Assembly: GCA_963827905.1 (NCBI GenBank)
Contig: CAWHCB010000001.1
Coordinates: 52,963-116,962, forward strand
Length of the DNA: 64,000 bases
Direction of reading: 5' to 3'
From: Methanomassiliicoccaceae archaeon
Lineage (GTDB): Archaea > Thermoplasmatota > Thermoplasmata > Methanomassiliicoccales > UBA472
The notes under the pieces: generated by a model
What the model saw: only the letters and a program-made list of their open reading frames with translations
Told to the model about the DNA's origin: nothing
The model's database searches: none
Shown here: positions 1 through 64,000 of the stretch, piece after piece
How the letters are laid out: each line of letters starts with the position of its first letter
Position numbering within the stretch: position 1 is the stretch's first letter
Made by a program: the position numbers and the translations under genes

Positions 1-174
1 ATGGAGATAATCGACCGCTTGCGCCAGGTGGGGTTGGGCAAGGTCATCGTCTACGACCTCACGCGGAAAGAGCTAGGCGTGCCCGTGGTCCGGGTCATCG
101 TCCCGGGGTTGGAGGTATATGCATTGGACCAGGACCGGGTGGGACGCCGGTTCATGGAGGCGGCCCGGCAATGA
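1..174 (+). CDS. ycaO: YcaO-type protein, C-terminal 57 codons (gene continues upstream of the window)
   Basis: Frame 1 is open from base 1 to TGA at 172-174. The tail ...VIVYDLTRKELGVPVVRVIVPGLEVYALDQDRVGRRF looks like YcaO C-termini as I remember them. The stop overlaps the next ATG (ATGA at 171-174), the usual ycaO-tfuA arrangement. Confidence 0.6.
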   Translation: MEIIDRLRQVGLGKVIVYDLTRKELGVPVVRVIVPGLEVYALDQDRVGRRFMEAARQ

Positions 175-812
175 CCACGGTGGTCTATCTGGGCATGAGC
201 CTATCCCAAGAGGAGGCCAAAGGGCTGCTCAAGGCTCGATATCTACCACCGGTGCGAAGGGGCGACCTTCCCAAGCTCCCCGATTCCGTCAGGATGGTGG
301 GCATCATCGATGGGGTGTTCTTGAACGAGAGCGCCGTCGGACATAGGGAGATAATCGATCTTCTAAAACGTGGAGTGACGGTGGTCGGAGGGGGCAGCAT
401 GGGAGCGCTTCGGGCCGCTGAGCTGCAGGACCTGGGTATGATCGGGGTGGGCAGGATATTCGAGATGTATCGCGATGGGGACATCGAAGGCGACGACGAG
501 GTGGCGTTGGTCTTCGACCCCGAAACGTTCGAGCCCTTGTCCGAGCCTCTGGTCAATATCAGACATTTCCTATCCGAGGCGGTGCACCGGGGGGTCCTGG
601 AAGCGGCCATCGCCGAGTCGTACCTGGAGAGGGTGAGGGAAGTGTACTATCCCCGTCGTTCCTTCGACCTCCTGCTCAAGATGGTCCAGGAGGATGACGA
701 GGACCTTTACGACGAGCTCGATGCGATGCTGATGAGCTCTTCCTTCGACCTGAAACGAAGTGACACCTTAAAGGTATTAAATACAATGACAGAGTTAATG
801 TCCTCGCGTTAG
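171..812 (+). CDS. tfuA: TfuA-like protein (partner of YcaO in McrA thioglycine formation)
   Basis: 213-aa ORF with TfuA-like motifs: PPVRRGDL, IIDGVF, VGHREI, GGSMGALRAAEL, GVGRIFEMYRDG, DDEVAL. It is translationally coupled to the upstream ycaO fragment. Confidence 0.8.
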   Translation: MTTVVYLGMSLSQEEAKGLLKARYLPPVRRGDLPKLPDSVRMVGIIDGVFLNESAVGHREIIDLLKRGVTVVGGGSMGALRAAELQDLGMIGVGRIFEMYRDGDIEGDDEVALVFDPETFEPLSEPLVNIRHFLSEAVHRGVLEAAIAESYLERVREVYYPRRSFDLLLKMVQEDDEDLYDELDAMLMSSSFDLKRSDTLKVLNTMTELMSSR

Positions 813-949
813 GGATGCGGGAAAATTTGGTTTTAAGACCGTTAACCCTATACTCGTTTAACGCTGGTTAAGTGCATCCTATGTTATTCAAGTCGATAAA
901 AACGAATAACATGCTGGATGCATCATTGTAGTTATCTATTGTTTATGAT

Positions 950-983
950 GGATGGTTGGACCATCCAAGCACAAGTTTATATT
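950..983 (+). promoter_or_regulatory. Candidate mcr promoter: inverted repeat GGATGGT-N3-ACCATCC (950-966) followed by a TATA-like TTTATATT (976-983)
   Basis: AT-rich 268-bp spacer between tfuA and mcrB. The TATA-like box lies about 100 bp upstream of the mcrB ATG. A strong Shine-Dalgarno GGAGGT sits at 1069-1074, 5 nt before the ATG. No transcript data are available. Confidence 0.35.
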
Positions 984-1079
984 GAAAAAAATGTAATTCC
1001 CTGTCCGCAAGGGGAGCCAATTTTCATTGAGGAGTTTTTGGTCTTCAATGGAAATTGAGTTAGAAAAAGGAGGTATAAA

Positions 1080-2410
1080 ATGGCAAAATACAAGGACAAA
1101 ATAGACTTGTACGACGACAGGGGCAAGCTCATCGATAAGGGCGTTCCTCTGGAGGCAATCAGCCCGTTGTACAACCCGGCCATTAAGCGGACCGTGTCTC
1201 TTGCCAAGAGGACCAACGCGGTCGACCTAGGAGCACTTGAGGCAGGCCTCAAGAAGGCAAAGGTCGGCGGCGGTCAGCTGAAGGGAAGAGAGATGGACCT
1301 CGCCGTTGTGGCCAACGCCGAGAAGATCGCAAAGAGAGTCAAGGAGATTCTGAAGACCACCAAGGACGACGACACCGAGGTCACTGTGATGGCCGACGGT
1401 AAGAAGATGATCGTCGTTACCCCGACCACCCGCATGGACGCTGGGGCCGAGTATACCACTGGCTTCACCGCATGCCGCCGCCGCACTTACCCAGGCCGTC
1501 CTGGACCAGTTCGACGTGAACATGTTCGAGGCAAGCATGGTCAAGGCAGCCATCTGGGGCAGGTACCCACAGACCCTTAACATGCATGGGAGCCATCGTG
1601 AAGTGCATCCTGGAGATACCGCAGTTGAACGAGGGCGCCGGTTACGCCCTAAGGAACATCATGGCCAACCACATCGTCATGTTGTCCGGCAAGAACGCCA
1701 TGAACGCCGCCGCTCTGTCCTCGATATTCGAGCAGGCCGCCGCCTTCGAGATGGGAGACGCCATCGGTCCGTTCGAGCGCCAGCAGCTGCTGGGCCTGGC
1801 CTATCAGGGCCTGAACGCGAACAACATCGTTTGCGACATAATCAAGAAGAACGGAAAGACCGGGACCGTCGGTACCGTCGTCGAGAGCATCGTCGACCGC
1901 GCCCTCGAAGACAAAGTGATCAAGAAGGGAAAGAAGTACCCGTCCGGATTCGTGGAGATGTCCACCACCGACTTCCCGTTGTGGAACGCCTACGCCGCCG
2001 CCGGTATGTTGGCCGCCATATGCGTCAACATCGGTGCTGCCCGTGCTTCCCAGGGTATCCCCTCCACCATCCTGTACTACAACGACCTGCTGGAGCACGA
2101 GACCTCCCTGCCAGGCTGTGACTACGGCCGGTGCATGGGTACGTCCGTCGGTATGTCCTTCTTCAGCCACTCCATCTATGGTGGCGGTGGCCCAGGACTG
2201 TTCCACGGAAACCACGTCGTTACCAAGCACGCCAAGGGATTCGTCATCCCGGTCATCGCCGCTGGATGCGCTCTGGATGCTGGTACCCAGTACTTCTCTC
2301 CGGAGAACACCTCGAGCCTGATGAAGGAAGTATTCGGTGACATCCCCGAGTTCAAGACCCCGATAAAGGTCGTTGGCAAGGAGGCCAAGAAGATAAAGGA
2401 TGACTTCTGA
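1080..2410 (+). CDS. mcrB: Methyl-coenzyme M reductase beta subunit; reading frame broken twice (about 1470 and about 1585)
   Basis: McrB-like sequence runs through three frames. Frame 0: [17 protein letters not shown]...EYTTGFTA. Frame 1: [36 protein letters not shown]. Frame 2: [28 protein letters not shown]...[14 protein letters not shown]...KKIKDDF. Removing one base at each junction restores one ORF of about 443 aa. Confidence 0.9.
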
Positions 2411-2418
2411 GGTGTAGA

Positions 2419-2841
2419 ATGGCGAAGAAACCCCCCCAAGAACAAGTCCCATTGCCTGAGGTCCTCATATTCCCCGCCCGATTGTTGAAGGCGGAGACCA
2501 CTGAGAAGCTGCTGAACCAGATCTACGACGACGTTCCCCATGTTCGTCACATCACGGTCAGCGGCGAATCGCTCCCCGCAACGCTCAACGCGGGTCCCGG
2601 TAAGGGCATGCCCGCGGAGCACCCAGAGAGGAGGACCATCAAGGTTAAGGGACAGGAAGTCGAGCTGAGACTGTTGGTCGGCAGAGTGTTCGTTGAGATC
2701 GATGACATCGATAACGTCGACGATGCGTTGGCGAGGATCGAGTCAATATGCAATGAGCTACTCCCCTTCGGTTTCAGCCTAGAGGTGGGGCGGTATTCGA
2801 AATTCAAGCCGACAGTCACCGATTACAAGAAATGCAGGTGA
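2419..2841 (+). CDS. mcrD: Methyl-coenzyme M reductase operon protein D
   Basis: 140-aa ORF between mcrB and mcrG with McrD-like sequence ([16 protein letters not shown]..., [22 protein letters not shown]). Confidence 0.9.
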
Positions 2842-2846
2842 ATCAC

Positions 2847-3617
2847 ATGGCATACAAGAGACAGTTCTACCCCGGAACTTCGCTACCTGCGAAGAACAGG
2901 CGCAAGTTCTACGACCCGAACTACAAGCTGGAAAAGCTCCGTGACGTCGCGATGGATGACGTCGTCCGCATCATGGGCCACAGAAAGCCCGGTGAGGACT
3001 ACAAGTCCATCCACCCGCCACTGGACGAGGGCAATGAGCCCGACTGCCCGGTAAGGCAGATGGTTGTCCCAATCGAGGGTGCCAAGAAAGGAGACAGGAT
3101 CAGGTACGTACAGTTCACTGACTCCGTCTACTGGGCCCCCGCGATCCCCTACATCCGCGCTAACATGTACATGTCGCGCATCAGGGGTATCGACACCGGT
3201 ACCTTGTCCGGCAGGCAGATCATCGAGATGAGAGAGAGGGACCTCGAAAAGGTCGCCAAGGAGTACATCGACAATGAGACCTTCGACCCGGCCAGGACCG
3301 GAATCAGGGGCGCCACCGTGCACGGGCACGCTTGCCGCCTCGACGAGAACGGCCTGATGTTCGACGCCTGGCAGAGATACAGGTGGAACGCCAAGAAGGG
3401 AGAGGTCGAGTATGTGAAGGACCAGGTCGCCATTCCCTTGGACAAGCCGATCTCCGTCGGCAAGCCAATGGACGACAAGTGGCTGAAGGCCCACACCACC
3501 ATGTTCCGCGCCGATGGCGTTGACATGAGGGATGACGCCGAGGTCATGGCCCAGAACCTGAGGATCCACAGGCTGAGGACGCTGTGCGGATACCAGTCCT
3601 TCGCCCAAAAGGAGTGA
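2847..3617 (+). CDS. mcrG: Methyl-coenzyme M reductase gamma subunit
   Basis: [12 protein letters not shown]..., [46 protein letters not shown] and [11 protein letters not shown] are classic McrG. I chose the ATG at 2847 rather than the ORF-track start at 2832. Confidence 0.95.
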
Positions 3618-3622
3618 TCAAG

Positions 3623-5290
3623 ATGGCAGGAAAAGAGAAGGACAAGCTGTTCCTCGCAGCGATGAAGAAGAAGTTCAAGGAGGCCCCTACCGAGGTCAAC
3701 ACCAACTACTACACCTTCGGTGGATGGAAGCAGTCCAAGAGGAAGCGCGAGTGGGTCGAGCAGGCCAACAAGATCGCAAAGCAGCGCGGCATCCCCATGA
3801 TGAACCAGGACATTGGTGTCCCGCTCGGACAGCGTGTGCTCATGCCCTACCAGCTGAGCCACACCGACATATATGTCGAGGCGGACGACCTCCACTTCGT
3901 CAACAACGCCGCTATGCAGCAGGCTTGGGACGACATCAGGAGGACCGTAGTCAGCGGTCTGGACACTGCCCACGCAGTCATTGAGAAGAGGCTCGGCAAG
4001 GAAGTCACGCCTGAGACCATCAACCACTATCTGGAGACCGTCAACCACGCTATGCCTGGTGGCGCCGTCGTGCAGGAGCACATGGCTGAGTGCAGCCCCG
4101 CCCTGACCGCCGACTGCTACGTCAAGGTGTTCTCCGGTGACGACGAGCTCATCGACGAGATCGACAAGCCCTACGTCATCAACATCAACAAGGAGTTCCC
4201 CGCGGACCAGGCCAAGCAGCTGAAGGAGGCCATCGGTAAGAGCCTCTGGCAGGCCATTCGCTGCCCGACCATCGTCGGACGCGTTTGCGACGGTGGTACG
4301 ATGTCCAGGTGGTCTGCGATGCAGATCTCGATGTCCTTCATCAGCAGCTACAAGTTGGCTGCCGGTGAGGCCGCCATCGCCGACTTCGCCTTCGCCGCCA
4401 AGCACGCCTCGGTGCTAGAGATGGGTACCATGATGCCCGCTCGCCGCGCCCGTGGCCCCAACGAGCCCGGTGGAATTCCATTCGGGTTCCTGGCTGACAT
4501 GGTGCAGTCCCAGCGCAAGTACCCCGACGACCCAGTCCGCGCCTCCCTTGAGACCGTGGCCTTGGGCGCCGTGATCTTCGACCAGATCTACCTCGGCAGC
4601 TACATGTCCGGCGGTGTCGGCTTCACGCAGTACGCCACTGCGGCCTACACCGACAACATCCTCGAGGACTACTGCTACTGGGCCGCTGACCTGGTGAAGA
4701 CCAAGTACGGTGGCTTCTGCAAGACCAAGCCGACCATGGAGCTCGTCGAGAAGCTGGGCACGGAGATCAACTCCTATGCCCTGGAGATGTACGAGAAGTA
4801 CCCGGCCGCGATGGAGGCCCACTTCGGTGGTTCCCAGCGTGCGACCGTGGCCGCAGCCGCCACCGGTATCGGTGTCGCCATGGCCACCGCCAACGCCAAC
4901 GCCGGTGTCAACGCCTGGTACCTTTCCATGCTGCAGCACCGTGAGCGCATGGGCCGCCTAGGCTTCTACGGCTATGACCTGCAGGACATGTGCGGAGCGT
5001 CCAACTCGCTCTCGTACAGGTCCGACGAGGGTCTGCCGCACGAGCTCCGTGGACCCAACTACCCGAACTACGCGATGAACGTGGGTCACCTATCTGGATA
5101 CGCTGGTATCGCCTGCGCCCCGCACGCCGCTCGCGGCGATGCGTTCGCATGCAACCCGCTGATCAAGGTGGCCTTCGCGGACAAGAACCTACCGTTCGAC
5201 TTCGCGAACATCACCAAGGAGTTCGGTCGTGGCGGTCTGCGCGAGTTCATGCCAGCCGGTGAGAGGACAGTTATCATCCCCGCGAAGTGA
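3623..5290 (+). CDS. mcrA: Methyl-coenzyme M reductase alpha subunit
   Basis: 555-aa intact ORF with GGAG 8 nt upstream. McrA hallmarks present: [74 protein letters not shown]. Confidence 0.97.
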
Positions 5291-5296
5291 TCCTGA

Positions 5297-5569
5297 ATGC
5301 AAAACGGAGAATACGCCAGATACAAGAACACCGGGACCGTCGGAAAGGTGGTCAGCTCTCATATCGAGGGCGAGGTGGAGTGGGTCGAGCTTGACAACAA
5401 GCTCGTCTACGACGCCAGCTACCTGGAGCCGGCCTCGGCGGACGAGTATCGCGTGTCCTCCGTCAAGGATCGCGTGGAAGGGCTCGACCTGGAGCAGATC
5501 GAGAAGCTCAAGGAGGAGCTCTTCAAGGCGGAGCGGCATCAATACGTCACCGGTGGCGGTGGCGGCTGA
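5297..5569 (+). CDS. Small conserved archaeal protein, last gene of the mcr transcription unit (possibly DUF2098-like; family assignment is from memory only)
   Basis: 90-aa ORF starting 7 nt after the mcrA stop. It has an N-terminal YKNTGTVGKVV...WVELDN beta-rich motif and a C-terminal TGGGGG tail, and is followed by T-runs. Confidence 0.6.
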   Translation: MQNGEYARYKNTGTVGKVVSSHIEGEVEWVELDNKLVYDASYLEPASADEYRVSSVKDRVEGLDLEQIEKLKEELFKAERHQYVTGGGGG

Positions 5570-5595
5570 CCTCTAACAAACCCTTTCCATTTATC

Positions 5596-5612
5596 CCATT
5601 TTTTCTTTTGTA
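5596..5612 (+). terminator. Oligo-T tract downstream of the mcr operon
   Basis: CATTTTTTCTTTTG lies about 30 nt after the stop of the last operon gene. Archaeal terminators are typically T-runs. Confidence 0.3.
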
Positions 5613-5712
5613 CTGTTATTTTGCATCGACCTTCCTTATGCGATCCCGCCATCGATCGGCAGAGCATGGCTTTCGCTAGGTCGAAAATAAATGAAAAAAG
5701 ATGGCCGAACCT

Positions 5713-6306
5713 TCAGTCCGAGGCGTTGAAGCCCACCAGGATGGTGGCGTTCTGCGGGTCGTCATCGAGGCCATAGCGGTTCTTGATGATGATGTCGCCA
5801 AGAGGCGAGGGGGAGCATGACACGATCGCGTCCACACCATGGATGGCCTTCAGCTCAGGGAAGCTCACCGGGGGCATGAGGAAGAACTCCTTGTGCTTGG
5901 GTTGCCGGTCCATGAAGACGACGAAATCCTCGCAGAGCCAGAGCACATCGTCCCGTCCTTTGTACTTCTCGTGTTGGCCAGGCAGGACCTCGGTCCCTAT
6001 CACGATGCCCTCGTCGGCTATGAGCTGCACGGTCGGTTCCGGTGGTGGGCGGAACGACTTGTTCTTGAGGATGCATAGAACATACCGACGGGCCAGACAT
6101 TGCTCCAACCCCTCGTTCTTGACCTCCATCCCCATCTGGGATTTGATGTTCTTCTCCACGTTCAGGATGCCTTCCCGGGTCTCCTCGTCCAATGGGAAGA
6201 CCTGCAGTGTGCCGCGCATTCCTTCGATTATCCCTATGGCCTGATCAAGGGAGGTCATGCCCCCTAAATCCCGAGAACCGATATAATGGATTCCCTCGCT
6301 CTCCAT
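5713..6306 (-). CDS. Uncharacterised protein, paralog A (paralog B at 20469..21050)
   Basis: 197-aa ORF convergent with the mcr operon. Its C-terminal half aligns by eye with 20469..21050: DDV..L.EDF, F(L/V).PP(V/I).F, I.GV, (L/H)VGFN. I do not recognise the family. Confidence 0.7.
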   Translation of the reverse strand: MESEGIHYIGSRDLGGMTSLDQAIGIIEGMRGTLQVFPLDEETREGILNVEKNIKSQMGMEVKNEGLEQCLARRYVLCILKNKSFRPPPEPTVQLIADEGIVIGTEVLPGQHEKYKGRDDVLWLCEDFVVFMDRQPKHKEFFLMPPVSFPELKAIHGVDAIVSCSPSPLGDIIIKNRYGLDDDPQNATILVGFNASD

Positions 6307-6328
6307 GAATGGAAAGTGGTCCGACCCG

Positions 6329-6913
6329 TCAGACCCGGGCCACTGGTTTGTTCTGCAGATAGTCCTTGACGCTATCGAGGTCTATCTTCAGCATGATCAT
6401 GTCCCCCACGTTCATGATGTCAGCGGTGCGCATACGTATCACCGATTTGGACACCATCATGCTCTTCTTCAGGTCCAGGTCCTTGCGGGTGGCCTTGTCG
6501 AGCTTCACGTCGAAGCTAGGCACGGACCATTCGGTCTGGGCGTCGACCTTGAAGTCGGTGAGCACCCCGATCTCCCTGCCCTTCCGGCATATGACCCTCT
6601 TCCCGATCACATCGCCCACGCTGACCGGGACCTCTGACTCATCCAGGACTGCCTGAGATATCTGGTCCATGGTAAGGTTCAGGGTCACCAGATCGGAGAT
6701 GTGGTGGACGGCCTCTATCCTGATGTGGGCATGGGAGGCGCCCAAGACCCTCTTCTTCTTGTTAAGCTGGGCCTCCAGGCCCTTGTTGATGGTGATCCGC
6801 AGGGATGGCACCTTCCACTTATCGCGGTCCAGGTCCACACCCTCCACATATCCGACCACCTTGGCGTCCGAGCTGACCATTTCCTTGCCTAAAATATCCT
6901 CAATGTCTAGCAT
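6329..6913 (-). CDS. PRC-barrel domain protein (two PRC barrels)
   Basis: 194 aa with two copies of the G(K)xVxxxxxxxxGxVxxxxxDxxxWxVxS pattern: ILGKEMVSSDAKVVGYVEGVDLDRDKWKVPSL and VIGKRVICRKGREIGVLTDFKVDAQTEWSVPSF. Confidence 0.75.
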   Translation of the reverse strand: MLDIEDILGKEMVSSDAKVVGYVEGVDLDRDKWKVPSLRITINKGLEAQLNKKKRVLGASHAHIRIEAVHHISDLVTLNLTMDQISQAVLDESEVPVSVGDVIGKRVICRKGREIGVLTDFKVDAQTEWSVPSFDVKLDKATRKDLDLKKSMMVSKSVIRMRTADIMNVGDMIMLKIDLDSVKDYLQNKPVARV

Positions 6914-7023
6914 ATCCCGATCCCTGCCCGGTATAAGCGATTCTCATTATTTCATGATTGCCGAAAGCCCGCCAATTCCAAACGGGCGAATCATTATATC
7001 GCTCCGAGACCGCTCCCTTCGCC

Positions 7024-7342
7024 ATGGTCCTGGACACTATCATGAAGGAGCAGCCAGAGGTCATCAACGCCCTGTACCGTTACAAGAACACGGTCTTCAA
7101 GGAGGGGCATCATCTCCTTCAAGGAAAAGGAGCTGATCGCCATCGGCATCATCTGCGTGCTCAAATGCGAGGAATGCTTGGACACCCACGTTCAGAAGGC
7201 CATGGAGCTGGGGGCGACCAGGGACGAGATCCGGGAGGCGGTGCTGGTCGCGATGTACCTGGCCGGACCTCATGCCGTGGTCTGGTCCAAAAAGGTGGAC
7301 AGCTACATTTCGGACGATTTCAACGCTGGAACTCCGCCTTGA
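7024..7342 (+). CDS. Carboxymuconolactone decarboxylase / AhpD-like family protein; one frame break near 7110
   Basis: MVLDTIMKEQPEVINALYRYKNTVFKEG is in frame 1. It continues in frame 2 as ISFKEKELIAIGIICVLKCEECLDTHVQKAMELGATRDEIREAVLVAMYLAG, which carries the CxxC AhpD-like motif. Confidence 0.7.
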
Positions 7343-7655
7343 TGTCCCGTTTGATGCCTAGGCCGGACACCACCTCGCCGCACTTCAGGATGGCCATCGG
7401 GACCGGGCACACGGAATGCTTCAGCACTTTGCCGGAGATGATGTACACCTTGTTCTCGCAGAATGGCATGGTCATGATGTCCATCATAGGGATGGGACCT
7501 AGCTCCTTCTCCAATCTCTTGACGTAGGGGCAATTGCTCTCCAGATGGAAGCTCAAAACTCCGTCGACCATCACGCCCCGCACCTTGGTGGGGAAACGGC
7601 AAGCACCAGGGTCGAGGTTCACGACGACCTCCTCTTCGGCCATGAGCCCTATCAT
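7320..7655 (-). CDS. Hypothetical cysteine-containing protein
   Basis: 111-aa ORF with sensible codon usage and conserved-looking Cys (ACRF, NCPYV, FCENK, SVCPVP, LKCGE). Its 3' end overlaps the convergent CMD gene by 23 bp. No family recognised. Confidence 0.5.
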   Translation of the reverse strand: MIGLMAEEEVVVNLDPGACRFPTKVRGVMVDGVLSFHLESNCPYVKRLEKELGPIPMMDIMTMPFCENKVYIISGKVLKHSVCPVPMAILKCGEVVSGLGIKRDIKAEFQR

Positions 7656-7709
7656 TCAAGCTTCGCCTAAATTATCTTTGCGCCGGACCGACCAGGTCAA
7701 CGCCTGACC

Positions 7710-8711
7710 TCAACCTTTGTCCTTCTTCCCTTTGGACGCCATCTCGTACATGGGCGCCCTGCTGATGTCGATGGCCCCGATGGCCGCCACTGGCTCCTTC
7801 TTCCTCATTATCGGCACGACCACCACGGGAAGTCCCCGGAACGGTCCGGTGGAGGCGATCCTCCGCACGATCTGGCCTTTTTTAAGGACCTCCTCCAGCA
7901 TCGGGCCGGTGTAGTTCGTGTCCACCACCTCGCCCTCCTCGCAGCGCACCCCATTGTGATTGCGGCTACGCATCGTGACCGGCGAGCGGTTCAGCAGCTC
8001 GTGGATGGCCAGGCAGAGGCACTTCAGGTCCTCCGCCTCCGTGTCCTGGGTGATCAGGGTGGTGCCTTCGGTCCAGCATCTTCTCGACGCCGTGCCCAGG
8101 GCCAAGGCGGCGGTGACCGCGCCCTTCTCCGCGGCGTCATAGCTGAACGCCGAGCCGACTATGATCACATCCCCCTCCTCGATCTTGAAAACGCTGCGCA
8201 AGGGCGCCACCTGGGACTGCTCCGGGAAGTCCTCGTCGCCGGGGAAGACCATCTTATCGTCCCTCACGATCAGGGTGGTCGCCCCGACCGCCCCCGCCCG
8301 GACCGCCTCGTCCCTCTGCTCGCAACCCATCTTCACCTTGAAGCCCATGGCCTTGATGAGCACGGCACAATTGTGCTTGCCCAGGGTAAGGTTCTGGAGA
8401 TCGACCTGGGCCACCTCTATGCCGGAGTTCTCCAGCTTGCGGCGGCCCTTGTCGGTGATGACCGTTCCCATCCTGGTGTTCTCTATGCTCCCTTCCCTGG
8501 CCATCTTCTCGAGGATGGTCCGGATGGAACCTTCCCCGATCTGCAGGGCCTCTGCCAGGGCCTTTCTGCCGATCGGCCCTTGCTTCTCGATCACCTGATA
8601 GGCCTTCCATATGTGGTACATGGAGAACTTCGGTGTGGGACCACCCGAAAAAAACGATGTGAAAGCCATTGCCATATATTGGATGGATATATAATCCAAC
8701 CATATAAACAT
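7710..8711 (-). CDS. Predicted winged-helix regulator (DUF4443-like N-terminus) with a methanogen-type DUF2111-like C-terminal domain
   Basis: The N-terminal GPIGRKALAEALQIGEGSIRTILEKMAREGSI is a wHTH signature. The C-terminal PVTMRS...YTGPMLEEV...GLPVVVVPI...AAIGAIDIS matches my memory of DUF2111. The real start may be ATG 8675 or 8621. It is divergent from atwA. Confidence 0.55.
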   Translation of the reverse strand: MFIWLDYISIQYMAMAFTSFFSGGPTPKFSMYHIWKAYQVIEKQGPIGRKALAEALQIGEGSIRTILEKMAREGSIENTRMGTVITDKGRRKLENSGIEVAQVDLQNLTLGKHNCAVLIKAMGFKVKMGCEQRDEAVRAGAVGATTLIVRDDKMVFPGDEDFPEQSQVAPLRSVFKIEEGDVIIVGSAFSYDAAEKGAVTAALALGTASRRCWTEGTTLITQDTEAEDLKCLCLAIHELLNRSPVTMRSRNHNGVRCEEGEVVDTNYTGPMLEEVLKKGQIVRRIASTGPFRGLPVVVVPIMRKKEPVAAIGAIDISRAPMYEMASKGKKDKG

Positions 8712-8750
8712 TGTGAAGGCGCATTTAACAATACTTGACCATCTGGAATA

Positions 8751-8784
8751 GCTATCTTAACGGGGGAAAGTATATCTAGATAGC
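8751..8784 (+). promoter_or_regulatory. Candidate atwA promoter/operator: 7-bp inverted repeat GCTATCT...AGATAGC bracketing a TATA-like AAGTATAT
   Basis: Arms at 8751-8757 and 8778-8784, with an AT-rich box at about 8768-8775, roughly 35 bp upstream of the atwA ATG. It lies in the 93-bp divergent intergenic region shared with the wHTH gene. Confidence 0.3.
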
Positions 8785-8804
8785 GTCTGCGTTCAACCCC
8801 TCAT

Positions 8805-10451
8805 ATGGCCGATGAGTCAGAGTTTTTTCTCATCATAGATAATGTTTCCAAGAGCTTCAACGGCGAGGTGGTCTTGAGGGACATCACCGCCACGCTGAAA
8901 CCGGGAGAGTCTTGGGACTTATCGGCCGAAGCGGCGCTGGAAAATCCGTCCTGATCCACATCCTGCGCGGAACCCAGGAGTACAAGCCAGACAAGGGCAA
9001 GATCATCTATCGTGTCAACTATTGCGAGAAATGCAAGCGGGTGGAGATGCCCAAGAAGGGGGAGCCCTGCAAGAAGTGCGGGGGCAAGACCTCTCTACAG
9101 GAGGTCGATTTCTGGGGTTTGAACGAGAGGGACCCTTTGAGCATGGCCATGCGCGACCGCATCGCCATCATGTTGCAGCGCACCTTCGCCCTCTTCGGCG
9201 AATCGAGCGTCATCGAGAACATCTTCGAGGCCTTGGGGCCGATGAACGAGAAGCAAAGGGTGGAAAAGGCCCTGGCCTTGCTCAAGGCGGTTGGTCTGGA
9301 GCACCGCACCATGCACATCGCCCGAGACCTTTCCGGGGGCGAGAAGCAGCGTTGCGTCCTGGCCCGCCAGTTGGCCAAGGAACCCTTGATGTTCCTCGCG
9401 GACGAACCGACCGGCACACTGGACCCCAGCACCGCGGACATGGTGCATCGGGCCCTGGTGGAATCGGTGAAGAACAAGGGCATGGCCATGGTGGTCTCCT
9501 CCCACTGGCCCAAGGCCATCAACCGTCTGTCGGACAAGGCCATGTGGTTGGAGTCCGGGGAGGTGGTCAAGCTAGGGGACCCCCAGGACGTCACAAAGGA
9601 GTTCGAGGTCTGTTTCCAAAAGACCGAGGACATGATGGGCGTCGAGGTCGGGCAACCCGGTGGTCAAGGTCGACAACGCCAAGAAGTACTTCTATTCGAT
9701 CGTGCGCGGCGTGGTCAAGGCCGTGGACGATGTCACCTTCGAGGTCAAGGAAAGAGAGATATTCGGACTGGTCGGTCTCAGCGGAGCAGGAAAGACCACC
9801 GTCTCCCGCATGATCGCAGGCATCACCCCGGCCACCGGCGGTTCGGTGATGGTGCGCATCGGGGATGACTGGATCAACATGTCCGAGATGGGCGAGTTCG
9901 GCAGGGGTCGGGCCACACCCTATATCGGATTACTGCACCAGGAGTATTCGCTGTACCCGTTCAACACCGTGCTGCAGAACCTGACCATCTGCATCGGCAT
10001 GAAGCTGCCGGCAGAGCTGGCCAAGATCAAGGCCATCCAGGTCCTGGCATCGGTCGGTTTCACAACCAGGGAGATAGAGCGGATCCTTTACGCCATGCCG
10101 GACAATCTGAGCGTGGGCGAGAAGCAAAGGGTGGCCTTGGCCCGCGTGCTCATCGAGGAGCCGAGATTGGTCATATTGGACGAGCCTACCGGCACCATGG
10201 ACCCCATAACCAAGAACTCGGTCGCCAAATCGGTCCTCATCGCTAGGAAGGAGATAGGGGAGACCTTCCTGATCGTATCGCACGATATGGACTTCGTCCT
10301 GGACTGCTGCGACCGGGTGGTGATGATGAAAGGGGGGAAGATCGTCGCCATCGGCGACCCGAAGGAGATCGTCACCTCCATGACCGAGGGCGAGCTTGCC
10401 GAGTTCACATCCTGCGATCAGACGAGCGGTGACGCTGAGGTGTCTAAGTGA
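8805..10451 (+). CDS. atwA: Methyl-coenzyme M reductase system component A2 (double ABC-ATPase); frame broken near 8909 and near 9655
   Basis: [36 protein letters not shown] continues after a shift as [14 protein letters not shown] (Walker A 1), a [10 protein letters not shown]...CKKCGG zinc-ribbon insert and [13 protein letters not shown]. After a second shift it continues as [10 protein letters not shown]...[12 protein letters not shown] (Walker A 2) and [13 protein letters not shown]. The two ABC modules plus the Zn insert are the A2 architecture. Confidence 0.9.
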
Positions 10452-11053
10452 GCCCACAGAGCATCGGGCGGAAGACCCGCTTCGTCGAGTGCCGGGAGGC
10501 GAGAGGCATGGGGGTGGGAGGTTCTTTGGCACAGCGTGCCACCATTTCCGAGAGCGGGAGGCAGGTGGTGGCGGTGGCGATGGGACCAGGAAAGCGTCAC
10601 ATCACCAAGCCGGTCTGCGAGATCACCTATGAACTCAGGGAGCAGGGCATCGAGACCTCGGTCATAGTCATCAATGCCGGATCGGGGGTCCCAGCGGACG
10701 CGCCGGATGCCGTGACCAGTTCGCAATTCGGTCTGGACCAGATCGAGATCGATCGTATCCAGCAGTTCAAGGTGGCCTTGATCCACCTGGGCAATGTAAA
10801 GAACCATATCGTCTACAAGGCACGCCTCATCCTGCGCAACGTCGACATGCCCGCGGTCATCGTCTGCCAGGCCCCGGTCGATTTCGAGGATTTCGCCCGT
10901 GTCGGGGTGAAGACCCGGGTGGTCATGCCGATAAAGGAGAACATCGGCACCAAGGGCACCATCATGGAGATCATCAATGGAGTGGTCCGAGGCCAGACCA
11001 TATCCCAGGCCAAGCTGGACGAGATCGTCTCGAAGATCAAGAAATGGAGCTGA
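10448..11053 (+). CDS. mcrC: Methyl-coenzyme M reductase operon protein C
   Basis: 201-aa ORF whose GTG start overlaps the atwA stop (GTGA). [54 protein letters not shown] match McrC closely from memory. Confidence 0.9.
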
Positions 11054-11185
11054 TGTCGCCCCTTCTCCTCAATCCTTCTTCATGCAGGAGGGAGGATCTG
11101 GACGAAATCGCTGCGATCGCTATCCAATTAGAATCTGTTGGAATGGGGACATCATTATTTATCCAGCACGCCGTTCCTGCGTCGG

Positions 11186-13202
11186 ATGAAGGGTCCGGCC
11201 CTCGAGCTTCTTTATGTCGATGACGAAACGCTCCTCCTAGAGCTAATCAAGGACGTCCTGGAATCGAACGACCAGGTACATGTGGACACCTTCCCTAGCG
11301 TCAAGGAGGCGGAGCTGGCGCTGAAGAGCAATCGCTACGACGCCATAATCTCCGACTACCAGATGCCGGAGATCGATGGTATAACCTTCCTCAAACGTCT
11401 TCGCACGGCCGGCAACGACATGCCCGTTCGTGCTGTTCACCGGGCGAGGCAGGGAGGAGGTGGTCATCGAGGCCCTCAACGAAGGGGCGGATTTCTATCT
11501 CCAGAAAGGCCCGGACGTCAAGGACATGACCTTCGAGCTCATGCACAAGGTGAGGGTGGCGGTAGAGCGTAAGAGCTCGCAGCGGGTGCTCAGGGAGAGC
11601 GAGAGGACCGCCTGGACCTTGTTGAACGTGGGCGAGAGCCCAAGCCTTCTCTTCGACCGCGACGGTAGGATCATCGCCGCCAATCAGTTCATGGCCGACC
11701 TCATGAGCTGCCCCCCGGAGAAGATGGTGGGACGGAGCGCCTTGGACGTTATCTCCCCCGGTTCTCTGGAGAGGGCCTCCCATCTGGTGGAACGGGTGGC
11801 CAGGACCAGGAAGGCCATCACCTTCGTGGGCGAGAGCTACCTGAAACATTTCGAATTCACCCTCTATCCTGTCATCGAAGCGGAGGACGAGGTAAAGCGA
11901 CTGGCATTGGTGTCCTATGACACCTCGACCCACATGCGTACCGAGACTGAGCTAAGAAAGAGATTGGCCATGGAGGAACTGGTCTCCGAGGTGACCTCAT
12001 CCCTGCTCCTCGCATCCACCGCTGAACTGGGCGATCGGATCGTGGACACATTGGTATCCGTGGGCCATGCGATGGAATTGGACGCACTGACAATATTCAA
12101 TTTCGACGGCGAGGCCCTGGTGCACCGTTACGGCGTGTCGATGCTGGAAGGAAAGGACCCTCGCACCGACGAGATAAGGGAGTGGCAATGGCCCTGGTCC
12201 TTTGCGAGAATGCGCTCCGGCAACATGATCGGTATCGATGATGTGCAGGACCTTCCCAATGAGGCCTGGAGCGACCAGGAGCATTATCAGAGCTCCCATT
12301 ATAGCGCCCTGTTGTTGGTACCGATGTCCGTCGGAGGGGCGTTCACCGGATGCCTCATGCTCGGCATGGTCCGGGGGACGAGACGTTGGTCCGATGAGGA
12401 CCAAAGATTGGCAAGGGTGCTGGGGAACATCTATGCGAGCACGCTCTCGCGGCGCCGGGCGGAGGAAGAGCTATCCGAGACGAGCAGGCGCCTGTTGGAG
12501 GCGCAAGGTGGCCCGGTCGAGACTGGGACGACTGAGAATCTGGTTGAGGCGGCATTGCGCACCGCCAACCGAAAGCTCACCCTGCTCAGCAGCATCACCA
12601 GGCATGACATCCTCAATCAGGTCAGCGTCCTAGCCGGATACTTGGAATTGACGCGAATGGCCAACCGAAACCCAGACCTCGGGCAGAACCTGGACCGGAT
12701 GGAGATCGCGATAAAGAGGGTCCAGGAGAGCATATCGTTCACCAAGGAATATGAGCAGCTTGGGGCACTGGGGCCTAGCTGGCAATCGTTGGAAAAGGTG
12801 GTAAGGGACTCCAGTGTCGGATTGGAGCTGAAAGGGATCGAGCTCGTCAGCGATGTGAAAGGTTTCGAGGTTTTCGCAGATAAAATGCTCGATCGGGTCT
12901 TCATGAACCTCATCGACAACAGCATGAGGCACGGGGAAGGGGTCAAGCACATCAAGGTCTGTGGCGAAGAGAAGGGAGATGAGCTCAGCATCATCTACGA
13001 GGACGATGGTGCTGGGATTTCTCAGGACATGAGGGGGAAGTTGTTCCGGCGGGGCGCCGGCAGGAACACAGGCTTCGGGCTCTTCCTGTGCAAGGAGATA
13101 CTAGACCTGACCCGGATCACGATAACCGAGATAGGTGAGCCAGGTGAGGGGGCCAAGTTCCTCATGAAGGTACCTAAGGGCATTTATCGTTACACGAAAT
13201 AA
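11186..13202 (+). CDS. Hybrid response regulator - PAS - GAF - histidine kinase; one frame break near 11425
   Basis: REC domain (LLYVDDE..., AIISDYQMPEIDG, then after the shift VLFTGRGREEVVIEALNEGADFYLQK). Then a PAS segment, a GAF-like segment, an H-box (ITRHDILNQV) and HATPase_c (NLIDNSMRHGEG, DDGAGIS, GFGLFLCKEI). Confidence 0.8.
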
Positions 13203-13618
13203 TAATTGGTATCACTGGCCAATTCTTATTTTCATTTTTGATAATTAGATAAAAGGAGGTTTTATAAAGAGGTAAACGGTTATTAACTCGTCTCCGGGCG
13301 AGTGAAAGGACGTTCAAGGTGTTTGGCAGCTTTCTTGAATAGTCTTCTCCTCCCCCCAATTTTTTTCCGAAGGTTCGTAATTGTTATTATTATCAATAAA
13401 TAAAATAGCTGGGTTATATTTTGTGTAAATAATAAAACTAGGGCCCAGACGTTTATAAAACGATACTGGCCTCTGTTTTTTATCTTGTTAAATAATATCT
13501 AAATGGAGATTATTATATATCGAGAGCATGATTCACTTCTCGAGCAGGTCGTCTGGCATGGCTTTTTAATGGTTGTAAAAAGTGAGCCTAGTCACCACGA
13601 CCTCGGGGAGGAAAGGAA

Positions 13619-16600
13619 ATGGACAAGAAAGCTGCCATCAAAGCATATGCTATCGTAGCGATATTGTTGGTCAGCGTTTCTGGAGTCGCATTGGCCCCCT
13701 TCTTGGCGTCTGCTGTCTACAGCAACCCGAGCGGGGACAATAATTCCGTAACGACAGAATGCTTCGATCGCCAGGGCACATCACTATCTGCCTGCAAGGA
13801 CCGCCACTGGCTATTATGAGCAAAACGTCAGTTACAACTGGGGCATCGAAAAGTCGGTGATCCAGGACAAGGCCGAGATCGACGAAGGAAAAACTGCAAT
13901 CATTCCAATATACGCTTACGATCACTCGCGATGAATCGAACGAAAAGAAGTACGGTGTGCGCGGATACATCTGGGTTAAGAACATCGGAGAGCACGACAC
14001 CGTTAAGCTGAAGATCGTTGACTGGGTGCAGACCAAGAAGGCAGGTGAATGGAGCCTACAAGAACTATGTAATGGTCGATGTCGACACCAGCGCCAAGCC
14101 GGTCCTCCAGCCCGGTGAGGAGTACAAGTACTACTATGATATCCAATTCACCCCAGTGCAGGGCGCATTATACCGTAACTCTGCATTGGTAACGATCGAA
14201 AACCATGGGAACAACATGGGTTGCCCGACCGGCCCGAACCCGAAGGCCGACTTCCAGCTGCCCGCGTCCCCAAGCACCACCTATTGGGACGAGACCGCCA
14301 CCATAGTTGACGACCTCGTCGTTCCAGCCCATTACAAGCTGGTATCCAATGACGCCCCGGCGAAGTGGAACATGAACGGACCTGGTGTGTTGAAGTTCAA
14401 CGTCACCATCCAGAACTTCGACGCCACCCCTGGTGACGTCGCTTACATGGACAACGTGGCCAAGCTGACCGAGGGTGATTCCAAGGTCTGCCGCGAGGAC
14501 AACGCCCGCGTCACCCTCACCGGTGGCGACGAGTACATCCCACCTGTCCCCAAGATATCCGTTGACAAGGAGAGCGATGGATGCGTCATGCCCGGTGAGG
14601 TCATCACCTGGACGATTACCATCAAGAACACTGGCAATGTCGATTTGGACACGGTCTATGTGGAAGACTACTTGATCGATTTCAAGGACACGATAAGTCT
14701 ACCCGTTGGAGGACAGATGGTTTACACCAAGACATACCAGGTGCCCCTGTCCTACACTGGTAAGTACGTCGTGAACGTTGTGAATGTTACCGCTGAGCTG
14801 GAGGAAGATGACCTGTTCGTTCAGGACTCCGACAGCGTGCCGGTATGCTACCCACGCCTCACCGTTGAGAAGGTGGCGATGATGGACATGACCGCTCCAG
14901 GGCACTATGCCAACTGGACAATCTATGTGAACAACACCGGCGATGTCGACATGAAGAATGTCGCCGTGTATGATAGTATGTTCGCTCAAAGCCCGATGTA
15001 CGTCGATGTGATGGCGGGCCAGAGCGTCATGATCCACGTCAGCACCACCATTCCAGCGGACAGCAAGCTGAACGAGATCTGCAACACCGTCGAAGTCAAG
15101 TGGTCCTATTCGATCCCTGACGGGGACGGAAAGAAAGACATAGTGTTGGACGACAAAGCCTCCAGCTGCATACCAGTCATTCGCCCCTCGATCGAGATTA
15201 CCAAAGTGGCGAACATGACCTGGGCCTGTGTTGGTGACGAAATCGGATACACGATTGTTGTAACGAACACCGGTAACTATGATCTCAAGGGCATCGTTTT
15301 GTCTGACGAGATGCTACACATCTATGAGACCTTCGGGTTGAGCCCTGGAATGTCAAAGACATTCACTGACTCCTACATAGTGGAGCAGGGCGACAAGAAG
15401 ATCGAGAACAACGCCAGTGTCTTCGTCGATGTGTTCAATGACAAGCACTGCGTACTAGAGGACTATGCCATTGCATGCGTGAACGTTGGGTACCCCGCCG
15501 TTGACGTCTACAAGGTCGGTCCGTCCCAAGCCCTATACCCTGGTGACAAGTTCACCTACACCATCTACGTCAAGAACATCGGCAACGTGCCTCTGGAGGA
15601 CGTGAAGGTGGTCGACAGCCTTATCGGTCTGGACATCCAGGTCGACCTGGCCGTCGGTGAGAACAAGTCCATCAGTGTGCCCTGGGAGATCCCAGCCAAT
15701 TTCATGGGTGACAAATACTGCAACAAGGTATTCGTCGAGGGCTCCTGGTGCCATTGCGCCGTGAAGGACACCTCTGAGTGGTGCATCGATGTGCTGCACA
15801 TGCCGGGCCAACCCTGCATCAGCATAGAGAAGCACGGACCATGCCGCGCCATGGCCGGTGAGACCGTACCATACTTCATCGTCGTCAAGAACACCGGTGG
15901 TGTCCCTCTGAACAACGTGAATGTCAGCGATGACATCGGTGCCGACGGCATCGATGTGAAGTGGTTCTACTACGATGGCATCTTGATGCCTGGCGCATAT
16001 TGGAACATCACCACATCCGCCACCATCCCGATGGACTTCAAGGGACCATACTTCGTGAACGTGGTCGAGGTAAACGGCCAATATGATGGAAAGAACGTCT
16101 GGTGCATCGACTCCCATGCGATCGATATCATCCACCCGTCCTTCACCATCGTGAAGTCCGCCCCGAAGCTATCCGCTCTGGGCCATGACATAACCTACAC
16201 CCTCTGGGTCAACAACACCGGTGATGTGGACCTGATCAACATCGTCATCACCGATGAGAAGGCCCCTATGGGTCAGTTCAAAATCGATTACTTGGCCATG
16301 GGCGCTTCCGCCGAACTGACATACATGTGGAACGTGCCGATGAACTATCAGCCTGATGAGGTCTGCAACGACGCTTGCGGCTCCGCGTTCCCTGGCCCGT
16401 CCGCCTACTGGTGCGGATGCGGTGAGAGCTGCCCCTGGTTCGAAAAGACGAACTTCGGGCGCGAGGTGAAGGCCGAGTCAAACAAGGTTTGCACCTTCAT
16501 CGTGAAGCCTGGCATCGATGTGGAGAAGACCGGACCTGAGATGGCCAAGATCGGAGAGACCATCCAGTACAACATAACCGTGAAGAACACGGGTAACTAC

Positions 16601-18505
16601 AAGATCGAGAACGTCACAGTATCCGACCCGTTGATCAACTTCAAGCAGAAGGTAAGTCTCGCCTCCGGCGAGTCAACCTACTTCTTGGTCAACTGGTTAG
16701 TGACCGAGGACTGGGTCACGCAGAACATCAGACAAAAAATTCAACGTCTGCAACCTGGTCAACGCCACTGGCGACACGTTCGACGACAAGCACTGCATGG
16801 TCTATGACGAGGACGTCCATTGCGTCTTCATCGGAGCCCCGAGCATTGAAATCATAAAGAAGGGCCCGGCTGAAGCGTTCCCCGGTGAGGTCATCGAGTT
16901 CAACTTCACCGTGACCAACAACGGCAACTTGCCGCTGTTCAATGTGAACGTCACCGACGCGTTGCTCGGTGCCGACTGGTACCACTACATCGGCAAAATG
17001 TCCGTTGGAGCGGTGGTCCAGTTCAACGCCAGCTACACGATCCCAAAACCGTTCGAGGGCAACTCCTTCAAGAACGTGGCGATCGTGACCGGCGATGATG
17101 TCACCGACACCACCGTGAACGACACCGACAACACCACCGTGTTCGTGGCCAAGCCCGGCATAGAGGTCTACAAAGGCTGGGACTTCCCCATGACCGCGGT
17201 TGGGACACTGGGTAAACTGGACCATCCAGGTGAAGAACACTGGCAATGTGAACCTGACCGGCGTGGTCATCGATGACCCGCTGACCAAGGAGAGCTGGAC
17301 CGTGGAGTTCCTCGAAATCGGCGAGTCCAAGTATTTCACCGCCCATTATCAGGTGACCATGGACAGCCCATGGGACAAGACCTACATGCTCTGCAACATT
17401 GTGTTCGCTGAGGGATACTACAAGACCGTCAAGGTCTCCGACAGCGACCAGGATTGCGTGTTCGTGGCCTTGCCCAGCTTCGAGGTTACCAAGACCGGCC
17501 CAGAGTACGTCTGCTACGGTGACGACATCGTATGGACCATCACCGTGAGGAACACCGGTAACGTCGACCTGAAGAACGTGACCATCACTGACCCGTTGAC
17601 GGGCAATGAGTGGGAGAAGGTCTGCATCGAGGTTGAAAAGGTATGGTCTAAGACCGTCTCTTACGACACCGATGGAACCGAATCCGACAGGATCGCTGTC
17701 CCAAGCGACACGGTCTGCAACACCGTCTACGTGGTTGCTGACACGTTCGACGACGGGCACTGCATCTTGGAGGGTAATGCCCAGAGCTGCGTCTTCGTGG
17801 CGAAGCCCGATGTCGAGGTCGAGAAGTCTGGACCAAGGGTCGCCGTTGGTGGCGAGAAGATCACCTACACCATCACCATCAAGAACGTCGGCAATGTGGA
17901 CCTCAACGTCCACGTACAGGATGTCTTGCTGAAGGTGGATGAGACGGTCTTCGTGGCCAAGGGCGCCACCGTGGTCAAGACCTACGATTACTGCGTGCCA
18001 CTGTGCAACGCTGGGTCCGTGATCTACAACACCGTCATACGTCAACGGTACCTGGACCGTGTGCAACAAGTGCTACGACCTGGACGAGGCGACTTGGAAC
18101 GTCGAGATCCTGGACCGATCGATCAAGATCCTGAAGACCGGTCCGGAGAGCGCCAAGGTCGGCGAGACCATCACCTTCACCTTCAATGTGTGGAATGATG
18201 GCGATGTCGCCCTGGAGAACGTCTACGTCTATGACCCACTCTTCGAGAAGTTCGTATGCAGCACACCGGTTCTACCTGGCGAGTGATGAAGAACGAGGAG
18301 AACGATGTCCTGGATGTCGGTGAGCACTGGGTGTTCTCTGTCCAGTTCACCATACCGGCGGATTACCTGTATGGGTGCCTCCTGTGGTGAGCTGAACAAC
18401 TACGCCTGCGCGCACGGCTCCTACAATGGTGTCTCGACCACTTGGGGCGATGGATGGGCGGTCTATGTCTATGACCCCACCTGCCAGCCCCCAGTTCCGG
18501 TATGA
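13619..18505 (+). pseudogene. Giant surface/adhesin-like protein with DUF11-type repeats (about 1,600 codons); at least 8 frame breaks
   Basis: GGGGAGGA Shine-Dalgarno plus an N-terminal signal/anchor (MDKKAAIKAYAIVAILLVSVSGVALA). After that come about 12 repeats of the pattern P.I.I.K.GP....GE.I.Y.I.VKNTGNV.L..V.V.D. Coding sequence hops frames near 13800, 13915, 14040, 16740-16800, 17200-17270, 18050, 18265 and 18385. The end, ...GDGWAVYVYDPTCQPPVPV*, is followed by a terminator hairpin. Confidence 0.75.
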
Positions 18506-18526
18506 AGGGACTAAACACTAACAAAC

Positions 18527-18573
18527 GGAAGGGCCTCGCGCCCTTCCCATTTCCTCTATTTTTTATTTTTTTA
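18527..18573 (+). terminator. Hairpin plus T-tracts terminator after the + strand surface-protein gene
   Basis: Perfect 8-bp stem GGAAGGGC/GCCCTTCC (18527-18534 / 18540-18547) with a 5-nt loop, followed by TATTTTTTATTTTTTT. Confidence 0.55.
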
Positions 18574-18801
18574 AAAGACAGACCGGGTCATCTCGACACT
18601 ATCCTTTTCATAATTTATCCGAGCGATCAAGACAGAAGGCCACATCTTCCTAGGATACTCGATGGGGAGCAGATTCCCTGGGTCTCAAGATCAAAGGCGT
18701 TACCTCAAGGGTTTGCGATAGGGATGACCATTCAAGGAGGTTTATGGAATAATGTTCCAATTGCGAAAATAGAAAGGAGGGCTATGACTGGAAGTTTGGA
18801 G

Positions 18802-20080
18802 TCAATCATGATCGAACAATCTATCGATGTCCTTCTTATCGGTCCCATAGGAGCAGAATCCGATGCTCAGCGTGAACCGCCCTTGGTAACTGCTCAATCC
18901 GATGATGAGCATAGGTGGGAAAGCGAGAGGCACGGTCAAGTAGCAATCGCTAGGGACGATCTCACCGAAGTGCAATCTCCCAGCCTCAAGAACGCCCACA
19001 TTAGAGAACAATGGGGGCAAAGACCTTCTCTTGACCATTTCCTCATAGCTTTCCTCGACCTTCGTCTTCGTCAGTCCGAATGGTAAAAGGCCATAGGTCA
19101 TTTCGATGTAAGGGACGCTCACCAAGGCCGAATCGTTCTGCTTCTGTGTGTCCATGAATTGGTGGACCTTCAATAGGAACCTCTCATGGTCCGATGCATC
19201 ATCCACTGAAAAGCGAGGGAAAACGCCCCACCGAGGTTGGCCACTTTCTGTCCTGCCTCAGGAGCGAAACGCCTCAGGTCGACCGCCACTTGGATAGGAA
19301 CCGGAACCCCCTGTTTCGGTCTTATGATCTCAAAAAGCGACTCGAAAAGCACGGCCAAGAAAAGGTCGTTGACCGTCACCTTATTGGAATGGCAATGGTC
19401 GAATATGGACTTAGAACGGTCGGAATCGAACCTCTTAAGCAACATCCGTCTGTTTTTCGTCTCTCTGCTGGTGAAGGGAAGGCACCATTGACTGGTTGGC
19501 CTCTACCGGCTTTCTTATCGCTTTCAGGGCTGTGCGGCGCATTCTCCATCGTTTGCTCAGGTTCAATCTTTCTCCAGATAGGCCTCATGGATCGATCCTG
19601 GGGTCGCTTCGAAGGTCCGGACGGCGTCTCATTCCGCAGCAACCGGTCGTACGCCTCGGACAGATGGTAAGCGATCTCCTTGGCCCCGATCCCGTCACAG
19701 ACGACATGATTGACCTTCAGAGCGAGGATGTCGTCCTTTCCACGGAACAGTCTGACCTGAATCAACGGGTCGGCCCCAGGGTCAGATGGCGTGGTGAGGA
19801 AAACGCCCAGCTCCTCCTGAGGGTCCGTTGATTCGACCAACATGAACAACGGCAATGAATCCAAGTTCTGTCTGGTCCTCCAACCCGGTCTAGGCATCTC
19901 GACCCATCTCCAACCCAGTTCCGGTTCGGAGAGCAAGATGTGCCTCACCGCCCTTTCCAGGACCTTCTCGTCCAACCTAGCCTGGAATTCCATGACGACA
20001 TGTAGCTGCTGGTCGCAAACATGTCGCAATATGGCGTTCATCCGGTCCTGAGGCGTGGCAGGGAAACGGGCTGCTCTCAT
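18802..20080 (-). CDS. Condensation-domain / WS-DGAT-like acyltransferase (HxxxDG motif); frame broken near 19445 and near 19205
   Basis: LKVNHVVCDGIGAKE carries the HxxxDG catalytic motif. Three consecutive fragments (19376..20080, 19170..19445, 18802..19206) read through as one protein of about 425 aa. GC is visibly lower than in the flanks. Confidence 0.6.
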
Positions 20081-20148
20081 CCACTGGCCCGATAAGCCCT
20101 GGACGATAAAATACTATCAAGGGAAAATTCACCGCTCTGAGGAAGGTC

Positions 20149-20334
20149 TCACTCGGACAGCAACGTCCTTACCTTGATCGAGCCGGTCTGATACCAGACC
20201 TGGAAGGAGTTCATATCCCAGGCCGGGGATATGCCAAGGACCTCGGAGTGATAGATGAGGATGTAGCTGGTTATCAGCAAGGCCACAGCTGCAGATGAGC
20301 CAAGACCTACCTTGATCAACAGTTTGCTTGCCAC
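20149..20334 (-). CDS. Small single-pass membrane protein (hypothetical)
   Basis: 61-codon ORF with a GTG start preceded by GGGGGAGGAT 4 nt upstream and a hydrophobic stretch GLGSSAAVALLITSYILIY. The call rests on the Shine-Dalgarno and the hydrophobicity only. Confidence 0.4.
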   Translation of the reverse strand: MASKLLIKVGLGSSAAVALLITSYILIYHSEVLGISPAWDMNSFQVWYQTGSIKVRTLLSE

Positions 20335-20468
20335 GACATCCTCCCCCTAGCGCATGACCGATGTCAATTGCGTTAAATTAATAATAATTGGTCCTAACAT
20401 AAAAGGCTTTGCAACAACTACGGCTTGCGATCACGACCAAATCATCATTCATTTTGGTAAAGCCCCCG

Positions 20469-21050
20469 TCAGTCCTCGCCCTCGATGTTGAACCCTACCA
20501 GGTGCGTCCAATGCTTGGTCTTGGAATATCCAAGCCGTTCCCTGACCATATCGTCCGCCAGGGTGGAGATGGAACCAGAGGTCACTTCCTTGACACCCGG
20601 GATGTCATCGAGGAATTGGAATGGGATGGGAGGGAGCACGAAGTATGGCTCCCCTTTCGGGACCACGTTCAGGTAGAAGATGAAGTCCTCGCTCAGGAAA
20701 CATACATCGTCCCGGTCCTGCATCTCCCCACGGCGCGACGGGGTTAGGTACTCACCGACTATCTGCCCCTCCTGGTCCGCGATGTAGACCACATCCCTGG
20801 TCGGCGATAGGATCATCATCGATGAGTCGACCACCAGCACGAAACCGTGCCTCCGGTCCAATGCCTTCCAGACTCCCGTGTTGACGAAAGGCATGAGCCC
20901 TCCGCAGGCACCGTTGTCCTCGGCCGATCGCTCCAGGGCGATGAGGTCGTCCTTGAACCCCTTATCAAGGTAACGGAAATCGATCACGCCTGGAAGCTCC
21001 CGAGACCTTTGTTCCACTGCCCTGAGCACCTTGTCACGGTCCAAGGTCAT
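20469..21050 (-). CDS. Uncharacterised protein, paralog B (paralog A at 5713..6306)
   Basis: 193-aa ORF. Its C-terminal half (DDVCFLSEDFIFYLN...YFVLPPIPFQFLDDIPGV...HLVGFNIEGED) aligns with paralog A. Confidence 0.7.
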   Translation of the reverse strand: MTLDRDKVLRAVEQRSRELPGVIDFRYLDKGFKDDLIALERSAEDNGACGGLMPFVNTGVWKALDRRHGFVLVVDSSMMILSPTRDVVYIADQEGQIVGEYLTPSRRGEMQDRDDVCFLSEDFIFYLNVVPKGEPYFVLPPIPFQFLDDIPGVKEVTSGSISTLADDMVRERLGYSKTKHWTHLVGFNIEGED

Positions 21051-21100
21051 CCTCCCTTACTGTCCATCGAGCCGAAGGTCGCCGGGTCACCACGGACCTT

Positions 21101-21877
21101 TCAGCAGGTCACGTGGATCAAGGCCACGAACTTTTCCTTCGTCGCCAACATCTCCTCGATCACATCGGGGGTGGGCTTGACCACAGCATTCATTTCCTCG
21201 AGCATCTTGCTCGCCTTGGGCGTTATGGGCATGCCTCCGCTCTGACCTGTTCCGATGAACACCAGTTTGACATTGTCGTCCAAAAGCGTCTTGAGCTCCT
21301 TCCTGGTCAGGGGTACGTGGCCGTACTTGTCCTTCTTGTCCTTTGACAACGACTTGTCGCGGCGTTCCACGGTACCATCTGCTTTCACGATGAGGTCATG
21401 TTCATGCCTTATCCCGTTTATCTCGCACCAGCCGAAACGGGAACGGGCCTGGGTCACAACGCTCTTGACCGCCTTCTTGCGACCTCCCCGTCTCTTGACC
21501 GTCGGCTCCACCGCGACAGGCTCCTCTAGCTCGGGCTCCTCGCGCGGGGATGGGATGACCTCGACCGGGATGGACAGTTCGACCTCTTGGGTGATCGGTT
21601 CCTTCTTCTTCCGCGGGGCGCGCTTGCGGGTCTTGGGCTTTTCGACCTCTGGCTCCGCCACGACCTCTTCCGCGACAGGTTCAGGTTCTACCGCAGTCTC
21701 AACCACAGACGCCTGATCTGGCGAAGCCTCCTCGACGCTATCCGTCTCCATGGGGGCGCTCTCCACGATCTCGACCATCGCCTCCTGTTCGTTCACCACA
21801 TCGGCCATTCCCTCGGTTGGGGAGGGTTCCTTCTTGGCCTTTCTAGAAGTCCTTGCACCCGTTGTCTTTCTCGGCAT
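21101..21877 (-). CDS. Mth938-like (DUF498) domain protein with a long acidic/basic disordered N-terminal extension
   Basis: The C-terminal 115 aa (GWCEINGIRHEHDLIV..., LVFIGTGQSGGMPITP, ALIHVTC) match the Mth938 fold family from memory. The N-terminal 140 aa are low-complexity E/P/V/K. Confidence 0.6.
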   Translation of the reverse strand: MPRKTTGARTSRKAKKEPSPTEGMADVVNEQEAMVEIVESAPMETDSVEEASPDQASVVETAVEPEPVAEEVVAEPEVEKPKTRKRAPRKKKEPITQEVELSIPVEVIPSPREEPELEEPVAVEPTVKRRGGRKKAVKSVVTQARSRFGWCEINGIRHEHDLIVKADGTVERRDKSLSKDKKDKYGHVPLTRKELKTLLDDNVKLVFIGTGQSGGMPITPKASKMLEEMNAVVKPTPDVIEEMLATKEKFVALIHVTC

Positions 21878-22053
21878 AGAAATGTCACCAGACGAACCTG
21901 ATATGGAAACGGCCTTTTATTAATGGTTTGCCAGCCACTCATATCTTTTTTAAGGTGGAGGTCAACCAAAAACCGTGGCCATGATACAAGAATTCGCCCT
22001 TCCAGATGATGCAAAACCTTTTTTATCACCCCCTGCCATCCCACCCCGACCAG

Positions 22054-24120
22054 ATGAGGATCAACGTAAATGGCAAACCCATCGAGGTGGGGGACGGGGC
22101 CAAGCTGGCCGATGTCTTAGAAGGACAACCTTATGTTCCTGGCACCTATTTGGCGATCATCCGTTCCCTGGAACAGGTGGTGAAGGAGACCAGCGAGTTC
22201 GAGGTCGTCACCGAGAAGGGTTCCTTCATAGTTCAAGTGCAAGAGGGGGCTTGGAAGCAGATATGGCTCGACCTCTACAAAGGATTGGAGGGGCGCAGTG
22301 TGCGCTGGCGCACCAGCAAGATCGATGCCATCGGTTCGTTCCCTTCATCCATACCTTCCTCAAGGGACCCTGCCAAGCTCGTTCGCTACGATTGCTTCTT
22401 CGCCTTGGGCGGTTATGATAGCCAGACCACATACATCATGATCGCCCGCCAGGACCATGAGGCCGCGTACGGTGTGGCCGCCCCGGTCTTCGGAAGGGTG
22501 ACGAGCGGCAGGCATGTGGTAGATGCCCTTGACGAGGCGGACAAGGTCCTGGAAGTGAGACCGGTCATCATCGAGCTGCGGTCCAAGGATGCATTGGCCA
22601 CCAACGATCTGGAGACCAGATTGGAACCGGGCATGTCGGTGGAGACCTTCGTGCAGGTCGACCTCGACCCCCGTTCTCCCGTGTCGGTGGAGCATTTCCT
22701 GGTGGCCGTCGATGGAGGGACCATCAAGGTCACCGAGAAGACCGAGTCGTTCACTGCCAACTCCTCCAGGATGGATGTCAATCTGATCGAGGAGTCCCAC
22801 TCCATCCGCGAGCCGGACCTGGTAACGGTCCGACACCAAGGGGACGGCATGGGTCGGATATACTTCTACAAGACCAGGAGACAGGTCTCCAACAGCCACA
22901 ACATCGTCGGCAAGGTGTCGATCGGCCACCAATTGATACATCTAGTTCCGGAGGGAGGGGCCGTGACCATCGTCCCCAAACCGGGGAGGGTCATGGTCAT
23001 TGGCATGACCCAGGCCGAAGGGCAGAGATTCCTGGAATCACATGGACTGAAGCAGGTGCGGACCGGGATCACCGACGATTCTGCCATCATCGTAGAGCAG
23101 GAACCGGAGCTCACCATGCATGTCATGGAGGAGGGTTCGGTCGACACCTTCGGCACGACCTCCGATCGGATCCATGATTGGTACCTGTTCCGGTCCGAGG
23201 CACCAACCTCGGTCCGCTACATCGAGAAGCTCACCGGTCTGGACCACAAGCCCATTGGCACGGTCAAGGTGCACTTCACCTTCGAGGGCATGTCCATGGT
23301 CACCTTCGATGGGGACGACCAATTGGGTGCGAGCCTCTATCCTGAGCCGTCCTGGAAGGACATGAGCCGTCGCGGTGACATCGGTGTCACCAACATGTCC
23401 CGGCCGAATCGGGGACTGATCGGCATCAGGCTGCAGGAGAGCCCCGAGTTCGGTCCCACCGGGGAGGAACAGCACGGAACCAACCTCATCGGTCGCTTCG
23501 CAGGCGACCTGGCGAGCATGATGGTCGGCCTGAAGGACGGGGACATCGTGTACCTTCGCGAGACGGATGTCAGCCCTGACAAGGTTTCCAAACCCCGGCG
23601 CAAACCAGCAAGCGATGATGCTGAGGTCCAAGCCCAAGAAGGCGGCGGCGAAGAAGAAGACCTCGTCGTCCAAGCCCAAGAAGGCGGTAAAGAAATGACG
23701 CTCGACCATGAGACAAGATACATTGTTCTGGCCCCGGACTGCACCATGACACCGGACCAGCTAGTGCGCACCATACACACCATCGATGCTGACGTCATCG
23801 TCAAGGAGACATGTTTCGGGGCGGTCATCTCCGGCAAGACCGAGGCGGTGAGGAAGGTCCTCACCGAGGTGCGGAAGATGGACCCCACCCGTGTCTATTC
23901 CAAGGTGCGGGGCTTCCCCGTGGGCGACCAGAGGAGGTGCCGGGCCCATCATGGCTCGAGACCTGGGTTCGCCCAGCTGGAGAAGGAATGGAAGGACCTG
24001 ACCATGGTGGAGAAGGGCCTGCAATGCCTGGAGCGAGGGGAGAAGGTCCCTCCCATCAAGAAGAAGGGCAAGATGCCCGTCAAGGATCTGAAGACCGTAT
24101 GCGAGGAGGCCTGTCCATGA
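22054..24120 (+). CDS. mmp3: Methanogenesis marker protein 3 (22054 to about 23620) read through in frame into methanogenesis marker protein 6 (23695-24120)
   Basis: MRINVNGKPIEVGDGAKLADVL... and about 520 aa are Mmp3-like. After an E/Q/G linker, MTLDHETRYIVLAPDCTMTPDQL...RCRAHHGSRPGFAQLE is Mmp6-like. See the finding on a hidden alternative-frame stop at 23696-23698. Confidence 0.85.
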   Translation: MRINVNGKPIEVGDGAKLADVLEGQPYVPGTYLAIIRSLEQVVKETSEFEVVTEKGSFIVQVQEGAWKQIWLDLYKGLEGRSVRWRTSKIDAIGSFPSSIPSSRDPAKLVRYDCFFALGGYDSQTTYIMIARQDHEAAYGVAAPVFGRVTSGRHVVDALDEADKVLEVRPVIIELRSKDALATNDLETRLEPGMSVETFVQVDLDPRSPVSVEHFLVAVDGGTIKVTEKTESFTANSSRMDVNLIEESHSIREPDLVTVRHQGDGMGRIYFYKTRRQVSNSHNIVGKVSIGHQLIHLVPEGGAVTIVPKPGRVMVIGMTQAEGQRFLESHGLKQVRTGITDDSAIIVEQEPELTMHVMEEGSVDTFGTTSDRIHDWYLFRSEAPTSVRYIEKLTGLDHKPIGTVKVHFTFEGMSMVTFDGDDQLGASLYPEPSWKDMSRRGDIGVTNMSRPNRGLIGIRLQESPEFGPTGEEQHGTNLIGRFAGDLASMMVGLKDGDIVYLRETDVSPDKVSKPRRKPASDDAEVQAQEGGGEEEDLVVQAQEGGKEMTLDHETRYIVLAPDCTMTPDQLVRTIHTIDADVIVKETCFGAVISGKTEAVRKVLTEVRKMDPTRVYSKVRGFPVGDQRRCRAHHGSRPGFAQLEKEWKDLTMVEKGLQCLERGEKVPPIKKKGKMPVKDLKTVCEEACP
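23626..23687 (+). repeat. 20-bp direct repeat GTCCAAGCCCAAGAAGGCGG x2 (period 42 bp) in the Mmp3/Mmp6 junction
   Basis: Identical copies at 23626-23645 and 23668-23687. Confidence 0.9.
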
Positions 24121-24554
24121 AGGTGCTCATCGTCCCGCCCAACAGCCTGATACTTTTCGACCTGGTAGAGCGATTCGGCCATGAGCCATTGAGCGTCATG
24201 GCCGTGCTCCAGGAGAAGATCGAGTCCAAGGAGATCGAGTCGCCGCCCATCAACGTCACGGTGGACGATGTGAAGAAGGGCCTGAAGTACGCGGCCATCG
24301 AGGTGCCCTCGGGAATAAGGGGCCGTCTGGCCATATACGGACCCTTGGTCGACATAGCCGAGGCGGCGATCATCATGGAGGACGCCCCGTTCATGTTCGG
24401 TTGCGTGGGCTGCGCCCGGACCAACGAGATGATGAAGCTCCTCATCCGCAAGCGGAAGATACCCTTGCTGGAACTGGACTACCCGGCGAACGAGGACGAG
24501 GCCAAGGCCATGGTGGCCCAGATAAAGACCTTCCTGGAGGGATTGGTAAGATGA
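24117..24554 (+). CDS. mmp5: Methanogenesis marker protein 5
   Basis: 145-aa ORF ([24 protein letters not shown]...[13 protein letters not shown]...LELDYP). ATGA overlaps at both ends. Confidence 0.85.
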
Positions 24555-25780
24555 TCAAGATCGCACAGTTGTCCTGCGGCACCGAGTACTCTGCCGTGCA
24601 ATCGGAGATCGAGGCCGCCGCCACCGCAGTCGGCGCGAAGATGGTGTACCCGGACGTGGACATGGAGAAGATCAATTCGGCCGTGGACCGGTTCGGCTTC
24701 AACCCGGTGAGCCCGCAACTGAAGCTCATGATCGCCCGCGCCATGTCCCTGGCCGACAAGAGCTATGAGGCCGACGCCGTGTTCATCTCCTCTTGCTTCC
24801 GTTGCGCCGAGGCGGCGCTGGTGCGCACCGAGCTGAGGAAGTTCATCCAGAACAACACCCGCATGCCAGTGGTCACATATTCCTTCACGGAGAGGACCAA
24901 GTCCGGACAGCTTCTGACCAGGATGGAGGCATTGGTCACCATCGTGGAGAGGAAGGAGCTGCTCGCCCGGGAGAGGCAGGTCGGGCTGACCGCAGGCCTG
25001 GACTCCGGTTCCAGCACGACGAAGGCGGTCATCATGCGGGACAATGTGATCATCGGCAAGAGCTGGACCCCCACCGCGGACATATTCTCGTCGGCGGAGA
25101 CGGCCCTCCAGGAGGCCCTGGCCCAGGCCGGAGTCACCATCGGCCAACTGGAGGCCATCGGCACCACTGGCTACGGACGTTTCACCTTGGGCAAGAAGTT
25201 CAAGGCCAAGCTGGTCCAGGAGGAGCTCACCACCAATTCCAAGGGGGCGGTATGGCTGGCCGACCGGCAGAAGGGGGAGGCCACCATCATCGACATCGGG
25301 GGCATGGACAACAAGGCCATCACCGTTCGCGACGGCATCCCGGACAACTTCACCATGGGCGGCATATGCGCTGGCGCCTCCGGACGTTTCCTGGAGCTGA
25401 CGGCAAAGAGGCTCAGGGTGGAGATAACCGACCTGGGGGCGATGGCGGACCGGGGCGACCACACCAAGGTGCCCATGAACTCCTATTGCTCCATATTCGG
25501 CATCCAGGACCTGGTCACATCGCTGGCCGCAGGCCACACCGTCGAGGACGTGGCCGCCGCCGCCTGCCATTCCGTGGCCGAACAGATCTACGAACAGCAG
25601 CTCCAGGAGATCGAGGTCAGAAAACCCATCATCCAGGTGGGCGGGACCTCATTGATATCTGGCCTGGTCACGGCCATGGAGCACACCCTGGGCGAGAGGC
25701 CGATAGTGCCTCCCCACTCCCAATACATCGGGGCGGTGGGCGGGGCATTGCTCTCCTCGGGATTCCTTGAGGGGCATTGA
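24551..25780 (+). CDS. mmp15: Methanogenesis marker protein 15 (BadF/BcrA/HgdC-type ATPase fold)
   Basis: 409 aa. The N-terminal [14 protein letters not shown] segment is followed by an acetate/sugar-kinase-like ATPase ([42 protein letters not shown]). Confidence 0.85.
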
Positions 25781-25781
25781 G

Positions 25782-26339
25782 ATGGAGATCGAGGTGCAGG
25801 GCACGGACCAGAAGGGCGCGGAGGACTATGCCCTGCTGTTCGAGCACATCCTGCTGGAGATGGGCCTGACCAACGTGCTTGACAAGGTCCTGCTCCTGGT
25901 CCAGCCTGCCGACCCGTTGTTCGTGGTCTCGGTGCGCATGCGGCCCACCGCCGGTGCCCGTCCCATCTACGACGTGGTGCAGCTCGATGATAAGGAGGGC
26001 GGGGTGATGCTCTCCATAACCGACGAGACGTTCGCCCCCCGCGTGCTCGCCCTGCTCTGGAAGACCTTCGGCCGGGACCGGGTGGAGCAGCTGACCCGTT
26101 ATGAGATCTTCGTGGCGGGTAAGAACCGTTCCGACCTATGGGACCTGAAGATAGACCCGGAGGAGGAGCTGCGGGCCCAAGTGCTTGACGCCATCTGGAA
26201 GCTCGTCCCCGAGGGTCTGAAGATCCGCCATTCCTTCAATTCCGAAAACGTTATGACCATAGCCAACACCGAGCACGGATTCCAGCCGGACTGGTTGGAT
26301 GCGGCGGAGAAAGTGCATCATTCCATGGAGGCGTCCTGA
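25782..26339 (+). CDS. mmp17: Methanogenesis marker protein 17
   Basis: 185-aa ORF immediately after mmp15. Its length and position in the mmp operon fit Mmp17. The family call is from memory of operon order and size. Confidence 0.75.
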   Translation: MEIEVQGTDQKGAEDYALLFEHILLEMGLTNVLDKVLLLVQPADPLFVVSVRMRPTAGARPIYDVVQLDDKEGGVMLSITDETFAPRVLALLWKTFGRDRVEQLTRYEIFVAGKNRSDLWDLKIDPEEELRAQVLDAIWKLVPEGLKIRHSFNSENVMTIANTEHGFQPDWLDAAEKVHHSMEAS

Positions 26340-27289
26340 TGTACCAGGTGCTGATGTACGACGGAGGGGTGTACCGGGTCAAGGAGCTTTACGAGCTCAT
26401 CGAGGACATCGGGGGCTTCGTGATCCAGAAGACCCAGATCCAGGTCCAGATAATCATCACCTTTGCCATCCCGGAGGAGGACCGGCCCATCATCGAACGC
26501 AAGACCCGGGAGCTGGGCGGCAAGTTGTCCGAGGTCCCCTTGGCCGGCACGGAGATAGTGGTGGTCGGACCCACCCTGGGCAGGCACCACATGCCCCACC
26601 CCATCTGCGACATCGCGGAGAACCTGCGTCGTTACGGCGCCATCACCGTGGTCATGGGCTTGGCGAGGGGAAGGGGCAAGCATACCGCGCAGATCAGCGC
26701 CGATGAGAAGGCCATCATCGAGGAGTATGACGCGGCGGTCTTCGTGGTCGGCAACTTCCGGGAGTGCGTGGAGAAGCACAAATTCAAGCTCTGGCAGGAC
26801 ATCCAGATACCGGTGGTCGCCACCTGTGGACCGGAGTTCGACTCGCTGCCCGCCTGCGACGCGCTGGTGTGCGGCATCGGGCGAAAGGTGGAGCGCATGC
26901 GCCGGGCCGAGGAGATCCAGAAGCTGGACGAGGTGGCGGAAAAGGTGCAAGGCCTCATCGAGCTGAAGCGCAAGGACACGGACGACGACCCGCTCTTCGT
27001 GCACCCGGCCGAGATCAAGGACCGCCTGGATTCGATGCAGGCCATCCAGGACAACCTGCGCCCGGCGCCTGTGGTCCTGCACGTCAACGGTGTGAGGGCC
27101 AAGCTGCCATTCGAGCAATATGCCGCTGCCATCGCCGACCTTGAGGTCTACGGACGAAAGTTGGGCGAGGTGACGACGATATCGCCGAGCCGCATGCCAG
27201 GCAGCATCCTCATCCGCATCAAGACCCGCAGCCAGGTGGAATCAGAGGACCGGACCAGGCAATCACAGTCCGCTACCGCCAAGACCTGA
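26339..27289 (+). CDS. mmp7: Methanogenesis marker protein 7
   Basis: 316 aa, with a TGATG stop/start overlap with mmp17. MYQVLMYDGGVYRVKEL..., VVVGPTLGRHHMPHPICDI, VVATCGP resemble Mmp7. Confidence 0.8.
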   Translation: MYQVLMYDGGVYRVKELYELIEDIGGFVIQKTQIQVQIIITFAIPEEDRPIIERKTRELGGKLSEVPLAGTEIVVVGPTLGRHHMPHPICDIAENLRRYGAITVVMGLARGRGKHTAQISADEKAIIEEYDAAVFVVGNFRECVEKHKFKLWQDIQIPVVATCGPEFDSLPACDALVCGIGRKVERMRRAEEIQKLDEVAEKVQGLIELKRKDTDDDPLFVHPAEIKDRLDSMQAIQDNLRPAPVVLHVNGVRAKLPFEQYAAAIADLEVYGRKLGEVTTISPSRMPGSILIRIKTRSQVESEDRTRQSQSATAKT

Positions 27290-27358
27290 ACGATGATCGG
27301 GAACTTCTCTCATAGCGAAGCTTTAAACCGTCTCAGCCTGATTTTGTCGGTGGTTCAC

Positions 27359-27920
27359 ATGAAAGTGCTGGGAATTTCAGGAAGTCCGAGAAAGGACGGT
27401 AACACCGAGATCTTGATCATGGAGGCGTTGGAAGGGGCCAAGGCCAAGGGCGCTGAGGTCGAGTTCGTCTCCCTGGCCGGGAAGGACATCAAAGGTTGCG
27501 TGGCCCACCCCACCTGCGGGCAGGGGGGCAAGTGCCTTATCGATGACGACATGACCGACATCTACCCCAAGATGATGCAGGCCGACGCCATCATCATCGG
27601 CACGCCGATCTACTTCGGCAATATGACCTCCCAGACCAAGGCGCTGTTGGACCGGACCTATCTCCTATCGAAGATGGGCCGAAAGCTGGAGGGAAAGGTC
27701 GGGGGCGTGATCGCGGTGGGCGGTCGGGCCGGGCACGAGCTGACCACGGCCTGCCTGATGGATTTCATGACCTTGCAGGGGTTCGTGCTGCCTGCAGGCG
27801 CGTTCGCCCACTCCATGGTGAGGGAGATCGGGGCGGCACGCTACCGACGAGAAGAGCATGAAGGCGGCCCGGGCCTTGGGCGAAAGGGTAGCCATTCTCG
27901 CCACCAAGGTGAGGACCTAG
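27359..27920 (+). CDS. Iron-sulfur flavoprotein / NADPH-dependent FMN reductase family; one frame break near 27840, TAG stop
   Basis: MKVLGISGSPRKDGNTE..., IIIGTPIYFGNMTSQTKALLDR and GGVIAVGGRAGHE are typical Isf/FMN_red. After the shift the frame reads ...DEKSMKAARALGERVAILATKVRT* and ends at TAG 27918-27920. Confidence 0.7.
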
Positions 27921-27932
27921 GGCGATTCGACG

Positions 27933-28352
27933 ATGTCCCCTGCCTCGGTGCCAAAAGGTTCCTATCTTCTCCTTCTCCACCTGGGAGAAGAGGTCGAACT
28001 GGACGTGGGCGCCCCGGGCATATGCACCTTCCCCAGAGGGACCTACGTTTACGCTGGATCGGCCCAGTCATCCCTTTTCGCACGGGTGGGGAGGCATTTC
28101 TTAACCGAAAAGAAGGTGCACTGGCACATCGACCGCTTGCTATTGCATGCCAAACCGGTCTCGGCGATAATGATCGAGGGGGACGACAGGGAGTGCGAGA
28201 TCAACCGGTTGGTCGCCGGGACGGAGGGCTCGCGCATGGTGTGCGAGGGCTTCGGTTCGTCAGATTGCGACTGTCCCACCCATCTGCATCTCATCGAGGA
28301 GGACATGCTGCCGACCATCATCAACGAGATGCGCTGGCTCGACGGAGCTTAG
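27933..28352 (+). CDS. DUF123 / GIY-YIG superfamily (Uri-like) protein
   Basis: GSYLLLLHL, GTYVYAGSAQSSLFARVGRH, KKVHWHIDRLL match the DUF123 signature as I remember it. Confidence 0.7.
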   Translation: MSPASVPKGSYLLLLHLGEEVELDVGAPGICTFPRGTYVYAGSAQSSLFARVGRHFLTEKKVHWHIDRLLLHAKPVSAIMIEGDDRECEINRLVAGTEGSRMVCEGFGSSDCDCPTHLHLIEEDMLPTIINEMRWLDGA

Positions 28353-28403
28353 GGAGAGCGAGGTCCCGACCACATTTTATATCCCAGCTACCACGATACT
28401 GTA

Positions 28404-28652
28404 GTGCCTGGAGAGGTCGATATCTTGGACAAGGTCAAGAGGCTTGAGGAGAAGATAAAGGAGCTGAACGCGCTCAAGGCGGACTACCGCAAGGAGCTGG
28501 ACGAGGCCCAGTTCAAGCTAAGCAAGAAGGAGATGGACAAGGAGCACTTCGACAAGGTCAAAGATAAGGTCCACAAGAAAGAGGCCAAGATCAATGCCAA
28601 GATCATCGATCTGCGACAGAAGGTGGAAGCGTTAAAGAAAGGTGGCGCTTGA
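28404..28652 (+). CDS. Small coiled-coil protein (hypothetical)
   Basis: K/E-rich heptad-like sequence. The more likely start is TTG 28425, preceded by GGAGAGG 8 nt upstream. Confidence 0.4.
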   Translation: MPGEVDILDKVKRLEEKIKELNALKADYRKELDEAQFKLSKKEMDKEHFDKVKDKVHKKEAKINAKIIDLRQKVEALKKGGA

Positions 28653-28825
28653 TCCCTTTTATAATAACTTTCCTTTCATCCGCTCGAAGTGAAAATCTCT
28701 TTGCGCGTCTCCTTCGATCACATCGTCCTTTGCCGATGTTGGCTCGGTCAAATTCTTAAACGAAGCGAGCCCCGAAATTTCGTCTGCGAAGGTTAGAAAT
28801 ACTTGCCTCTGCCTAGTAATCAATC

Positions 28826-29111
28826 GGTCCGGGGGCCGTATGCCCTCTGGGGAAAACGGATTGATATCAGCGTCATTTGAGGATGGCGCCCCAGGTACCC
28901 GCCCCGATTCGAAGCCCTTGCTTCGGTTCGCCTGCGCCCTATGGTAAATCCATAGAAGGCAAAAGCGAATTCCCAACGCGGCCTACACCATTGAGGTGAA
29001 AAAGCCCAGTGAGGAGATTGGGCGACGCAGGTCCTACGACCAAGGTGATCTGCAGATACCCTTGGCGGAACCAAGCGCCGAAGTACCCAGAAGCCCGGTA
29101 AGCCCCGGACC
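28826..29111 (+). ncRNA. Candidate structured RNA of about 290 nt, possibly RNase P RNA (class uncertain)
   Basis: No credible ORF lies between AT-rich flanks. The terminal helix GGUCCGGGGGC (28826-36) pairs with GCCCCGGACC (29102-11). A second helix pairs CCUCUGGG (28844-51) with CCCAGAAG (29086-93). Local hairpins are CGAAGC-CCUU-GCUUCG, CUAUGG-UAAAU-CCAUAG, GCCCA-N10-UGGGC and CUUGG-CGGAA-CCAAG. RNase-P-like strings are UUUGAGGAU, GAGGUGAAA and CCAGAAGCCCGG. A T5 run follows at 29127-29131. Confidence 0.45.
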
Positions 29112-29224
29112 TACCATATTGTTGAGTTTTTATACATACCAGATGCGCCAGATTACAATACATTTAAAATAGAGCGAATTGTTTCCGGTACAATTCGTTC
29201 GTTCCCATTGTTAGAGGGTTTCAG

Positions 29225-30817
29225 ATGGATGCCAATGATGACAAGAATGCCAACCCGCAGCTGGTCGCCAGGCTGAGGGACGCGATCGGTCAAGAGAACG
29301 TCAAGACGAGCATGATGGAGCGGGTGCTTTACAGCCACGACCTCGCACCGTTGCCCAATCTGACCCAGATCGCCTTTAAGAACATCCCGGACATCGTGGT
29401 GCGCCCCCACTCCAGCGAGGACGTGGTCAAGATCGTCCGCATCTGCGCCGACGAAGGCGTCCCCATCACCCCGCGCGGTTCCTCCACCTGGGGGCTCGGC
29501 GGTTCCATACCGATCTATGGCGGCGTGCTCATCGATTTCACCGGGGGCATGAACAAGATCCTGGACATCGACCCGGTCGGCCTAACCGTCACCGCCCAGC
29601 CTGGCTGCACCTGGAAGCAGGTGTACGAGGCATGCATGGAGAAGGGACTGTTGCTCTGCTCCTACCCTTCCAGCTTCCCCAGCGCCACCTTGGCCGGATG
29701 GATATCCACCGGGGGCATCGGCGTCGGCTCCTACAAGTACGGCTCGGCCGGACAGAACCTGCGCAACCTCGAGGTCGTCATGCCCGACGGCACGCTGGTG
29801 AACACCGGATTCGATAAGGTGGTGGACAACCAGTCCGCCTACAATCTCACCTGGCTCATCGTCGGGGCGGAGGGCACCTTGGGCGTGATCAGCAAGGTCA
29901 CCCTGAAGCTCATGCCCGGCCCCGAGGTAATGAAAGCCCTATCCTACGATTTCGAAAACCTGATGGCGATGGGCAAGCCCTTGATGGAGATGTGCCGCAA
30001 GCGCATCGATCCGCTGCACATCGGTTTCAGCGACGGCAAGCACTTCGAGATGCTCCGCAAGGCCGGAAAGCACGCCCCCGAGGTCGGCTCCATGCTCAAC
30101 ATAATGCTGGAGGGCGACAAGACCATCGTGGAATACGAGGAGAAGGTCATCGACGAGATCATGGCCAAGCATGGGGGCAAGAGGCTGGAGCAGAGCATCG
30201 CCGAGCACGAGTGGGACGAGCGCTGCTATGAGTTCCGCGCCCGCGAGATCGGCATCGGCCACATCCCCGGCGAGGCCGTGGTCCCGCTGAAGGACTTCGA
30301 GGTCTTCGCCCAGCGCACCTACAAGCTCATGGAGGACATGAACATGACCGGCGCCATCATCGGCATACTCGCCGACCGCAACACCGTGATGTTCATGCCC
30401 TACTACTTCGCCGACTTCGACGACCTGACCAACCTGACCTCATTCGGTTTCAACAAGAAGTTCGCCGACATGTCCTATGACTATGGCGGTCGCCCATTGG
30501 GCTTCGGGGCGTTCTTCGCCTCCAACCTGGACAAGATCCGCGGGCCGGGCGCCAAGTACGTCCGGGCCATCAAGACCACCTTCGACCCCGATGACATCAT
30601 GAACCCTGGGAAATTGGTCGGAACGAGCCTGAGGGGCAACATCCGCATCCCGCCCGCCTTGTTCGAGTTCGCCATGGACGCCATGGCCACGGTGAAGAAG
30701 GTATTGCCCAAGGACGGCACCTTCGAACAGAGGGCCGAGGTTCTGGCACAGCAGCAGGCCAAGAAGGAGCGCGACGAAGCGGTGCACGGCCATCCCAAGG
30801 AAGGCGGGAAGCACTAA
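29225..30817 (+). CDS. FAD-linked oxidase (GlcD / D-lactate dehydrogenase / alkyl-DHAP-synthase-like)
   Basis: 530-aa intact ORF. FAD_binding_4 motifs are present (VVRPHSSEDVVKIVRICADEGVPITPRGSSTWGLGG, GGIGVGSYKYG, GAEGTLGVISKVTLKL), with a C-terminal ...FDPDDIMNPGKL. Confidence 0.85.
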   Translation: MDANDDKNANPQLVARLRDAIGQENVKTSMMERVLYSHDLAPLPNLTQIAFKNIPDIVVRPHSSEDVVKIVRICADEGVPITPRGSSTWGLGGSIPIYGGVLIDFTGGMNKILDIDPVGLTVTAQPGCTWKQVYEACMEKGLLLCSYPSSFPSATLAGWISTGGIGVGSYKYGSAGQNLRNLEVVMPDGTLVNTGFDKVVDNQSAYNLTWLIVGAEGTLGVISKVTLKLMPGPEVMKALSYDFENLMAMGKPLMEMCRKRIDPLHIGFSDGKHFEMLRKAGKHAPEVGSMLNIMLEGDKTIVEYEEKVIDEIMAKHGGKRLEQSIAEHEWDERCYEFRAREIGIGHIPGEAVVPLKDFEVFAQRTYKLMEDMNMTGAIIGILADRNTVMFMPYYFADFDDLTNLTSFGFNKKFADMSYDYGGRPLGFGAFFASNLDKIRGPGAKYVRAIKTTFDPDDIMNPGKLVGTSLRGNIRIPPALFEFAMDAMATVKKVLPKDGTFEQRAEVLAQQQAKKERDEAVHGHPKEGGKH

Positions 30818-30828
30818 AAAACCTTTTT

Positions 30829-33674
30829 TCAATTCTTAACGCGCAGCGCCTCGATGGAGGTCTGCGCCACCTCATGTTTTATCAATTCCCTCAGACGGAA
30901 CAGCGCCAGCGATTCGCATATCTGTTTCCAGAAGGTCCGCAGCACCTCCCGCCTCTCATATGGTATCAGCTCTTCCCTGGTGGAGGCCAAGGCCATGATG
31001 CCATAGGGTTTGGCGCCGTTGGTCAATGGGAATGCCACGAATGACTCGACGCCCCAGGTCTTGGCCCAATCGTTCCGGTCCATGACCTTCTCTCCCCAGA
31101 TCGGCTCATGGCTGTTCATATACTGGACCAATTGGGGATAATTTCCGTTCATCCCTTCCAGGACTTGTAAGCCCTCACTCGGTATGCCATGATGGGCCAC
31201 CAGCTTCAAACCGCCAATGCCGTTGTTGAAGAAGACCGCTCCGGCATCAAAACGGTTACGGTCGATAAGGAGCTTCAGAGCCTCCCCGAGCATCTCCTCC
31301 TCGGCGACACAATCCTCGGACAGGTTGGCCAGACCCGCGGCGGTCAGGAAGTCCTCCCTCTTCTCCTCGATCTTGCTCGCCAGAGCGTTGGAATGGCTGA
31401 CATCTCGGGAGAAGGCGACGATGGCCACATCGTCCTCCCATGGCATAGCCATCGTGGACGTCTCCACATCCATGAGGGTGCGGTCCTTGCGGCGATGCTT
31501 CCCCTCCACCCGTGACCGACTCACCGGCGATGACCTTGTCCCTCAGGGCGGCCAGGTCGTCCCGGTTCCAACCCTCCACGATCAAGGAGAGATGGTTTCC
31601 GACCATCTCCTCCCGACTATATCCCAGGTCGGAACAGCTCCTCGGGTTGGCCTCTAGGATGGTGCCATTGTAAGGATGGATGACCAGGACGCTCTCCATC
31701 ACCGTATTGAGGAAACAGAGGTTGCGCGCCTCGCTCCTTCTTAGACTCACTTCGAGCCGCTTCTCCTCGGTGATGTCCTTGGCGATGCCGAGTATGCCCA
31801 CGGACTCGCCGCTGTCACGGCGGATCAACATCATCTTCTGTTCGCTCCAGAAGAACGTGCCGTCCTTGCGCAGGACCTTGGTCTCTACCTTCAGCACCGG
31901 GTTCTCTTTGCCCTGATGTTGTTTGGCCAGGTTCTTAAGGGTCTTGTAGGCCTCTTCTAGCTTCTCAATGGACTCTTGGTCGAGGCACCGTTTCATCATT
32001 TCGAAATCGATCGGTCCCCCGTTCAGTCCCAAGGACCTTCTCATGTTGCTGCTGACATAAAGGAATTGGAAGTCGAGGTCGGTTATCCAGATATCCTCGG
32101 AGATGTTCTGCATTATTGTCTCGAGCTTCTGTTGCTCCAGTTTGAGGGCTATCTCCTTCTCGACCCGGTCGGTCACGTTCCGCACCAGCGCCCGGTAGCC
32201 TCGGAACATGTTGTCATCGTCGAAGAAGGGTATGCCGTTCATCTCGAAATGCAGGACCTTCTCGTCGGAACGACGGGCGCGGTAGCGCACGGAGAAGAAG
32301 GGCTGCATGCGGCTCAACAACGGTTCCATCTCCTCCACCAGGCTCAACCGGTCCTCCTCCTCCATCAGGTCGAAGGGGGCCTTGCCTATCACCTCCCGGA
32401 CCGGGATGCCGGTGATGGTCTCGAAGTTGGAGCTCAGGTAACGGATGCTCAGGTCCTGGTCTATCTCCGCGAAGATGTCCTGCGAGTGGAGGTTGAGGTG
32501 GGGGTGATGCACACTGTTGGTCTGGAACTCGTAGGCGATGCGGTTGCGCATCGAGGCATCATGCAAAATGGCGATGATGCAGGACGGCTTCCCGGTCGAT
32601 TCCAGTAGCACTGCCGCGCTGATCTCCATCAACAGGCTCGTCCCGTTGTCCCTCTGAAAGATGAACTCGGACTGGAAATGCTCATGGTTACGCAACAGCT
32701 CTTGGAAGTAGTTGTTGGCCCGGTTCCTCTCCCCTTCCGCGATGAAAGAGTAGAAGTTCCTGCCTATCAGCTCGTTGGCCTTGGTGGCCCCAAGCAAACT
32801 GACCCCTGCCAAGTTCACGGACTCCATGCGCCCTCCCGGGCTTAGGGTGATGATCGGGTCAGGTGACGATTCGAAGAGAATGCTATAGCGGTCCTCCGCT
32901 ATCATCAGGTCCTCCACCGCCTTCTTGTGGGTGGTCACGTCCCTGCAGGCGGCGATCATGCCCATATAAGCGCCGTCCACATCGAAAAGAGGCATGGCCA
33001 AGCCCTCCAGGTGAACCACGGTGCCGGATTTTGATATGATCACGAACTGGAGCGCAGAGGGCTCCTGAGCATTCTGCTTGACCTCTTCCAATTGGGAGTG
33101 GAACCTAGGCATCTCGATGGTGGGCGTCAACCTCCAGAGCACCTTGCCCTTGAGGTCGGTGTGCGTATAGCCCAGGATCTTGCGCACGCTCTCGCTCGAG
33201 AAGGTTATCTGCCCCTTCTCGTCGATGCGCCAGACCCAATCGGCCAAGTTCTCCATCTTGTCCAACAAGCTCATCTCGGTCGGCTCGTTGTGGTCCCCGT
33301 TGTAACCGCCCCCAAGTCTTTCCACGTCGGTGGTGAGGCGGCGGAACATATCGTCCACGTCCATGTCCAGGGGATAGATGAGATCGGCCCCGTTGTTGGC
33401 CAGTTCAGTGACGCCGACGATATCCACATTTTGGAAAAGGACCACCACCGGGGTCGTCACCATCTGCTGGTTGATATGGTTCAGAACTGGGATGACATTG
33501 CATCGGGGGTCGTGCAGCATGATCAGCGCTCTGCGCGTAACCGCTGATCTGGTCATCGAGGAAGGCATCGATGTCGGCCACCAGGCCGGCGCAGTAGCCC
33601 CGGCTCACCAGGTCCTCCCTCAGCGAGTCAACATAAGGTTGACCGTTGTCCAGGACCCAGAATATCGACTGCAT
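30829..33674 (-). CDS. Multi-PAS / C-terminal GAF sensor protein with an N-terminal receiver-like domain and no recognisable output domain; frame broken near 33545 and near 31510
   Basis: Fragments 33405..33674, 31256..33568 and 30829..31524 read through as about 948 aa. There are five or six PAS-like repeats, each with a WxxD..G motif. The tail is GAF-like (GAVFFNNGIGGLKLVAHHG...VAFPL...YGIMALAS). Confidence 0.75.
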
Positions 33675-33771
33675 GTGCTGCCCCCAAGAAGGGATTTAAT
33701 CGCTGTGGGATATTAAAAAGAATGCTATGGTATTTCCCACCCTTAGCACGAAAGGGATAGTCACCCCCAAT

Positions 33772-33918
33772 TCAGGCCTTAATGTACTTCTCCGGGGTCG
33801 CATCGAACTTCTTCTTGCATCCAGGCGCGCAGAAGTAATAGGTCTTGCCCTTGTATTCGGATTTCCACTTGGCGGTCTTCTCGTCCACTTCCATCATGCA
33901 TATCGGATCGATAGCCAT
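33772..33918 (-). CDS. Small TRASH/YHS-domain metal-binding protein (CopT/CopM-like)
   Basis: MAIDPICMMEVDEKTAKWKSEYKGKTYYFCAPGCKKKFDATPEKY carries the C-x-C...YYFC..C pattern of YHS/TRASH. It starts 1 nt after the copA stop. I chose the ATG at 33918 within the longer ORF. Confidence 0.7.
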   Translation of the reverse strand: MAIDPICMMEVDEKTAKWKSEYKGKTYYFCAPGCKKKFDATPEKYIKA

Positions 33919-33919
33919 T

Positions 33920-36421
33920 TCACACCCTCTCCTTGATGATCTCAGGCACATAGGTCCGCAACAGTGCGGCATTGGTGACGACTGTGACTGAGCTCAGAGC
34001 CATCGCCCCTGCCGCCAGCGCAGGCGGTAGCAACAATTGGAAACTGGGATATAGAATACCTGCGGCCACCGGTATGCCGATGGTGTTGAAAGCGAAGGCC
34101 CAGAACAGGTTCTGCCGGATCTTCACCGAGGTCCTTGCGCTCAGCTGGATCGCGGCCACGACGTCCCTTAGGTCGTTCCTTATGAGGACGATGTCGCCCG
34201 TCTCGATGGCCACATCGGTGCCGGAGCCCACCGCGATGCCCAGGTCGGCCTGGGCCAGGGCAGGGGCGTCGTTGACCCCGTCCCCGACCATGGCCACCAC
34301 CTTGCCTTCCTTCTGGAGGGCGGCCACCTGCTCCGCCTTCTGGCCGGGAAGCACCTCGGCCAACACGCGGTCTATGCCGAGCTGTTTGGCGATGACATCG
34401 GCGGTCCGCCGGTTGTCACCGGTCATCATGACCACCTCCACCCCCATGCGCTTCAGCTCGTTCAACGCCACCAGGGCGGAATCCTTCACCACATCTGAGA
34501 CCCCGAGCACGCCGACCGCCATTCCGTCCCGCGCCACCACCAGGGTGGTACGCCCCAGGTCCTCCAAACGGGCGATGTGCGATTCGACCGGAGCGAGGTC
34601 CACCGAGTTGTCCTGCATGATCCTCCTCGACCCTACCAGTACCGACCTGCCCTCGATATTGGCCGAGATGCCTTTGCCAGGCACGTTCTCGAACTGACCG
34701 ACCTCTGGCAGTTCGGACCTTTCCTCGGCCCTCCTGACGATGGCCTTGGCTATGGGATGCTCGGACCCTCTCTCGGCCGCACCTGCGGTTCGCAGCAGGT
34801 CCTCCTCGGCGATCCCGATGGCGACGACATCGGTCACCTCAAGTCTGCCCTGGGTCAAGGTACCGGTCTTGTCGAAGACCATGACTCCGACCTTACCCGC
34901 TATCTCCAACGCCTCCCCGTTCTTGATCAAAATGCCCAGTTCCGCGCCCTTCCCGGTCCCGACCATGATGGCGGTCGGTGTGGCCAGGCCAAGGGCGCAG
35001 GGGCAGGCGATGACCAGCACGGCGATGAATACCGACAGGGAGAACGGGAAGACCTGGTCCACCTCATAGTACGAAGCCCCAAAAAAGTACCAGAAGAGGA
35101 AGGCGGAGACGGCTATGGTGATGACGATGGGAACGAAGACCGAGGCCACCCGGTCGGCCATGCGTTGGATGGGGGCCTTGGACACCTGGGCCTCCTCCAC
35201 GAGACGGATGATCTGGGCCAGCGCGGTGTCGGCCCCCACCCGGGTGGCCCTGACCTTGAGCAATCCATTGCTGTTGATGGAACCCCCTACCACGGAAGAG
35301 CCCTCAGCCTTGTGCACCGGTAGGCTCTCTCCGGTGATCAGGGACTCGTCCACCTCCGATTCGCCCTCGACCACCAGGCCATCGGTGGGGACCTTCTCCC
35401 CTGGTCGGACCACCATGACATCATTGACATCAAGCTCATCGACAGGAACGGTCACCTCCTTGCCCTCACGCATTATGGTGGCGCTCTTCGCCTGCAGGTC
35501 GATCAGCTTTCGTATGGAATCGGAGGTGCGGGACTTGGCCCTGGCCTCGATGTACTTGCCCAACAGCACTATCGCGATGATGAGGGCGGCGCTGTCATAG
35601 TAGACATCAGTGAAGGGGAAGGCGTCAGGAAAGAAGGTCACTGCCACCGAGTAGAAATAGGCCGCCGAGGTGCCGACCGCCACCAACACGTCCATGTTGG
35701 CCACGCCATTGCGCAAGGATTTGTAGCCGCCGATATAGAATCTGTAACCGGCGACGAACTGGATCGGCGTGGTGAGTAGGAACAGGATGTAATTGCCATA
35801 GTCCATCAGGAAGGGCTCATCGCCCAATGGGGTGAACATCATCAGCATCATGATGACGAATACTGGCAACGCGAGCGTCCAAGCGAAGACCAGAAATCGT
35901 CTCTGGCGAGCCGTCTCCTCGGCCCTAAGCTCCCTCTCCGCATCCACCGTCTGTGCCTCAAGCACGTCGTATCCAGCGTCCCTGATGGCCTGCTTGATCT
36001 GTTGCAGGCGAACCTGTTGCGGATCGTATCTCACCGTCACCTTCTCGGTGGCAAGGTTGACCGAGGCGGACAGAACGCCAGGTAACGACAGCAACGATTC
36101 CTCCACCGAAAGCACGCAGGAGGAACAGGTCATGCCCCCGACGGCGATGGTGACCTGGTTCAATATGACCCCATATCCGGCCTGGTCTATGGCGGAGGCC
36201 ATCTTTTCCATGGTCACCTTCTCGGGGTCGTAGACCACGGTGGCCTTCTCGGTGGCAAGGTTGACGCTCGCCTCTTCCACCCCCTCCAATCCCTGCAGCG
36301 ATTCGGTGATGGTCTGAGCACAAGTGGCACAGGTCATACCGGTGACCCCGAAGCTTGCCGTCCTCTTTCCTTTGGACCCCAGTTCCGGTCGGTCTGACCC
36401 GCCGTCCTTAGCGTCGCTCAT
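33920..36421 (-). CDS. copA: Copper-translocating P1B-type ATPase
   Basis: 833-aa intact ORF with two HMA domains (GMTCATCAQ, GMTCSSCVL), TGES, the CPC motif (ACPCALGLATP), DKTGTLT, and GDGVNDAPAL. Confidence 0.95.
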   Translation of the reverse strand: MSDAKDGGSDRPELGSKGKRTASFGVTGMTCATCAQTITESLQGLEGVEEASVNLATEKATVVYDPEKVTMEKMASAIDQAGYGVILNQVTIAVGGMTCSSCVLSVEESLLSLPGVLSASVNLATEKVTVRYDPQQVRLQQIKQAIRDAGYDVLEAQTVDAERELRAEETARQRRFLVFAWTLALPVFVIMMLMMFTPLGDEPFLMDYGNYILFLLTTPIQFVAGYRFYIGGYKSLRNGVANMDVLVAVGTSAAYFYSVAVTFFPDAFPFTDVYYDSAALIIAIVLLGKYIEARAKSRTSDSIRKLIDLQAKSATIMREGKEVTVPVDELDVNDVMVVRPGEKVPTDGLVVEGESEVDESLITGESLPVHKAEGSSVVGGSINSNGLLKVRATRVGADTALAQIIRLVEEAQVSKAPIQRMADRVASVFVPIVITIAVSAFLFWYFFGASYYEVDQVFPFSLSVFIAVLVIACPCALGLATPTAIMVGTGKGAELGILIKNGEALEIAGKVGVMVFDKTGTLTQGRLEVTDVVAIGIAEEDLLRTAGAAERGSEHPIAKAIVRRAEERSELPEVGQFENVPGKGISANIEGRSVLVGSRRIMQDNSVDLAPVESHIARLEDLGRTTLVVARDGMAVGVLGVSDVVKDSALVALNELKRMGVEVVMMTGDNRRTADVIAKQLGIDRVLAEVLPGQKAEQVAALQKEGKVVAMVGDGVNDAPALAQADLGIAVGSGTDVAIETGDIVLIRNDLRDVVAAIQLSARTSVKIRQNLFWAFAFNTIGIPVAAGILYPSFQLLLPPALAAGAMALSSVTVVTNAALLRTYVPEIIKERV

Positions 36422-36467
36422 CTACACCCAATCGAAGCTCTTGGTTCATCTACATGTCTATCAACGA

Positions 36468-36498
36468 ATGCAAAGAATTGTTACGAGTTATTTTGCAT
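36468..36498 (+). promoter_or_regulatory. Inverted repeat ATGCAAA-N17-TTTGCAT in the copA / regulator divergent intergenic region (candidate operator)
   Basis: Arms at 36468-36474 and 36492-36498 within a 158-bp AT-rich spacer. The function is inferred from position only. Confidence 0.25.
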
Positions 36499-36579
36499 TC
36501 TTAATTTCAGTATAACCTCTACTAGTTTGTTCGTTTAACGGATATCTTTATTAATGATTGTTTAATTCCCCTTTTCCAT

Positions 36580-37194
36580 ATGAAACTGGACAATACCGAC
36601 GTTAGGATCCTGAAGGTCCTTCAGGAGAACGGTCGCCTATCCTTCCGTCAGATCGCGGACAGGGTGAAGGTCAGCGTTCCCACGGTCAGCAGCAAGGTCG
36701 GCTCCATGGAGAACATGGGCATCATAAAGGGTTACACGGCTACCCTCGACCCAGAGAAACTGGGCGGGATCAGCGTGGTCCTGAGCATCAAGACCAAGCC
36801 AGTTGACATCAAGAAGGTGGCCGAGCAGTTCCAGGAGAACGAGAGCGTGAGGCAGATCTTCATGCTCAGCAGCGGCAAGCTGATGCTCATGTGCACCTTC
36901 CACCACCAGCACCTCATCAACGAGTTCCTTTCCAAGATGGCCGACATCCATGAGATCATCGAGTTCGACATAGCGAACATCGTCACCGTGGTCAAGGAGA
37001 ACCAGAGGGCCACCGTCACCCCAGAGTCCTCTGTGGTGCTGACGTGCGACTACTGTAAGAAGGAGATCCACGACAACGCCTACAAGGTCAAGAAGGACGA
37101 CCGCGAGTATTACGTCTGTTGTCCCGTTTGCCAAAAGGGGTTCGAGGTCAAGTACGACGGCATAAAGGCCGATTCTGTGAATGCCAAGGCTTGA
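36580..37194 (+). CDS. Lrp/AsnC-family transcription regulator with a C-terminal TRASH metal-sensing domain (CopR-like)
   Basis: The N-terminal LDNTDVRILKVLQENGRLSFRQIADRVKVSVPTVSSKV is an HTH_AsnC signature. The C-terminal CDYCKKEI...YYVCCPVCQKGF is TRASH. It is divergent from copA. Confidence 0.85.
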   Translation: MKLDNTDVRILKVLQENGRLSFRQIADRVKVSVPTVSSKVGSMENMGIIKGYTATLDPEKLGGISVVLSIKTKPVDIKKVAEQFQENESVRQIFMLSSGKLMLMCTFHHQHLINEFLSKMADIHEIIEFDIANIVTVVKENQRATVTPESSVVLTCDYCKKEIHDNAYKVKKDDREYYVCCPVCQKGFEVKYDGIKADSVNAKA

Positions 37195-37576
37195 TCAGGA
37201 CAGGGACGCGATCGCATCGATCTCCACCTTAGCCCCTCTGGGCAAGGCGGCCACTTGAATGGTGGTCCTGGCAGGTGGCGACGCCGAGAAGAACTCCGCA
37301 TAGACCGAGTTCACGGCCTGGAAGTCCATAAGGTCGGTCATGAAGATGGTGCATCGCAGCACTTTCGTTAGGTCCGTCCCCGCCTGCTTCCAGTATGGCT
37401 TTGAGGTTTTCGAGGCAACGTCGGGCCTCCGCGGCCGTCCCGCCATCGACCATCCTTCCAGTTCGAGGGTCGATACCTAACTGGCCTGAGCAGAACACCA
37501 GTTGGTCCGAGATGACCGCCTGGGAATAGGGACCGATCGGTTCCGGCGCATCCTTGCTCTTCACAATGGACCTCAT
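37195..37576 (-). CDS. ridA: RidA / YjgF / L-PSP family deaminase; one frame break near 37380
   Basis: APEPIGPYSQAV...FCSGQLGIDPRTG continues after the shift as DLTKVLRCTIFMTDLMDFQAVNSVYAEFF...PARTTIQVAALPRGAKVEIDAIA. Confidence 0.8.
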
Positions 37577-37628
37577 GGTTCCCGAATCCTGCGTCAGCGG
37601 GATATAGTTGGTGGAGCGACGACGATCT

Positions 37629-38319
37629 TCATCTCATCTCCTCGAGATATCTAGGCAGTTGGGCGATGGATGGGATTATCCTTTCCACGCCCAGATCCTC
37701 CCAACCCTTCCGACCATTATGTCCGCTCAGGACCGCCACGAACATCGAGCCGGCCGAACGGGCGCATTCCAGGTCCATCAAATGATCCCCGATCAGGACG
37801 CATTGTTCCGGTCGAAGGTTCAGGGCGGCGGCGGCCCGACGCATGGCCTCCGGGTGAGGTTTCGCTTCCGAGACGTCGTGATCGTCCCGGCAGATGATGG
37901 CGTCCAGCATCCCTGTCAGATGCGATGCGCGAAGAGCTTCCGTGGCATAATGCCGGGACCCTCGGGTCAACAAAGCCAGCGGATACCCCATAGCGCGAAG
38001 TGTTCTCAATGCATCGCCTGCCCCAGGCACTTCCTTCGTGCGATCGCACGGACATCATTTCCACCTCGACGCAGATGGCCTCGACCCTCGTTTCGATGGT
38101 CTCGAGGTCTAGATTCAATTCGCGGATCTCTTACCGCACCCTGTCCATGTTCTTGGCGATAGTGTCCGATCGTTCCAGAACATATCCCAAACCGATTTCG
38201 ATCAGATATCTGAAGACACGATCTCTCATGAGCCCGAAGTCGATCGTGCTTTCGATCAAGGTCCCGTCTAGATCGAAAACGATTCCAAGCTTCTTCGGAC
38301 CTTCCCTTCTTTCACTCAT
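37629..38319 (-). CDS. HAD-superfamily phosphatase; frame broken near 38128 and near 38032
   Basis: Motif I IVFDLDGTLIES. After two shifts come motif II/III regions LLTRGSR, KPHPE and IGDHLMDLECARSAG. Confidence 0.7.
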
Positions 38320-38591
38320 TTGATAACGTGAGGAACGTTCGAATTAATAAAAAATCATAGACGGGACGATTTTTATCGATTCGGATAGTATTTCATTATA
38401 AATACCATGATTATCAAATCTGATAAATCATTTAAACTGGACATGATTATCATAGAATAAAAATCATTCAATAATATAGAAAGATTTTTATCATTACTGA
38501 TATTTAATGTTTAGTGTAGCATGCTCAAAGACGCTTTTAATATCAACAATGATAAACAGGTTTGCATAATAATTTGGTGCAGGTGAAGTTG

Positions 38592-38984
38592 ATGCAGAAG
38601 GCAACAAAGACAATCTTGGCCGTATTGGTCGGCGTAGTCGCCGTGCTTGCGTGCCTTGCGATGGTGGGCTCCTTCCTAGGTGTGGCAGCCCTCGCCATCC
38701 CGGGCGTAGACCCGCATGCGATCCCTGGTGTTGACCCACACGTCATCCCCGGTGTCGATCCACATGTCATACCTGGCGTGGACCCTCATGCGATCCCTGG
38801 TGTTGACCCACATGTCATCCCTGGTGTCGATCCGCATGTCATACCTGGCGTGGACCCTCATGTGATTCCCGGTGTTGATCCGCATGCCATCCCGGGTGTC
38901 GATCCACATGTGATACCTGGCGTGGACCCTCATGTGATCCCTGGTGTTGACCCCCACATCATACCTGGAACTGACCCCCACTAA
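38592..38984 (+). CDS. Membrane-anchored protein consisting of 12 tandem IPGVDPH[A/V/I] octapeptides
   Basis: ATG 38592 follows GGTGAAG. An N-terminal hydrophobic helix (TILAVLVGVVAVLACLAMVGSFLGVAALA) is followed directly by the repeat array up to the TAA at 38982-38984. An AT-rich promoter-like region lies upstream. Confidence 0.65.
   Translation: MQKATKTILAVLVGVVAVLACLAMVGSFLGVAALAIPGVDPHAIPGVDPHVIPGVDPHVIPGVDPHAIPGVDPHVIPGVDPHVIPGVDPHVIPGVDPHAIPGVDPHVIPGVDPHVIPGVDPHIIPGTDPH
38697..38981 (+). repeat. Tandem 24-bp coding repeat x12 with a 72-bp (three-unit) higher-order periodicity
   Basis: Every third unit (4, 7, 10) reads ATACCTGGCGTGGACCCTCATG(C/T)G. Units 2/5/11 and 3/6/9 form two further near-identical classes. 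The last unit is degenerate (IPGTDPH). Confidence 0.95.
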
Positions 38985-39047
38985 GGGTTGAAGATCTTTC
39001 CTTCCCAAACTATTTTCAAACACCTTACTTATTTTTCCTAAAAAAGA

Positions 39048-41739
39048 TCAGGCCATGATCTTAGCCATGCTGTCCTTCGCATCCCGCATGATCCTCTCGT
39101 GACCGATGCGCGAAGCCACGGAGTAGGCCTCCTCGTAAAGTTTCATGGCCTCTTCCTTCTCGTTGTTCTCCATATAGACCGAGGCGATCTCAAGCAGCCA
39201 TAGCGCCAACCTCGAGGGGATGTCGAAACCTCTTAAGGTGTCCAGGCTGAGCTTGAACTCCTCCTTGGCCCATTCCCAGTCGCCCCTCATATTGTAGAGG
39301 AAGCCACGATAGAAGTGCATGTTCGATATCATCACCTGGTCGTTGAGCTTGATGAAGAGCTTGGTGGCCTCATGCAATAGCTCGTCCGCTTTGGCCAGGT
39401 CGTTCCTCGCCAGGTACTCTGCCGCTTGGTTCGATAGCGCATAGGCCAATGTGTTGATGTCGCCGACCGAGGTGGCCAGGTCGACCGCCCTTTCCAGGTA
39501 TTTCAGGCCTTCATCGCCCTGTTTGATGGAACGCATGTCATTGCCGATACCTATGCAGACCTTGGAGGTCATGTTCACATCGCCAGTGCGCTCGAGGATG
39601 TTAAGGGACTCCTTCTTCAATCGCACCGCTTCGGAATATTCCAAAAGGCTTGCCTTGACCCTGCCCAGACCATAGAGGGACCTTCCTAAGCGCTATCTTA
39701 TCCCCAACGCCGCGAGCGAAGTCTCCGGCCGCCTCGAAGTTCTGTACCGCCTCGTCGAACTTACCGCGGCGCTCCAGCAAACCCCCGGTGTCATAATATA
39801 TGTCCGCCAGGGTCTGTGAGTCCCGGATGTCATTGGCTATGCTGGACGCATCTGCCAAATGTTGAGATGAGCTATCGTACAGGTTGCGCTTCATCTCCAG
39901 CACTCCCAGCCTCCGGTGCACCTCGGCCTTGAGACGGGAGCCCTTGTCGACAGGCAGGTCCTCTAGCATCTCGGTGAGCTCTTCCACCGCCCTTTCATAC
40001 TCTCCATGCAGCTCCAGGATCTGGGCGTGCAACATGAGGAGCTCCATACGGTCCCGGTTCGCCTGACCCTTGGTCTCCACCAGCAAGCGGCTGAGCAAGG
40101 GGTCGAACTGCATGGCGTAACCTTTGGAGATGATCTCCTGGCCACTCCCCGCCGCCACCTCCACCGCCTTCTCCAGGTCCTTTGCCATGATGCAATGGTA
40201 CAACGCCTCCACCTTGGATGAGTGCGAGGAGTCCTGGATATAGAACTTGGAAGCGGCCCGATGGTAGATCATCCTCTGCCTCGGCGTCAATCGCGAATAG
40301 GTGAACTCACGAAGCAGGTCGTGCATGCCGATCATGCGCCCGATGGACTCATGGAGGATGGATTTGGAAATCAGAGAGTCGACCGTTTCGTACGAGACGG
40401 TGTAATCGATGTCCTGGAGCTCGATCTCCTTTCCGTTGAGGTCCTTGCGGATCTCCTCCTCGGTGATGAAAAAGGCGTCCATGATCACCGGGTAACGGAA
40501 CACCGATGCCACGTTCATGATGCGCTTCTCCGCCACATCCAGTTTGGAGACCACCTCCTGATCGATGAACATGCGGATGTTCTTCCCCAATGCCGATTGA
40601 GGCTCCTCGATGAGCTCGAGGAACAGAGGATGCCCCTTCGTGATCTGGATGACCTGCTCTATGTCTCCCTCGGGCATGGAGCGGGCCCTCAGCATCCTCA
40701 GGCTGCTCTCCCGGTCCAATCCCTCCATCTGCATCTCCCTGATCAGGTTTCGTATGACCAGGCTTCGAGAATAGAAGGCGGGGACCTCGCGGGTGGCACA
40801 GACCACCCTGATCTTGGGCAGCTCCTCGATCATGTTGATAAGCGCGTTGAGGAAATCGAGCACCAGGCGTTCGCCCTTGTGCACATCGTCGAATATGAGC
40901 AGGACCGGGATGTCTCCCATGTCCGTGATAAGGATCTGCAAGACCTCACCAGTGTGAGGGGTCTCGTTCTGATTGAGGTACCATTCCAGGTTCTTCTTTC
41001 CCAGTTGGGAGAGGAACTCCGCCAGAGGTCGCAGCAGGCCTCGCACATTGACCCATTCATGTATCTTGAGCCAGAACACGTTGGTCTGTTCTCGGACATC
41101 CTGGGCGAACTTCGCTAGTAATGTGGTCTTACCTATCCCTGGGATTCCATATATTATGATGGCCCTGGTGCTCTCACCGTTGATCAGGTCCATCAGCTGA
41201 CGGTATTCCTTCTCTCTGCCGAAGAAGGACCGGACCGCCGGCTTTTTGTCGGTAAAGTCGACGAAACGCCTCTCCTCTTTGGTCTTGGACTCATGGAAGG
41301 ACCGGCAATCGAACTTACCCCTGGCAACCCCCATGATTATCTCCAGGAAGGTATAGTTGCCGGGCATGTAGACGGAAAGACGGCCCACTTCGTCCTGGTG
41401 CAGGTCTCCCTTAAGGTCGATGACCTCGACCTTCATCGCCTCGAGGTCCTCCTTGAGATGCTTGGCCTCATCGAAGCCTTTGGTGGAAAGGAAATAGACC
41501 CGGCGGACGCTCGGAAGGCCCTTTACGTGCTTGGAAAGGATATCGACGATGCGCTCGTTGGCCATCTCGTTCAAGATTTTGGCTACGTTGTTGCGACCGA
41601 CCTCCACCGCATCCGCTATGCCCTCTTGAATGACGGCTTTGGGGGCATCAGCGTCCTGACTGTACCTCTGGTAGGCAAGTAGGTGCAGTAGCACCCTCTC
41701 CCGGGCAGTCAATAATGACTTCCGGGCGGCTCGGTTCAC
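39048..41739 (-). CDS. STAND/NB-ARC-type ATPase with an N-terminal wHTH and a C-terminal TPR array (MalT/AfsR-like regulator); one frame break near 39690
   Basis: Walker A IIIYGIPGIGKTTLL, Walker B VLLIFDDVH, then helical-repeat/TPR-like sequence through to ...RIMRDAKDSMAKIMA*. Fragments 39601..41739 and 39048..39644 join as ...GDKIAL/(GK)SLYGLGRVKASLLEYSEA. Confidence 0.8.
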
Positions 41740-41887
41740 GGACTAAGATTGTTTTCTTGAATAAAAATAATTCCCTTCAAATTATTATCTTTGAGGATAA
41801 GATAGACTCTCATTTCAAAATGAGCATGCTCAAAATCAGTTTTTATATCACGAAAATGAAAGGGTATGTGCTAGCAGAGTGTACGTT

Positions 41888-42457
41888 ATGTCTCCTGAGG
41901 ATGCCAATATGAACGTGGTCATGCTGGTCGAGGGTTTTCCTCGGCTCGGTTTCAGTTCCTTTGCCAGCATGATCGCCGATGGCACCCCCGGTGTCTGCAT
42001 AACCCGGTTGCATCCAGAGTACGTGATGGAGAAGTTCGGTCTTTTATCGCCCAAGTACTACTGGCTCAGCGGAAGCAAAGGGGACAACGTGATCTCTCCC
42101 AAGACCTTGACCGCTCTTACGAAGGCGGTCAAGCAGGAGGCGAAGGACCGGAAGGTGATATTCTTCCTGGACGGTCTGGAGTACCTCCTGCTTTGGAACG
42201 ACATGCGCAAGTTGCTCGCCACCCTCGAGGAGATCAACCAGGCCTTGAAGGTGAACGGTGGGGTGATGTACATCGGCATTGACCCACTCACCCTGGAGCA
42301 GAAGGACCTGGACCGGTTATGGGCGGTGTTCCCCAAGATGCAGCTGGACGAGAGCACGGTCAAGGAAGCCCAGCGATCCGGACAGGGCGAGGCAGTGTCG
42401 CAAGGTCAGATAACTGGAGGGCAGCATCCCGGCCGCCCTTTGACCGCATCGATGTGA
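41888..42457 (+). CDS. DUF835 domain protein
   Basis: GVCITRLHPEYV...YYWLS..., FFLDGLEYLLLWND and YIGIDPLTLEQKDL match DUF835 as I recall it. A second member is at 62112..62609. Confidence 0.6.
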   Translation: MSPEDANMNVVMLVEGFPRLGFSSFASMIADGTPGVCITRLHPEYVMEKFGLLSPKYYWLSGSKGDNVISPKTLTALTKAVKQEAKDRKVIFFLDGLEYLLLWNDMRKLLATLEEINQALKVNGGVMYIGIDPLTLEQKDLDRLWAVFPKMQLDESTVKEAQRSGQGEAVSQGQITGGQHPGRPLTASM

Positions 42458-42538
42458 CAGACCGAGAAAAAAGGTCATGATCGATGAAGGGATAGTGGTG
42501 AGCTTGCCTATTGTGAAGATGGTCGAATGGTGTCAGGA

Positions 42539-43435
42539 TCAGATGATCGCTCTCATCCGCCCTTTCTTATCGGTATAGGCCACCGCCATCCTTGGAGTGT
42601 TGTGGGCATATGATATCTCCCCCTTCCGGTCGATGAGGATAACACCTCCGTGTCCCTCCACCCGATTTTCTAAGAACGCTATCGCCTCATTGGCAGCCGA
42701 CCTTGCGCTCTTACCCGCCTCGATGCTCTGACATACTCTTCGTGCGACGCATATCTTCATCAATGCCTCGCCATAACCCGTGGCGGACACCCCGGCCGAA
42801 TTATTGTCAGCATATGTGCCGCAACCCACCAAGGGGCTGTCGCCTACCCTTCCGGACATCTTGTTGGGAGTTCCGCCGGTGGAGGTTGCGACAGCGATGT
42901 CGCCCTCATCATCGATCGCGACCGCCCCCACCGTCCCCATCGGGGCAGGTGCCTTTCCGCTGAAGGCATCTCTCTGGTGGAATCCTTTGATGCGCTGGAT
43001 GTCCTTCCATCTTGCAAGCTCCCTCTCGGAGACCAAGCAGTGGTCCTCCAACATCTCAAAGCCCATCTCCTTGGCGAATCGGGTCGCCCCTTCGCCCACC
43101 AGCATGCAGTGTTTGGTCCTCTCCTTGACCGACCTCGCCACCTGGATGGGGTGCCTCACGTTGCCGATGGCCGCCACCGCGCCGAAGGCCAAGGTTGCGC
43201 CCGTCCATGATGATGGCGTCCATCTCCACCTTTCCTTTCTCGTTCAGGAAGGAACCGCATCCGGCATCGAACACGCAATCCTCCTCCATCGAGACCACGG
43301 CCGCCTCCACCGCGTCCATCGCTTACCTCCGGACTCAAGCAGATCCTGTCCCAGACCCAGGGCTCGCAGGCAACCCTTCTTGTGGTCCTCGTGAAGCTCC
43401 TGGGGTATGTCCCAGGCCCCACCATGCACGATCAT
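42539..43435 (-). CDS. Isoaspartyl peptidase / plant-type L-asparaginase (Ntn hydrolase); frame broken near 43322 and near 43196
   Basis: MIVHGGAW..., [45 protein letters not shown] (autocleavage Thr) and GCGTYADN are spread over three frames. Confidence 0.8.
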
Positions 43436-43495
43436 GCGTCTCAATCACAACACCTGGCCGGATGGAGAACATGCTAGATGGATATGAGATTTGTT

Positions 43496-43540
43496 AGAAA
43501 AAGAAAAAGAAAAAAAAGGAAAGATGGGAGCTAAGCTCCC
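43496..43540 (-). terminator. Hairpin (GGGAGC-TTA-GCTCCC on the - strand) followed by long T-tracts, downstream of the giant - strand surface-protein locus
   Basis: The stem occupies 43526-43540. On the - strand it is followed by CTTTCCTTTTTTTTCTTTTTCTTTTTC (43496-43523). Confidence 0.45.
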
Positions 43541-43568
43541 TGTTTAGGTTTCGTCCGCTCAGCAGCAG

Positions 43569-46500
43569 CCGCACACGATCATTATGCTCCAGGAGGCCTC
43601 CTCATGCACGCAGCAGCACGGTATCTGAGATCATCCGACTAGGAAGCCGTCTGGCATCCATTCGCAGTCCCAGCACTCGCAGCAGCAACCGACGATGTTG
43701 ACGCACCCGTTCACATAGTGGGTCACACCATCGCAAGCCGGTATCACTACCGTGCCTGGTGAAGGTGATGGACTCACATGGGGCGAGGCACCAGATCATC
43801 TCGTTCAGACCGAGCCTGGCATCGTACACCTTAAGGCCGCAGGCCATGCTAGAACCCTCATTGGTCACCGTTACGGTGACAGTGACGGTCTCGCCGGACT
43901 TGGCGGTCTGCGGGTAGTCGATGTCGATGCGGACATCGCAGGCATCGCTCACGTAGACATAGTTGCTGTAGCTGACTGTCTGAGAGACTCCGCACTGCCA
44001 TCCCTTAGCGGTGACCGTGTTGACGATGACGTTACCATCATCGCAATACGACCAGTCCGCGGGACCTGGTAGCTCGAAGACGGCCTGTTGCAGCGTACAC
44101 TTGGTCTCATGGTTGCAGTGGTGCAGGCATCAGGCAGTCGATCCTGGCGTGCAGTCCGATCAGGTCATCATCAACGTATACGTTGGTGATGGCGCAGGTA
44201 CCAGCGTTCATCACGACGACCGTGTAGTAGATCACAGTCGCCAGGCATCGCGCACTTGAGACCGAAGTTGTTGATCTTCATGACCTCAAGGTGGAACTCG
44301 TTGTGCACGTACAGCTTGTTCTCAGCACAGGCCAGCTCGATCCACGGGTTGTAGCCGCAGTCGCGTCACCTTCTCGCAGCAATCGATGTCGTTGACCAAG
44401 CCCCATGCGATTACCTTGTCGTACAGGTAGTCGCCATAGATGCAGTACCACTCGGGCACGGTGTACTCGAAGGTCCACACGTACTCGGTCGCACGGCGCC
44501 AGGCAACAGATCATGTCAGACGGAAGTCGACTGGCATGCCATCCGATCCATATCGATGTCCATGAGGTATATGCAGGAGACGGAGTGCTCACCGACGTTC
44601 TTCACGGTGATCTCGTAGGTCACGACATCACCGGGCCAAACCTCGGTAACCAGCTTGCCATCGACATAGGCCATCTTGGTCATCAGCAGCTGCGGGCCGC
44701 AGACCTCAAGGCAGATGCACTCGCTGTCCATGATCGTAACCCTGCCCAACACTGGGCAGAGCTCACAGGCCATGGCAGTGAAGCAGTCCTCAAGGTACTT
44801 ACCGTCGTCGCAGAAGGTCCAGTCGCTCGGGATGGTGTACTCGTACTCGTAGTACGCGCTCTCTCCCGGAGTCAGGGCGGACACGTTGACCTCGTGAACG
44901 TTCATGAGGGTGTCCACCAGCTCGAACCCGTTGATGGTGTACTTACCGACGTTGGTTACTGCAACGCTGAAGTAGATAACATCTCCAGGCTCTGGGCAGC
45001 ACATCTGCGAGCACCTCTCGCCGTGCCGTTCGCACATCCAGTAGGCAATTATGGTGACATCAAGGTCAAACACTGGCCTGACCTCAACCTCACCCCTGAC
45101 CTCCCTGGACAGCACGCAGCAGTCATCGTTGTTCCCGTCGAGGCAGCACTTCGCGGTAACGGCGGCATCGTTGTAGACCATGGTTATGGACCCGTTGCAT
45201 GGCACTGGCATGGACTTGTCGAAGACCTTTGTGGACTTCGACGCGCCCGCGGCCAGCTCACCCACGTACCAGTAACCACCCAGCTAGGAGGTTATCGGTC
45301 ACGTTGACGCAGTACAGCTTTTGCACTCCGGTGTTGTGTCACCGTGATGCTCCAGCCGATCACTTCATCGGACCAGTACCACTCCTTCAGCGGGGTCTTG
45401 GTTATCTCGATGTCGCAGTCGCCCTCTACCATGACGCATCTCAGTGTCCGACCAGGACACGAAGACATCCTCCGCCCAGGCGGTGGCGGTCACGCTGTTG
45501 GTCAGCATGAAGTCGCCGCAGCATTCCTGGGGCACGATGAAGTCGATCATGATCTCCTTGGTCTCGCATGGAGCGAGGCAGCATGTCAGGCTCTTGTCGT
45601 ACAACACCCACTCGCCACCCTGGCACGATGTCATCACATCGGTGACGTTGATGCAGCTCAGGGCGATCTTGCCGGTGTTCTTCACGACGACCTTCCAGGT
45701 CAGCTTGTCACCTGGGTTGATCTCGATCGTCGCCAGGCGAAGGTGTCATCGTTGACCATGACCAGTTCCTTCCAGACCCGGATGCTCTCATCGATTCCGA
45801 CGACCTTGACGCTTACATCGTCGCAGGCCATGTCCATTCCGAGTCCATCAACAGCGGGCAACCTATCGCCCATGCCACTGACCGTGTTGTTGATCCACTC
45901 GCCGTCGCAGCAGTAGGTCCAGTCCTCGGGCACAGTGTAGGTCACGGTGTAGGTCTCGCTGTCGCAGGGCATCAGGCACTCGATGGTCTCGCAGAAGTTC
46001 AGCATCTCGTCGACGATCATGACGGAGCTCAGCATCTTCGAGCCAGCGTTCCACACCGTTATGGTGTAGGTGATGGTCTCGCCAGGCATTGCCTCGTCAG
46101 GCTTGTCGGCGGTCTTGCTTATCCTCAGGTCCATCGGGTCCCAGATCATCAAGGACGTGCTGTCGGAGTCGCTGACGCGCTTGGTGCACGCCCACGCGGA
46201 TACCTCCACCTGTTCTCGATACACTCTCCATCCTCGCAGTAGACCAGTCCGCCGGGACGGTGAACGGTACCCGGATGCAGATCGTCTCGAACGGCTTGCA
46301 TGCAGGGTATGACTAGTAGAAGTCGAGCATCTCGTCCTCTACCTCGACGCAACCAAGGGCCTTGCAGTTGGGGTTGGTGACTGAACTTGTACCAGAACCG
46401 TCTGGCCCGGCACAGCGAACTCGATCGCATCCGCACTGCTACAGTAGACGTTCTTCTCCACCTCGATGGTGGGTTGGATGTCCACGATCTTGGTCATCGT

Positions 46501-49500
46501 GTAGTCATAACCATGCATCATCTCGCACGGCCAGCAGGCCTTGCCCATGACATAGACGCCAGTTGTACAGCCATTCGCCGTTCATGCACGTCCAGTCTGC
46601 AGGCACGGTGTACTCAACCGTGAAGTTGTACCATTCGCACGGGTCCAGGCAGGGGATCTCGCGGTAGTCCAGCATCTAGTAGAACGGCCTCATGGAACAT
46701 TGCCAATGTTGCTGATGTAGTCAGATACCTTCAGGCAGCACAGGGGCTGCTTTCCGCGTTGTACACGCTGATCTGATAGCTGATGGTCTCACCGGGCGAG
46801 GCCTCGGATGGTCCGCTCTTGTACACCTGAACGATATGGTCCACGTTCACTCAATACGGTCTCAGAGTCGTCTGCGCTCACGGCAACGTCGCAGGCATAG
46901 CCGGCAGCGTGTAGCGGTGTTCACAAGGTACTCGCCATTCTCGCAGTAGGTCCAGTCACACGGTATCTGATAGCGATACCTCGAATCGCCTTCTGCTCGC
47001 AGGGGAGCAAGCACGGGATGCATCCAACGTATCCGATAAGACTGTCGGTGACTTCGATGCAGCTCAGTGGCAGGCAACCCTTGTTGTAGACAACGATCTT
47101 GTAGTAGACCGTCTGTCCCGGTTTTGGCCTCGAATCGACAGTGTTATCGGTGACGAAGCCTCGATTGGAATCCCCGGGTCGTTGCGTTCCAAGGTATATC
47201 TTGTCGACGATCAGGGTGATCGGGTCGTATAGGCCGACAGTCATGCGAGCCTTGTCTTGGCCCAAGCGTTCGCTTCTCGCAGCTGAGGAGCACTCGCAGC
47301 ACAATGCCTTGGCATACACGTCGACGAACAATTTATCCTTGTCGTCGCAGTGGTTCCAGTCGGCAGGGTATGGTGTAATGTACCACTCCCAGCTCATGGT
47401 CTGTCCAGGCATCAGGCCATCGAGCTCCTGGTAGAAGCCGATCGCTTTGCGTCTCCACCGACACGCAACAAACCGCTGTCACTCCAGGGTTGGTCGCAGT
47501 GATGGTGAAGATCACGGTCTCACCAGGCTCGGCGCATTCTGGTCCGGTGATCTCGACGTCGATGGCGCAGCAGGGCCTGATCCATCACGCTACCCTATGT
47601 CGCCGTCCCAGATCTCCTTCTCAGAGCAACCGCACTCGCCCTCGACCAGGCAGAGTAGGACAACCAGTATCCAGACTGGCAGCACTCCTCGCAGGTGGGG
47701 ACGGTGTAGTTGAAGGTGAACTCCTTCGACTCACCGGGGTTCAGGTAGACTGATGCATCCGAGCTTGTACCACTCGAAGTCGTGGCACTTGCAGGACTTG
47801 ACCATGGCGACCACACGTCCATCTGAACGATGGTCATGTTGCCGTCGTTGGTGACGGTGACCGTGAACTCCACGGTCTCGACCGGGCACGGCTCACTCCT
47901 GGGCCCATCGACCTCGATGTCCAGGCTGCACGGGCACATGACCATAGAGTACATGTGGTCTTCAGCGAACACTTCGGTGGTGCGCACCCAGGCGGTCGCC
48001 TAGACATCAGTTGCCACAGCTTGTAGTCCTGTCTTGCAGCATTCCTTCGGCACCGTGTACTGGAAGGTCAGCGGGACCTCCTGGCACGGGTGTCAGGCAT
48101 TCGATGGTGGACTGGAAGTCGATCGTCCCCATCCTTGTCGACGTCATCAACGACATCGATGTAGGACAGGATCTTGCTACCAGCGTTGCGGACCAATATC
48201 TCGTAGGTAATGGTCTGGCCCTGGTACACTACCTCAGGCGCGGACTTCTCGATCTCCAGGTGGTACTCGTCCTTTATCTCGATGCTCACGCTGGAGCTGT
48301 CGCTCACTGGGATGCCACAGGCGTAACCGGAGGCAGTCGCGGTGTTGACTAGGTAGTCACCGTCGTCGCACCAGGCCCAATCTGCGGGCACGGTGGTCTT
48401 GATCTCCTTAGGTCCACTGAGTTCATCATTCCGGCCTGGCAGGATGGGCAGTCGCAATCCTCGCCGCCAGTCATCGATGGTCCTCGCATCGGCCATGTCA
48501 GCCACCTCGCAGGGCAACCGGCATGGCATCAGGCAGCAGATCCACTCGTCCACGTCCGAGCTCTCGTCCACGACGTGCACGCAGGTGATCGGGTATGGTC
48601 CGATGTTCCTGACCGTCAGGGTGTAGGTCGATCTGTTGTTACCGTACAACGGGTTGGCGTAGGCCACGGAGACGTTCGCGGTCTTTATTATCTCGATCTG
48701 CGGCGGGTAGATTATCTCTACGTCGATGCAGTCCTCGTCCTTGACCCACTTGCCGCACTCGCAGCAGTAGGCACAGGCTCCAGCCTCGTTCTCGACCATG
48801 TGTCGGGTCGTCGCACCAGTTCCAGTCGGCACGGTACGGTGTACACGAAGGTGTAGGTGACGCTCTCGCAGGGGTCAAGGTCGCAGCCGAGGTCGATCAT
48901 ACCTTCTGCGCACGGCCATCTGCTCCCATACCTTCAGGGCGCAGAGGCTGTTCATTCCGGTGTTGGTTATGACCAAGGTGTACTCGATGGTGTCACCAGG
49001 GGCGGCCTCGTCCACGTTGGAGTACTTCTGTACGTCTGATGGAGCAGCAGTCCAGTGATGTGTGTGCTCCAGGAGGCCTCTCCGCGGGCGATAGCCGCCG
49101 GCGCAACAGGCCTGGGCTTTGAAGGTGTTGTTCATCCATTCTCCGTCATTCACAGTAGGTCCAGTCTGCGGGGATCTTCAGTTCCACCGTGAAGTTGAAC
49201 CACTGTCCCGGCATCAAGGGTCCACGGCACCATTGGCGTTCCAACGGCGCACGGGATCACTTCACCGGAGTACGAGTCGAATATCGCGACGACGGTGCCA
49301 TCGCCGAGGGTTATCTCATCGTGCAGCCAGAAGTTGGTCATGCACGGGTACTGGCCAGGGATAGGCGCAGTTGTACAGGCTGTACTCCCAAACTATCGTG
49401 TCACCGGGCTTGGCCTCGGTTGAGCCGGTCTTGGTGACCAGCAGGCAGTCGCAGTCGCAGGGCGACTCCACCTCTACGGTGTGGTCGTCATCGTCCCTGA

Positions 49501-52214
49501 CCTGTATGCCGCAGCTTCCGAGCGCGGTCACATAGGCGTAGTTGTCGACATCTCCGCTCTCCGGGGCGACGGTGGTGTAGGTGAACTCCCACTTGGCACC
49601 GACGGCCAGGACGCCACCGTTATCGGTGTAGGTCAACGTCACGCCGACCGGCGGGTCGTTGAATACCACGTTGCTCAACGGGGTGTCTCCGGTGTTCATT
49701 ATGGAGAATGTCCAAACGATGTCCGCACCAGGCTCTACGTTGTCAGGACCGCCCTTCTCGATGCTGATCTTCGGGTTAACTACGCTAACCGAGACAGAAT
49801 CGCTGCTGTCGCTGACGTCGCCGAACTGTGAGCTAGCGACTACGGAACCGACGTTGGTCACGGTGCCGGAGGTCATCGGGGCGTTGGATGTCTTGGTGCC
49901 ACGAATAGGCTCGCTCCAACGACCAGGTCAGGCAAGGCCTTGTTCGTTGATGCCCAACAGCGGGTCGTCTGAACAGAACGTTGGTCAGGTTGATGTTACC
50001 GATGTTGTTGACAGTGAACTGCCACACGATCGGCGCTCCCACCTGAACGCACTGGGGGCGCTTCTTTATTATCTCAATTCCTGGGCTGTCCAGAACGACC
50101 TCGACCACAAATGCCGATGAATCGGATACGTCGGTCACATCGCCACATTGGGACTGAAGCGGTGACGGTGGCCACGTTCGTCACAGTTCCGGGCTCCGTT
50201 AGGCGCGATGGACTTCAAGGTGAAGTTCCAGTACGCACCGACCGCAAGGACTCCTCCGTTGTCGGTGTAGGTCTTGCTCACGGCGAGCAATGGGTCATCA
50301 AAGATGACGTTGATCAACGGGGCGTCTCCGATGTTCTTGATGGAGAAGGTCCAAACGATCTCGCTACCGGCTCCGACCTCGCTGTTCGGTCCACCCTTGA
50401 CGATATCGATCGCGGGGTTGATCACCAGTGACGGAGTGGTCGTCGGTAACGTTCAACTGCGCTCCACAGGGGGCGTCAGCGGTCACATAGGCGTAGTTGA
50501 CTGCAGATCCAGTGGCTCCCGGGGTCGTCACATAGGTGAAGGTCCAAGAGGCTCCTGGGGCCAGGCTGGCCAAGGGCACAGTCACGCCGGCGGGCGGGTC
50601 GACGAGCACGAGGTTGGTCAGCGCCACATCGCCGGTGTTCGTGATGTTGAACGTCCAGGTGATGGAGTCGCCGAGCCTGATGCAGTCAGGGCCGCCCTTC
50701 TACGAAGGTCATGGACGGGTTGACGATGGTAACGGTCGCATCATCCATGGCCTCTACGTCATTCCACAGGAGGCGGTCGCGGTTACGGACGCCTCGTTCT
50801 TAACAGAGCCGCTCATCGGCGCAAGGCTGGTCTTGGTGAACACGAAGCTGGCACCTGGGGCAAGGTTACCAAGGTTCTGGTTCGATATTGCCAGCGCGGC
50901 ATCGCTGAACAGCACGTTGTTCAATTGGACATCGCCAGTGTTGGTGATGTTGAAGGACCATGTGATGGTCGCTCCGCCTCCGACGCACTCCGGTCCGGTC
51001 TTCACGAGGCTTATGCTCGGGTTGACCACGTTGACCGTGGTGGTGGAGGAGTTAGACAACGGCATGCAAGCGAACTTGCCGTATACCGTCGCGGTGTTCA
51101 CGAGCTTGCTCGGCGTGGTCTCATCGGTCTGGTATTCCACGGTGAAGGTCACTTCGCTGCCGGCGGCCATGTCGCCGATGTAGTGGTTCAAGGAGTCAGG
51201 GAACATCGGGTCGAGCACGGTCACGTTGTTGAGGTAGGCATCACCGATGTTGTACACCGTGAAGGTGTAGGTGATCATGTCTCCCCTCTTGACGCACTCC
51301 GGTGCGGATTTCACGATCTTGATACCAGGCTCGAAGTTGGTGGACAGCTTAACAGTCTCGCTGGCCATCTGGGTCGCGCCCGAGTCGCTCTCAGTGAGCG
51401 TCGCGGTGTTGGTCAGATCGACCTCCTGGAAGAAGCTCGCGAAGACGTTGGTGACCTTTAACGTGTAAGATACCGTTTGGTTATCGGTAAGGGTCCACGG
51501 CCCAACGGTGGTAGGTGATGTCACCCATCCAGAGGGGGCGGTCCAAACGTCTGTCAAGGTAGCGTTGGCGTCCTCTCCGTCCGCCTGCAAGGGCGTGGAG
51601 GTTGCCTTAACGCTCATGACGGCTTCCGCGGCCATCGATTGACCGGTCCGGTCGATCAGGTTGCTGATCGACACACGCTCAATGTTCTGGTACGTTGCAC
51701 CCTCTACATGCTTGAAATAGACGGTGAACGGGTACGAGAACTCTTCTCCCGCTGCCAACACCGGCTTCTTGCTGGTGTCGACGGCGATCGAGGCAACGTC
51801 AACGAAACCGTTTCCAACGTTGGCCTGCACCACATCTGTGATCATCAAGTTCTTGGTCGCGGCGGAGCCCACGTTCTTAACGTGGACGCTGCCTTTGACA
51901 GCCATCACAGAAGCAGAGTCAGAAGCCGTACGGGACGCGGTAATCGTATAAGTCACGTCAGCTGATTCTCCTGGCGCCAATAGCAAAAAGTCAGGAGTGG
52001 CGGTTTTACTCAAGGTCCAATCATACGCTTGAGTAGTTGCTATAGTTGGTTGCGCATCCTGGTCGACGCTGACCTGTGTACTAGTCTGAGATGATCCAGA
52101 GGCATTTCCGAACCAATCTGGATTCATACTTCCGACCAATAACAGGACGCCTACCGTACATAGTGCTAGCACTACGATGATGGCTACCACTTTCTGGGCA
52201 CCTGATTTATTCAT
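43569..52214 (-). pseudogene. Giant surface/adhesin-like locus (about 2,880 codons). N-terminal signal anchor, then Cys-poor DUF11 repeats (52.2-49.3 kb), then Cys-rich repeat modules (49.3-43.6 kb). At least 20 frame breaks; may be one gene or a fusion of two.
   Basis: GGGGAGGA Shine-Dalgarno plus MNKSGAQKVVAIIVVLALCTVGVLLLVG. The N-terminal domain is paralogous to the 13.6-kb locus. About 20 consecutive ORF fragments on the - strand all carry the ...PG..I.Y.I.V.N.G...L..V.V.D... pattern. Later modules add CLAPCE / (Y)TVP.DW.YC.DGE.(I/L).N motifs. The last stop is TGA at 43571-43569. Confidence 0.7.
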
Positions 52215-52623
52215 TTAATCCTCCCCATTATCCTGTTCTCATCTGCGTTTTCAATGATGTTTCGCAGCCCCTATACTGTTTAAGATGGGAACAGAATCTG
52301 TATCGATATCGATAGTTGTAAAGTAGGCTATTTATAACTTGGCGATTTTTTCAAGAATGAAAATTAACATTTGTTAATACTAAAAATAGACTAGGTCCAG
52401 AATGTTTTATCGAAGATGATACGAAAATATACATCGGATGGTCAAAACTTATTATCATTAATGAAAAATATTTTACAACACCGGCTAGAAATGTGCATTG
52501 AGATTCCTAGTGCTGTTCGAAACAATGAGCTTATTCTCATCGGGTTTATATGCTCTCTCTTTGACCCTAGATATAATTTCAAAAAATGAAGAAAATGAAG
52601 GTAAAGGGTTTGCGAAGATCGGT

Positions 52624-53943
52624 TCAATTGCCGTTCATCTTGCCCGATATGTAGGAGGCATAACCGCCCATGTCGAGCAACCCATGCCCAGAGAGGTTGA
52701 AGACGATGGTCTTCTTCTCGTTCTTCCTCTTCGCCTCGAGGGCCAGGTCGATCGCCGCTCGGATGGCATGGGTCGACTCCGGCGCGGGGATGATGCCTTC
52801 GGACCGGGCGAACAGGACCCCGGCCGCGAAGGTGTCCTTCTGCTCGTAGGCCATGCCTTTGACCAGGCCCAGATGGGCCATCAGGCTGACGGTGGGGGCC
52901 ATGCCGTGGTAGCGCAAGCCGCCCGCATGGATGGCCGATGGCATGAAGTCTGCGCCCAAGGTGTACATCTTGAAGAGCGGGGTCATTCCAGCGGTATCGC
53001 CGAAGTCGTAACGGTACTCGCCACCGGTGATGGAAGGGACGGACTTCGGTTCGGCCGCTATGAAGACAGTGTCTGTCTTCTTTCGGATCTTCTCCCCAAG
53101 CATCGGGAATGAGAAACCAGCGAAATTGCTACCGCCGCCCACGCAGGCGATCATATAGTCCGCCTTCTCATCCACCTTGTCCAACTGGGCCATGACCTCC
53201 TGTCCGATGCAGGTCTGGTGAAGCATGACATGGTTGGCGACCGAGCCCAATGAGTATTTGGTGTTCTTTGCCTTGACGCAGGTCTCTATCGCCTCGGATA
53301 TGGCGATCCCCAGGGAACCGGTGTTGTTGGGGTTCTGCTTCAGCAACATCCTTCCGAACTCCGTCTCCGGGCTGGGTGAAGGGAACACCTTCGCACCGTA
53401 GGTCTCCATTATGTAGCGACGATAGGGCTTCTGGTCGTAGCTGACCCGCACCATGAAGACGGTGCATTTCATCTTGAAATGGGCACAGGCCAATGCCAAC
53501 GAGGACCCCCATTGCCCAGCACCGGTCTCGGTGGTGAGGTTCTCGATGCCCTCCTTGATGTTGTAGTACGCTTGGGGGATGGCAGTGTTAGGTTTGTGGC
53601 TCCCGCAAGGGGAGAGGTCCTCTCTTTTGAAGTAGATGTGGGCCGGTGTGTTCAGTGCCTTCTCCAGACGGATGGCGCGCTGCAATGGCGACGGTCGGCC
53701 TAAAAGGACATAGGCCTCCCGGACCTCCTCTGGAATGTCGATGTATCGGTCGGTGGACATCTCCTGTCTTATTATGGCCTTAGGGAATATCGCCTCCAAA
53801 GCCTCTGGCGGGGCTGGCTCCTTCGTGGCCGGATTGAGCGGTGGCGGGATGGGCTCGGGGGAATCGGCAGCGATGTTGTACCATTTCTTCGGGATCTCAT
53901 CGACGTCGAGGTTGATGCGGATATGATCGAACTTTAAGCTCAT
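52624..53943 (-). CDS. trpB: Tryptophan synthase beta chain, TrpB2 type
   Basis: 439-aa intact ORF with the PLP lysine context ([11 protein letters not shown]), [18 protein letters not shown] and the long N-terminal extension typical of TrpB2. Confidence 0.9.
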
Positions 53944-53988
53944 GAGATTAAGGAATGCTTATGCAATATATAACAATTTAGGACTACA

Positions 53989-54007
53989 ATGTATACATAT
54001 ATACATT
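53989..54007. promoter_or_regulatory. Palindromic ATGTATACAT ATATACATT element upstream of trpB2 (TRP-box-like; candidate operator)
   Basis: TGTATACA is a perfect palindrome resembling the TGTACA TRP box known from Methanothermobacter TrpY (from memory). It lies about 45-65 bp upstream of the trpB2 ATG in the divergent region shared with the ABC operon. Confidence 0.25.
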
Positions 54008-54211
54008 ATTAAATGATCTAGAATCTTAAAATGCAAGATATCGTTGCCTATTCCAATCGTCTTTATTTGAGATATCCACACCCTTGAAGTAAAAATATCA
54101 TACTTATCAAACACAAATCCTTAATATAGCGTCCATAAGATAGCGCGCTCTCAGACAAAGGGGCTGATTCTTATTCCCATCATAAAATGCCAGAACGTAA
54201 AAAAGACCTAT

Positions 54212-54892
54212 GTGACTGGTGATGTCGTGGTAGATGCCCTAAGGGGCATCAGCTTGGAGATCGAGAAGGGGGAGATGGTGGCGGTCATGGGCCCATCGGG
54301 ATGTGGTAAGACCACCTTACTGAACTGTCTGTCTGGAATCGATGAGCCCACATCCGGCAGTGTTTACATCGAGGACTCTGAGATGACGACCATGGCAGAC
54401 GACCAGAAGACCAATTTCAGGGCTCGTCGCATGGGGTTCATCTTCCAGTTCTATAATCTGTTGCCAGTACTAACGGCGGTGGAGAATGTGGAGCTCCCTT
54501 TGCTCTTATGTGGGGAGAAGCCTGATGTCGCCACCAAGAGGGCCATGGACCTCCTTACTGTGGTTGGTCTCAAGGAAAGAGCCATGTTAAGGCCTTCAGC
54601 CCTGTCCGGGGGGGAGCGTCAAAGGGTGACCATCGCCCGAGCCCTGGCCAACGAACCTGCCCTGGTTTGGGCGGATGAGCCCACCGGTGACCTTGATAAG
54701 AAGACCGCGGAAGACATCGTGGCATTGATGAGGAAGCTGAACAAGGAAAACAAGGAGACCTTCGTCATCGTGACGCACGATCCCGAGGTCGGCGCCCAGT
54801 GCGACCGTATCATCCATATGAGAGATGGGGACATCATATCCCTGAATGGTAAGATCCAATCCATTAAAAAGGACATCTGCGAGCTTGGGTGA
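54212..54892 (+). CDS. ABC transporter ATP-binding protein (MacB/LolD/FtsE-like)
   Basis: Walker [11 protein letters not shown]-loop, signature [15 protein letters not shown] and Walker [13 protein letters not shown]. Homologous sequence ([13 protein letters not shown]) extends upstream of the GTG at 54212 without a canonical start codon. Confidence 0.85.
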
Positions 54893-57800
54893 GCACCTTG
54901 AAGCTGACCAAGGGATATTTCGCCTCTGCGGCCATTCTCATTGTCCTATTAGTGCTCTCGATATTGCTGCTTCCGCTCACCTATGCGTTGGTGGCCGTCG
55001 TGGTCCTGATATCGGCCTTCATCCTCCTGGATGCCAGCCATCATAAGGTATTGTTCACGATGGCCCGGCGTAACTTCATCAGACGCAAGAGCACGACCGC
55101 CTTGGTCATCGGTGGTCTGATGGTGGGAACGGCCATCATAGCGGCCTCGTTCGTGGTCGGGGACACATTGGACAACATGATAGTTAATGAGGTCACGAAG
55201 GGCGCAGGTGATGTGGACTTCGTTGTCGCTTCGATCAATGAGCAGGGAGGTTACGATTTTTACAACCAGACCTTCTCGGACAACCTCACAGCACAGTTCC
55301 AGTCGATACCCAATGTGGTCGCTGTGGCCCCTTTGGTAATGGACTCCTTCAGTATCCAGAACCTAGACAACGGTCTCTCCACACCCAATATCATGGCGAC
55401 CGGTGTGAACGAGTCCCTTTGGACGGCATTCGGTGGGTTCCAAGACGATGATGGAAGGACATTCTACACCGCTCCGTCCGCGACAGGATGCTATCTATTT
55501 GTCGACGCTGCCAAGGACCTTGGGGCTAACGTGGGGGACTCGGTGGTGATAGCTCAAGGTGAGACCTTCCTGGTTCTCACCGTAGAAGAGATTGTTAGGA
55601 ACAATGAGCCCGGGCAGGGCGGTCTGAACAGCGCGGTCTGGGTGGACATCCAGACCCTCCAGGTAGGCTTTAATCGGACCGGGGAGATAAACACCTGGTT
55701 CATCCACAACAGCGATATCAATGGCGAGATCTATGGCAACAACGACCAGGTGAGGGACGATATAAATGCCATATTGGCCCCGATAGAGCCCAGCACTGGC
55801 CTTGAGATCGTCTTCGATGTTAAGCAGATATTGGTGGATGGACAGGCCCAACTAGAGATCTTCACCCAATTGTTCCTGGTATTCGGTTCGTTCTCTGTCA
55901 TCGCCGGCATTGCTCTCGTTATAAACATCTTCACCATGCTCGGTGAGGAGCGCAAGAGCGAGATGGGCATGGCCCGGGCTCTTGGGATGCGTAGGGCCGA
56001 CCTGCGCAGATTGCTCACCTATGAGGGTCTACTTTACGCCGTGGCGGCCTCCGCCGTAGGTTCGTTGTTCGGTCTGGCGATAGCCTATGGATTGATCTAT
56101 TTCGTCGATACTGCATTTCAGTTCGCCAGTGTGCCACTGACCACATATTTCTCCTTCACAGGGTTCTCATTGGCGATCTCCTTCTTGGCCGGGTTCCTGC
56201 TGACGATCGCGACCGTCTACATCACCACCAGGAGGATATCCAATCTGAACATCGTCCGGGCCGTACGTAACATACCCGAGCCACCGGTGGAGAGAAAGGA
56301 CCGGCGCGCGTTCCTAATGGGAATTGCAGGAATATCGGTGGGGCTACTGTTCATTCTCGTGGGCATCTTAACGAAGAAATGCCGGTCCAGCATATGCAGG
56401 CCTTTCCACGATGATTCTGTCCTCTGGATTCATCCTCCGTCGCATAATGGGAGATAGATTGGCATGGAGCATTGCCAGTCTGGCGACCTTGATATTATGG
56501 TTACCCCTCCCGGAACAGATAACACCGTTCAACGACTACGAATTCGGCATCGAGATGTTCATCATAAGCGGTCTCTTCATGGTGGCGTCCTCCCTGATAT
56601 TGGTCATATTCAACTCGTCCTCGATCGTCTGGTTCATGACAAAGCTCTTCAGGACCCGTGGCAGCTATAGAGCGGTGGCTATCACCGCGGTCTCCTATCC
56701 ACTCAGGGCCAGGTTCCGTACCGGGCTAAGTATATTCATCTTCGGCCTGGTGATATTCACCGTAACCGTCCTGACGATACTCTCGGGGTTGATCGGAGCA
56801 GGTGTCGCTACAATGGTAGAGGAATCCTCGGGCGGTTTCGATGTGATCGCCTTCAAGTCTTTGCCCGTCCCCATGCCGAACGACCCCTGGCAGTACATCA
56901 ACGAGTCAGGAGGGCCGCTCCAACCTGGGAACGTATCTAATATGATCGCGCTGCCGGCCATGCCTGCGACCGCCAATTACACCGGCGTCACATCCACAGG
57001 TTCCGTTGTACTTGCTGATAAAGGAACGAGTGTGATCGGATTCGATCAAAGGTTCTTCACTGAAGGCAACTTCCCCTTGTCGCAGTTCAACAGTTCCATC
57101 TATGGAAGTGCAGAAGAGGTATACCAGGCAGTGCTTTCCGATCCAGGTCTTGTGATCGTGGACGGTAGCTTCGTAGTTATGGATGGGGGAAATTTCGGTG
57201 GGCAGCCAGGAGTGGAGCAGAGCCCAGGGGTCACATTGGGACAGACTATCCGTCTGGAATCCGTGTTCGGTACTTTCCAGAACGTAACTGTGGTCGGGGT
57301 CATGAAACAACAGTTCCTGAGCGGAGTGTATATGGCCACTGATGTCGTGACCACTGCATATGGTGCAGAAGGCCCCTCCATCATGCTCATCAACTTCGCG
57401 ACCGGGTTGGATGTGGCAGAGCAGGCGGCGCTATTGGAAATCGAGTTCCTCCCCTGGGGTGTGCTCACCATCAACGTCGAGCAGCTGGCCCAGGAGATCA
57501 CCGGGGCCATCAATAGCATCTTCACCTTGTTCCGCGCCTTTCTGGCCATCGGTCTGATAATCGGGATAGTGGGTCTAGGGATCATCACCATCCGTTCCAT
57601 AAACGAACGTAAATTGGAGATAGGCATGATGCGCGCCATAGGTTTCAGAAGAAGGATGGTGGTCGTCAATTTCGCCATCGAATCAGCTTTCGTTTCGGCC
57701 TTGGGCATCATGATCGGGACGGTCATGGGATATATCGTCGGGTATAATCTCTGGAAGACATCCTTCAGCGGTTCGGATTTCGCCTTTGTGGTGGATTGGT

Positions 57801-57913
57801 GGCCGATAATATTCGTTGGTCTGATAGCGTTCATCGCGACGATACTATGTGTCTATCCAGCGGCTCGCGGAGCGAGCAAAGTGTCCCCCGCAGAGGTGTT
57901 GCGCTTCGACTGA
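54889..57913 (+). CDS. ABC transporter permease with two FtsX/MacB-type modules (about 1,008 aa); one frame break near 56377
   Basis: The start overlaps the ATPase stop. Two large extracytoplasmic domains are each followed by FtsX-type TM triplets ([21 protein letters not shown]... and [20 protein letters not shown]...). The fragments join as ...[23 protein letters not shown], with the break at an AAGAAAT run. Confidence 0.8.
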
Positions 57914-57927
57914 GAAGTGGGACAATC

Positions 57928-58006
57928 CCGGCCTTACCCTGGAATCTAGGGGAGGAAAGCCAATGTTGCGAGCAGCGACAGAGGGTAAGGCCGGTCGATC
58001 CTTTTT
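57928..58006 (+). terminator. Long-stem hairpin (13-bp perfect inverted repeat, 41-nt loop) followed by T5, after the permease gene
   Basis: CCGGCCTTACCCT (57928-57940) pairs with AGGGTAAGGCCGG (57982-57994), then TCGATCCTTTTTAT. Confidence 0.4.
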
Positions 58007-58133
58007 ATCGGACCGTTTCGATCCACGCCGTGCTTCGCGGGGCTTGATATCTAGTTGGCGAACATGCCTTATAAACCCCGGCATCAAGGTATCATCGCTG
58101 ATATCAATGACGGCCGATATTTTTTCCAAGTTT

Positions 58134-59942
58134 TCAGTGCTGGATGGAATTTGCGATCGCCCCGAGGCGGCCGCAGGCCGGGCATTCCTGGCGACCGGAA
58201 GCGGTGAGCACCTGTCCCGCCTTGGACCCCTCCCTATAGACCGTGATGCCCTTGCACTTTAGACCATGGGCCATGGTGAGGGCCTCCTCCACTTCGGTGA
58301 TGGAAGCGTCCGCCCTCAGGTTGATGGTCTTGGAGACCGCGTTGTCCACATGCTCCTGGAACGCCGCCTGCACCCGCACCTGGTCAAGGGGATGGACGTC
58401 GTGGGCGCTTACGAATATCCGCTTCATGTCGTCTGGCAAAATGTCCAGACCCTGCACCGAGGTATGGCCCGTCATGGCCGAAAGGACCTGCCCCACATCC
58501 AAGTGGTGTCGGGCCAAGGCCTGGAGGAACTGGGGGTCGGTCTCCCGCAGCTCCTCCCCCTCGAGCACATGGCGTTCCATGTGGAAGGCGTAATGGGGCT
58601 CGATCCCGCTGGAGCACCCAGCGATGATGCTGATGGTGCCGGTGGGGGCGATGCTGAGCAGCGTGGCGTTCCTTCGCGCCTCTTTGACACTGCTTCCCTC
58701 CAGGTTCGGGAAGGCCCCTCGAGAGTCGGCGATGGCCTGGGACGCCTCCTTGGACTTCAGATCGATCCTGGCCATGACCTTGTCGATGAGTCTCAAACAG
58801 TCCCTCGTCCCATATCTGATGTCCATCATGATCAGGACATCGGCGAAGCCCATCACTCCCAGTCCGATCTTGCGGTTCCCTCTCACCATGGCCTCTATTT
58901 GAGGCAGGGGGTAATGGCCGGCGTCAATGACATTGTCCAGGAAGCGTACCGCCACGTCGACTACAGCATCCAGGTGGTCCAGGTCCAGCTCGGGGCCGTT
59001 CGCTCCGGGCCTGACCATCTTGGCCAGGTTGATCGACCCTAGGTTGCAGGCCTCGAAAGGCAACAAAGGCACCTCGCCACATGGGTTGGTGGATTCGATC
59101 GTCCCAAGTTGAGGCGTCGGATTTTTGCGGTTCATTTCGTCGATGAAGATCACTCCTGGGTCGCCGTAGGCCCAGGCAGTGGAGCAGATGTCGGAGAACA
59201 AGGCATTGGCATCGAGCCTGGCGCGCTCCCGCTGGGTACGGGGGTCCCGCAGGGTTAGGTCGCCACCCTCCCTGACCGCGTCCATGAAGTCATCGGTGAT
59301 CGCCACCGATAGGTTGAAGTTAGCCAGCTCTTCCCCGGGGTCCTTGGCATGTATGAAGCTAACAATGTCAGGATGGTCCACGCGTAGCACTCCCATGGAT
59401 GCCCCCCTCCTCTTTCCCCCCTGCCTGACCGCCTCGGTGGCGACGTCGAACACCCGCATGAACGATAGAGGGCCGGAGGCCAACCCCCCCGTTGACACCA
59501 CCCTATCCCCCGAAGGTCTTAGTCTGGAGAAGGAGAACCCTGTACCGCCCCCGCTCTGATGCACCACCGCCGCCCATTTCACCGCGTCGAAAATGGCCTC
59601 GATGGAATCCTCCACCGGCAGAACGAAACAGGCGGCCAACTGTTGCATCTGGGTTCCAGCGTTCATCAACGTCGGGGAGTTGGGCAGGAAGGCGAGGGAC
59701 GTCATCGCGGCATAGAACTCCTCCTCCTCGGCCTGCGCGTCCCGGTCCCGATAATCACGATCGACACCGGCGATGCACCGGGCCACCCTTCTGAACATCC
59801 CTTCCGGCGTCTCCAACGACCTTCCTCGGGGATCGCGTAAAAGGTAGCGTCTCTGCAGCACGGTCAACGCATTCTGGCTAAGCTCTATGGGCCCCACTCC
59901 TCCCTTTGCTATTCCAACGGACGGTATATAATTGACTCGCAA
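58134..59942 (-). CDS. nrdJ: Adenosylcobalamin-dependent (class II) ribonucleotide reductase
   Basis: LSQNALTVLQRRYLLRD, PTLMNAG, STNPCGEVPLLPFEACNLGSINL and a C-terminal CPACG zinc ribbon. The ORF-track start is TTG; GTG at 59897 is an alternative. Confidence 0.85.
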   Translation of the reverse strand: MRVNYIPSVGIAKGGVGPIELSQNALTVLQRRYLLRDPRGRSLETPEGMFRRVARCIAGVDRDYRDRDAQAEEEEFYAAMTSLAFLPNSPTLMNAGTQMQQLAACFVLPVEDSIEAIFDAVKWAAVVHQSGGGTGFSFSRLRPSGDRVVSTGGLASGPLSFMRVFDVATEAVRQGGKRRGASMGVLRVDHPDIVSFIHAKDPGEELANFNLSVAITDDFMDAVREGGDLTLRDPRTQRERARLDANALFSDICSTAWAYGDPGVIFIDEMNRKNPTPQLGTIESTNPCGEVPLLPFEACNLGSINLAKMVRPGANGPELDLDHLDAVVDVAVRFLDNVIDAGHYPLPQIEAMVRGNRKIGLGVMGFADVLIMMDIRYGTRDCLRLIDKVMARIDLKSKEASQAIADSRGAFPNLEGSSVKEARRNATLLSIAPTGTISIIAGCSSGIEPHYAFHMERHVLEGEELRETDPQFLQALARHHLDVGQVLSAMTGHTSVQGLDILPDDMKRIFVSAHDVHPLDQVRVQAAFQEHVDNAVSKTINLRADASITEVEEALTMAHGLKCKGITVYREGSKAGQVLTASGRQECPACGRLGAIANSIQH

Positions 59943-59997
59943 AGTATGAACCGCGTTCAGCGCACGATGAAATATGGCCTAAGGCGATATCCGGGAG

Positions 59998-60237
59998 ATG
60001 TCCATGAGATATAGCTGCAGGACGAGGTTGAACCCTGCTGAGGTCCTAGGGCAGGCCAAGGTACGCTTTGACGGCCTGGGCCTGCGACCTACTGACGAGA
60101 CCGCGTCCCGCTTGGTGCTGGAGAGCGAGAAAGGTTTCATCGCGGTGCAGGTCCGAGGGGGCGAGAGGGGAGAGGTCGACATCATCACCGAAGGGTTCGA
60201 CCGGCAAGCGAAGGAGTTCCTGAAGAGGTTGGGCTGA
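59998..60237 (+). CDS. Hypothetical small protein
   Basis: 79-aa ORF with GGGAG upstream of the ATG and codon usage like its neighbours. No family recognised. Confidence 0.4.
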   Translation: MSMRYSCRTRLNPAEVLGQAKVRFDGLGLRPTDETASRLVLESEKGFIAVQVRGGERGEVDIITEGFDRQAKEFLKRLG

Positions 60238-60249
60238 GGAGGTTCGGAT

Positions 60250-60474
60250 ATGAAGTTCAAGAAGTACGAGGCGCCGCAGCACAAGGCGACGGTGCGAGAG
60301 GGCGAGATCTACCACGTCAGCATAAGGGACATGGGTAAGCAGGGAGACGGTATGGCCAGGGTGGAGGGCATGGTGGTCTTCGTGCGGGGAGCGAAGGTCG
60401 GCGAGGAACTGGAGGTCAGGATAACCAAGGTCTCCGGTAACTCGGCCTTCGCGGAAAAGGTGGAGCCCAGCTAA
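60250..60474 (+). CDS. TRAM domain protein
   Basis: EGEIYHVSIRDMGKQGDGMARVEGMVVFVRGAKVGEELEVRITKV is a typical stand-alone archaeal TRAM. Confidence 0.75.
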   Translation: MKFKKYEAPQHKATVREGEIYHVSIRDMGKQGDGMARVEGMVVFVRGAKVGEELEVRITKVSGNSAFAEKVEPS

Positions 60475-61178
60475 CGTCTCAGTTCGCGCTGGAATCCAGA
60501 GCATTGCACCTTGACCAGGGGTATATGCCTTACCAGCTCATCCCCGAGGTCCAACATCTCCTCGACCGATGGGGAGGCCACCTCAATGCCGTTCCAAGGG
60601 ACGTCGTTCATCGGATTCCCCAAGAACTGGTTCAGGATCGCCTCGTCGGCGTACGGTGCCAGCTGCTCCCCTATCCTCCGCACTTTGTCCTTATCGATGT
60701 AACGGGGGATGGCGCGGGTCATGATACGCAATGGCCTTCCTTTTATCGTCTCCAAGCTTTCCCTCAATCTGGGGAGGAATGTCTCCACCCACTCGTCGCC
60801 CTGACCAGAGAGCGAGGACCAGCAACCCCTGTCGTCCAGTGGGCATTTGATCTCGATGGCGAACCGGTCAACAAACGGTAAAAGCTCTCGGATCGTGGCC
60901 GGGTCGTTGCCAGAGGTCTTAAGGGTTACCTCCTTCCCCCTCTGTTTGAGCGTCTTGACGAAGGGCACGACCTCCTTCCTCTGTATCAGCGGGTCCATCC
61001 CCCCGATGTACACTCTCTTGACCGCATCGATGCTGACCTCCCCCACCACCTTCTCCAAGGTCATATCCCTTCGATCCTGGCGACCGTGGGCGCAATAGCC
61101 GCATTTCATAGGACAACCGGAGAGAGCGATGCTCGCCATGTCCCCAGATTTCACAATGGAGATGACCTTCATGCACAA
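60471..61178 (-). CDS. Radical SAM protein (activase-like, CxxxCxxC = CPMKCGYC)
   Basis: 235-aa ORF with the cluster motif near the N-terminus and GGMDPL (SAM-binding GGE-like). The specific function is unknown. Confidence 0.7.
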   Translation of the reverse strand: MCMKVISIVKSGDMASIALSGCPMKCGYCAHGRQDRRDMTLEKVVGEVSIDAVKRVYIGGMDPLIQRKEVVPFVKTLKQRGKEVTLKTSGNDPATIRELLPFVDRFAIEIKCPLDDRGCWSSLSGQGDEWVETFLPRLRESLETIKGRPLRIMTRAIPRYIDKDKVRRIGEQLAPYADEAILNQFLGNPMNDVPWNGIEVASPSVEEMLDLGDELVRHIPLVKVQCSGFQRELRR

Positions 61179-61212
61179 TGGATGGTAATATTGAAAAGAA
61201 GTATTTTTCGTC

Positions 61213-62043
61213 CTACTTCCAGCTCAGCGATCTCGGGTTGATGCTCCTCTTGTCGGTATATATCATATCGACGAGGTCCAAGGGGGTGAGCTCGAATGTC
61301 TGGGTCAGCTCATGCAGTCCGTCGGCCTCGAGCTTCTTCCTTCCGAAGTCGACATGCTCCAAGGGCGCGATCTTAAGCTCGCTGCACAGCACGTTGAAAG
61401 GCTTCCCTGCGGTCATGGCCACGGTGGATAGGGCCCTGGTCCCGACCTTGTTGAACACACCCATGGGGGTTATGGCATCGGCGCCTACCAAGCAACAGTC
61501 AACCTCATCGATCACCGCACCGACCAGCGAATCTGGGATGACCCTGACCTTGACCCCGTTCTTCATCAGCTTCTTGGCGGTGATGCGGCCCTCGCCCATT
61601 GGTAGGGATTCTGTCACCATGACATCGATCTCCCTCTCGCTCTTCAGCATGAGCAGTGAGGCCATGATGGTGCTCGAATAGGACATGGTGAGGAACCTCT
61701 CCCCTTGCACCAGGTTGACGAAGTTGGAGGCGATGCGACTTGGGGCGTTGATCTCTTGGTCGGTGCACTGTTCGACCATCATCGTGATCGCGCCGTTCCA
61801 GTTCTGAACGGACTGGTTGCCAGCGATCCTCTCAATATCCTTTGCGATGTTGTGAAAAGATGCGATGCCCGGTCTGGCCATCCTGACATCTGTGGCGAAC
61901 TCCACCCATTCCGCTCTAGGCACGGTCTGGTTGTTGCTCAGGAAAGCCCTTAGGTCCTGTAATAGTCTGGAGGTCATCTCGGACGCGCCGGAGATCGAAT
62001 CGCCCATGATGGCGGTGATCATGACCTGCAAGGCCGGTCTCAT
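61213..62043 (-). CDS. eIF-2B alpha/beta/delta-like family protein (possible ribose-1,5-bisphosphate or MTR-1-P isomerase)
   Basis: LTMSYSSTI..., VMVTESLPMGEG, CLVGADAITPMGVFNKVGT, PFNVLCSELK are IF-2B family motifs. Confidence 0.7.
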   Translation of the reverse strand: MRPALQVMITAIMGDSISGASEMTSRLLQDLRAFLSNNQTVPRAEWVEFATDVRMARPGIASFHNIAKDIERIAGNQSVQNWNGAITMMVEQCTDQEINAPSRIASNFVNLVQGERFLTMSYSSTIMASLLMLKSEREIDVMVTESLPMGEGRITAKKLMKNGVKVRVIPDSLVGAVIDEVDCCLVGADAITPMGVFNKVGTRALSTVAMTAGKPFNVLCSELKIAPLEHVDFGRKKLEADGLHELTQTFELTPLDLVDMIYTDKRSINPRSLSWK

Positions 62044-62111
62044 GACCCGAAAGATGACGCTCCTTAATTAAGGAATTTGCACTTATATTATAAAAATGGA
62101 TAATGAGGAGG

Positions 62112-62609
62112 TCATGCCTCCACGTTGCTGACCACGACCTCGTCGGAGATCGCCTCAAGCTCGGCCAGCTGTTTGTCATAATGGTTCTTCGGGTCGAGGC
62201 TTATGATGAAGTTATGTCCGCAACCGTCGCTGACCTGGTTATGGGTCCGCTTCAATATCTTGAGCACTGGCTTGAAACCGTTCCACATCTCCAGCACATC
62301 CAGTCCGTTGAGGACCACTATGCCGTTCTCGTTCTCCCGCAAGAACTTCTCCAGATAGTTCTCGAACATCCTGAGGTTCATGGGCGGGATGCACTCCTCA
62401 TCGGGGCGCGGGGACAGCCATTTGGTGGTCAGAGGCTCATGGAGGTTGGTGAACTGTCCCTTGATCTGGTTCGGGGAATGCTTCGATATGTATAATGCAG
62501 GACGCCCCCGGGCAAGCTCCTTCCTCAGGAGCTGGTGGGTTCGCAAAGGCACTCTTTCCTCTATGAGGTACATCTTCCCGTTATCTAGTTTCATACAAAT
62601 CCTCCCCAA
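62112..62609 (-). CDS. DUF835 domain protein (second copy in the window)
   Basis: RPALYISKHSP...TKWLS..., IVVLNGLDVLEMWNG and FIISLDPKNHYDKQL show the same layout as 41888..42457. Confidence 0.6.
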   Translation of the reverse strand: MGRICMKLDNGKMYLIEERVPLRTHQLLRKELARGRPALYISKHSPNQIKGQFTNLHEPLTTKWLSPRPDEECIPPMNLRMFENYLEKFLRENENGIVVLNGLDVLEMWNGFKPVLKILKRTHNQVSDGCGHNFIISLDPKNHYDKQLAELEAISDEVVVSNVEA

Positions 62610-62889
62610 CTGTTGACCGATGCTTGCCCGTCTGAGGTTATACCAATTCTACGCATTAACAATGGAAAAGAGGGTCGGGGTCCGCCTTTCAAGCGGAATA
62701 ACGAGGTTTTTGTCACAACCACTGTTAACTTCAAGGCTCTTTATTTGTGGGAAACTGATTGAATTCATAGAGAAATAATTCGTCCAGCAAGATCCACATC
62801 AATACGAGTACTTACGGTGTTGGGAGCGATGACCGCCTTCCTGGATAATCCGTCTTTATAGCGTGTTTATCTTAAAGGATAAAAATGGG

Positions 62890-63321
62890 TCAATGCACCT
62901 CGGCCGATTCAAGCAACGGCACACCACTCGCTTTTAGGCTCTTGACCGCGTCCTCCACCTTGTCCACCCTCAGGATGAGGACCGCCCCGTGCTTCGAGCT
63001 GTAGGCGTAGCTGTAATCTATGTTGATCTCCGCCCGCCCCAGCACCTCCGCTACCTCCCTAAGGCCCCCCGGCCGGTCCTTCATTCCCACTGCTATCACT
63101 TCCGTGATCTTCACCATGAGGCCCAGATCGGAGAGCCGCTTGCAGGCCTTGGTCGGATCGGACACCAAGGCCCGGATGACCCCGAAGCCATCGGCCTCGG
63201 CGATGCTGAAGGCATAGATGTCTATGCCCGCCTCCTCCATCGCTTGCGCGAACGCGGCCAGACGTCCGGGTCGGTTCTCGGTGAACATCGAGACCTGCTG
63301 TATGAGATGCTTCTTGACCAT
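62890..63321 (-). CDS. ACT domain protein (two ACT modules)
   Basis: QVSMFTENRPGRLAAFAQAMEEAGIDI and AVGMKDRPGGLREVAEVLGRAEINI. It is coupled by an ATGA overlap to the upstream ligase gene, a common pairing. Confidence 0.8.
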   Translation of the reverse strand: MVKKHLIQQVSMFTENRPGRLAAFAQAMEEAGIDIYAFSIAEADGFGVIRALVSDPTKACKRLSDLGLMVKITEVIAVGMKDRPGGLREVAEVLGRAEINIDYSYAYSSKHGAVLILRVDKVEDAVKSLKASGVPLLESAEVH

Positions 63322-64000
63322 CAGATCCTCCTCCTATCGATCACGCGTTTTGCCTTGCCCTCGAACCGGGGCAGGGAGTCGGGATTGGCCAATTCCACAT
63401 CCACGCTGACGTTCAACGCCGCGCGGAGGGTGTGGGTGACCTTCTTCTTGATGCGCATCAGGTCGTCGATGCGGTCACTGAAGAACTCCCGCTTCAGCTC
63501 CACCCGCACCAACATGTCGTCCAACTCGCCCTTCCTGTCCACCTCGATCATGAAATGGCTCCCCACCTCAGGGATGGACATGAGGGCGTACTCCACCTGT
63601 GACGGGAAAACATTGATGCCGCGGATGATAAGCATGTCGTCCACCCTTCCTTGGATCCTTCCAATGCGTGGGATGGGTGCGACCGCAGGCGCACACCTCC
63701 TCATCCATGGTGGTGATGTCCCCCACCTTGTAACGGATGATGGGCAGCGCCTCCTTCTGCAGCATGGTCACCACCAGTTCGCCTCGCTCCCCCGGGGAGA
63801 CGGGCTCATGGGTGTCAGGGTCCAATATCTCGACCAGCGCCAAATCGCCCCAGATATGGATGCCCTTCTGCTCCTCGCACTCCGTGAACAATGGACCGGA
63901 TAGCTCGCTCGTGCCGTAGATGTCGTAGGCCTTGATGCCCAGGTCTTCCTCGATCCTGTTCCTCATGCGCTCTGACCATGGTTCCGCCCCAAGTATCGCC
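63321..64000 (-). CDS. Phenylacetate-CoA ligase / coenzyme F390 synthetase-like adenylating enzyme, C-terminal part (gene continues beyond the window); one frame break near 63695
   Basis: YDIYGTSELSGP..., GELVVTMLQKEALPIIRYKVGD continues after the shift as RIGRIQGRVDDMLIIRGINVFPSQVE...FEGKAKRVIDRR. Confidence 0.75.

Follow-up and report, generated by a model that had tools for sequence, protein, structure and literature searches.

A Methanomassiliicoccales MCR supercluster with a conserved palindrome at the mcr promoter and at a regulator gene

The idea of an MCR supercluster was already published in 2014, when Borrel et al. (PMC4153887) reported for M. luminyensis and Ca. M. alvus that 13 methanogenesis markers lie within ~16 kb, and drew attention to a small protein adjoining mcrA. 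This protein is DUF2098, and work published in 2025 established it as a subunit of the M. maripaludis MCR activation complex (Ramirez-Amador et al. 2025, Nature, PMC12176620; PDB 8S7V, 8S7X, and 9H1L). In M. acetivorans, atwA and mmp3/5/6/7/15/17 form an “MCR activation operon” (Adler & Nayak 2026 preprint; PMC3226654). This operon is reported to be constitutively expressed (Adler & Nayak 2026 preprint), and regulation of the activation genes is therefore not universal.

Here, we analyzed a stretch of 64,000 nucleotides (the window) from a Methanomassiliicoccaceae genome whose DNA is 94.9% identical to that of the MAG MFD02979.bin.2.97. An earlier sequence-only reading had placed ycaO-tfuA, mcrBDGA, atwA-mcrC, and mmp3-6-5-15-17-7 all inside 27.3 kb, and NCBIfam equivalog models confirmed these identities, with ycaO-tfuA matching the curated models for McrA-glycine thioamidation. 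We regard it as quite probable that the window is best explained as an order-wide Methanomassiliicoccales MCR supercluster, together with the regulation and accessory-protein roles proposed below. The genes, with window coordinates and strand, are:

1–174, +, 3' end of ycaO (McrA thioglycine formation; TIGR03266, E=1.7e-17)
171–812, +, tfuA (NF033432, 249 bits, above cutoff)
1080–2410, +, mcrB (TIGR03257 on both halves; two +1 frame breaks, ~1473 and ~1587)
2419–2841, +, mcrD (TIGR03260)
2832–3617, +, mcrG (TIGR03259)
3623–5290, +, mcrA (TIGR03256, 977 bits)
5297–5569, +, DUF2098, marker m22 (PF09871, E=4.5e-14)
5713–6258, −, unkP1, 181 aa (AF2 pLDDT 94.3)
6329–6913, −, PRC-barrel protein, a weakly conserved neighbour (PF05239, E=2e-6)
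7024–7342, +, CMD/AhpD-like small protein (PF02627, E=1.5e-17; C-x-x-C-x-x-x-H motif; one extra base at ~7110)
7320–7655, −, DUF6951 (PF22263, E=2e-24), 54 nt downstream of the regulator gene on the same strand
7710–8669, −, predicted wHTH-DUF4443-DUF2111 transcription factor, marker m24 (Pfam wHTH domains), divergent from atwA
8805–10451, +, atwA, component A2 (TIGR03269 on both halves; frame breaks ~8911 and ~9650)
10448–11053, +, mcrC (TIGR03264, 292 bits)
11138–20080, unstranded, lineage-specific insertion, without counterpart between mcrC and unkP2/mmp3 in relatives
11201–13202, response regulator and histidine kinase, within the insertion
14018–~18200, fragmented DUF11/DUF7507 surface protein, within the insertion
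19376–20080, −, weak condensation-like ORF, within the insertion
20469–21050, −, unkP2, a paralog of unkP1 (BLASTP 29% identity, E=4e-23)
21101–21877, −, DUF498-like protein whose N-terminal extension is charged (PF04430, below cutoff)
22006–23698, +, mmp3 (TIGR03268, 445 bits; frame break at ~23.6 kb in the Lys-rich tail, giving read-through into mmp6)
23695–24120, +, mmp6 (TIGR03272)
24117–24554, +, mmp5 (TIGR03271)
24551–25780, +, mmp15, a BcrAD/HgdC-type ATPase (TIGR03286, 680 bits)
25782–26339, +, mmp17 (TIGR03291; alternative TTG start at 25767)
26339–27289, +, mmp7 (TIGR03274, 344 bits, below the cutoff of 349; orthologs carry PF04609 MCR_C)
27359–27920, +, NADPH-dependent FMN-reductase-type flavoprotein, a local addition (PF03358, E=6.5e-35; frame break ~27840)
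27933–28352, +, DUF123 protein (PF01986, E=8.5e-21), which also follows mmp7 in the compact cluster L082
28404–28652, +, 82-aa coiled-coil ORF, matched in position by a 96-aa ORF in L082

Both the identities of these genes and the conservation of their order are established. The overlapping or abutting junctions reported earlier were found as described (GTGA at atwA/mcrC; ATGA at ycaO/tfuA, mmp6/mmp5, and mmp5/mmp15; TGATG at mmp17/mmp7), and such tight junctions imply co-transcription. The tfuA-mcrB spacer also agreed with the earlier claim, measuring 267 nt, but the end of mcrA lies 3.5 kb from the atwA ATG and not 3.2 kb. A single “Mmp3/6” ORF turned out to be an assembly artefact; the other frame restores the Lys-rich Mmp3 tail with a stop that overlaps the Mmp6 ATG as ATGA. 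Four of the seven intervals that had been listed as unknown genes are single genes, although the ends given as 6306 and 8711 are not starts, which lie at 6258 for unkP1 and 8669 for the regulator. The other three each hold several genes: 7024–7655 contains the convergent CMD/AhpD-like and DUF6951 genes, 20149–21877 contains unkP2 and the DUF498-like gene, and 27359–28652 contains the genes for the FMN reductase, the DUF123 protein, and the coiled-coil ORF. An ORF scan of 20081–20468 gave none that covers the interval.

The interleaved genes had been proposed as candidates linked to MCR, and this found partial support when we counted synteny across 79 other Methanomassiliicoccales mcrA loci and the compact clusters L081 and L082, which are not phylogenetically independent events. 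DUF2098, unkP1, DUF6951, the DUF2111 regulator, and atwA-mcrC stay near mcrA order-wide. DUF2098 is kept beside mcrA in 70 of 75 evaluable loci (median 15 nt after it), unkP1 is linked to mcr in 60/66, the regulator in 52/61, DUF6951 in 43/63, and atwA-mcrC in 50/59, and mmp3 lies within 10 kb in 47/57. In Methanomassiliicoccaceae-type genomes, linkage also held for the CMD gene, found in the same slot in 24 loci, and for unkP2, which occupies the position between mcrC and mmp3 in 11 loci, all Methanomassiliicoccaceae-type, and in L081/L082. It was lost for the PRC-barrel gene (20/66 loci, at low identity, and on the opposite strand in the other family) and for the DUF498-like and FMN reductase genes, neither of which was found in the cluster in any of the 79 loci; no FMN reductase follows mmp7 in L081/L082 either. 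Likewise, the 11.1–20.1 kb block was found only in the window and in the sister strain L001, an independent assembly that contains the first ~4 kb of the insertion with the same junction from mcrC to the response regulator/histidine kinase genes and DUF11. Between mcrC and mmp3 there are 10,952 nt in the window but about 0.6–1.3 kb in relatives. A block of ~9 kb, with a two-component system and a surface protein, has thus been inserted between mcrC and unkP2 in the window's lineage, where the single DUF498-like and FMN reductase genes have also been added. The ancestral layout would be ycaO-tfuA and mcrBDGA-DUF2098 (forward), unkP1 (reverse), CMD (forward), DUF6951 and the regulator (reverse), atwA-mcrC (forward), unkP2 (reverse), and mmp3-6-5-15-17-7 (forward), a layout that spans about 16–21 kb in compact relatives.

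DUF2098 is homologous to the activation-complex subunit that is bound to McrC (sequence match to chain L of 8S7V/8S7X/9H1L, E=1e-4), and it is probably co-transcribed with mcrBDGA because the gap to mcrA is only 6 nt. Three Cys and one His are present in at least 90% of DUF6951 orthologs (the window copy aligned with 46 orthologs), and Cys/His conservation is also seen in the CMD protein; together, the two may supply thiol/metal redox input or service to the MCR module. The CMD protein resembles the AhpD/carboxymuconolactone-decarboxylase family in its Pfam match and in a redox motif, CxxC...H, that AhpD-like proteins typically have, but it is a minimal single-domain form of ~100 aa embedded in an MCR cluster. 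For unkP1 there was no family match in any library searched and no PDB fold match, and we suggest that unkP1 and unkP2 may be lineage-specific accessory proteins.

The DUF2111 protein has a fold match to PH0730 (2P8T, E=4.9e-11), its wHTH superposes on operator/DNA-bound CggR at 0.9 Å, and it also gives IclR, GAF, and Cache sensor-like matches. It is probably a ligand-responsive transcription factor. DUF2111 is already catalogued as methanogenesis marker m24; what is new here is a conserved palindrome common to the mcr promoter and the regulator gene, which suggests how the cluster may be controlled. The elements are:

950–966, unstranded, palindrome GGATGG-N5-CCATCC in the mcr promoter, ending 5 nt before the conserved CAAGTTTATAT BRE/TATA-like block at 972–982
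1006–1025, +, conserved block CGCAAGGGGAGCCAATTTTC downstream of the mcr TATA box, a candidate TSS or 5'UTR element
8681–8701, unstranded, palindrome GGATGGAT-N5-ATCCAACC with one mismatch, between the TATA-like TTTATAT and the regulator start codon

The CGCAAGGGGAGCCAATTTTC block comes from an alignment of 16 mcrB upstream regions and had no match in an Rfam search. The mcr-promoter palindrome is perfect in 16/23 Methanomassiliicoccaceae-type loci versus ~0.3% of random 220-bp windows, and the GGATGG-N9-CCATCC form, which overlaps the regulator's own promoter, is perfect in 12/14 loci of this family against a background of about 0.2–0.3%. Throughout 1.35 Mb, 37 perfect palindromes were observed versus 1.4 expected, 35 of them at the mcr and regulator promoter sites, with invariant arms and variable spacers. 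In Methanomethylophilaceae-type loci the mcrB-upstream copy is essentially absent (4/41 by a relaxed GGATG-N1-11-CATCC test; 1/42 by a strict test allowing at most one mismatch), a point against the regulatory reading given next, although the regulator is retained there together with the site at its promoter, with an N7 form within one mismatch in 32/43. We infer that the DUF2111 regulator may bind the GGATGG/CCATCC palindromes, autoregulate, and control mcr. At its own gene, with the palindrome placed between TATA box and ATG, it would act as a repressor; at the mcr promoter, with the palindrome just upstream of the BRE/TATA, it would activate or modulate transcription.

Another regulator could bind the palindromes, which would then be real operators for an AsnC/Lrp-type or global factor with the DUF2111 protein as a target. 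In both L081 and L082, the gene immediately before ycaO belongs to the AsnC family. The two sites also have unequal spacers (5 and 9), which a rigid dimer would not accommodate and which might point to distinct modes of binding or distinct proteins. We nevertheless consider this improbable, as in both families the palindrome overlaps the core promoter of the DUF2111 regulator gene itself, the classic geometry of autoregulation, and Methanomethylophilaceae keep both that site and the regulator. Somewhat more weight, though still on the unlikely side, is due to the view that unkP1/unkP2, CMD, DUF6951, and PRC are passengers kept for their position between essential, tightly packed operons and not for MCR work. 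The unkP family is not specific to MCR, with full-length homologs beside a nucleotidyltransferase (NTP_transf_2) on a bacterial-looking contig and in other non-mcr settings such as helicase/AAA neighbourhoods; the PRC, DUF498-like, and FMN reductase genes come and go; and shared order partly reflects descent because the sampled loci are related. However, the block has outlasted rearrangements in which ycaO moved, PRC was flipped or lost, and up to several kb were inserted, and it persists in two families that share only ~73–77% identity in McrA. unkP1 has kept its place despite a median identity among loci of only ~44%, and DUF2098, itself once classed as a “passenger”, proved to be a complex subunit (PMC12176620).

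At least seven frame breaks in 28 kb, one of which (the mcrB insertion at 1473) is common to the window and L001, might instead suggest that mcrB, atwA, mmp3, and the other interrupted genes are genuine pseudogenes in a cluster decaying in its host. We find this very hard to credit. MCR is indispensable to methanogens, and the proteins are fully conserved apart from single-base indels. Furthermore, L001 lacks four of the window's five breaks in 1–15 kb, including the mcrB insertion at 1587, and is broken where the window is intact, so that window-specific and L001-specific indels alternate; a further MAG from the same MFD series, L021, gives the same split-hit pattern. Because L001 lacks four of the five and has different breaks of its own, the frame breaks are assembly errors.

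The supercluster in the window can be compared with several known systems. Like IclR-type and PH0730-like wHTH regulators with a small-molecule sensor domain, its predicted regulator has a winged helix at the N-terminus and then a GAF/PAS-like effector domain, and its gene is divergent from the putative target operon and has a palindrome overlying the promoter; unlike them, it carries a further domain at the C-terminus, DUF2111, which is a methanogen marker. The cluster of Borrel et al. (PMC4153887) has the same genes and order, namely mcrBDGA without mcrC, the SH3-fold/DUF2098 gene by mcrA, atwA-mcrC, six mmp genes, and YcaO nearby. The window cluster reaches 27 kb because of the ~9 kb of unrelated genes between mcrC and unkP2; unkP1, CMD, DUF6951, the DUF2111 regulator, and unkP2 are outside that paper's marker list, and the paper described no cis-element. 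The window also encodes homologs of every reported non-MCR subunit of the structurally solved, ATP-dependent M. maripaludis complex (McrC, Mmp7, Mmp17, Mmp3, A2, and DUF2098; PMC12176620). The earlier statement that these genes are dispersed in other methanogens fits the scattered M. maripaludis locus tags (MMP0001, 0154, 0421, 0620, 0656, and 1557), in contrast to the contiguous genes of the window; in Methanosarcinales, however, atwA and six mmp genes are a known operon. The same seven genes that are adjacent in M. acetivorans are arranged differently in the window, where atwA and mcrC together form a separate upstream unit adjoining the mcr operon and the divergent regulator gene.

What is new and testable in this analysis is a pair of conserved palindromes with a putative DUF2111 regulator, and alongside them a shortlist of proteins co-conserved with the MCR genes. 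MCR is the source of nearly all biogenic methane, and its assembly, modification, activation and regulation in cells are only now being worked out. Gene identities were taken from an ORF listing and from NCBIfam and Pfam scans of the window, which confirmed the ycaO-tfuA, mcrBDGA, atwA-mcrC and mmp3-6-5-15-17-7 assignments of the sequence-only reading.

Genes of the MCR cluster and its flank (window positions; strand where recorded)
1-174, YcaO 3' end (TIGR03266), only the last 56 aa inside the window
171-812, TfuA (NF033432, above cutoff)
1080-2410, McrB (NCBIfam/Pfam scan)
2419-2841, McrD (NCBIfam/Pfam scan)
2832-3617, McrG (NCBIfam/Pfam scan)
3623-5290, McrA (NCBIfam/Pfam scan)
5297-5569, DUF2098 (Pfam and PDB match), 6-nt gap after mcrA
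5713-6258, minus strand, unkP1, no match in any library searched
6329-6913, PRC-barrel protein
7024-7342, plus strand, CMD/AhpD-like CxxC protein (PF02627, E=1.5e-17; motif KCEECLDTH)
7320-7655, minus strand, DUF6951, convergent with the CMD/AhpD-like gene
7710-8669, minus strand, wHTH-DUF4443-DUF2111 protein, divergent from atwA
8805-10451, A2/AtwA (equivalog HMM)
10448-11053, McrC (equivalog HMM)
20469-21050, minus strand, unkP2
21101-21877, DUF498-like gene
22006-23698, Mmp3 (equivalog HMM)
23695-24120, Mmp6 (NCBIfam/Pfam scan)
24117-24554, Mmp5 (NCBIfam/Pfam scan)
24551-25780, Mmp15 (NCBIfam/Pfam scan)
25782-26339, Mmp17 (equivalog HMM)
26339-27289, Mmp7 (equivalog HMM, 344 bits vs a cutoff of 349)
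27359-27920, FMN reductase
27933-28352, DUF123
within 27359-28652, after DUF123, an 82-aa coiled-coil ORF

The locus encodes the thioglycine-forming pair, MCR, all known subunits of the activation complex (McrC, Mmp7, Mmp17, Mmp3, A2 and DUF2098) and the remaining activation-operon genes, and their order is conserved. The mcr operon is mcrBDGA, mcrC having been relocated to adjoin atwA, and the contiguous mmp3-6-5-15-17-7 genes are placed after atwA-mcrC. The junctions are as claimed, with a 267-nt spacer between tfuA and mcrB, GTGA at atwA/mcrC, TGATG at mmp17/mmp7 and ATGA overlaps at mmp6/mmp5, mmp5/mmp15 and ycaO/tfuA, the last indicating translational coupling of the methanogen-type YcaO and TfuA. 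The seven intervals of uncharacterized genes set out beforehand fared less evenly: four are single genes, and three (7024-7655, 20149-21877 and 27359-28652) are composites. A search of a plasmid collection with the mcr operon gave no match, and an exact look-up of the Mmp7 sequence returned no record. Downstream, a GlcD-like FAD oxidase at 29.2 kb (29225-30817) follows DUF123 and the small coiled-coil ORF (27933-28652); it directly follows mmp7 in L031, a comparison locus from another genome, and DUF123 and the small ORF also lie downstream of mmp7 in a second such locus, L082. These genes may be a conserved flank without an evident MCR link. Further on, a P1B ATPase of the copper type, carrying two HMA domains, adjoins an AsnC-TRASH metal-responsive regulator (33920-37194), an ordinary metal-homeostasis pair.

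Single-base frame corrections were needed in mcrB (~1473 and ~1587), CMD (~7110), atwA (~8911 and ~9650), the Mmp3 tail (~23.6 kb) and the FMN reductase (~27.84 kb), and in the coding sequence of window 1-28000 single-base indels occur at a rate of about one per 2-4 kb. The nearest genome in public databases, L001 (CAWBKY010000004.1, MAG MFD02979.bin.2.97), could be taken for the same genome because its McrA is 100% identical, but its DNA aligns at only 94.9% identity (window 1-15250), which makes it a separate assembly, from a sister strain. The window indels at 1587, 7110, 8911 and 9650 are absent from L001, which in turn has indels in ycaO, tfuA, the regulator gene and the C-terminal half of atwA where the window is intact. 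Because the indels alternate between the two assemblies, the frame breaks are assembly errors and not pseudogenes; a split-hit pattern like that of the window is also seen in L021, a MAG of the same MFD series. Only the +1 break at ~1473 in mcrB (TTCACCGCATGCCGCC, 1465-1480) is common to the window and L001, every other indel being assembly-specific. It reads GCATGCC where relatives encode FTAAAAALTQ, and it may be either real or a basecalling error that this motif provokes systematically. The idea of a shared sequence motif (CATG) at the frameshift sites was dropped, as their contexts differ. Mmp3 and Mmp6 had been read as a single ORF, but a genuine fusion was rejected in favor of an indel artefact: the alternative frame restores a Lys-rich tail as in relatives, the corrected Mmp3 stop overlaps the Mmp6 ATG as ATGA, and the two are separate overlapping genes in L082 and in another comparison locus, L081. 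The clustering described in the sequence-only reading is real, with several genes mis-delimited and the assembly errors missed, and frameshifts have to be allowed for when genes are called on these assemblies, as taking the calls at face value gives a wrongly split mcrB and atwA and a fused Mmp3/6.

The genes interleaved with the mcr and mmp genes had been proposed as MCR candidates through guilt by association. For linkage, we scanned for McrA with one genome per species, which yielded 80 loci, all from Methanomassiliicoccales, with ±10 kb of flank, and all window proteins were compared by tblastn with the other 79; a locus was counted only where its flank was sufficient. The proposal was supported for a core set. 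DUF2098 was found in 70/75 evaluable loci, at a median of 15 nt after mcrA, unkP1 in 60/66, the DUF2111 regulator in 52/61 and DUF6951 in 43/63; atwA and mcrC were present in 50/59, and mmp3 lay within 10 kb in 47/57. The CMD gene occupies the same slot in 24 loci, and unkP2 lies between mcrC and mmp3 in 11, all Methanomassiliicoccaceae-type. A tfuA upstream of mcrB was likewise confined to Methanomassiliicoccaceae-type loci (20/58; L002-L025 and L079). The PRC-barrel gene was found in only 20/66, at low identity and on the opposite strand in the other family, and the DUF498-like gene and the FMN reductase were found by tblastn in 0 loci each; for these genes the proposal was refuted. The compact order is seen in L081 and L082, which read AsnC-DUF169, ycaO, tfuA, mcrBDGA, DUF2098, unkP1, CMD, DUF6951, regulator, atwA, mcrC, unkP2 and mmp3-6-5-15-17-7. 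The AsnC/Lrp-type regulator and DUF169 gene directly before ycaO (L081 19990-20966, L082 19127-20421) have no counterpart in view here, as the window begins inside ycaO.

The gap from mcrC to mmp3 is 10,952 nt in the window vs ~0.6-1.3 kb in relatives, and a lineage-specific insertion of ~9 kb (11138-20080) splits the cluster. Its genes are those of a response regulator, a histidine kinase with PAS/GAF domains and a DUF11/DUF7507 repeat surface protein in fragments, plus an ORF with a weak condensation-domain resemblance. Since its start is also present in L001, the insertion is genuine and recent; its borders showed no tRNA, Rfam element, integrase or repeat. Further DUF11/DUF7507 surface-protein fragments on the minus strand (43600-52214) are apparently pieces of one or several large adhesin-like genes that indels have broken up.

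The predicted regulator is a 319-aa wHTH-DUF4443-DUF2111 protein whose DUF2111 domain (PF09884) scores well above the gathering threshold (108 bits vs a cutoff of 27), as marker m24 should, and whose winged-helix domain matches PF22167 and PF21715. Its structural model (pLDDT 83, about 90 within domains) matches PH0730 (E=4.9e-11, TM 0.77) as well as IclR regulators and GAF/Cache sensor domains, and superposing the wHTH on the CggR domain in its operator-bound form gives 0.9 Å. A homolog search returned only orthologs within Methanomassiliicoccales, and linkage outside the order was judged from published locus tags. A 51%-identical paralog occurs in L083 (10001-16182), a comparison locus holding a corrinoid methyltransferase/RACo activase cluster, where its neighbors are two URO-D (MtaA/MtbA-like) methyltransferases, a B12-binding corrinoid protein, a RACo-type reductive activase and DUF1638; this paralog lacks the GGATGG palindrome. 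The family may serve several methanogenesis modules. No paper in the literature searched treats DUF2111, DUF4443 or DUF6951 functionally or mentions arCOG04902/MMP0311.

Aligning the regulator-atwA intergenic regions revealed a palindrome, GGATGGAT-N5-ATCCATCC (equivalently GGATGG-N9-CCATCC), which in the window (8681-8701) has one mismatch and abuts the regulator start codon. On the regulator sense strand, TTTATAT is followed by the palindrome, 11 nt and the ATG; the nominal start of the ORF, 8711, falls inside this element, so the true start is 8669. For a putative operator, this position is repressor-type. A second palindrome with identical arms, GGATGG-N5-CCATCC, lies in the mcr promoter (950-966), upstream of mcrB, where 5 nt separate its end from a conserved CAAG(C/T)TTATAT block; for a putative operator, this placement is activator-type. 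After this block come a conserved CGCAAGGGGAGCC(G/A)ATTTTC block, a Shine-Dalgarno sequence (GGAGGT) and the start codon ATG. The CGCAAGGGGAGCC(G/A)ATTTTC block (1006-1025), ~25-45 nt downstream of the mcr TATA box, is highly conserved in Methanomassiliicoccaceae-type genomes and could be a TSS or 5'UTR element; it had no match in Rfam, and no tRNA or Rfam element was found in the mcr leader.

Perfect copies of GGATGG-N(0-15)-CCATCC number 37 in 1.35 Mb of relatives' loci vs 1.4 in block shuffles, with 21 upstream of mcrB (18 with N5), 14 at the regulator start (12 with N9) and 2 elsewhere. The arms are fixed and the spacers variable. Among Methanomassiliicoccaceae-type loci, the mcrB site is perfect in 16/23 and the regulator site in 12/14, each against a background of ~0.2-0.3% of random 220-bp windows. 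Methanomethylophilaceae have GGATG-N7-CATCC at the regulator (32/43 within 1 mismatch vs 3% background) and mostly lack the mcrB copy. The palindrome is not conserved upstream of mmp3, unkP1 or other cluster genes.

The remaining candidates are proteins of the shortlist. The paralogs unkP1 and unkP2 (29% identity, E=4e-23) have close homologs only among Methanomassiliicoccales hypotheticals without Pfam domains, and NCBIfam models gave no match; a profile search of 1.84 billion representatives returned 405 matches, 274 of them at E<=1e-10. The AlphaFold model of unkP1 is very confident (pLDDT 94.3, pTM 0.87) and has no significant neighbor in the PDB (best E=0.42); recurrent weak nitroreductase/FbiB matches at E of about 0.4 and TM 0.37 were not taken as evidence. 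An anti-phage defence, phage or toxin-antitoxin role was also rejected, as seven family members had no PADLOC or PHROGs match. The family is not confined to mcr clusters. On a bacterial-looking contig, L086 (8851-10015), a full-length homolog (hhalign probability 99.8%, 34% identity) adjoins a nucleotidyltransferase gene (NTP_transf_2) and has a HepT-like remnant at its N-terminus; a tandem-domain paralog in a Methanomethylophilaceae MAG, L085 (10001-11080), lies among AAA_14/DUF4143, helicase and KAP NTPase genes; and a third member, in L087 (7489-8073), has genes for fwd-like subunits and mch beside it. Of the family, the mcr-linked subfamily alone is a candidate MCR accessory. DUF6951, whose gene follows that of the regulator after 54 nt in the same orientation, carries the signature G-x-C, C, H-x-x-C-P-x-P (3 Cys and 1 His), each position conserved in at least 90% of 47 aligned sequences (the window protein and 46 orthologs), and has no sequence match in the PDB. 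The CMD protein has the PF02627 match and CxxC(x3)H motif of the AhpD/CMD family, and its C-x-x-C-x-x-x-H is conserved in all 6 orthologs inspected.

Taken together, mcrBDGA-DUF2098 would form one transcription unit with the N5 palindrome in its promoter, and the DUF2111 regulator would repress its own gene through the N9 palindrome and act on the mcr promoter. A role in redox, thiol or metal sensing or repair around MCR activation would fall to DUF6951 and the AhpD-like protein, which fits the strictly reductive, ATP-dependent activation chemistry. The weakest link is that the regulator would bind the palindromes. We put forward only tentatively, as possible rather than probable, that DUF2111 (m24) in Methanomassiliicoccales is the C-terminal module of a dedicated MCR wHTH-DUF4443 factor that binds the GGATGG/CCATCC palindromes, represses its own gene, and drives or tunes mcrBDGA-DUF2098 on a redox, thiol or metal signal relayed via DUF6951 and the AhpD-like CxxC protein. 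If true, an mcr operon would for the first time have a specific regulator and operator assigned to it, and m24, a pan-methanogen marker, would gain a first functional handle. The palindromes make transcriptional control of MCR directly testable in a gut- and wetland-relevant methanogen order.

Much of the arrangement was already published. Borrel et al. 2014 (PMC4153887) reported 13/15 methanogenesis markers, including mcr, within ~16 kb in M. luminyensis and Ca. M. alvus, and flagged the SH3-fold protein arCOG04846 (DUF2098) adjoining mcrA as possibly MCR-associated. DUF2098 (5297-5569), one of the intervals listed in the sequence-only reading as candidates for MCR maturation, regulation or electron supply, was co-purified with McrC, Mmp7, Mmp17, Mmp3 and A2 by Ramirez-Amador et al. 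2025 (PMC12176620) and resolved in the structure, bound to a McrC loop, so that this candidate has been validated by the kind of test that the sequence-only reading suggested; the window protein matches chain L of 8S7V/8S7X/9H1L (E=1e-4). Adam et al. 2022, who tabulate the Borrel 2019 marker set, have DUF2098 as m22 and DUF2111 as m24, and their Table S1 gives DUF2111 as MMP0311 and DUF2112 (arCOG04903, the Mmp5 family) as MMP0312 in M. maripaludis. These two tags are adjacent there, m24 being a neighbor of mmp5, with the other components scattered, which hints that the DUF2111-mmp linkage reaches beyond Methanomassiliicoccales. In addition, atwA and six mmp genes are a validated operon in M. 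acetivorans, and in Methanohalophilus they make up a known cluster. In light of these reports, the clustering is a fresh instance of a published arrangement and in itself adds nothing new; what it supplies is a shortlist beyond the 2025 activation-complex structure, namely unkP1/unkP2, the AhpD-like CxxC protein, the Cys/His protein and the DUF2111 regulator. The cluster in the window shares with the published Methanomassiliicoccales MCR/marker supercluster an mcrBDGA operon without mcrC, DUF2098 next to mcrA, and atwA-mcrC followed by the mmp block, and it differs in spanning 27.3 kb vs ~16 kb because of the 11.1-20.1 kb insertion and the DUF498-like gene.

Follow-up and report, generated by a model that had tools for sequence, protein, structure and literature searches.

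Two proteins assigned to the uncharacterised archaeal family arCOG04964 beside the MCR and MCR-activation genes of Methanomassiliicoccales

MCR makes nearly all biological methane. In animal guts the main methyl-reducing methanogens are the Methanomassiliicoccales, an order also common in wetlands and with an MCR that forms a distinct lineage. Assembly and activation of MCR have been structurally tractable only since 2025, and in one model organism. For M. maripaludis, an ATP-driven activation complex has been described in which McrC, Mmp7, Mmp17, Mmp3, A2 and DUF2098 co-purify with MCR; further Mmp interactors were expected by the authors, who also drew a parallel with ATP-driven corrinoid activation (PMC12176620). 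Borrel et al. (2014) reported a marker cluster of ~16 kb; for M. luminyensis the accessions that they list leave out the position between McrC and Mmp3, which is where the B-type genes described below lie. A later marker survey started from Pfam DUFs, and a family without a Pfam entry was therefore out of its reach. The family described here is absent from the universal methanogen marker list of Borrel 2014.

The window analysed here, a stretch of 64,000 nucleotides from a Methanomassiliicoccaceae archaeon, is ~94% identical at the DNA level to two Methanomassiliicoccaceae MAGs. On its plus strand tfuA precedes mcrB, mcrD, mcrG and mcrA (1080..5290; Pfam MCR_beta_N, MCR_beta, MCR_D, MCR_gamma and MCR_alpha, with McrD at 2419-2841), and the mcr operon ends with a DUF2098 gene (5297..5569; Pfam DUF2098, E 4.5e-14). 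Copy A, a PRC-barrel protein and an HTH-DUF4443-DUF2111 protein follow, and then, again on the plus strand, atwA, which encodes component A2 and is split into two frames, and mcrC (8912..11053 for the two genes; TIGR03269, E 3.7e-100, and ABC_tran). The mcrC gene itself runs from 10448-11053 and scores 31.4 bits with MCR_C against a cutoff of 25. Beyond it lie a PAS/GAF histidine kinase, very large DUF11/DUF7507 surface proteins, copy B and a 258-aa ORF. The plus-strand block of mmp3(+mmp6), mmp5, mmp15, mmp17 and mmp7 comes next (22006..27289; NCBIfam methan_mark_3, _6, _5, _15, _17 and _7), followed by an FMN-reductase-like protein. This block is divergent from copy B, and the 258-aa ORF between copy B and mmp3 is on the minus strand.

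Relative to the two 94%-identical genomes, mcrB is split by a 1-nt insertion. The idea that the split marks a pseudogene cluster was rejected, the insertion being one of ~100 indels in the same alignment, and an assembly error is the more likely cause. In two complete genomes of 2.5 Mb the same genes are compactly arranged, in the order mmp7-17-15-5-6-3, B, mcrC-atwA, DUF4443/2111, A, DUF2098-mcrAGDB-tfuA-ycaO. A reading of the window made from its sequence alone (the sequence-only reading) had described two MCR loci, each with its own copy of the new protein. On the evidence of the compact arrangement, these loci are parts of one ancestral MCR and activation supercluster, split by insertions; the adjacency of each copy to MCR-related genes stands, but the separateness of the loci does not. 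The inserted material here comprises the histidine kinase, the surface-protein genes and other ORFs.

Both open frames were found as the sequence-only reading had given them, on the minus strand at 5713..6306 (copy A, 197 aa) and 20469..21050 (copy B, 193 aa), and the peptides that it quoted occur in the two translations. As it had also noted, copy A is convergent with the mcr operon, and copy B lies about 1 kb from the Mmp operon on the opposite strand. The gap between copy A and DUF2098, the last gene of the mcr operon, is 143 nt, and copy B starts 956 bp from the mmp3 ORF (22006). Since the homologues are ~181 aa long and begin at the second Met, the start of copy A is most likely Met17, which gives an A-type gene of 181 aa at 5713..6258 on the minus strand. 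Two elements read from the sequence of that strand, a TATA-like ATTATAT (6281..6287, ~26 nt upstream of the Met17 ATG) and a GGGGG just before this ATG (6260-6264), would be a putative promoter or ribosome-binding site of copy A's own. A T-rich stretch on the same strand, T6 and then TTTATTTT (5684..5699, 14-29 nt past the copy A stop), is a candidate archaeal-type terminator. The protein is 98-99% identical to its counterparts in the two Methanomassiliicoccaceae MAGs, and scores 301.8 bits with the A-clade HMM and 236.9 bits with the whole-family HMM.

For copy B, a B-type member, GGAGG stands directly 5' of the ATG, and the 258-aa ORF lies upstream on the same strand with its stop 50 nt before the copy B start, so that the two genes are probably co-transcribed. 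The homologues of copy B are full-length, with identity up to 92%, and the protein scores 315.2 bits with the B-clade HMM and 199.7 bits with the whole-family HMM. AlphaFold models of the two copies have a pTM of 0.88 each, with a pLDDT of 95.0 for A and 94.2 for B. Both are small soluble alpha/beta proteins of 20-22 kDa, acidic (pI ~4.8), and neither sequence contains a hydrophobic segment.

BLASTP aligned copy A with copy B over 169 residues at 29% identity and 51% positives (E 6e-23); the aligned part spans positions 32-194 in A and 21-188 in B. An alignment of 69 sequences from the A and B subfamilies runs end-to-end, and the order of helices and strands is identical in the two AlphaFold models. 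From these three observations, A and B are true paralogs, homologous over their full length. The sequence-only reading had seen a shared C-terminal domain; the homology was borne out, but not its restriction to the C-terminus, since the alignment covers nearly the whole of both proteins.

Neither copy could be assigned to a known family, in agreement with what the sequence alone had suggested. Pfam returned no match for either copy at an E of up to 1, and nothing meaningful for any of 122 diverse members of the family. NCBIfam returned none for copy A at E up to 1 and, for copy B, a single negligible hit to NapG (E 0.016, 14 bits against a cutoff of 269); the methanogenesis markers were included for both copies. 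Searches of PDB sequences with single sequences and with the family profile found nothing. When the family was compared by hhalign with all of its neighbouring families (McrD, McrC, Mmp3/5/7/15/17, DUF2098 and AtwA), every probability was below 1% (McrC 0.2%, Mmp7 0.5%, McrD 0.6%). Several identities were rejected on this basis. A divergent McrC/Mmp7 (PF04609, TIGR03264, TIGR03274) has no profile match, the family conserves no cysteine that could correspond to the Fe-S cluster-ligating Cys/His residues of the activation complex, and a true McrC is present; a divergent McrD (PF02505) has no Pfam or significant fold match and a true McrD is present. As for a methanogenesis marker family, no methan_mark model matches either copy, while the neighbours match markers 3, 5, 6, 7, 15 and 17.

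Structure searches with Foldseek gave no match at E <=0.001 for either model in a PDB library that runs to April 2026, that is, past the 2025 publication of the activation complex. Only one lead recurred high in the lists of both models and with the best TM-scores, the FbiB C-terminal or nitroreductase fold, which binds FMN and F420 (PDB 4xoq, 4xom, 4xoo), at values that are not significant (TM 0.35-0.43 where a significant superposition would exceed 0.5, probability <=0.41, E >=0.16, rmsd ~10 Å). On these predicted models, arCOG04964 may have a new fold. The profile searches and structure prediction thus gave no family match and no significant fold match, and they placed neither copy in a widespread housekeeping family without linkage to mcr.

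Conservation was followed in 158 non-redundant representatives, in which G16, E35, N48, G50, R57, G88, F112, F126, F133, G141, S149, S151, D155 and G176-F177 are near-invariant. E35 is kept in 155 of these sequences, N48 in 152, R57 in 137, G88 in 156 and D155 in 145; S147 is conserved in clades A and B and less so elsewhere. In the model of copy A, an S-x-S-x-S...D motif (residues 143-161) falls at a strand-to-helix junction. The invariant polar residues E35, N48, R57 and D155, with the Ser-x-Ser loop, are common to all clades, whatever the genomic context. No cysteine is conserved among the 158 representatives; an Fe-S protein or Fe-S electron carrier was rejected as an identity of the family, there being no cysteine conserved family-wide. 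The motifs FRxPPxPT, E90, PPxxFPE and SxSPS are common to clade A and most other clades and have been lost from clade B, which has gained NGACGG and KHWTH. By this pattern of loss, B is the derived paralog, and the A-type keeps all of the ancestral motifs.

Homologue searches yielded 108 A-type proteins with copy A and 161 B-type proteins with copy B. All are labelled hypothetical in every source, and the named ones come from Methanomassiliicoccales. A third search, with a profile of divergent members, yielded 13 proteins. Clustered at 50% identity, the matches of an exhaustive HMM search in 1.84 billion representatives number 412 at an E of up to 1e-3 and 286 at up to 1e-10; in a neighbour-joining tree A and B are two of at least eight deep clades. 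What had been called a paralog pair is accurate for the window, in which the family HMM finds exactly two members, but the family as a whole, with its ~412 clusters and many deep clades, is far more than a pair. It is present as at least two paralogs per genome, and multiple paralogs stand in different pathway contexts. Unannotated neighbours of 181-195 aa in other loci were considered as further paralogs and set aside, having no match to the family HMM.

Members outside clades A and B include those of three Methanonatronarchaeum species and extra copies in Methanomethylophilaceae and Ca. Methanogranum. One is on a contig of 37% GC with an MtaB that shares at least 90% identity with its Methanobacterium congolense counterpart, another is accompanied by mtd on a contig of 26% GC, and further members are on contigs with Wood-Ljungdahl and methylamine methyltransferase genes. 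All members with a named organism, very few of which are divergent ones, belong to Methanomassiliicoccales or Methanonatronarchaeum; the others are on contigs with methanogen hallmark genes.

The Methanonatronarchaeum orthologues were recovered by the family profile at E ~1e-42 to 1e-46. One protein (P0339) was recovered by the A+B profile, and another (P0389, E 9.1e-42 with the family profile) is AMET1_1006 of M. thermophilum, recorded as arCOG04964, "Uncharacterized protein" (PMC5852551, supplementary file 4). By full-length homology to AMET1_1006 and its orthologues, copies A and B belong to this uncharacterised archaeal family. AMET1_1006 was detected by mass spectrometry in all six growth conditions, with nemPAI values of 0.28-0.92 that are similar to those of its operon neighbour Mmp3 (0.38-0.87), and was called as "no change" across conditions (PMC5852551). 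No paper in the literature library searched mentions arCOG04964. The family was thus known before as a functionless arCOG entry, with neither a Pfam or NCBIfam model nor a solved relative, and there appears to be no earlier description of its conserved place within the supercluster of MCR and activation genes.

Conservation of the neighbourhood was examined by a scan of one genome per GTDB species, in which 208 A-type relatives were found. The best 80 of these 208 loci were analysed by ORF calling, with family members identified by clade HMMs and MCR-related genes by tblastn; all 80 have Methanomassiliicoccales-type labels. Counting the 63 that have at least 2.5 kb of downstream flank, DUF2098-mcrA was found convergent just downstream of the A-type gene in 58/63 species-level loci, at a median gap of 381 bp (range ~0 to 8.7 kb). 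One of the five exceptions still has its A-type gene in the atwA-mcrC-mmp cluster and makes a 59th linked locus. A B-type gene is present in 29 of the 44 loci that carry both mcrC and mmp3, and in every one of the 29 it sits exactly between mmp3 (divergent) and mcrC (convergent). The remaining 15 loci, which lack a B-type gene, have mostly Methanomethylophilaceae-type labels, and in 14 of them mcrC directly abuts mmp3. From the absence of a B-type gene at this junction, the B-type is judged to be dispensable in Methanomethylophilaceae.

The same linkage is seen in a second lineage. The one copy of Methanonatronarchaeum opens an mmp3-mmp6-mmp5-mmp15 operon, 16 bp upstream of mmp3; this genus belongs to a different class from the Methanomassiliicoccales, and its operon linkage is independent. 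Linkage to mcr or mmp genes is therefore found in both Methanomassiliicoccales and Methanonatronarchaeia, two groups that share a related MCR, probably acquired laterally (PMC9635834). The sequence-only reading had held it unlikely that two diverged copies should each lie next to an MCR-related cluster by chance. The neighbourhoods proved to be kept across dozens of Methanomassiliicoccales species, and on these counts (58/63 for the A-type, 29/29 for the B-type) neither arrangement is due to chance.

Genomic contexts outside clade A were sampled by 12 single look-ups. Several members that belong to neither A nor B have RACo/RamA and corrinoid methyltransferase genes as near neighbours, one to four genes away. 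One adjoins MtmB, RACo and MtrH; another context holds MtaA, DUF2284, MtbB, corrinoid proteins, RamA and MtmB; a third holds RACo, MtaC, MtaB and MtaA; and PylC with PylD makes up a fourth. Two syntenic loci contain NikR or DUF2284, an Asn-synthase-like gene, a CfbE-type Mur ligase, HypA and HypD, and in one of these (L094) cobW and a nitrogenase-like gene lie within 8 kb as well. No informative neighbours were present in L004/L005 or L092/L093. Judged from gene content, the thread common to these contexts is methyl-coenzyme M metabolism, especially Ni- and Co-tetrapyrrole enzymes and their ATP-dependent reductive activation or biosynthesis.

Taken with the conserved neighbourhoods, this thread makes a real functional link of copies A and B to MCR and methyl-coenzyme M metabolism quite probable. 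As to what the link might be, our preferred reading, to which we would assign a probability of roughly 0.4, is that A and B are ligand-binding helpers. They would act as accessory factors for Ni- or Co-tetrapyrrole enzymes of methyl-coenzyme M metabolism, and the step that they serve would be maturation or ATP-driven reductive activation of such enzymes. Because the polar site is invariant whatever the genomic context, we infer one common ligand or chemistry: E35, N48, R57, D155 and the Ser-x-Ser loop would bind the same small anionic ligand or cofactor throughout the family, a tetrapyrrole or a flavin/deazaflavin being the likeliest candidates. The remaining surface would then tune each paralog to a different partner, which for copy A may be MCR with DUF2098 and for copy B the McrC-A2-Mmp3 activation module. 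Against this reading, the activation complex of M. maripaludis works without such a protein (PMC12176620). Further points against it are the uninformative contexts of some members, the want of a B-type gene at the mcrC-mmp3 junction of Methanomethylophilaceae, and a fold lead that falls short of significance. A bolder form of the proposal takes arCOG04964 to be a new fold that serves the A2/McrC/Mmp, RACo/RamA and Cfb machines alike as a cofactor- or electron-delivery partner, with A and B as the missing parts, particular to the lineage, of the MCR-activating apparatus of methyl-reducing methanogens. We regard this form as speculative and rather unlikely.

The two proteins could instead be ligand-free structural parts of the machinery. 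As lineage-specific additions to MCR and its activation complex, whether subunits or adaptors for assembly, A would sit on MCR/DUF2098 and B on McrC/Mmp3. They would then replace or add contacts specific to the MCR type of Methanomassiliicoccales and Methanonatronarchaeia. The conserved positions beside genes for subunits of the complex fit such a role, as do the proteome abundance of the M. thermophilum orthologue, similar to that of Mmp3, the want of any recognisable cofactor-binding motif or fold match, and the further interactors anticipated in the activation-complex paper (PMC12176620). However, the same polar residues are invariant in clades that lie beside methyltransferase/RACo or F430-synthesis genes rather than MCR; had they formed an interface fitted to one partner here and another there, such constancy would be unexpected. 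In M. maripaludis, moreover, the complex needs no such subunit (PMC12176620), and we consider a purely structural role unlikely. Somewhat more doubtful still is a binder or shuttle for coenzyme M, methyl-coenzyme M or coenzyme B that links MtaA/MtbA to MCR in methyl-reducing methanogens. Members do lie beside MtaA-type URO-D genes, methyltransferase systems and mcr, and a sulfonate or phosphate might find its binding site in the conserved Arg and the Ser-rich loop at a helix N-terminus; but a shuttle would leave unexplained both the contexts with CfbE, NikR and HypA/HypD and the operon with mmp3-6-5-15. It would also supply a carrier for coenzymes that are freely soluble and, in the established biochemistry of MCR, are not known to need one.

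A regulator or sensor, for example a metabolite-binding domain that modulates MCR activation or methyltransferase activity post-translationally, would account for the multiple paralogs per genome in different pathway contexts and for a conserved site of ligand type, and a conserved HTH-DUF4443-DUF2111 gene is nearby. Set against this are the single compact domain, which is accompanied by no DNA-binding or signalling domain, and expression that is constitutive, matches that of the Mmp proteins in level and was called as "no change" across conditions (PMC5852551), so that regulation appears improbable. It is conceivable, lastly, that there is no functional link and that genomic inertia inside a single order has left unrelated hypothetical genes close to mcr, given that most of the synteny comes from Methanomassiliicoccales and that some members stand in uninformative contexts. 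The linkage nevertheless survives rearrangements and insertions across families of the order (gaps of ~0 to 8.7 kb), and other clades lie repeatedly beside functionally related genes. With an independent mmp3 operon in the distant class Methanonatronarchaeia, inertia becomes a very improbable explanation.

The MCR and activation cluster of Methanomassiliicoccales thus includes one or two conserved proteins that are described in no database and of which the M. thermophilum orthologue is expressed, and copies A and B are good candidates for missing MCR helper proteins. Should they have a role in maturing or activating MCR, they would account for differences between lineages in how the enzyme is activated, could help the heterologous expression of Methanomassiliicoccales MCRs, and would offer lineage-specific targets for methane mitigation. 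The relatives beside corrinoid-activation and F430-synthesis genes also raise a testable idea, namely that one family of helpers may be common to the various systems of ATP-driven reductive activation.

Among described systems, the closest likeness is to Mmp3/5/6/7/15/17, DUF2098 and McrC/McrD, which, like A and B, are small proteins encoded in or beside the mcr and atwA-mcrC-mmp clusters. The Mmp proteins, again like the A/B family, are recognised by phyletic pattern and gene position rather than by chemistry, and the two are expressed together in the M. thermophilum proteome. Unlike the Mmp proteins, McrC and McrD, the A/B family has no sequence, profile or fold match to any of these proteins, appears to fall short of universality among methanogens, and comes in two or more paralogs per genome. 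The C-terminal domain of FbiB, with which there is no sequence similarity, serves as a lead only; an FMN or F420 ligand of the kind it suggests would fit a role in electron delivery. Family members adjoin RACo/RamA systems in a manner that parallels the position of A and B beside the ATP-dependent machinery of MCR activation. In contrast to RACo and RamA, the family contains no RACo, ferredoxin or ATPase domain, and its role in such systems would be that of a partner and not of the activase.

In the window, mcrB does not read through in one frame: a 1-nt insertion around position 1526, relative to two Methanomassiliicoccaceae MAGs with 94% DNA identity (L008 and L009), divides it between an ORF at 1080-1580 and a second at 1586-2410 in a different frame. 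The 16-kb alignments of the window to these MAGs contained 84-127 gap openings, and the split therefore looks like assembly indel noise and not a pseudogene. The gene for component A2, atwA, is likewise divided between an ORF at 8912-9868 and another at 9660-10451, which overlap but differ in frame; a second indel artefact is the probable cause. Mmp3 and Mmp6 were found in a single 704-aa ORF (22006-24120), in which residues 19-519 matched the Mmp3 model and residues 573-701 that of Mmp6; the end of this ORF is overlapped by the mmp5 ORF, called from 23811. In other genomes, mmp3 and mmp6 are separate, overlapping genes, and the single ORF is either a genuine fusion or an indel artefact.

Between mcrC and mmp3, the window carries extra genes (11430-20080 and 21101-21877), comprising a PAS/GAF histidine kinase, three large surface-protein ORFs with DUF11/DUF7507/CARDB domains, a 258-aa ORF that matched DUF498 weakly, and several unannotated ORFs. 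This junction is occupied in related genomes by the B-type gene only, and the additional genes therefore look like lineage-specific insertions. One unbroken, co-directional block, atwA-mcrC-mmp3-6-5-15-17-7, was observed at loci L039, L055, L061, L068, L076, L077, and L080-L087, labeled mostly as Methanomethylophilaceae; the B-type gene is not found within this block, and some of these genomes encode a very divergent additional arCOG04964 member elsewhere (P0350 in L004).

Between atwA and copy A lies a gene (7710-8711, minus strand) whose product combines an HTH at the N-terminus (PH0730-like/CggR_N) with DUF4443 and, after it, DUF2111. It was detected by tblastn in 62 of 80 species loci (the best 80 of 208 A-type relatives), and its product is a candidate for regulating transcription of the MCR supercluster. 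Directly behind mmp7, both in the window (27293-28447; Pfam FMN_red, E = 6.5e-35) and in a complete related genome (L002, 3931-4497), is a gene for an FMN-reductase/flavodoxin-like protein, which is a candidate for the protein that supplies electrons to the MCR activation complex under physiological conditions.

Members of arCOG04964 also occur in other gene contexts. In the Methanonatronarchaeum locus (L003), the family member is followed by mmp3, mmp6, mmp5, and mmp15, after which two further genes of the operon (14331-15853) encode a TYW1-like radical SAM protein and an unannotated protein of 181 aa; the latter had no Pfam match and is not itself an arCOG04964 member. A gene for a DUF2284 protein ("predicted metal-binding protein") directly adjoins a family member both in a methylamine methyltransferase cluster (L090, 9386-9982) and in a CfbE/HypA cluster (L094, 8536-9081). 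The two contexts are unrelated, which hints that the two proteins are functionally paired.

What the first reader, a model, noticed from the sequence alone, without database searches (positions are those of the whole stretch)
38592..38984. Orphan membrane-anchored protein built from 12 perfect IPGVDPH[A/V/I] octapeptides, with a 72-bp higher-order DNA repeat
After one N-terminal hydrophobic helix, the whole protein is (IPGVDPHx)x12. That places one His and one Asp every 8 residues, plus two Pro and a PG turn, reminiscent of elastin-like VPGxG units. At the DNA level the 24-bp units fall into three synonymous-codon classes that recur every third unit. Units 4, 7 and 10 are almost identical. The array therefore expanded by duplication of a 72-bp triplet, and the peptide is conserved while codons drift, which is evidence that it is translated and under selection. 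The regular D/H spacing suggests a surface metal-binding or mineral/ion-buffering ruler. The gene sits 1.4 kb from the copper-resistance locus and is convergent with a STAND-type regulator. I know of no described family with this repeat.
Basis: partly seen in the sequence, partly recalled or inferred. Interest (0 to 1): 0.7.

Follow-up and report, generated by a model that had tools for sequence, protein, structure and literature searches.

The report
Secreted tandem-heptapeptide precursor gene in methanogens
A small gene found only in Methanomassiliicoccales methanogens encodes an export signal followed by up to 13 copies of one strictly conserved seven-residue peptide. It shares a specific promoter element with the neighbouring signalling genes, so it looks more like a candidate archaeal peptide-signal precursor than a metal-binding ruler.

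Summary
The ORF at 38592-38984 (+) is real. It has a 35-residue signal-like N-terminus, then 11 x IPGVDPH[A/V/I] and a final IPGTDPH-stop. The DNA has a 72-bp higher-order period. All 32 nucleotide differences among the units fall on third codon positions.

It is not an orphan. I recovered about 40 distinct homologues, all from Methanomassiliicoccales genomes or metagenomes. Each has a K/R n-region, a hydrophobic core, an AxA-like site and then 1-13 copies of I-P-[G/L/C]-x-[D/E/S]-P-H. Thirty-eight of 40 end exactly at ...PH-stop. No Pfam or NCBIfam family and no paper covers it.

The gene always lies between a HAD hydrolase gene and a convergent wHTH-STAND-TPR regulator (PH0952/MalT-like), followed by DUF835 (inactive-KaiC) genes. 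An 11-mer containing the palindrome AGCATGCT sits just upstream of the TATA box of both the repeat gene and the DUF835 gene. These are its only two copies in 64 kb (0.02 expected), and it is conserved across the family.

Best reading (about 0.35): an exported multi-copy propeptide in a peptide-signalling loop with a STAND receptor, functionally like PlcR/PapR or Rap/Phr.

The copper or metal-ruler idea is weakly supported. Asp is replaced by Ser in several lineages, and the copA-lrp intergenic region, which holds both promoters, lacks the shared element.

The parts
38592..38984 (+). Gene for the repeat pre-pro-polypeptide (130 aa plus stop)
   Evidence: The ORF and its translation are. Homologues with the same architecture appear in about 50 loci. 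The codon-position pattern supports translation.
38592..38696 (+). N-terminal export signal: n-region MQKATK, hydrophobic core, and c-region ending A-L-A immediately before the first unit
   Evidence: The sequence is. AlphaFold2 models a helix at residues 2-34 with pLDDT 83-96. The same n/h/AxA layout occurs in all homologues. It was not run through a signal-peptide predictor.
38697..38981 (+). Array of 12 units: 11 x IPGVDPH[A/V/I] plus a terminal IPGTDPH. It has three synonymous-codon classes and a 72-bp higher-order period
   Evidence: AlphaFold2 gives pLDDT about 47 and no secondary structure.
38518..38528 (+). Conserved element AGCATGCTCAA (palindromic core AGCATGCT), about 6 nt upstream of the TATA-like box of the repeat gene
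   Evidence: There are two exact copies in 64 kb against 0.02 expected. It is exact in 39 of 49 related loci and has one mismatch in 6, always at the same distance.
38535..38543 (+). TATA-like box TTTTAATAT, homologous to TTTTTTATA / TTTTATATA in relatives
   Evidence: It aligns with the promoter regions of the relatives. The function is inferred.
38582..38586 (+). Shine-Dalgarno-like GGTGA, 5 nt before the ATG
   Evidence: It is visible, and GGTGA/GGTGAGG lies at the same place in most relatives. The function is inferred.
38374..38554 (.). Four TATC-N6-GATA palindromes (38374, 38412, 38489, 38541) in the HAD/repeat-gene intergenic region. The last one overlaps the TATA-proximal region
   Evidence: The window has 10 matches against 0.53 expected. 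The sites are conserved only in close relatives L011 and L002.
39029..39039 (+). T-rich stretch (TTATTTTTCC) between the convergent genes, a probable terminator
   Evidence: It is visible. Relatives have a hairpin plus a T-run at the same place. The function is inferred.
39048..41739 (-). Convergent wHTH-NOD(STAND ATPase)-TPR regulator. In this window it is split into 712-aa and 198-aa ORFs by one extra base near 39691
   Evidence: Pfam hits are AAA_16, ATPase_2, NB-ARC, TPR_12 and TPR_MalT. The best solved relative is PH0952 (6mfv), E = 4.5e-20. The gene is intact (896 aa) in L011, L014 and L041.
41823..41833 (+). Second copy of AGCATGCTCAA, followed by TTTTTATAT, in the STAND/DUF835 divergent promoter region and oriented toward the DUF835 gene
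   Evidence: The same second copy occurs in L001, L007, L009, L011, L012, L014, L018, L019, L024, L027, L031, L036, L041, L050 and L063-L065.
41786..41799 (.). Fifth local TATC-N6-GATA palindrome, between the STAND start codon and the shared element
41879..42457 (+). DUF835 (inactivated KaiC-like signalling domain) gene; the start is probably the ATG at 41888
   Evidence: Pfam PF05763, E = 1.3e-21. The domain is classed as iKaiC in PMC5847659.

Best explanation
The gene encodes an exported pre-pro-polypeptide: a Sec-type signal peptide, a short pro-piece, and then tandem copies of a heptapeptide I-P-[G/L/C]-x-[D/E/S]-P-H, which is IPGVDPH in this window. I propose that the polypeptide is cut after each His and that spacers are trimmed back to the exopeptidase-resistant Ile-Pro end. 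This would release many identical hepta- or octapeptides per translation product. The gene would belong to the adjacent signalling module, with which it shares a TATA-proximal palindromic operator (AGCATGCT). In this model the peptide is the inducer sensed, directly or indirectly, by the TPR sensor of the MalT/PH0952-like wHTH-STAND regulator, which in turn controls the peptide gene and the DUF835 gene. That would make an autoinducer loop that works like PlcR/PapR or Rap/Phr but uses a STAND receptor.

Shown: a real, translated, strongly constrained gene; a family restricted to Methanomassiliicoccales; a fixed position next to the STAND gene; a shared conserved promoter element.

Inferred: signal-peptide cleavage, proteolytic release, signalling function, and the identity of the receptor and of the operator-binding protein.
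For: (1) Constraint on every copy. In the window and in about 50 related arrays, unit pairs differ at 3-5 of the 7 third codon positions and at about 0 first or second positions.
(2) The motif is the functional unit, not the composition. I1, P2, P6 and H7 are invariant across the 48 distinct motif variants collected from the 40 proteins. The exceptions are one L, one M, and one ITG lineage that fell outside that filter. Positions 3-5 and the linker differ between lineages but are nearly always uniform within a protein.
(3) Several lineages interleave perfect motifs with decayed units or spacers. Examples are SIMDVSSLV, GWTWTDCLSYV, and IFAGIEAL alternating with R-IPGLEPH. This layout resembles a polyprotein precursor.
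(4) Thirty-eight of 40 distinct complete proteins stop exactly after ...PH.
(5) Copy number is labile, from 1 or 3 up to 13, even between 100% identical flanks (L064 has 3, L065 has 1).
(6) All members have a K/R n-region, a hydrophobic core of about 20 residues and small residues in an AxA-like pattern. Nothing follows the repeats, and AlphaFold2 predicts no fold for them.
(7) AGCATGCTCAA occurs exactly twice in 64 kb (0.02 expected), next to the TATA boxes of the repeat gene and of the DUF835 gene. The pair is conserved across relatives whose STAND proteins are only 45-50% identical.
(8) The neighbour is a transcription-factor-type STAND with a TPR sensor whose inducer class is unknown.
(9) There is precedent for multi-copy autoinducer repeats in Phr and NprX propeptides and in fungal pheromone genes (PMC5199041).
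Against: No experimental data exist. No processing protease or peptide importer was found in the window. Adjacency to the STAND gene is not discriminating, because the whole CopA-Lrp-RidA-HAD-repeat-STAND-DUF835 block is syntenic in every relative. The protein that binds the shared operator is unknown. STAND paralogues of about 30% identity have no such neighbour. The test for covariation between peptide type and TPR sensor divergence was weak and not phylogenetically controlled. The hydrophobic core is long enough to be a membrane anchor, and I could not run a signal-peptide predictor. The single-copy allele (L065) could be an assembly collapse of a perfect repeat. In this window the STAND gene carries a frameshift; it is probably an assembly error, but if real the putative receptor would be broken here while the 12-copy gene is intact.
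Confidence: 0.35

Rival explanations
1. The product is an uncleaved, surface-tethered or secreted disordered polymer that works as a multivalent display of a short linear motif. It could serve as an adhesive, a matrix component, or a ligand for an extracellular partner. No small peptide is released.
For: A single N-terminal hydrophobic helix is followed by a Pro/Gly-rich region with no predicted structure. Strict motif conservation with tolerated spacers also fits a repeated binding epitope. Copy-number variation is typical of surface repeat proteins.
Against: There is no globular domain to present or anchor. Forms with 3 copies, and possibly 1, exist. Termination exactly at ...PH in 38 of 40 proteins is not required by this model. 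The conserved AxA-like site suggests the anchor is removed. Co-regulation with cytoplasmic signalling genes is unexplained.
Confidence: 0.25
2. The His/Asp octapeptide array is a metal-binding or ion-buffering ruler (Cu, Ni or Zn) that is functionally linked to the nearby CopA / TRASH-Lrp copper locus.
For: One invariant His occurs every 8 residues and is preceded by Pro. From my own knowledge, this is formally like the prion PHGGGWGQ octarepeat, where Pro forces Cu(II) coordination towards the C-terminal side. An acidic residue is present in most lineages. CopA and a TRASH-domain Lrp regulator lie within 2.2 kb in every relative.
Against: Asp/Glu is replaced by Ser in IPGNSPH and IPGVSPH lineages, whereas the non-ligand residues I, P and P are invariant. 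Decayed units lose the His, and low-copy forms exist. The copA-lrp intergenic region, which holds both promoters, lacks the AGCATGCTCAA element that links the repeat gene to DUF835/STAND. RidA and HAD genes lie in between, and the synteny is uninformative. One His per 8 residues is a weak site, and these are strict anaerobes in which Cu(I) dominates (my own knowledge).
Confidence: 0.12
3. The product is a precursor of a post-translationally modified peptide or cofactor (RiPP-like, with a multi-core precursor).
For: Multi-core precursors with conserved core repeats are known in fungal dikaritins, cyanobactins and microviridins (my own knowledge). The strict core conservation would fit.
Against: No radical-SAM, YcaO, lanthionine-type or other maturase gene is conserved next to the gene. 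The neighbours are HAD, RidA, STAND and DUF835. The N-terminus looks like a Sec signal rather than a RiPP leader.
Confidence: 0.05
4. The feature is not a protein-coding gene. It would be a DNA-level tandem repeat such as protein-binding iterons, or the real gene would be the minus-strand ORF 38676-39023.
For: Tandem repeats generate long ORFs in several frames on both strands.
Against: All 32 unit differences are synonymous in the + frame. The same is true in about 50 arrays. The start, signal peptide, frame and stop are conserved across relatives whose flanking DNA is only about 72-74% identical.
Confidence: 0.01

Closest known systems
RRNPP-type peptide quorum sensing of Firmicutes (PlcR/PapR, Rap/Phr, NprR/NprX), including Phr and NprX propeptides with several copies of the autoinducer
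   Same: Both have a small ORF with an N-terminal secretion signal and the presumptive active peptide at the C-terminal end. Both place it next to a cytoplasmic TPR-containing transcription regulator. Here a shared palindromic box sits at the promoter of the peptide gene and of a receptor-side gene, as the PlcR box does. Intragenic duplication of the peptide unit is documented for Phr and NprX (PMC5199041).
   Different: The candidate receptor is a roughly 896-aa wHTH-STAND ATPase-TPR protein, not a 250-500-aa XRE-HTH/TPR protein, and it is not homologous to Rap, NprR, PlcR or PrgX. The organism is an archaeon; the two large RRNPP surveys I read do not mention archaea. The copy number reaches 13. 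The genes are convergent. No Opp importer or maturation protease was identified.
Eukaryotic multi-copy pheromone or peptide precursors (yeast alpha-factor, fungal pheromone genes, KEX2-processed repeat precursors)
   Same: Both have a signal peptide followed by tandem identical copies of a short peptide separated by spacers. Copy number varies between strains.
   Different: There are no dibasic KR cleavage sites; only one lineage has a single Arg before each motif. There is no sequence homology, and the processing machinery is unknown.
MalT / PH0952-type STAND transcription factors with a TPR sensor (for the neighbouring gene)
   Same: The neighbour has an N-terminal winged-helix DNA-binding domain, a NOD ATPase and a TPR sensor. 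PH0952 (PDB 6mfv) is the best solved relative at E = 4.5e-20 over residues 165-820.
   Different: The known inducer of the family archetype MalT is maltotriose. No peptide-sensing member is described in the paper I read. The inducer here is unknown.
His-containing metal-binding octarepeats (prion PHGGGWGQ) and elastin-like VPGXG repeats
   Same: The prion repeat also has period 8 with Pro-His. The elastin repeat shares the hydrophobic-Pro-Gly start. All are Pro/Gly-rich and disordered.
   Different: There is no Gly run after His and no second Gly of the VPGXG unit, and the period is 8 rather than 5. The acidic residue is not conserved. The eukaryote-like period-8 repeat proteins found by HMMER share only composition.

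Membership tests
Any Pfam-A or NCBIfam family | A score above the curated gathering threshold of a family model | tested here: not met
   The best Pfam hit is Mtr2 at 21.8 bits, below its 23.7-bit cut-off and on a low-complexity stretch. The best NCBIfam hit scores 10.1 bits against a cut-off of 186.
RRNPP quorum-sensing propeptide | A small ORF with an N-terminal Sec-type signal sequence | tested here: inconclusive
   A K/R n-region, a hydrophobic core and an AxA-like c-region are present in all members. No signal-peptide predictor was available, so a signal anchor is not excluded.
RRNPP quorum-sensing propeptide | A location directly adjacent to the gene of its cytoplasmic TPR receptor | tested here: met
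   The gene is convergent with a TPR-containing regulator across a 63-bp gap in the window. The same arrangement holds in every locus that extends far enough.
RRNPP quorum-sensing propeptide | A receptor homologous to Rap/NprR/PlcR/PrgX (XRE-type HTH or phosphatase domain plus TPR, about 250-500 aa) | tested here: not met
   The neighbour is 896 aa and has a STAND NOD (AAA_16, ATPase_2, NB-ARC). Its closest solved relative is PH0952. No RRNPP structure appears among the PDB hits.
RRNPP quorum-sensing propeptide | A mature peptide released from the C-terminal part, re-imported by Opp and bound by the receptor | not testable with these tools
   Only indirect evidence exists: 38 of 40 proteins end at the motif boundary. 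No Opp genes were seen in the window.
KEX2-type multi-copy peptide precursors (alpha-factor, dikaritins) | A signal peptide followed by tandem core peptides | tested here: met
   
KEX2-type multi-copy peptide precursors (alpha-factor, dikaritins) | Dibasic (KR/RR) processing sites flanking each core | tested here: not met
   The linkers are single A, V, I, M, T, N or Q residues. Only the P0162/P0163/P0166 lineage has one Arg before each motif.
MalT/PH0952-like STAND transcription factor (neighbouring gene) | A NOD ATPase with P-loop, an arm plus TPR sensor, and a DNA-binding effector domain | tested here: met
   Pfam finds AAA_16, ATPase_2, NB-ARC, TPR_12 and TPR_MalT. The Walker A sequence GIPGIGKTT is visible in the sequence. 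The PH0952 match has E = 4.5e-20. JGI names some orthologues MarR/PadR-TPR or MalT.
Elastin-like polypeptide | A pentapeptide VPGXG period | tested here: not met
   The period is 8 residues (24 nt), and the unit IPGVDPHx lacks the second Gly.
Prion-type Cu(II) octarepeat | PH followed by Gly residues whose amides complete the Cu site, with the repeat conserved for its ligand residues | tested here: not met
   His is followed by a bulky linker, then Ile-Pro. The acidic residue is replaced by Ser in several lineages. Metal affinity itself is not testable here.
Archaeal class III (type IV pilin-like) signal peptide proteins | A [K/R]-[G/A] cleavage motif immediately before the hydrophobic segment | tested here: not met
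   The residue before the hydrophobic core is almost always Thr (KT, RT), never G or A. This comes from sequence inspection against the pattern as I recall it.
Archaeosortase/PGF-CTERM-type surface proteins | A C-terminal sorting motif plus a transmembrane helix and a basic tail | tested here: not met
   The proteins end at ...PH with no C-terminal hydrophobic segment.

The most novel reading that the evidence does not exclude
This locus would be the first peptide-pheromone (autoinducer) system described in Archaea. A Sec-exported polyprotein yields many copies of a lineage-specific heptapeptide (IPGVDPH, IPGIDPH, IPLIDPH and others). The peptide is sensed by the TPR domain of a MalT-like STAND ATPase transcription factor, which then activates the peptide gene and an inactive-KaiC (DUF835) output gene through a shared AGCATGCT operator. 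It would also be the first STAND regulator with a peptide inducer encoded next to it.
Probability: 0.25. Interest if true: 0.9.

Novelty: new variant of a known kind. Interest (0 to 1): 0.7.

Why it matters
Peptide-based cell-cell signalling is well known in Gram-positive bacteria, phages and fungi. My literature searches found no archaeal case, and the reported archaeal quorum signals I know of are non-peptide molecules.

This locus gives a concrete and testable candidate. It has a defined peptide, a defined candidate receptor of a class (TPR-STAND) whose archaeal inducers are unknown, and a defined operator. It is present in the cultivable Methanomassiliicoccus luminyensis lineage and in gut, rumen and digester relatives that matter for methane emission.

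Even if the signalling idea is wrong, the family is an unusually clean example of selection holding up to 13 tandem copies of one heptapeptide identical while their codons diverge. Most gene callers also miss or truncate it.

Tried and rejected
- **Pfam and NCBIfam scans of the protein.** Nothing scored above threshold.
- **Exact-sequence look-up of the window protein.** It is not on record.
- **Full HMMER search of 1.8 billion representatives.** It gave 2295 hits, but the strong ones are long eukaryote-like period-8 repeat proteins (DPVYTPGT, GIPGVSPH and similar) that share only composition. The true relatives there were P0054, P0131 and P0001-4.
- **Literature string search for six motif variants.** It returned zero papers.
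- **Testing whether the neighbour identifies the function.** This failed because the whole block is syntenic.
- **Contexts of STAND paralogues at about 30% identity.** One contig ended at the gene (L066). Two others (L067, L068) have an ApbA-STAND-TGT context with no repeat ORF.
- **Covariation of peptide type with TPR-sensor divergence.** The trend was small (coefficient +0.02; 0.76 versus 0.52-0.61 in sparse bins). The pairs are not independent, so I treat it as inconclusive.
- **The TATC-N6-GATA palindromes as the family-wide operator.** Rejected, because they are conserved only in close relatives.
- **A CAAACACCTT element downstream of the gene.** It is present in only 10 of 35 loci, so I dropped it.
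- **The extra DNA between the repeat gene and STAND in L021.** It is an IS110-like transposase insertion, not a system component.
- **Other signal or anchor types.** Lipobox, Tat, class III pilin-signal and C-terminal sorting-signal readings were rejected on sequence inspection.
- **AlphaFold2 of the protein.** It gave only the N-terminal helix, so no fold search was run.
Full report
**1. The observation.**
The + strand ORF 38592-38984 encodes MQKATKTILAVLVGVVAVLACLAMVGSFLGVAALA followed by repeats that start at 38697. There are 11 octapeptides IPGVDPH[A/V/I] and a twelfth unit IPGTDPH that runs straight into the stop codon. The units are therefore not quite '12 perfect'.

Tandem Repeats Finder reports period 24 (74% matches) and period 72 (88% matches, score 401). 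Units 1/4/7/10, 2/5/8/11 and 3/6/9 are three synonymous-codon classes. Unit 7 is identical to unit 10, and unit 4 differs from them by 1 nt. Among units 1-11, every one of the 7 third codon positions of the heptapeptide varies and none of the 14 first or second positions does. That is 32 versus 0 differences to the consensus, and the placement probability is 8.6e-6. The + frame is therefore translated and under purifying selection. The long minus-strand ORFs are by-products of the repeat.

GGTGA lies 5 nt before the ATG, and a T-run follows the stop.

**2. It is a family, not an orphan.**
A first protein search found four relatives with the same build. I then scanned for the back-translated pattern IPGxxPHxIPGxxPH.
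- In 185,579 species genomes it gave 21 stretches. Eighteen are in Methanomassiliicoccales MAGs and three are chance matches in actinobacteria.
- In metagenomes it gave 30 stretches, 27 of them family members.
- A profile search added more, named only 'hypothetical protein' where named at all.

Forty distinct complete proteins (43-138 aa) resulted. All have the same build:
- a K/R n-region, usually ending in Thr;
- a hydrophobic core of about 20 residues;
- small residues in an AxA-like pattern (ALA, YSA, AEA, NLA, APA, DLA, DVA);
- a short variable piece;
- then 1-13 copies of the motif.

Across the family the motif is I-P-[G/L/C]-x-[D/E/S]-P-H. Variants are IPGVDPH, IPGIDPH, IPGLEPH, IPGLDPH, IPGMDPH, IPGFDPH, IPGTDPH, IPGNDPH, IPGNSPH, IPGVSPH and IPLIDPH. 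One lineage alternates IPCIDPH with IPGIDPH, and one lineage has ITGVDPH.

I, P2, P6 and H are essentially invariant. Positions 3-5 and the one-residue linker differ between lineages but are nearly always uniform within a protein. Thirty-eight of the 40 end at ...PH-stop. One exception is an N-masked record. The other is L058 (...PHSISF). The ITGVDPH lineage, which fell outside that filter, ends ...PHAIAGF.

No Pfam or NCBIfam model reaches threshold, and no paper in the library contains any of six motif strings. A full HMMER scan of 1.8 billion representatives returned many strong hits. Those are long eukaryote-like proteins with unrelated period-8 repeats.

**3. Evolution of the arrays.**
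In about 50 arrays, unit pairs differ at 3-5 of 7 third positions and at about 0 first or second positions. Several arrays are built from 2-unit (48-bp) blocks, as in L025, L029 and L038. The window uses a 3-unit (72-bp) block. The arrays therefore expand and contract by block duplication of codon-diverged units, while every copy keeps the same peptide.

Copy number differs between near-identical sequences:
- window 12, L056 12, L011 13;
- L002 5, L041 9;
- L021 12, L027 4, L057 3.

Some lineages interleave perfect motifs with decayed units or longer spacers. Examples are SIMDVSSLV, GWTWTDCLSYV, MITDFLANI, and R-IPGLEPH alternating with IFAGIEAL. This shows that the heptapeptide, not the bulk composition or a regular spacing, is what selection preserves.

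**4. The M. luminyensis lineage.**
The STAND orthologue named by NCBI as a Methanomassiliicoccus luminyensis TPR protein (P0236) occurs on two metagenome contigs. These contigs are 100% identical except for 48 bp. L064 encodes MMKTRTLAIMGVAICVGALGVAIAFGALSVPLVGY(TIPLIDPH)x3, and L065 encodes the same protein with one unit.

A signal peptide followed by a single C-terminal octapeptide is the layout of classical Phr/PapR-type propeptides. That layout is hard to reconcile with a ruler or stalk. The caveat is that a perfect 24-bp repeat can be collapsed by short-read assemblers.

**5. Structure.**
AlphaFold2 (single sequence) gives a confident helix for residues 2-34. The repeats get pLDDT about 47 and no secondary structure. 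This agrees with a disordered Pro/Gly-rich chain, so no fold search was warranted.

**6. Neighbourhood.**
In every locus long enough to judge, the gene order is:

CopA - Lrp/TRASH - (RidA) - HAD <- -> repeat gene -> <- STAND <- -> DUF835 (x1-2)

. Because the whole block is syntenic, adjacency alone cannot say which neighbour is the functional partner.

The convergent neighbour is about 896 aa. It has an N-terminal winged helix, a P-loop NOD (AAA_16, ATPase_2, NB-ARC) and a TPR_12/TPR_MalT sensor. Its closest solved relative is PH0952 of Pyrococcus horikoshii (6mfv, E = 4.5e-20). [quoted passage not shown] The paper describing it names maltotriose as the inducer of MalT but names no inducer for PH0952. 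DUF835 is classed as an inactivated KaiC-like signalling output domain (PMC5847659).

**7. A shared promoter element links the repeat gene to the signalling module.**
The 11-mer AGCATGCTCAA (palindromic core AGCATGCT) occurs exactly twice in the 64-kb window, where 0.02 copies are expected.
- One copy is at 38518, a few bases upstream of the TATA-like box of the repeat gene.
- The other is at 41823, upstream of TTTTTATAT in the STAND/DUF835 divergent promoter and oriented toward DUF835.

It is exact in 39 of 49 related loci with enough upstream sequence. It has one mismatch in 6 and two mismatches in 3, always at the same distance from the gene. The second copy is present at the DUF835/STAND promoter in every locus that reaches it, including relatives whose STAND is only 45-50% identical.

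The copA-lrp intergenic region (36422-36579), which holds both of those promoters, has no copy, even allowing one mismatch. This is the strongest evidence that the repeat gene belongs with the STAND/DUF835 module and not with the copper genes. Which protein binds the element is unknown. The wHTH of the STAND regulator is the most economical candidate, but that is an inference.

In the window's own clade there are in addition four TATC-N6-GATA palindromes upstream of the repeat gene and one upstream of the STAND gene. The window has 10 in total against 0.53 expected. These are not conserved in distant relatives.

**8. Best mechanism.**
The protein is exported. The signal peptide is probably removed at the AxA-like site. 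The remaining chain consists only of motif copies and spacers, and I propose it is cut into hepta- or octapeptides.

The motif has Pro at position 2 and at the penultimate position. From general knowledge, such prolines protect bioactive peptides from amino- and carboxypeptidases. Trimming back to Ile-Pro would explain why one-residue linkers and 8-11-residue spacers are equally tolerated. It would also explain why the protein normally ends at His.

The released peptide would be the inducer of the TPR-STAND regulator, which would act on the two AGCATGCT promoters. This works like PlcR/PapR or Rap/Phr, where multi-copy propeptides are documented (PMC5199041).

It is not a member of the RRNPP family. 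The receptor class is different, and the two RRNPP surveys I read do not mention archaea.

I give this about 0.35. Export, cleavage, release, sensing and the identity of the operator-binding protein are all inferred.

**9. Rivals.**
- *Uncleaved multivalent surface or secreted polymer (0.25).* It fits the disorder and the motif conservation. It does not explain the exact C-terminal end, the low-copy forms or the co-regulation.
However, Asp is replaced by Ser in several lineages, the non-ligand residues are just as invariant, decayed units lose His, and nothing links the promoter to the copper genes.
- *RiPP or cofactor precursor (0.05).* No maturase gene is conserved nearby.
- *Non-coding repeat or opposite-strand gene (0.01).* This is excluded by the codon pattern.

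**10. Tests that did not help.**
- STAND paralogues of about 30% identity (L066-L068) either end at the contig edge or lack a neighbouring repeat ORF.
- The TPR sensor evolves faster than the NOD (46-50% versus 64% mean identity). Pairs with the same peptide have slightly more similar sensors at equal NOD identity. The pairs are not independent, so I treat this as inconclusive.
- No Opp-type importer or obvious protease is in the window.

**11. Caveat on the window itself.**
Relative to L011, L014 and L041, the window has one extra base near 39691 that splits the STAND gene into 712-aa and 198-aa ORFs. Single-base indels also disrupt RidA (37388) and HAD (37875-38046). A closely related long contig (L007) has a different indel 20 nt away. 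These look like assembly errors rather than pseudogenes, but that needs read-level confirmation.

**12. Verdict.**
The metal-ruler interpretation is weakly supported.

The feature is a previously undescribed Methanomassiliicoccales-specific family of exported tandem-heptapeptide proteins, co-regulated with a TPR-STAND/DUF835 signalling module. The most interesting reading not excluded is an archaeal peptide autoinducer system (probability about 0.25). It is directly testable in M. luminyensis.

Noticed in passing
window 39691 (STAND), 37388 (RidA), 37875/37986/38046 (HAD): Single-base indels relative to close relatives split the STAND regulator (712 + 198 aa), RidA and HAD into overlapping ORFs. 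The related contig L007 has a different indel 20 nt from the STAND one. This suggests long-read assembly errors rather than true pseudogenes.
   Followed up: partly
window 38374, 38412, 38489, 38541, 41786, 52301, 52408, 53287, 58090, 62868: The palindrome TATC-N6-GATA occurs 10 times against 0.53 expected. Four copies are upstream of the repeat gene and one is upstream of the STAND gene. Two are upstream of a DUF11/DUF7507 surface-protein gene (50754-52214, minus strand). It is conserved only in close relatives, and the binding factor is unknown.
   Followed up: partly
L044, L046, L050, L054 (metagenome contigs): One lineage alternates IPCIDPH and IPGIDPH units (Gly to Cys at motif position 3). 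This is reproducible on four independent contigs with 5 or 7 copies. It may be a transitional two-peptide state, like the diverged Phr duplicates described in PMC5199041.
   Followed up: no
L038 vs L040 vs L025 vs L029: The signal peptides are closely similar, but all copies are switched at motif position 4 (IPGMDPH x7, IPGFDPH x4, IPGVDPH x7, IPGLDPH x6). Within each array the codons are diverged. The flanks are only about 72-74% identical in DNA.
   Followed up: partly
L005, L006, L015, L018 (and P0157, P0160): A decayed unit of the form S/T-I-x-x-x-S-S-L-V (IQGLSSLV, IADASSLV, IMDVSSLV, IVGISMV) is itself conserved before the last or second-to-last motif copy in the IPGN[SD]PH / IPGVSPH clade. 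The 'spacer' may therefore carry information of its own.
   Followed up: no
L021 4950-5945 (minus strand): An IS110-like transposase ORF of 331 aa is inserted between the repeat gene and the STAND gene in one MAG. Both genes remain intact.
   Followed up: no
L007 / L010 (adjacent pieces of contig CAWBKY010000004.1): The array of this close relative contains one aberrant unit AFRCDPH in place of xIPGVDPH, which probably reflects compensating indel errors. In another MAG (L014 / L017) the assembly breaks inside the array.
   Followed up: no
P0041, P0084 and other hits: Long eukaryote-like proteins carry period-8 repeats such as GIPGVSPH/GIAGLSPH and GIPGASPN that superficially resemble the archaeal motif. 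This is probably convergent low complexity. They swamp HMMER searches with E-values down to 1e-96.
   Followed up: partly
window 3584-5290 (+); 11430-13202 (+); 31256-33568 (-): The window also carries methyl-coenzyme M reductase alpha (McrA), a PAS histidine kinase and a multi-PAS sensor protein. McrA confirms a methanogen origin.
   Followed up: no
database records P0054, P0164, P0131: Public gene calls for this family are often truncated or frameshifted inside the array (for example P0164 ends ...IPGVVRMQYLAWTRMRSPV). Many loci have no gene call at all, as in L065. The family is therefore under-represented in protein databases.
   Followed up: no

Follow-up and report, generated by a model that had tools for sequence, protein, structure and literature searches.

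What do the cysteines do in a repeat protein that a strictly anaerobic methanogen appears to expose on its surface? The question is raised by a locus in a 64,000-nucleotide stretch of a Methanomassiliicoccaceae archaeon (GCA_963827905.1 CAWHCB010000001.1:52963-116962; hereafter the window). Cysteine is usually scarce in the proteins that strict anaerobes export. Here, a single gene encodes about 2,879 aa after homolog-guided frame correction, arranged as a hydrophobic N-terminal anchor, a non-repeat region of 265 aa, six ordinary modules, 16 Cys-rich modules and a Cys-cluster tail (Table 1). An earlier note on this DNA had described a DUF11-like repeat in an exported methanogen protein, and both the DUF7507 match and the N-terminal hydrophobic segment agree with that description. 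Surface location and anchoring are predicted from sequence. An NCBIfam search of the protein gave only sub-threshold noise for selenoprotein or sorting signals, with no archaeosortase-type C-terminal signal, and the region of residues 31-295 matched no Pfam family.

Table 1. Features of the repeat protein gene and the basis of each assignment (window positions).
Feature	Position	Strand	Basis
Whole gene, CLIPPER_2 repeat protein, predicted surface location	43561..52214	-	frameshift-aware alignment; ORF fragments
Hydrophobic signal or membrane anchor, N-terminal, MNKSGAQKVVAIIVVLALCTVGVLLLVGS	52125..52214	-	sequence; conserved in P0008, P0010
Non-repeat N-terminal region, aa 31-295	51330..52124	-	conserved in P0008, P0011, P0012
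m1-m6, ordinary CLIPPER_2 modules, 1-2 Cys each	49454..51329	-	Pfam DUF7507 79.7 bits; alignment
m7, 8 Cys, K/D/N present, long insert	49050..49453	-	module alignment and table
m8, 11 Cys, K/E/N	48704..49049	-	module alignment and table
m9, 10 Cys, K/D/N, Cys-rich insert behind CCLMPC	48266..48703	-	frameshift-aware and module alignments
m10, 5 Cys, K/D/Q	47931..48265	-	module alignment and table
m11, 11 Cys, triad lost (V/A/Y)	47573..47936	-	module alignment and table
m12, 10 Cys, triad lost (I/T/V)	47155..47572	-	module alignment and table
m13, 8 Cys, D/N present; first strand and Lys in preceding linker	46839..47154	-	module alignment and table
m14, 7 Cys, K/D/N, in-frame TAG at 46676-46678	46471..46838	-	module alignment and table
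m15, 8 Cys, D/N	46135..46470	-	module alignment and table
m16, 7 Cys, K/D/N, ECLMPCDS...DWTYCCDGEW	45745..46134	-	module alignment and table
m17, 8 Cys, D/N, CCLAPCE	45421..45744	-	module alignment and table
m18, 8 Cys, K/D/N	45020..45420	-	module alignment and table
m19, 10 Cys, frameshift-free, Asp in place of Asn	44669..45019	-	module alignment and table
m20, 9 Cys	44288..44668	-	module alignment and table
m21, 8 Cys	43941..44287	-	module alignment and table
m22 and tail, 15 Cys	43571..43943	-	module alignment and table; intact equivalents P0002, P0004, P0006
Cys-cluster tail, GCCCECWDCEW...CCCVHEE...IVCGCC	~43561-43699	-	sequence
In-frame TGA within cluster of three +1 insertions (m22/tail)	43631-43633	-	sequence
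Stop TGA of gene	~43561-43563	-	sequence

All 62 frameshifts that interrupt the gene (40 of +1, 7 of +2 and 15 of -1) fall within 50759-43561, and the earlier note had missed these breaks as probable assembly artefacts. We restored the reading frame by frameshift-aware alignment to intact homologs (guide P0010+P0007; 80% identity, two in-frame stops), which superseded a reconstruction by codon usage alone that had misplaced several junctions. A truly decaying pseudogene, whose cysteines would have no current function in this host, could account for so many lesions and the two stops in a gene whose neighbours show almost no frameshifts, the more so as the closest long-contig relative is likewise fragmented. 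We nevertheless hold this to be highly improbable. The dN/dS ratio against intact homologs is 0.28-0.32, 2 in-frame stops are observed where neutral decay would predict 12-24, and the lesions are strongly skewed to insertions, mostly of +1 and outside homopolymers. The related MAG locus (L005) has 33 frameshifts of its own, only four of which coincide with those of the window (5.9 expected by chance), such that the two sets appear independent, and contig naming suggests that this MAG came from a long-read assembler. Homologs on JGI/Logan contigs and on a SPAdes-named (NODE_) contig are intact, with orthologs of up to 2,846 aa. In the window gene we thus see neither the relaxed selection, nor the piled-up stops, nor the lesions common to relatives that mark a pseudogene. 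Because of the dN/dS near 0.3, the two stops, the intact short-read homologs and the unshared frameshifts of the related assembly, the 62 frameshifts probably arose as errors of long-read assembly, and the locus would exemplify how a long-read MAG assembly can break up a hypervariable repeat gene so that it shows up as more than 25 spurious ORFs.

Once the frame is corrected, the cysteines fall into two sharply different regions: residues 1-918 contain 11 (1.2%), whereas residues 919-2879 contain 144 in 1,961 aa (7.3%), against a background of 1.0% (mean of the 12 other ORFs of the window; binomial p 1e-74). This bears out the earlier description of a Cys-poor N-terminal third followed by a Cys-rich remainder, and recounting also confirmed 5 Cys in the 486-aa ORF at 50754..52214 and 18 (7.2%) in the 249-aa ORF at 44516..45265. 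The switch that it reported does exist, but lies at about 49,460 (at ESPCDCDCLLVTK) rather than 49,300, and the modules, which it had taken as uniform units of about 130 aa, measure 105-145 aa in the corrected protein, with about 120 typical. Cys-rich modules hold 5-15 Cys each. The motifs CLAPCES, CCLAPCE, ECLMPCDS, DW.YC.DGEW and GCCCECWDCEW were all found again, spread across the three minus-strand frames. A milder version on the plus strand, also previously pointed out, corresponds to another DUF7507 protein, which lies at ~14.0-18.5 kb and has a Cys content of 2.5%.

The conservation of the Cys positions likewise survives frame correction. Of the cysteines of the window protein, 76% are conserved in homolog P0008, 54% in P0011 and 50% in P0012, and 41% are kept in all three, compared to 24% for all residues, which places Cys among the best-conserved residues of the protein. 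Chance or a wrong-frame artefact could be ruled out as the source of the Cys richness because the intact homologs have the same cysteines. Haem binding was also ruled out, the CxxCH motif occurring only 0-1 times per protein.

Judged by sequence, the modules belong to the CLIPPER_2 (DUF7507)/CLIPPER (DUF11) family. The DUF7507 profile (PF24346, cut-off 27 bits) matches the ORF at 50754..52214 with 79.7 bits, four Cys-rich fragments with 35-41 bits and a single Cys-rich module with 34.3 bits, and TIGR01451 matches as well. [quoted passage not shown] The AF2 model of one module (pLDDT 97.5, pTM 0.87) has seven strands, and the best PDB match by sequence is 9IFR, the crystal structure of an Acinetobacter silvestris CLIPPER domain (PMC12617251); Foldseek aligns the model to it with TM 0.64/0.58 and E 5e-4, although matches to generic Ig-like folds, TRAP-beta and CARDB among them, are equally good or better. 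The module Lys, Asp and Asn align with K715, D748 and N806 of 9IFR. This triad is almost complete in Cys-poor modules (K8 and D42 in 33/33 each, N83 in 30/33; for m1-m6, 6/6, 6/6 and 5/6) and less so in Cys-rich ones (K8 in 56/87, with 16 of the others being alignment gaps, D42 in 77/87 and N83 in 70/87). Among the 22 window modules, 13 have the Lys, 19 the Asp and 15 the Asn, and m11, m12 and m22, which have the highest Cys counts (10-15), lack the triad. The top mfDCA couplings also include the triad pairs 8-83, 42-83 and 8-42, and isopeptide bonds may form in the modules that keep the triad. The earlier note knew of no such chemistry in this repeat family, a view now superseded: disulfides are predicted beside the isopeptide in 29.7% of CLIPPER and 34.9% of CLIPPER_2 domains, 173 Euryarchaeota domains included (PMC12617251). 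Covalent stapling thus already defines the family.

The Cys-rich modules carry about eight Cys each, at columns 2, 37, 53, 57, 75, 91 and 92, with a column occupancy of 39-94%. According to the mfDCA topology, the extra cysteines lie mainly in loops at one pole of the sandwich (columns 1/2, 33, 37, 53, 57, 91 and 92), where they form a cluster of 5.5 Cys per module on average. Two pairs stand out by co-occurrence as being gained and lost together. The N-terminal Cys and Cys91 are both present in 44 modules and both missing in 37, with only six discordant cases (OR 181, p 2e-17), but show no co-occurrence between neighbouring modules (OR 1.6); columns 2 and 91 adjoin in the second-best mfDCA coupling, with beta1 and beta6 antiparallel. 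Cys53 and Cys57 also co-occur (OR 19) and, by mfDCA, flank the beta4-beta5 turn. No partner emerged from co-occurrence for Cys37, Cys75 or Cys92. Cys75, present in 94% of modules, has no obvious partner since it is the sole Cys at its pole in 26/64 modules, and co-occurrence cannot reveal one because the residue is almost invariant. An even-number bias, the accepted signature of disulfide use (PMC2823432), was not seen per module (52% even), per pole or per junction (the C-pole of one module summed with the N-pole of the next, even in 20/45). By comparison, 91.5% of 1,876 Cys-containing modules among other DUF7507-like modules have an even count.

We tentatively favour structural cross-linking of a stalk as the role of the extra cysteines. 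The protein would be a giant stalk, N-terminally anchored or secreted, of 22 tandem CLIPPER_2 beta-sandwich modules, most of which keep the Lys-Asp-Asn signature of a self-forming isopeptide. The distal 16 would constitute a lineage-specific subfamily that has gained some six more cysteines per module, placed mainly at the N-terminal pole of the sandwich, where a module would meet the previous one, in addition to the near-invariant Cys75. The best-supported links, Cys2-Cys91 and Cys53-Cys57, would be S-S bonds, the former linking the first strand with the terminus of the Asn-bearing strand and the latter clamping the beta4-beta5 hairpin, and such extra cross-links may stiffen and protect the exposed part of the stalk. 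The disulfide precedent in about a third of DUF7507 domains and the fact that the triad-less modules are the Cys-richest support this role; the missing even-Cys bias, the solitary Cys75 and the strictly anaerobic host speak against it. No Dsb/VKOR-like disulfide-forming machinery was found among the ten flanking ORFs, and a published VKOR phylogeny has nothing on methanogens.

Disulfides are disfavoured in the environment of strictly anaerobic methanogens. The main rival to cross-linking, which we regard as doubtful, is that reduced extracellular cysteines form metal-thiolate sites at module junctions, either metallothionein-like or bridged by Zn, Fe, Ni or Co, and make the stalk stiffer by metal bridging or take up scarce chalcophile metals. 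The absence of an even-Cys bias, the cluster at one pole, the dense motifs of the window protein (23 CC, 13 CxC, 13 CxxC and 16 CxxxC) and a tail reading CCC.HE...CGCC would all fit. However, the Cys columns are variably occupied and their residues come and go in pairs rather than threes or fours, His residues are few (22 in 1,945 aa) and in no case conserved across the three homologs, Pfam and NCBIfam searches matched no metal-binding family, and we saw no invariant set of three or four ligand residues, often with His, as expected of a metal-binding Cys cluster. It seems unlikely that there are no disulfides at all and that each inter-module junction is a metal (Zn, Fe, Ni or Co) thiolate cluster in a reducing, sulfidic habitat; if true, the stalk would be an extracellular filament that is bridged by metal or scavenges it, and would represent the first isopeptide stalk domain variant to depend on metal. 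Free or odd cysteines could instead bond between modules or molecules, cross-linking stalks into a lattice or sheath or forming a covalent attachment between the tip and mineral surfaces or partner cells. Odd Cys counts are indeed common, Cys75 would sit unpaired at the pole facing the next module, and Cys density peaks at the extreme C terminus, where the last module and tail hold 15. We find this reading very unlikely, given that the junction sums are not biased towards even numbers, the strongest covariation lies within a module and not between neighbours, and the ten flanking ORFs include no evident partner or processing gene. The AF2 model of P0002, covering the last three modules and the tail from a six-sequence alignment, has a pLDDT of 61, below 50 in the tail, and is therefore uninformative on the latter. 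Disulfide stapling and metal binding, both proposed in the earlier note, remain candidates that the evidence does not separate.

Some 150 predicted extracellular cysteines that lack the even-number disulfide signature, as compared with none or a single pair in ordinary family members, raise a testable question about the chemistry of thiols outside methanogen cells: do they form S-S staples, bridge metals or stay free? Naturally occurring modules that may combine isopeptide and extra cross-links are also of interest to protein engineering.

The Cys-rich pattern was found in one order only, the Methanomassiliicoccales: every named homolog comes from a MAG of this order, and the architecture is conserved across its lineages at only ~33% identity. 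The genome scan relied on two peptide patterns and could therefore miss divergent relatives. A search for homologous proteins with the module alignment returned nothing, and of two metagenome scans one gave no match and the other a single locus.

Among known systems, metallothionein-type Cys clusters share the dense CC, CxC and CxxC motifs and the freedom from an even-Cys constraint, but show no sequence similarity; here the cysteines are grafted on loops of a stable beta-sandwich predicted to have its own covalent cross-link, and metal binding is a candidate role. The adhesin-like or fibrillar DUF11 proteins of Methanobacteriales (e.g., Methanothermobacter, PMC12617251) are likewise giant, repeat-rich methanogen surface proteins of the same domain superfamily. 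They belong to another order and no report that they are enriched in Cys came to light, a distinction drawn without sequence comparison. The CnaA-like DUF7933, DUF7617 and DUF7927, with predicted disulfides in 77-97%, and the actinobacterial pilins also combine isopeptides with Cys cross-links in stalk domains, but their disulfides are single and defined, and our module scores only 17-22 bits against DUF7927 (cut-off 31). These disulfide-bearing families occur chiefly in bacteria that are aerobic or facultative and have Dsb/MdbA systems. Closest are CLIPPER_2 and CLIPPER themselves, which share the above-cut-off HMM match, the compact seven-strand CnaA-like sandwich with Lys, Asp and Asn at the isopeptide positions, the occurrence in long tandem arrays within a large exported protein and, in about a third of members, Cys beside the isopeptide. 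Ordinary CLIPPER_2 modules have zero or two Cys, usually at columns 52/53 and 62, whereas here about eight per module recur with no even bias through 16 consecutive modules and then a Cys-cluster tail, and it is this high-density Cys pattern, so far undescribed, that is new.

As assembled, the stretch from 52.2 to 43.5 kb (- strand) lacks a long ORF past its first 486 codons and is broken into more than 25 short ORFs in all three frames, all of which match the Pfam families DUF7507 and DUF11. The earlier note's Cys counts for this region (5 in 486 aa and 18 in 249 aa) are exact, and its motifs C[LM].PC[EDS], DW.YC.DGEW and GCCCECWDCEW were found again, in different frames. In a first homolog search we retrieved short JGI contigs with unbroken ORFs for the C-terminal 350-424 aa of the protein, which carry these Cys motifs too. 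When two of them (94% and 91% identical) were aligned with the window at the DNA level, many single-base indels emerged, mostly surplus bases in the window and not in homopolymers; read in the frame of the JGI homologs, the window has 0-1 stops and dN/dS values of 0.32 and 0.28. A frameshift-aware protein-to-DNA alignment guided by the homologs P0010 (first 1,789 residues only) and P0007 yielded a product of 2,879 aa (52214->43561) with 80% identity to the guide, at the cost of 62 frameshifts (40 of +1, 7 of +2 and 15 of -1). The last ~100 residues of P0010 (~1790-1892) are unrelated to the module family, and probably stem from a chimeric or frameshifted contig end.

Searching with the provisional reconstruction recovered intact orthologs: P0008 (2,846 aa, Logan), P0007 (2,227 aa, N-terminus incomplete), P0010 (ENA), P0011 (2,596 aa, from an NCBI Methanomassiliicoccales MAG) and P0012 (2,804 aa). 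L004, a contig with a SPAdes-type name from a different Methanomassiliicoccales MAG, has an open frame of 2,692 aa. A 156-kb contig (L001/L005) of the Methanomassiliicoccaceae MAG MFD05674.bin.2.86 matches the window along 20.7 kb with 87.5% identity. Between the two, indels that are not a multiple of three number 8-29 per kb within the repeat gene and mostly 0-1 per kb (maximum 5) at 34-42 kb and 53 kb, but 13, 20 and 4 in the 52, 54 and 55 kb bins. This MAG carries 33 frameshifts of its own in the repeat gene, mostly +1, and no stops; four sites are common to both assemblies, against 5.9 expected by chance. We conclude that the frame breaks are most probably consensus errors of long-read assemblies in a hypervariable repeat gene. 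A true pseudogene would account for the broken frames too, but appears improbable: neutral decay simulated at matched indel load predicts 12-24 in-frame stops, and only two are seen, each adjoining an indel cluster.

Within the repeat gene (43.5-50.8 kb), the window and L001 show a nucleotide divergence of 12-18%, compared with ~4-7% in the flank at 34-42 kb, at 53 kb and in the N-terminal 1.4 kb of the gene; on its opposite side, divergence is ~26-28% in the 54-55 kb bins. Either evolution is much faster in the repeat part, or recombination among the repeats scrambles it.

An iterated HMM delineates 22 modules (m1-m22, from N- to C-terminus) in the reconstructed protein, and P0008, P0011 and P0012 have the same 6(7)+16 layout. 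The Cys-rich part contains 144 Cys in 1,961 aa (7.3%), compared with 1.0% for a set of twelve further window ORFs. At its C-terminus the protein has a Cys-cluster tail, and we detected neither a C-terminal transmembrane segment nor a match to a sorting signal.

Features of the repeat protein, its surroundings and the second CLIPPER_2 locus
Feature	Position	Strand	Remarks
Hydrophobic signal or anchor	residues 1-30		
Region without Pfam family match	residues 31-295		
Modules m1-m6	51329-49454	-	1-2 Cys each
Modules m7-m22	49453-43571	-	5-15 Cys each
Heavy-metal P-type ATPase, two HMA domains	33920-36421	-	~7 kb downstream of repeat gene
MacB-like ABC transporter (ABC_tran and two FtsX permeases)	54212-57913	+	~2 kb upstream of repeat gene
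Second CLIPPER_2/DUF7507 protein, 12 modules	14018-18478	+	2.5% Cys in 929-aa ORF

DUF11 and DUF7507, named CLIPPER and CLIPPER_2 since 2025, are CnaA-like domains found in fibrillar surface proteins; an intramolecular isopeptide bond joins their Lys and Asn, its formation catalysed by Asp, as in structure 9IFR (PMC12617251). A Cys-rich module alone scores 34.3 bits on DUF7507 (cut-off 27), and the AF2 model of a single one has seven strands (pLDDT 97.5). A sequence-profile search of the PDB returned 9IFR as the top match with K, D and N aligned, and Foldseek matched it at TM 0.64 amid other generic Ig-like sandwiches. The triad (columns K8, D42 and N83 of the module alignment) is kept in 33/33, 33/33 and 30/33 Cys-poor modules and in 56/87, 77/87 and 70/87 Cys-rich ones, and the pairs 8-83, 42-83 and 8-42 rank among the strongest couplings in a mean-field DCA of 1,579 modules.

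The Cys-rich modules average 8.4 Cys, versus 2.5 in the Cys-poor ones, with conserved positions at columns 2 (39%), 37 (54%), 53 (68%), 57 (68%), 75 (94%), 91 (49%) and 92 (75%). The conserved Cys arrays claimed from the sequence hold up, and Cys is among the best-kept residues across clades with a mere 34% identity. Within the Cys-rich subfamily, an N-terminal Cys and Cys91 are gained or lost together inside one module (OR 181, p 2e-17), with no such co-occurrence across adjacent modules, and Cys53 co-occurs with Cys57 (OR 19). The DCA ladders pair beta1 with beta6 in antiparallel fashion (i+j about 91), bringing column 2 next to column 91, and form a beta4-beta5 hairpin (i+j about 110), so that columns 53 and 57 flank its turn. 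Columns 33-37, 57 and 90-92 are mutually coupled; together with the ladders, this places ~5.5 of the roughly 8 Cys at the sandwich's N-terminal pole. Cys75 lies at the opposite pole, often without another Cys. In the Cys-poor modules (m1-m6 and homologs), Cys tends to sit at columns 14 (67%) and 92 (61%), whose co-occurrence is not significant (17/5/9/2); these two may not form a simple pair.

We favour additional cross-linking of the distal stalk as the role of these cysteines. The pairs 2-91 and 53-57 would act as disulfide-type staples on top of the isopeptide bond and may take its place in m11, m12 and m22. An even number of Cys is the classical disulfide signature (PMC2823432), which ordinary family members display: modules of other proteins contain either no Cys or two, and where Cys is present the count is even in 91.5%. 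The Cys-rich modules fail it, since counts per module, pole or junction are even only about half the time, with no even bias. This missing bias, the dense Cys clusters at the pole and the anaerobic host leave a metal-thiolate role as a serious rival to cross-linking; intermolecular bonds formed by free thiols are a third option.

The genes flanking the repeat gene encode a PLP-dependent enzyme, a MacB-type ABC transporter, an asparaginase, a DUF835 protein, a STAND ATPase and a heavy-metal P-type ATPase, none of them an obvious partner. The milder + strand version described in the earlier note (WCHCAVKDTSEWC, CGCGESCPWF) corresponds to the second CLIPPER_2/DUF7507 protein. Its ORF begins inside a region that resembles the main protein's N-terminal domain, and its gene is probably indel-broken as well, given a frame change near 16.75-16.84 kb. 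Outside the repeat genes, the 384-aa ORF at 27293-28447 (+) looks normal for ~200 aa and then turns into an Arg/Gly-rich stretch overlapping ORF 27933-28352 of another frame, which may reflect a frameshift or a lost stop. Sixteen large ORFs of the window end in TGA (11), TAA (4) or TAG (1). Methanomassiliicoccales decode pyrrolysine, and the scarce use of TAG fits this; the in-frame TAG of the repeat gene (46676-46678) is surrounded by many indels and probably artefactual.

All homologs named by source are from Methanomassiliicoccales MAGs. Two peptide patterns run against 185,579 species-representative genomes hit only two loci, each in a MAG of this order. When 1.84 billion representative proteins were searched with a profile, 48,395 generic family matches emerged, and among the best 150 only P0011, P0067, P0082 and P0089 have the Cys motifs, P0165 being a looser relative; this spread is a lower bound because giant proteins gain from a ranking on whole-protein score. 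P0165/P0207 (JGI, GEM) represent a further relative of moderate Cys content (4.1%), whose N-terminal domain is similar but whose Cys columns differ (VCNTG, GEC, ICN, YCH.W). Cys enrichment in these archaeal stalk proteins may have more than one origin. An isopeptide bond together with predicted disulfides has been described for 29.7% of CLIPPER and 34.9% of CLIPPER_2 domains, including 173 from Euryarchaeota (PMC12617251). Across the module family as a whole, the columns that hold Cys are 62 and 52/53.
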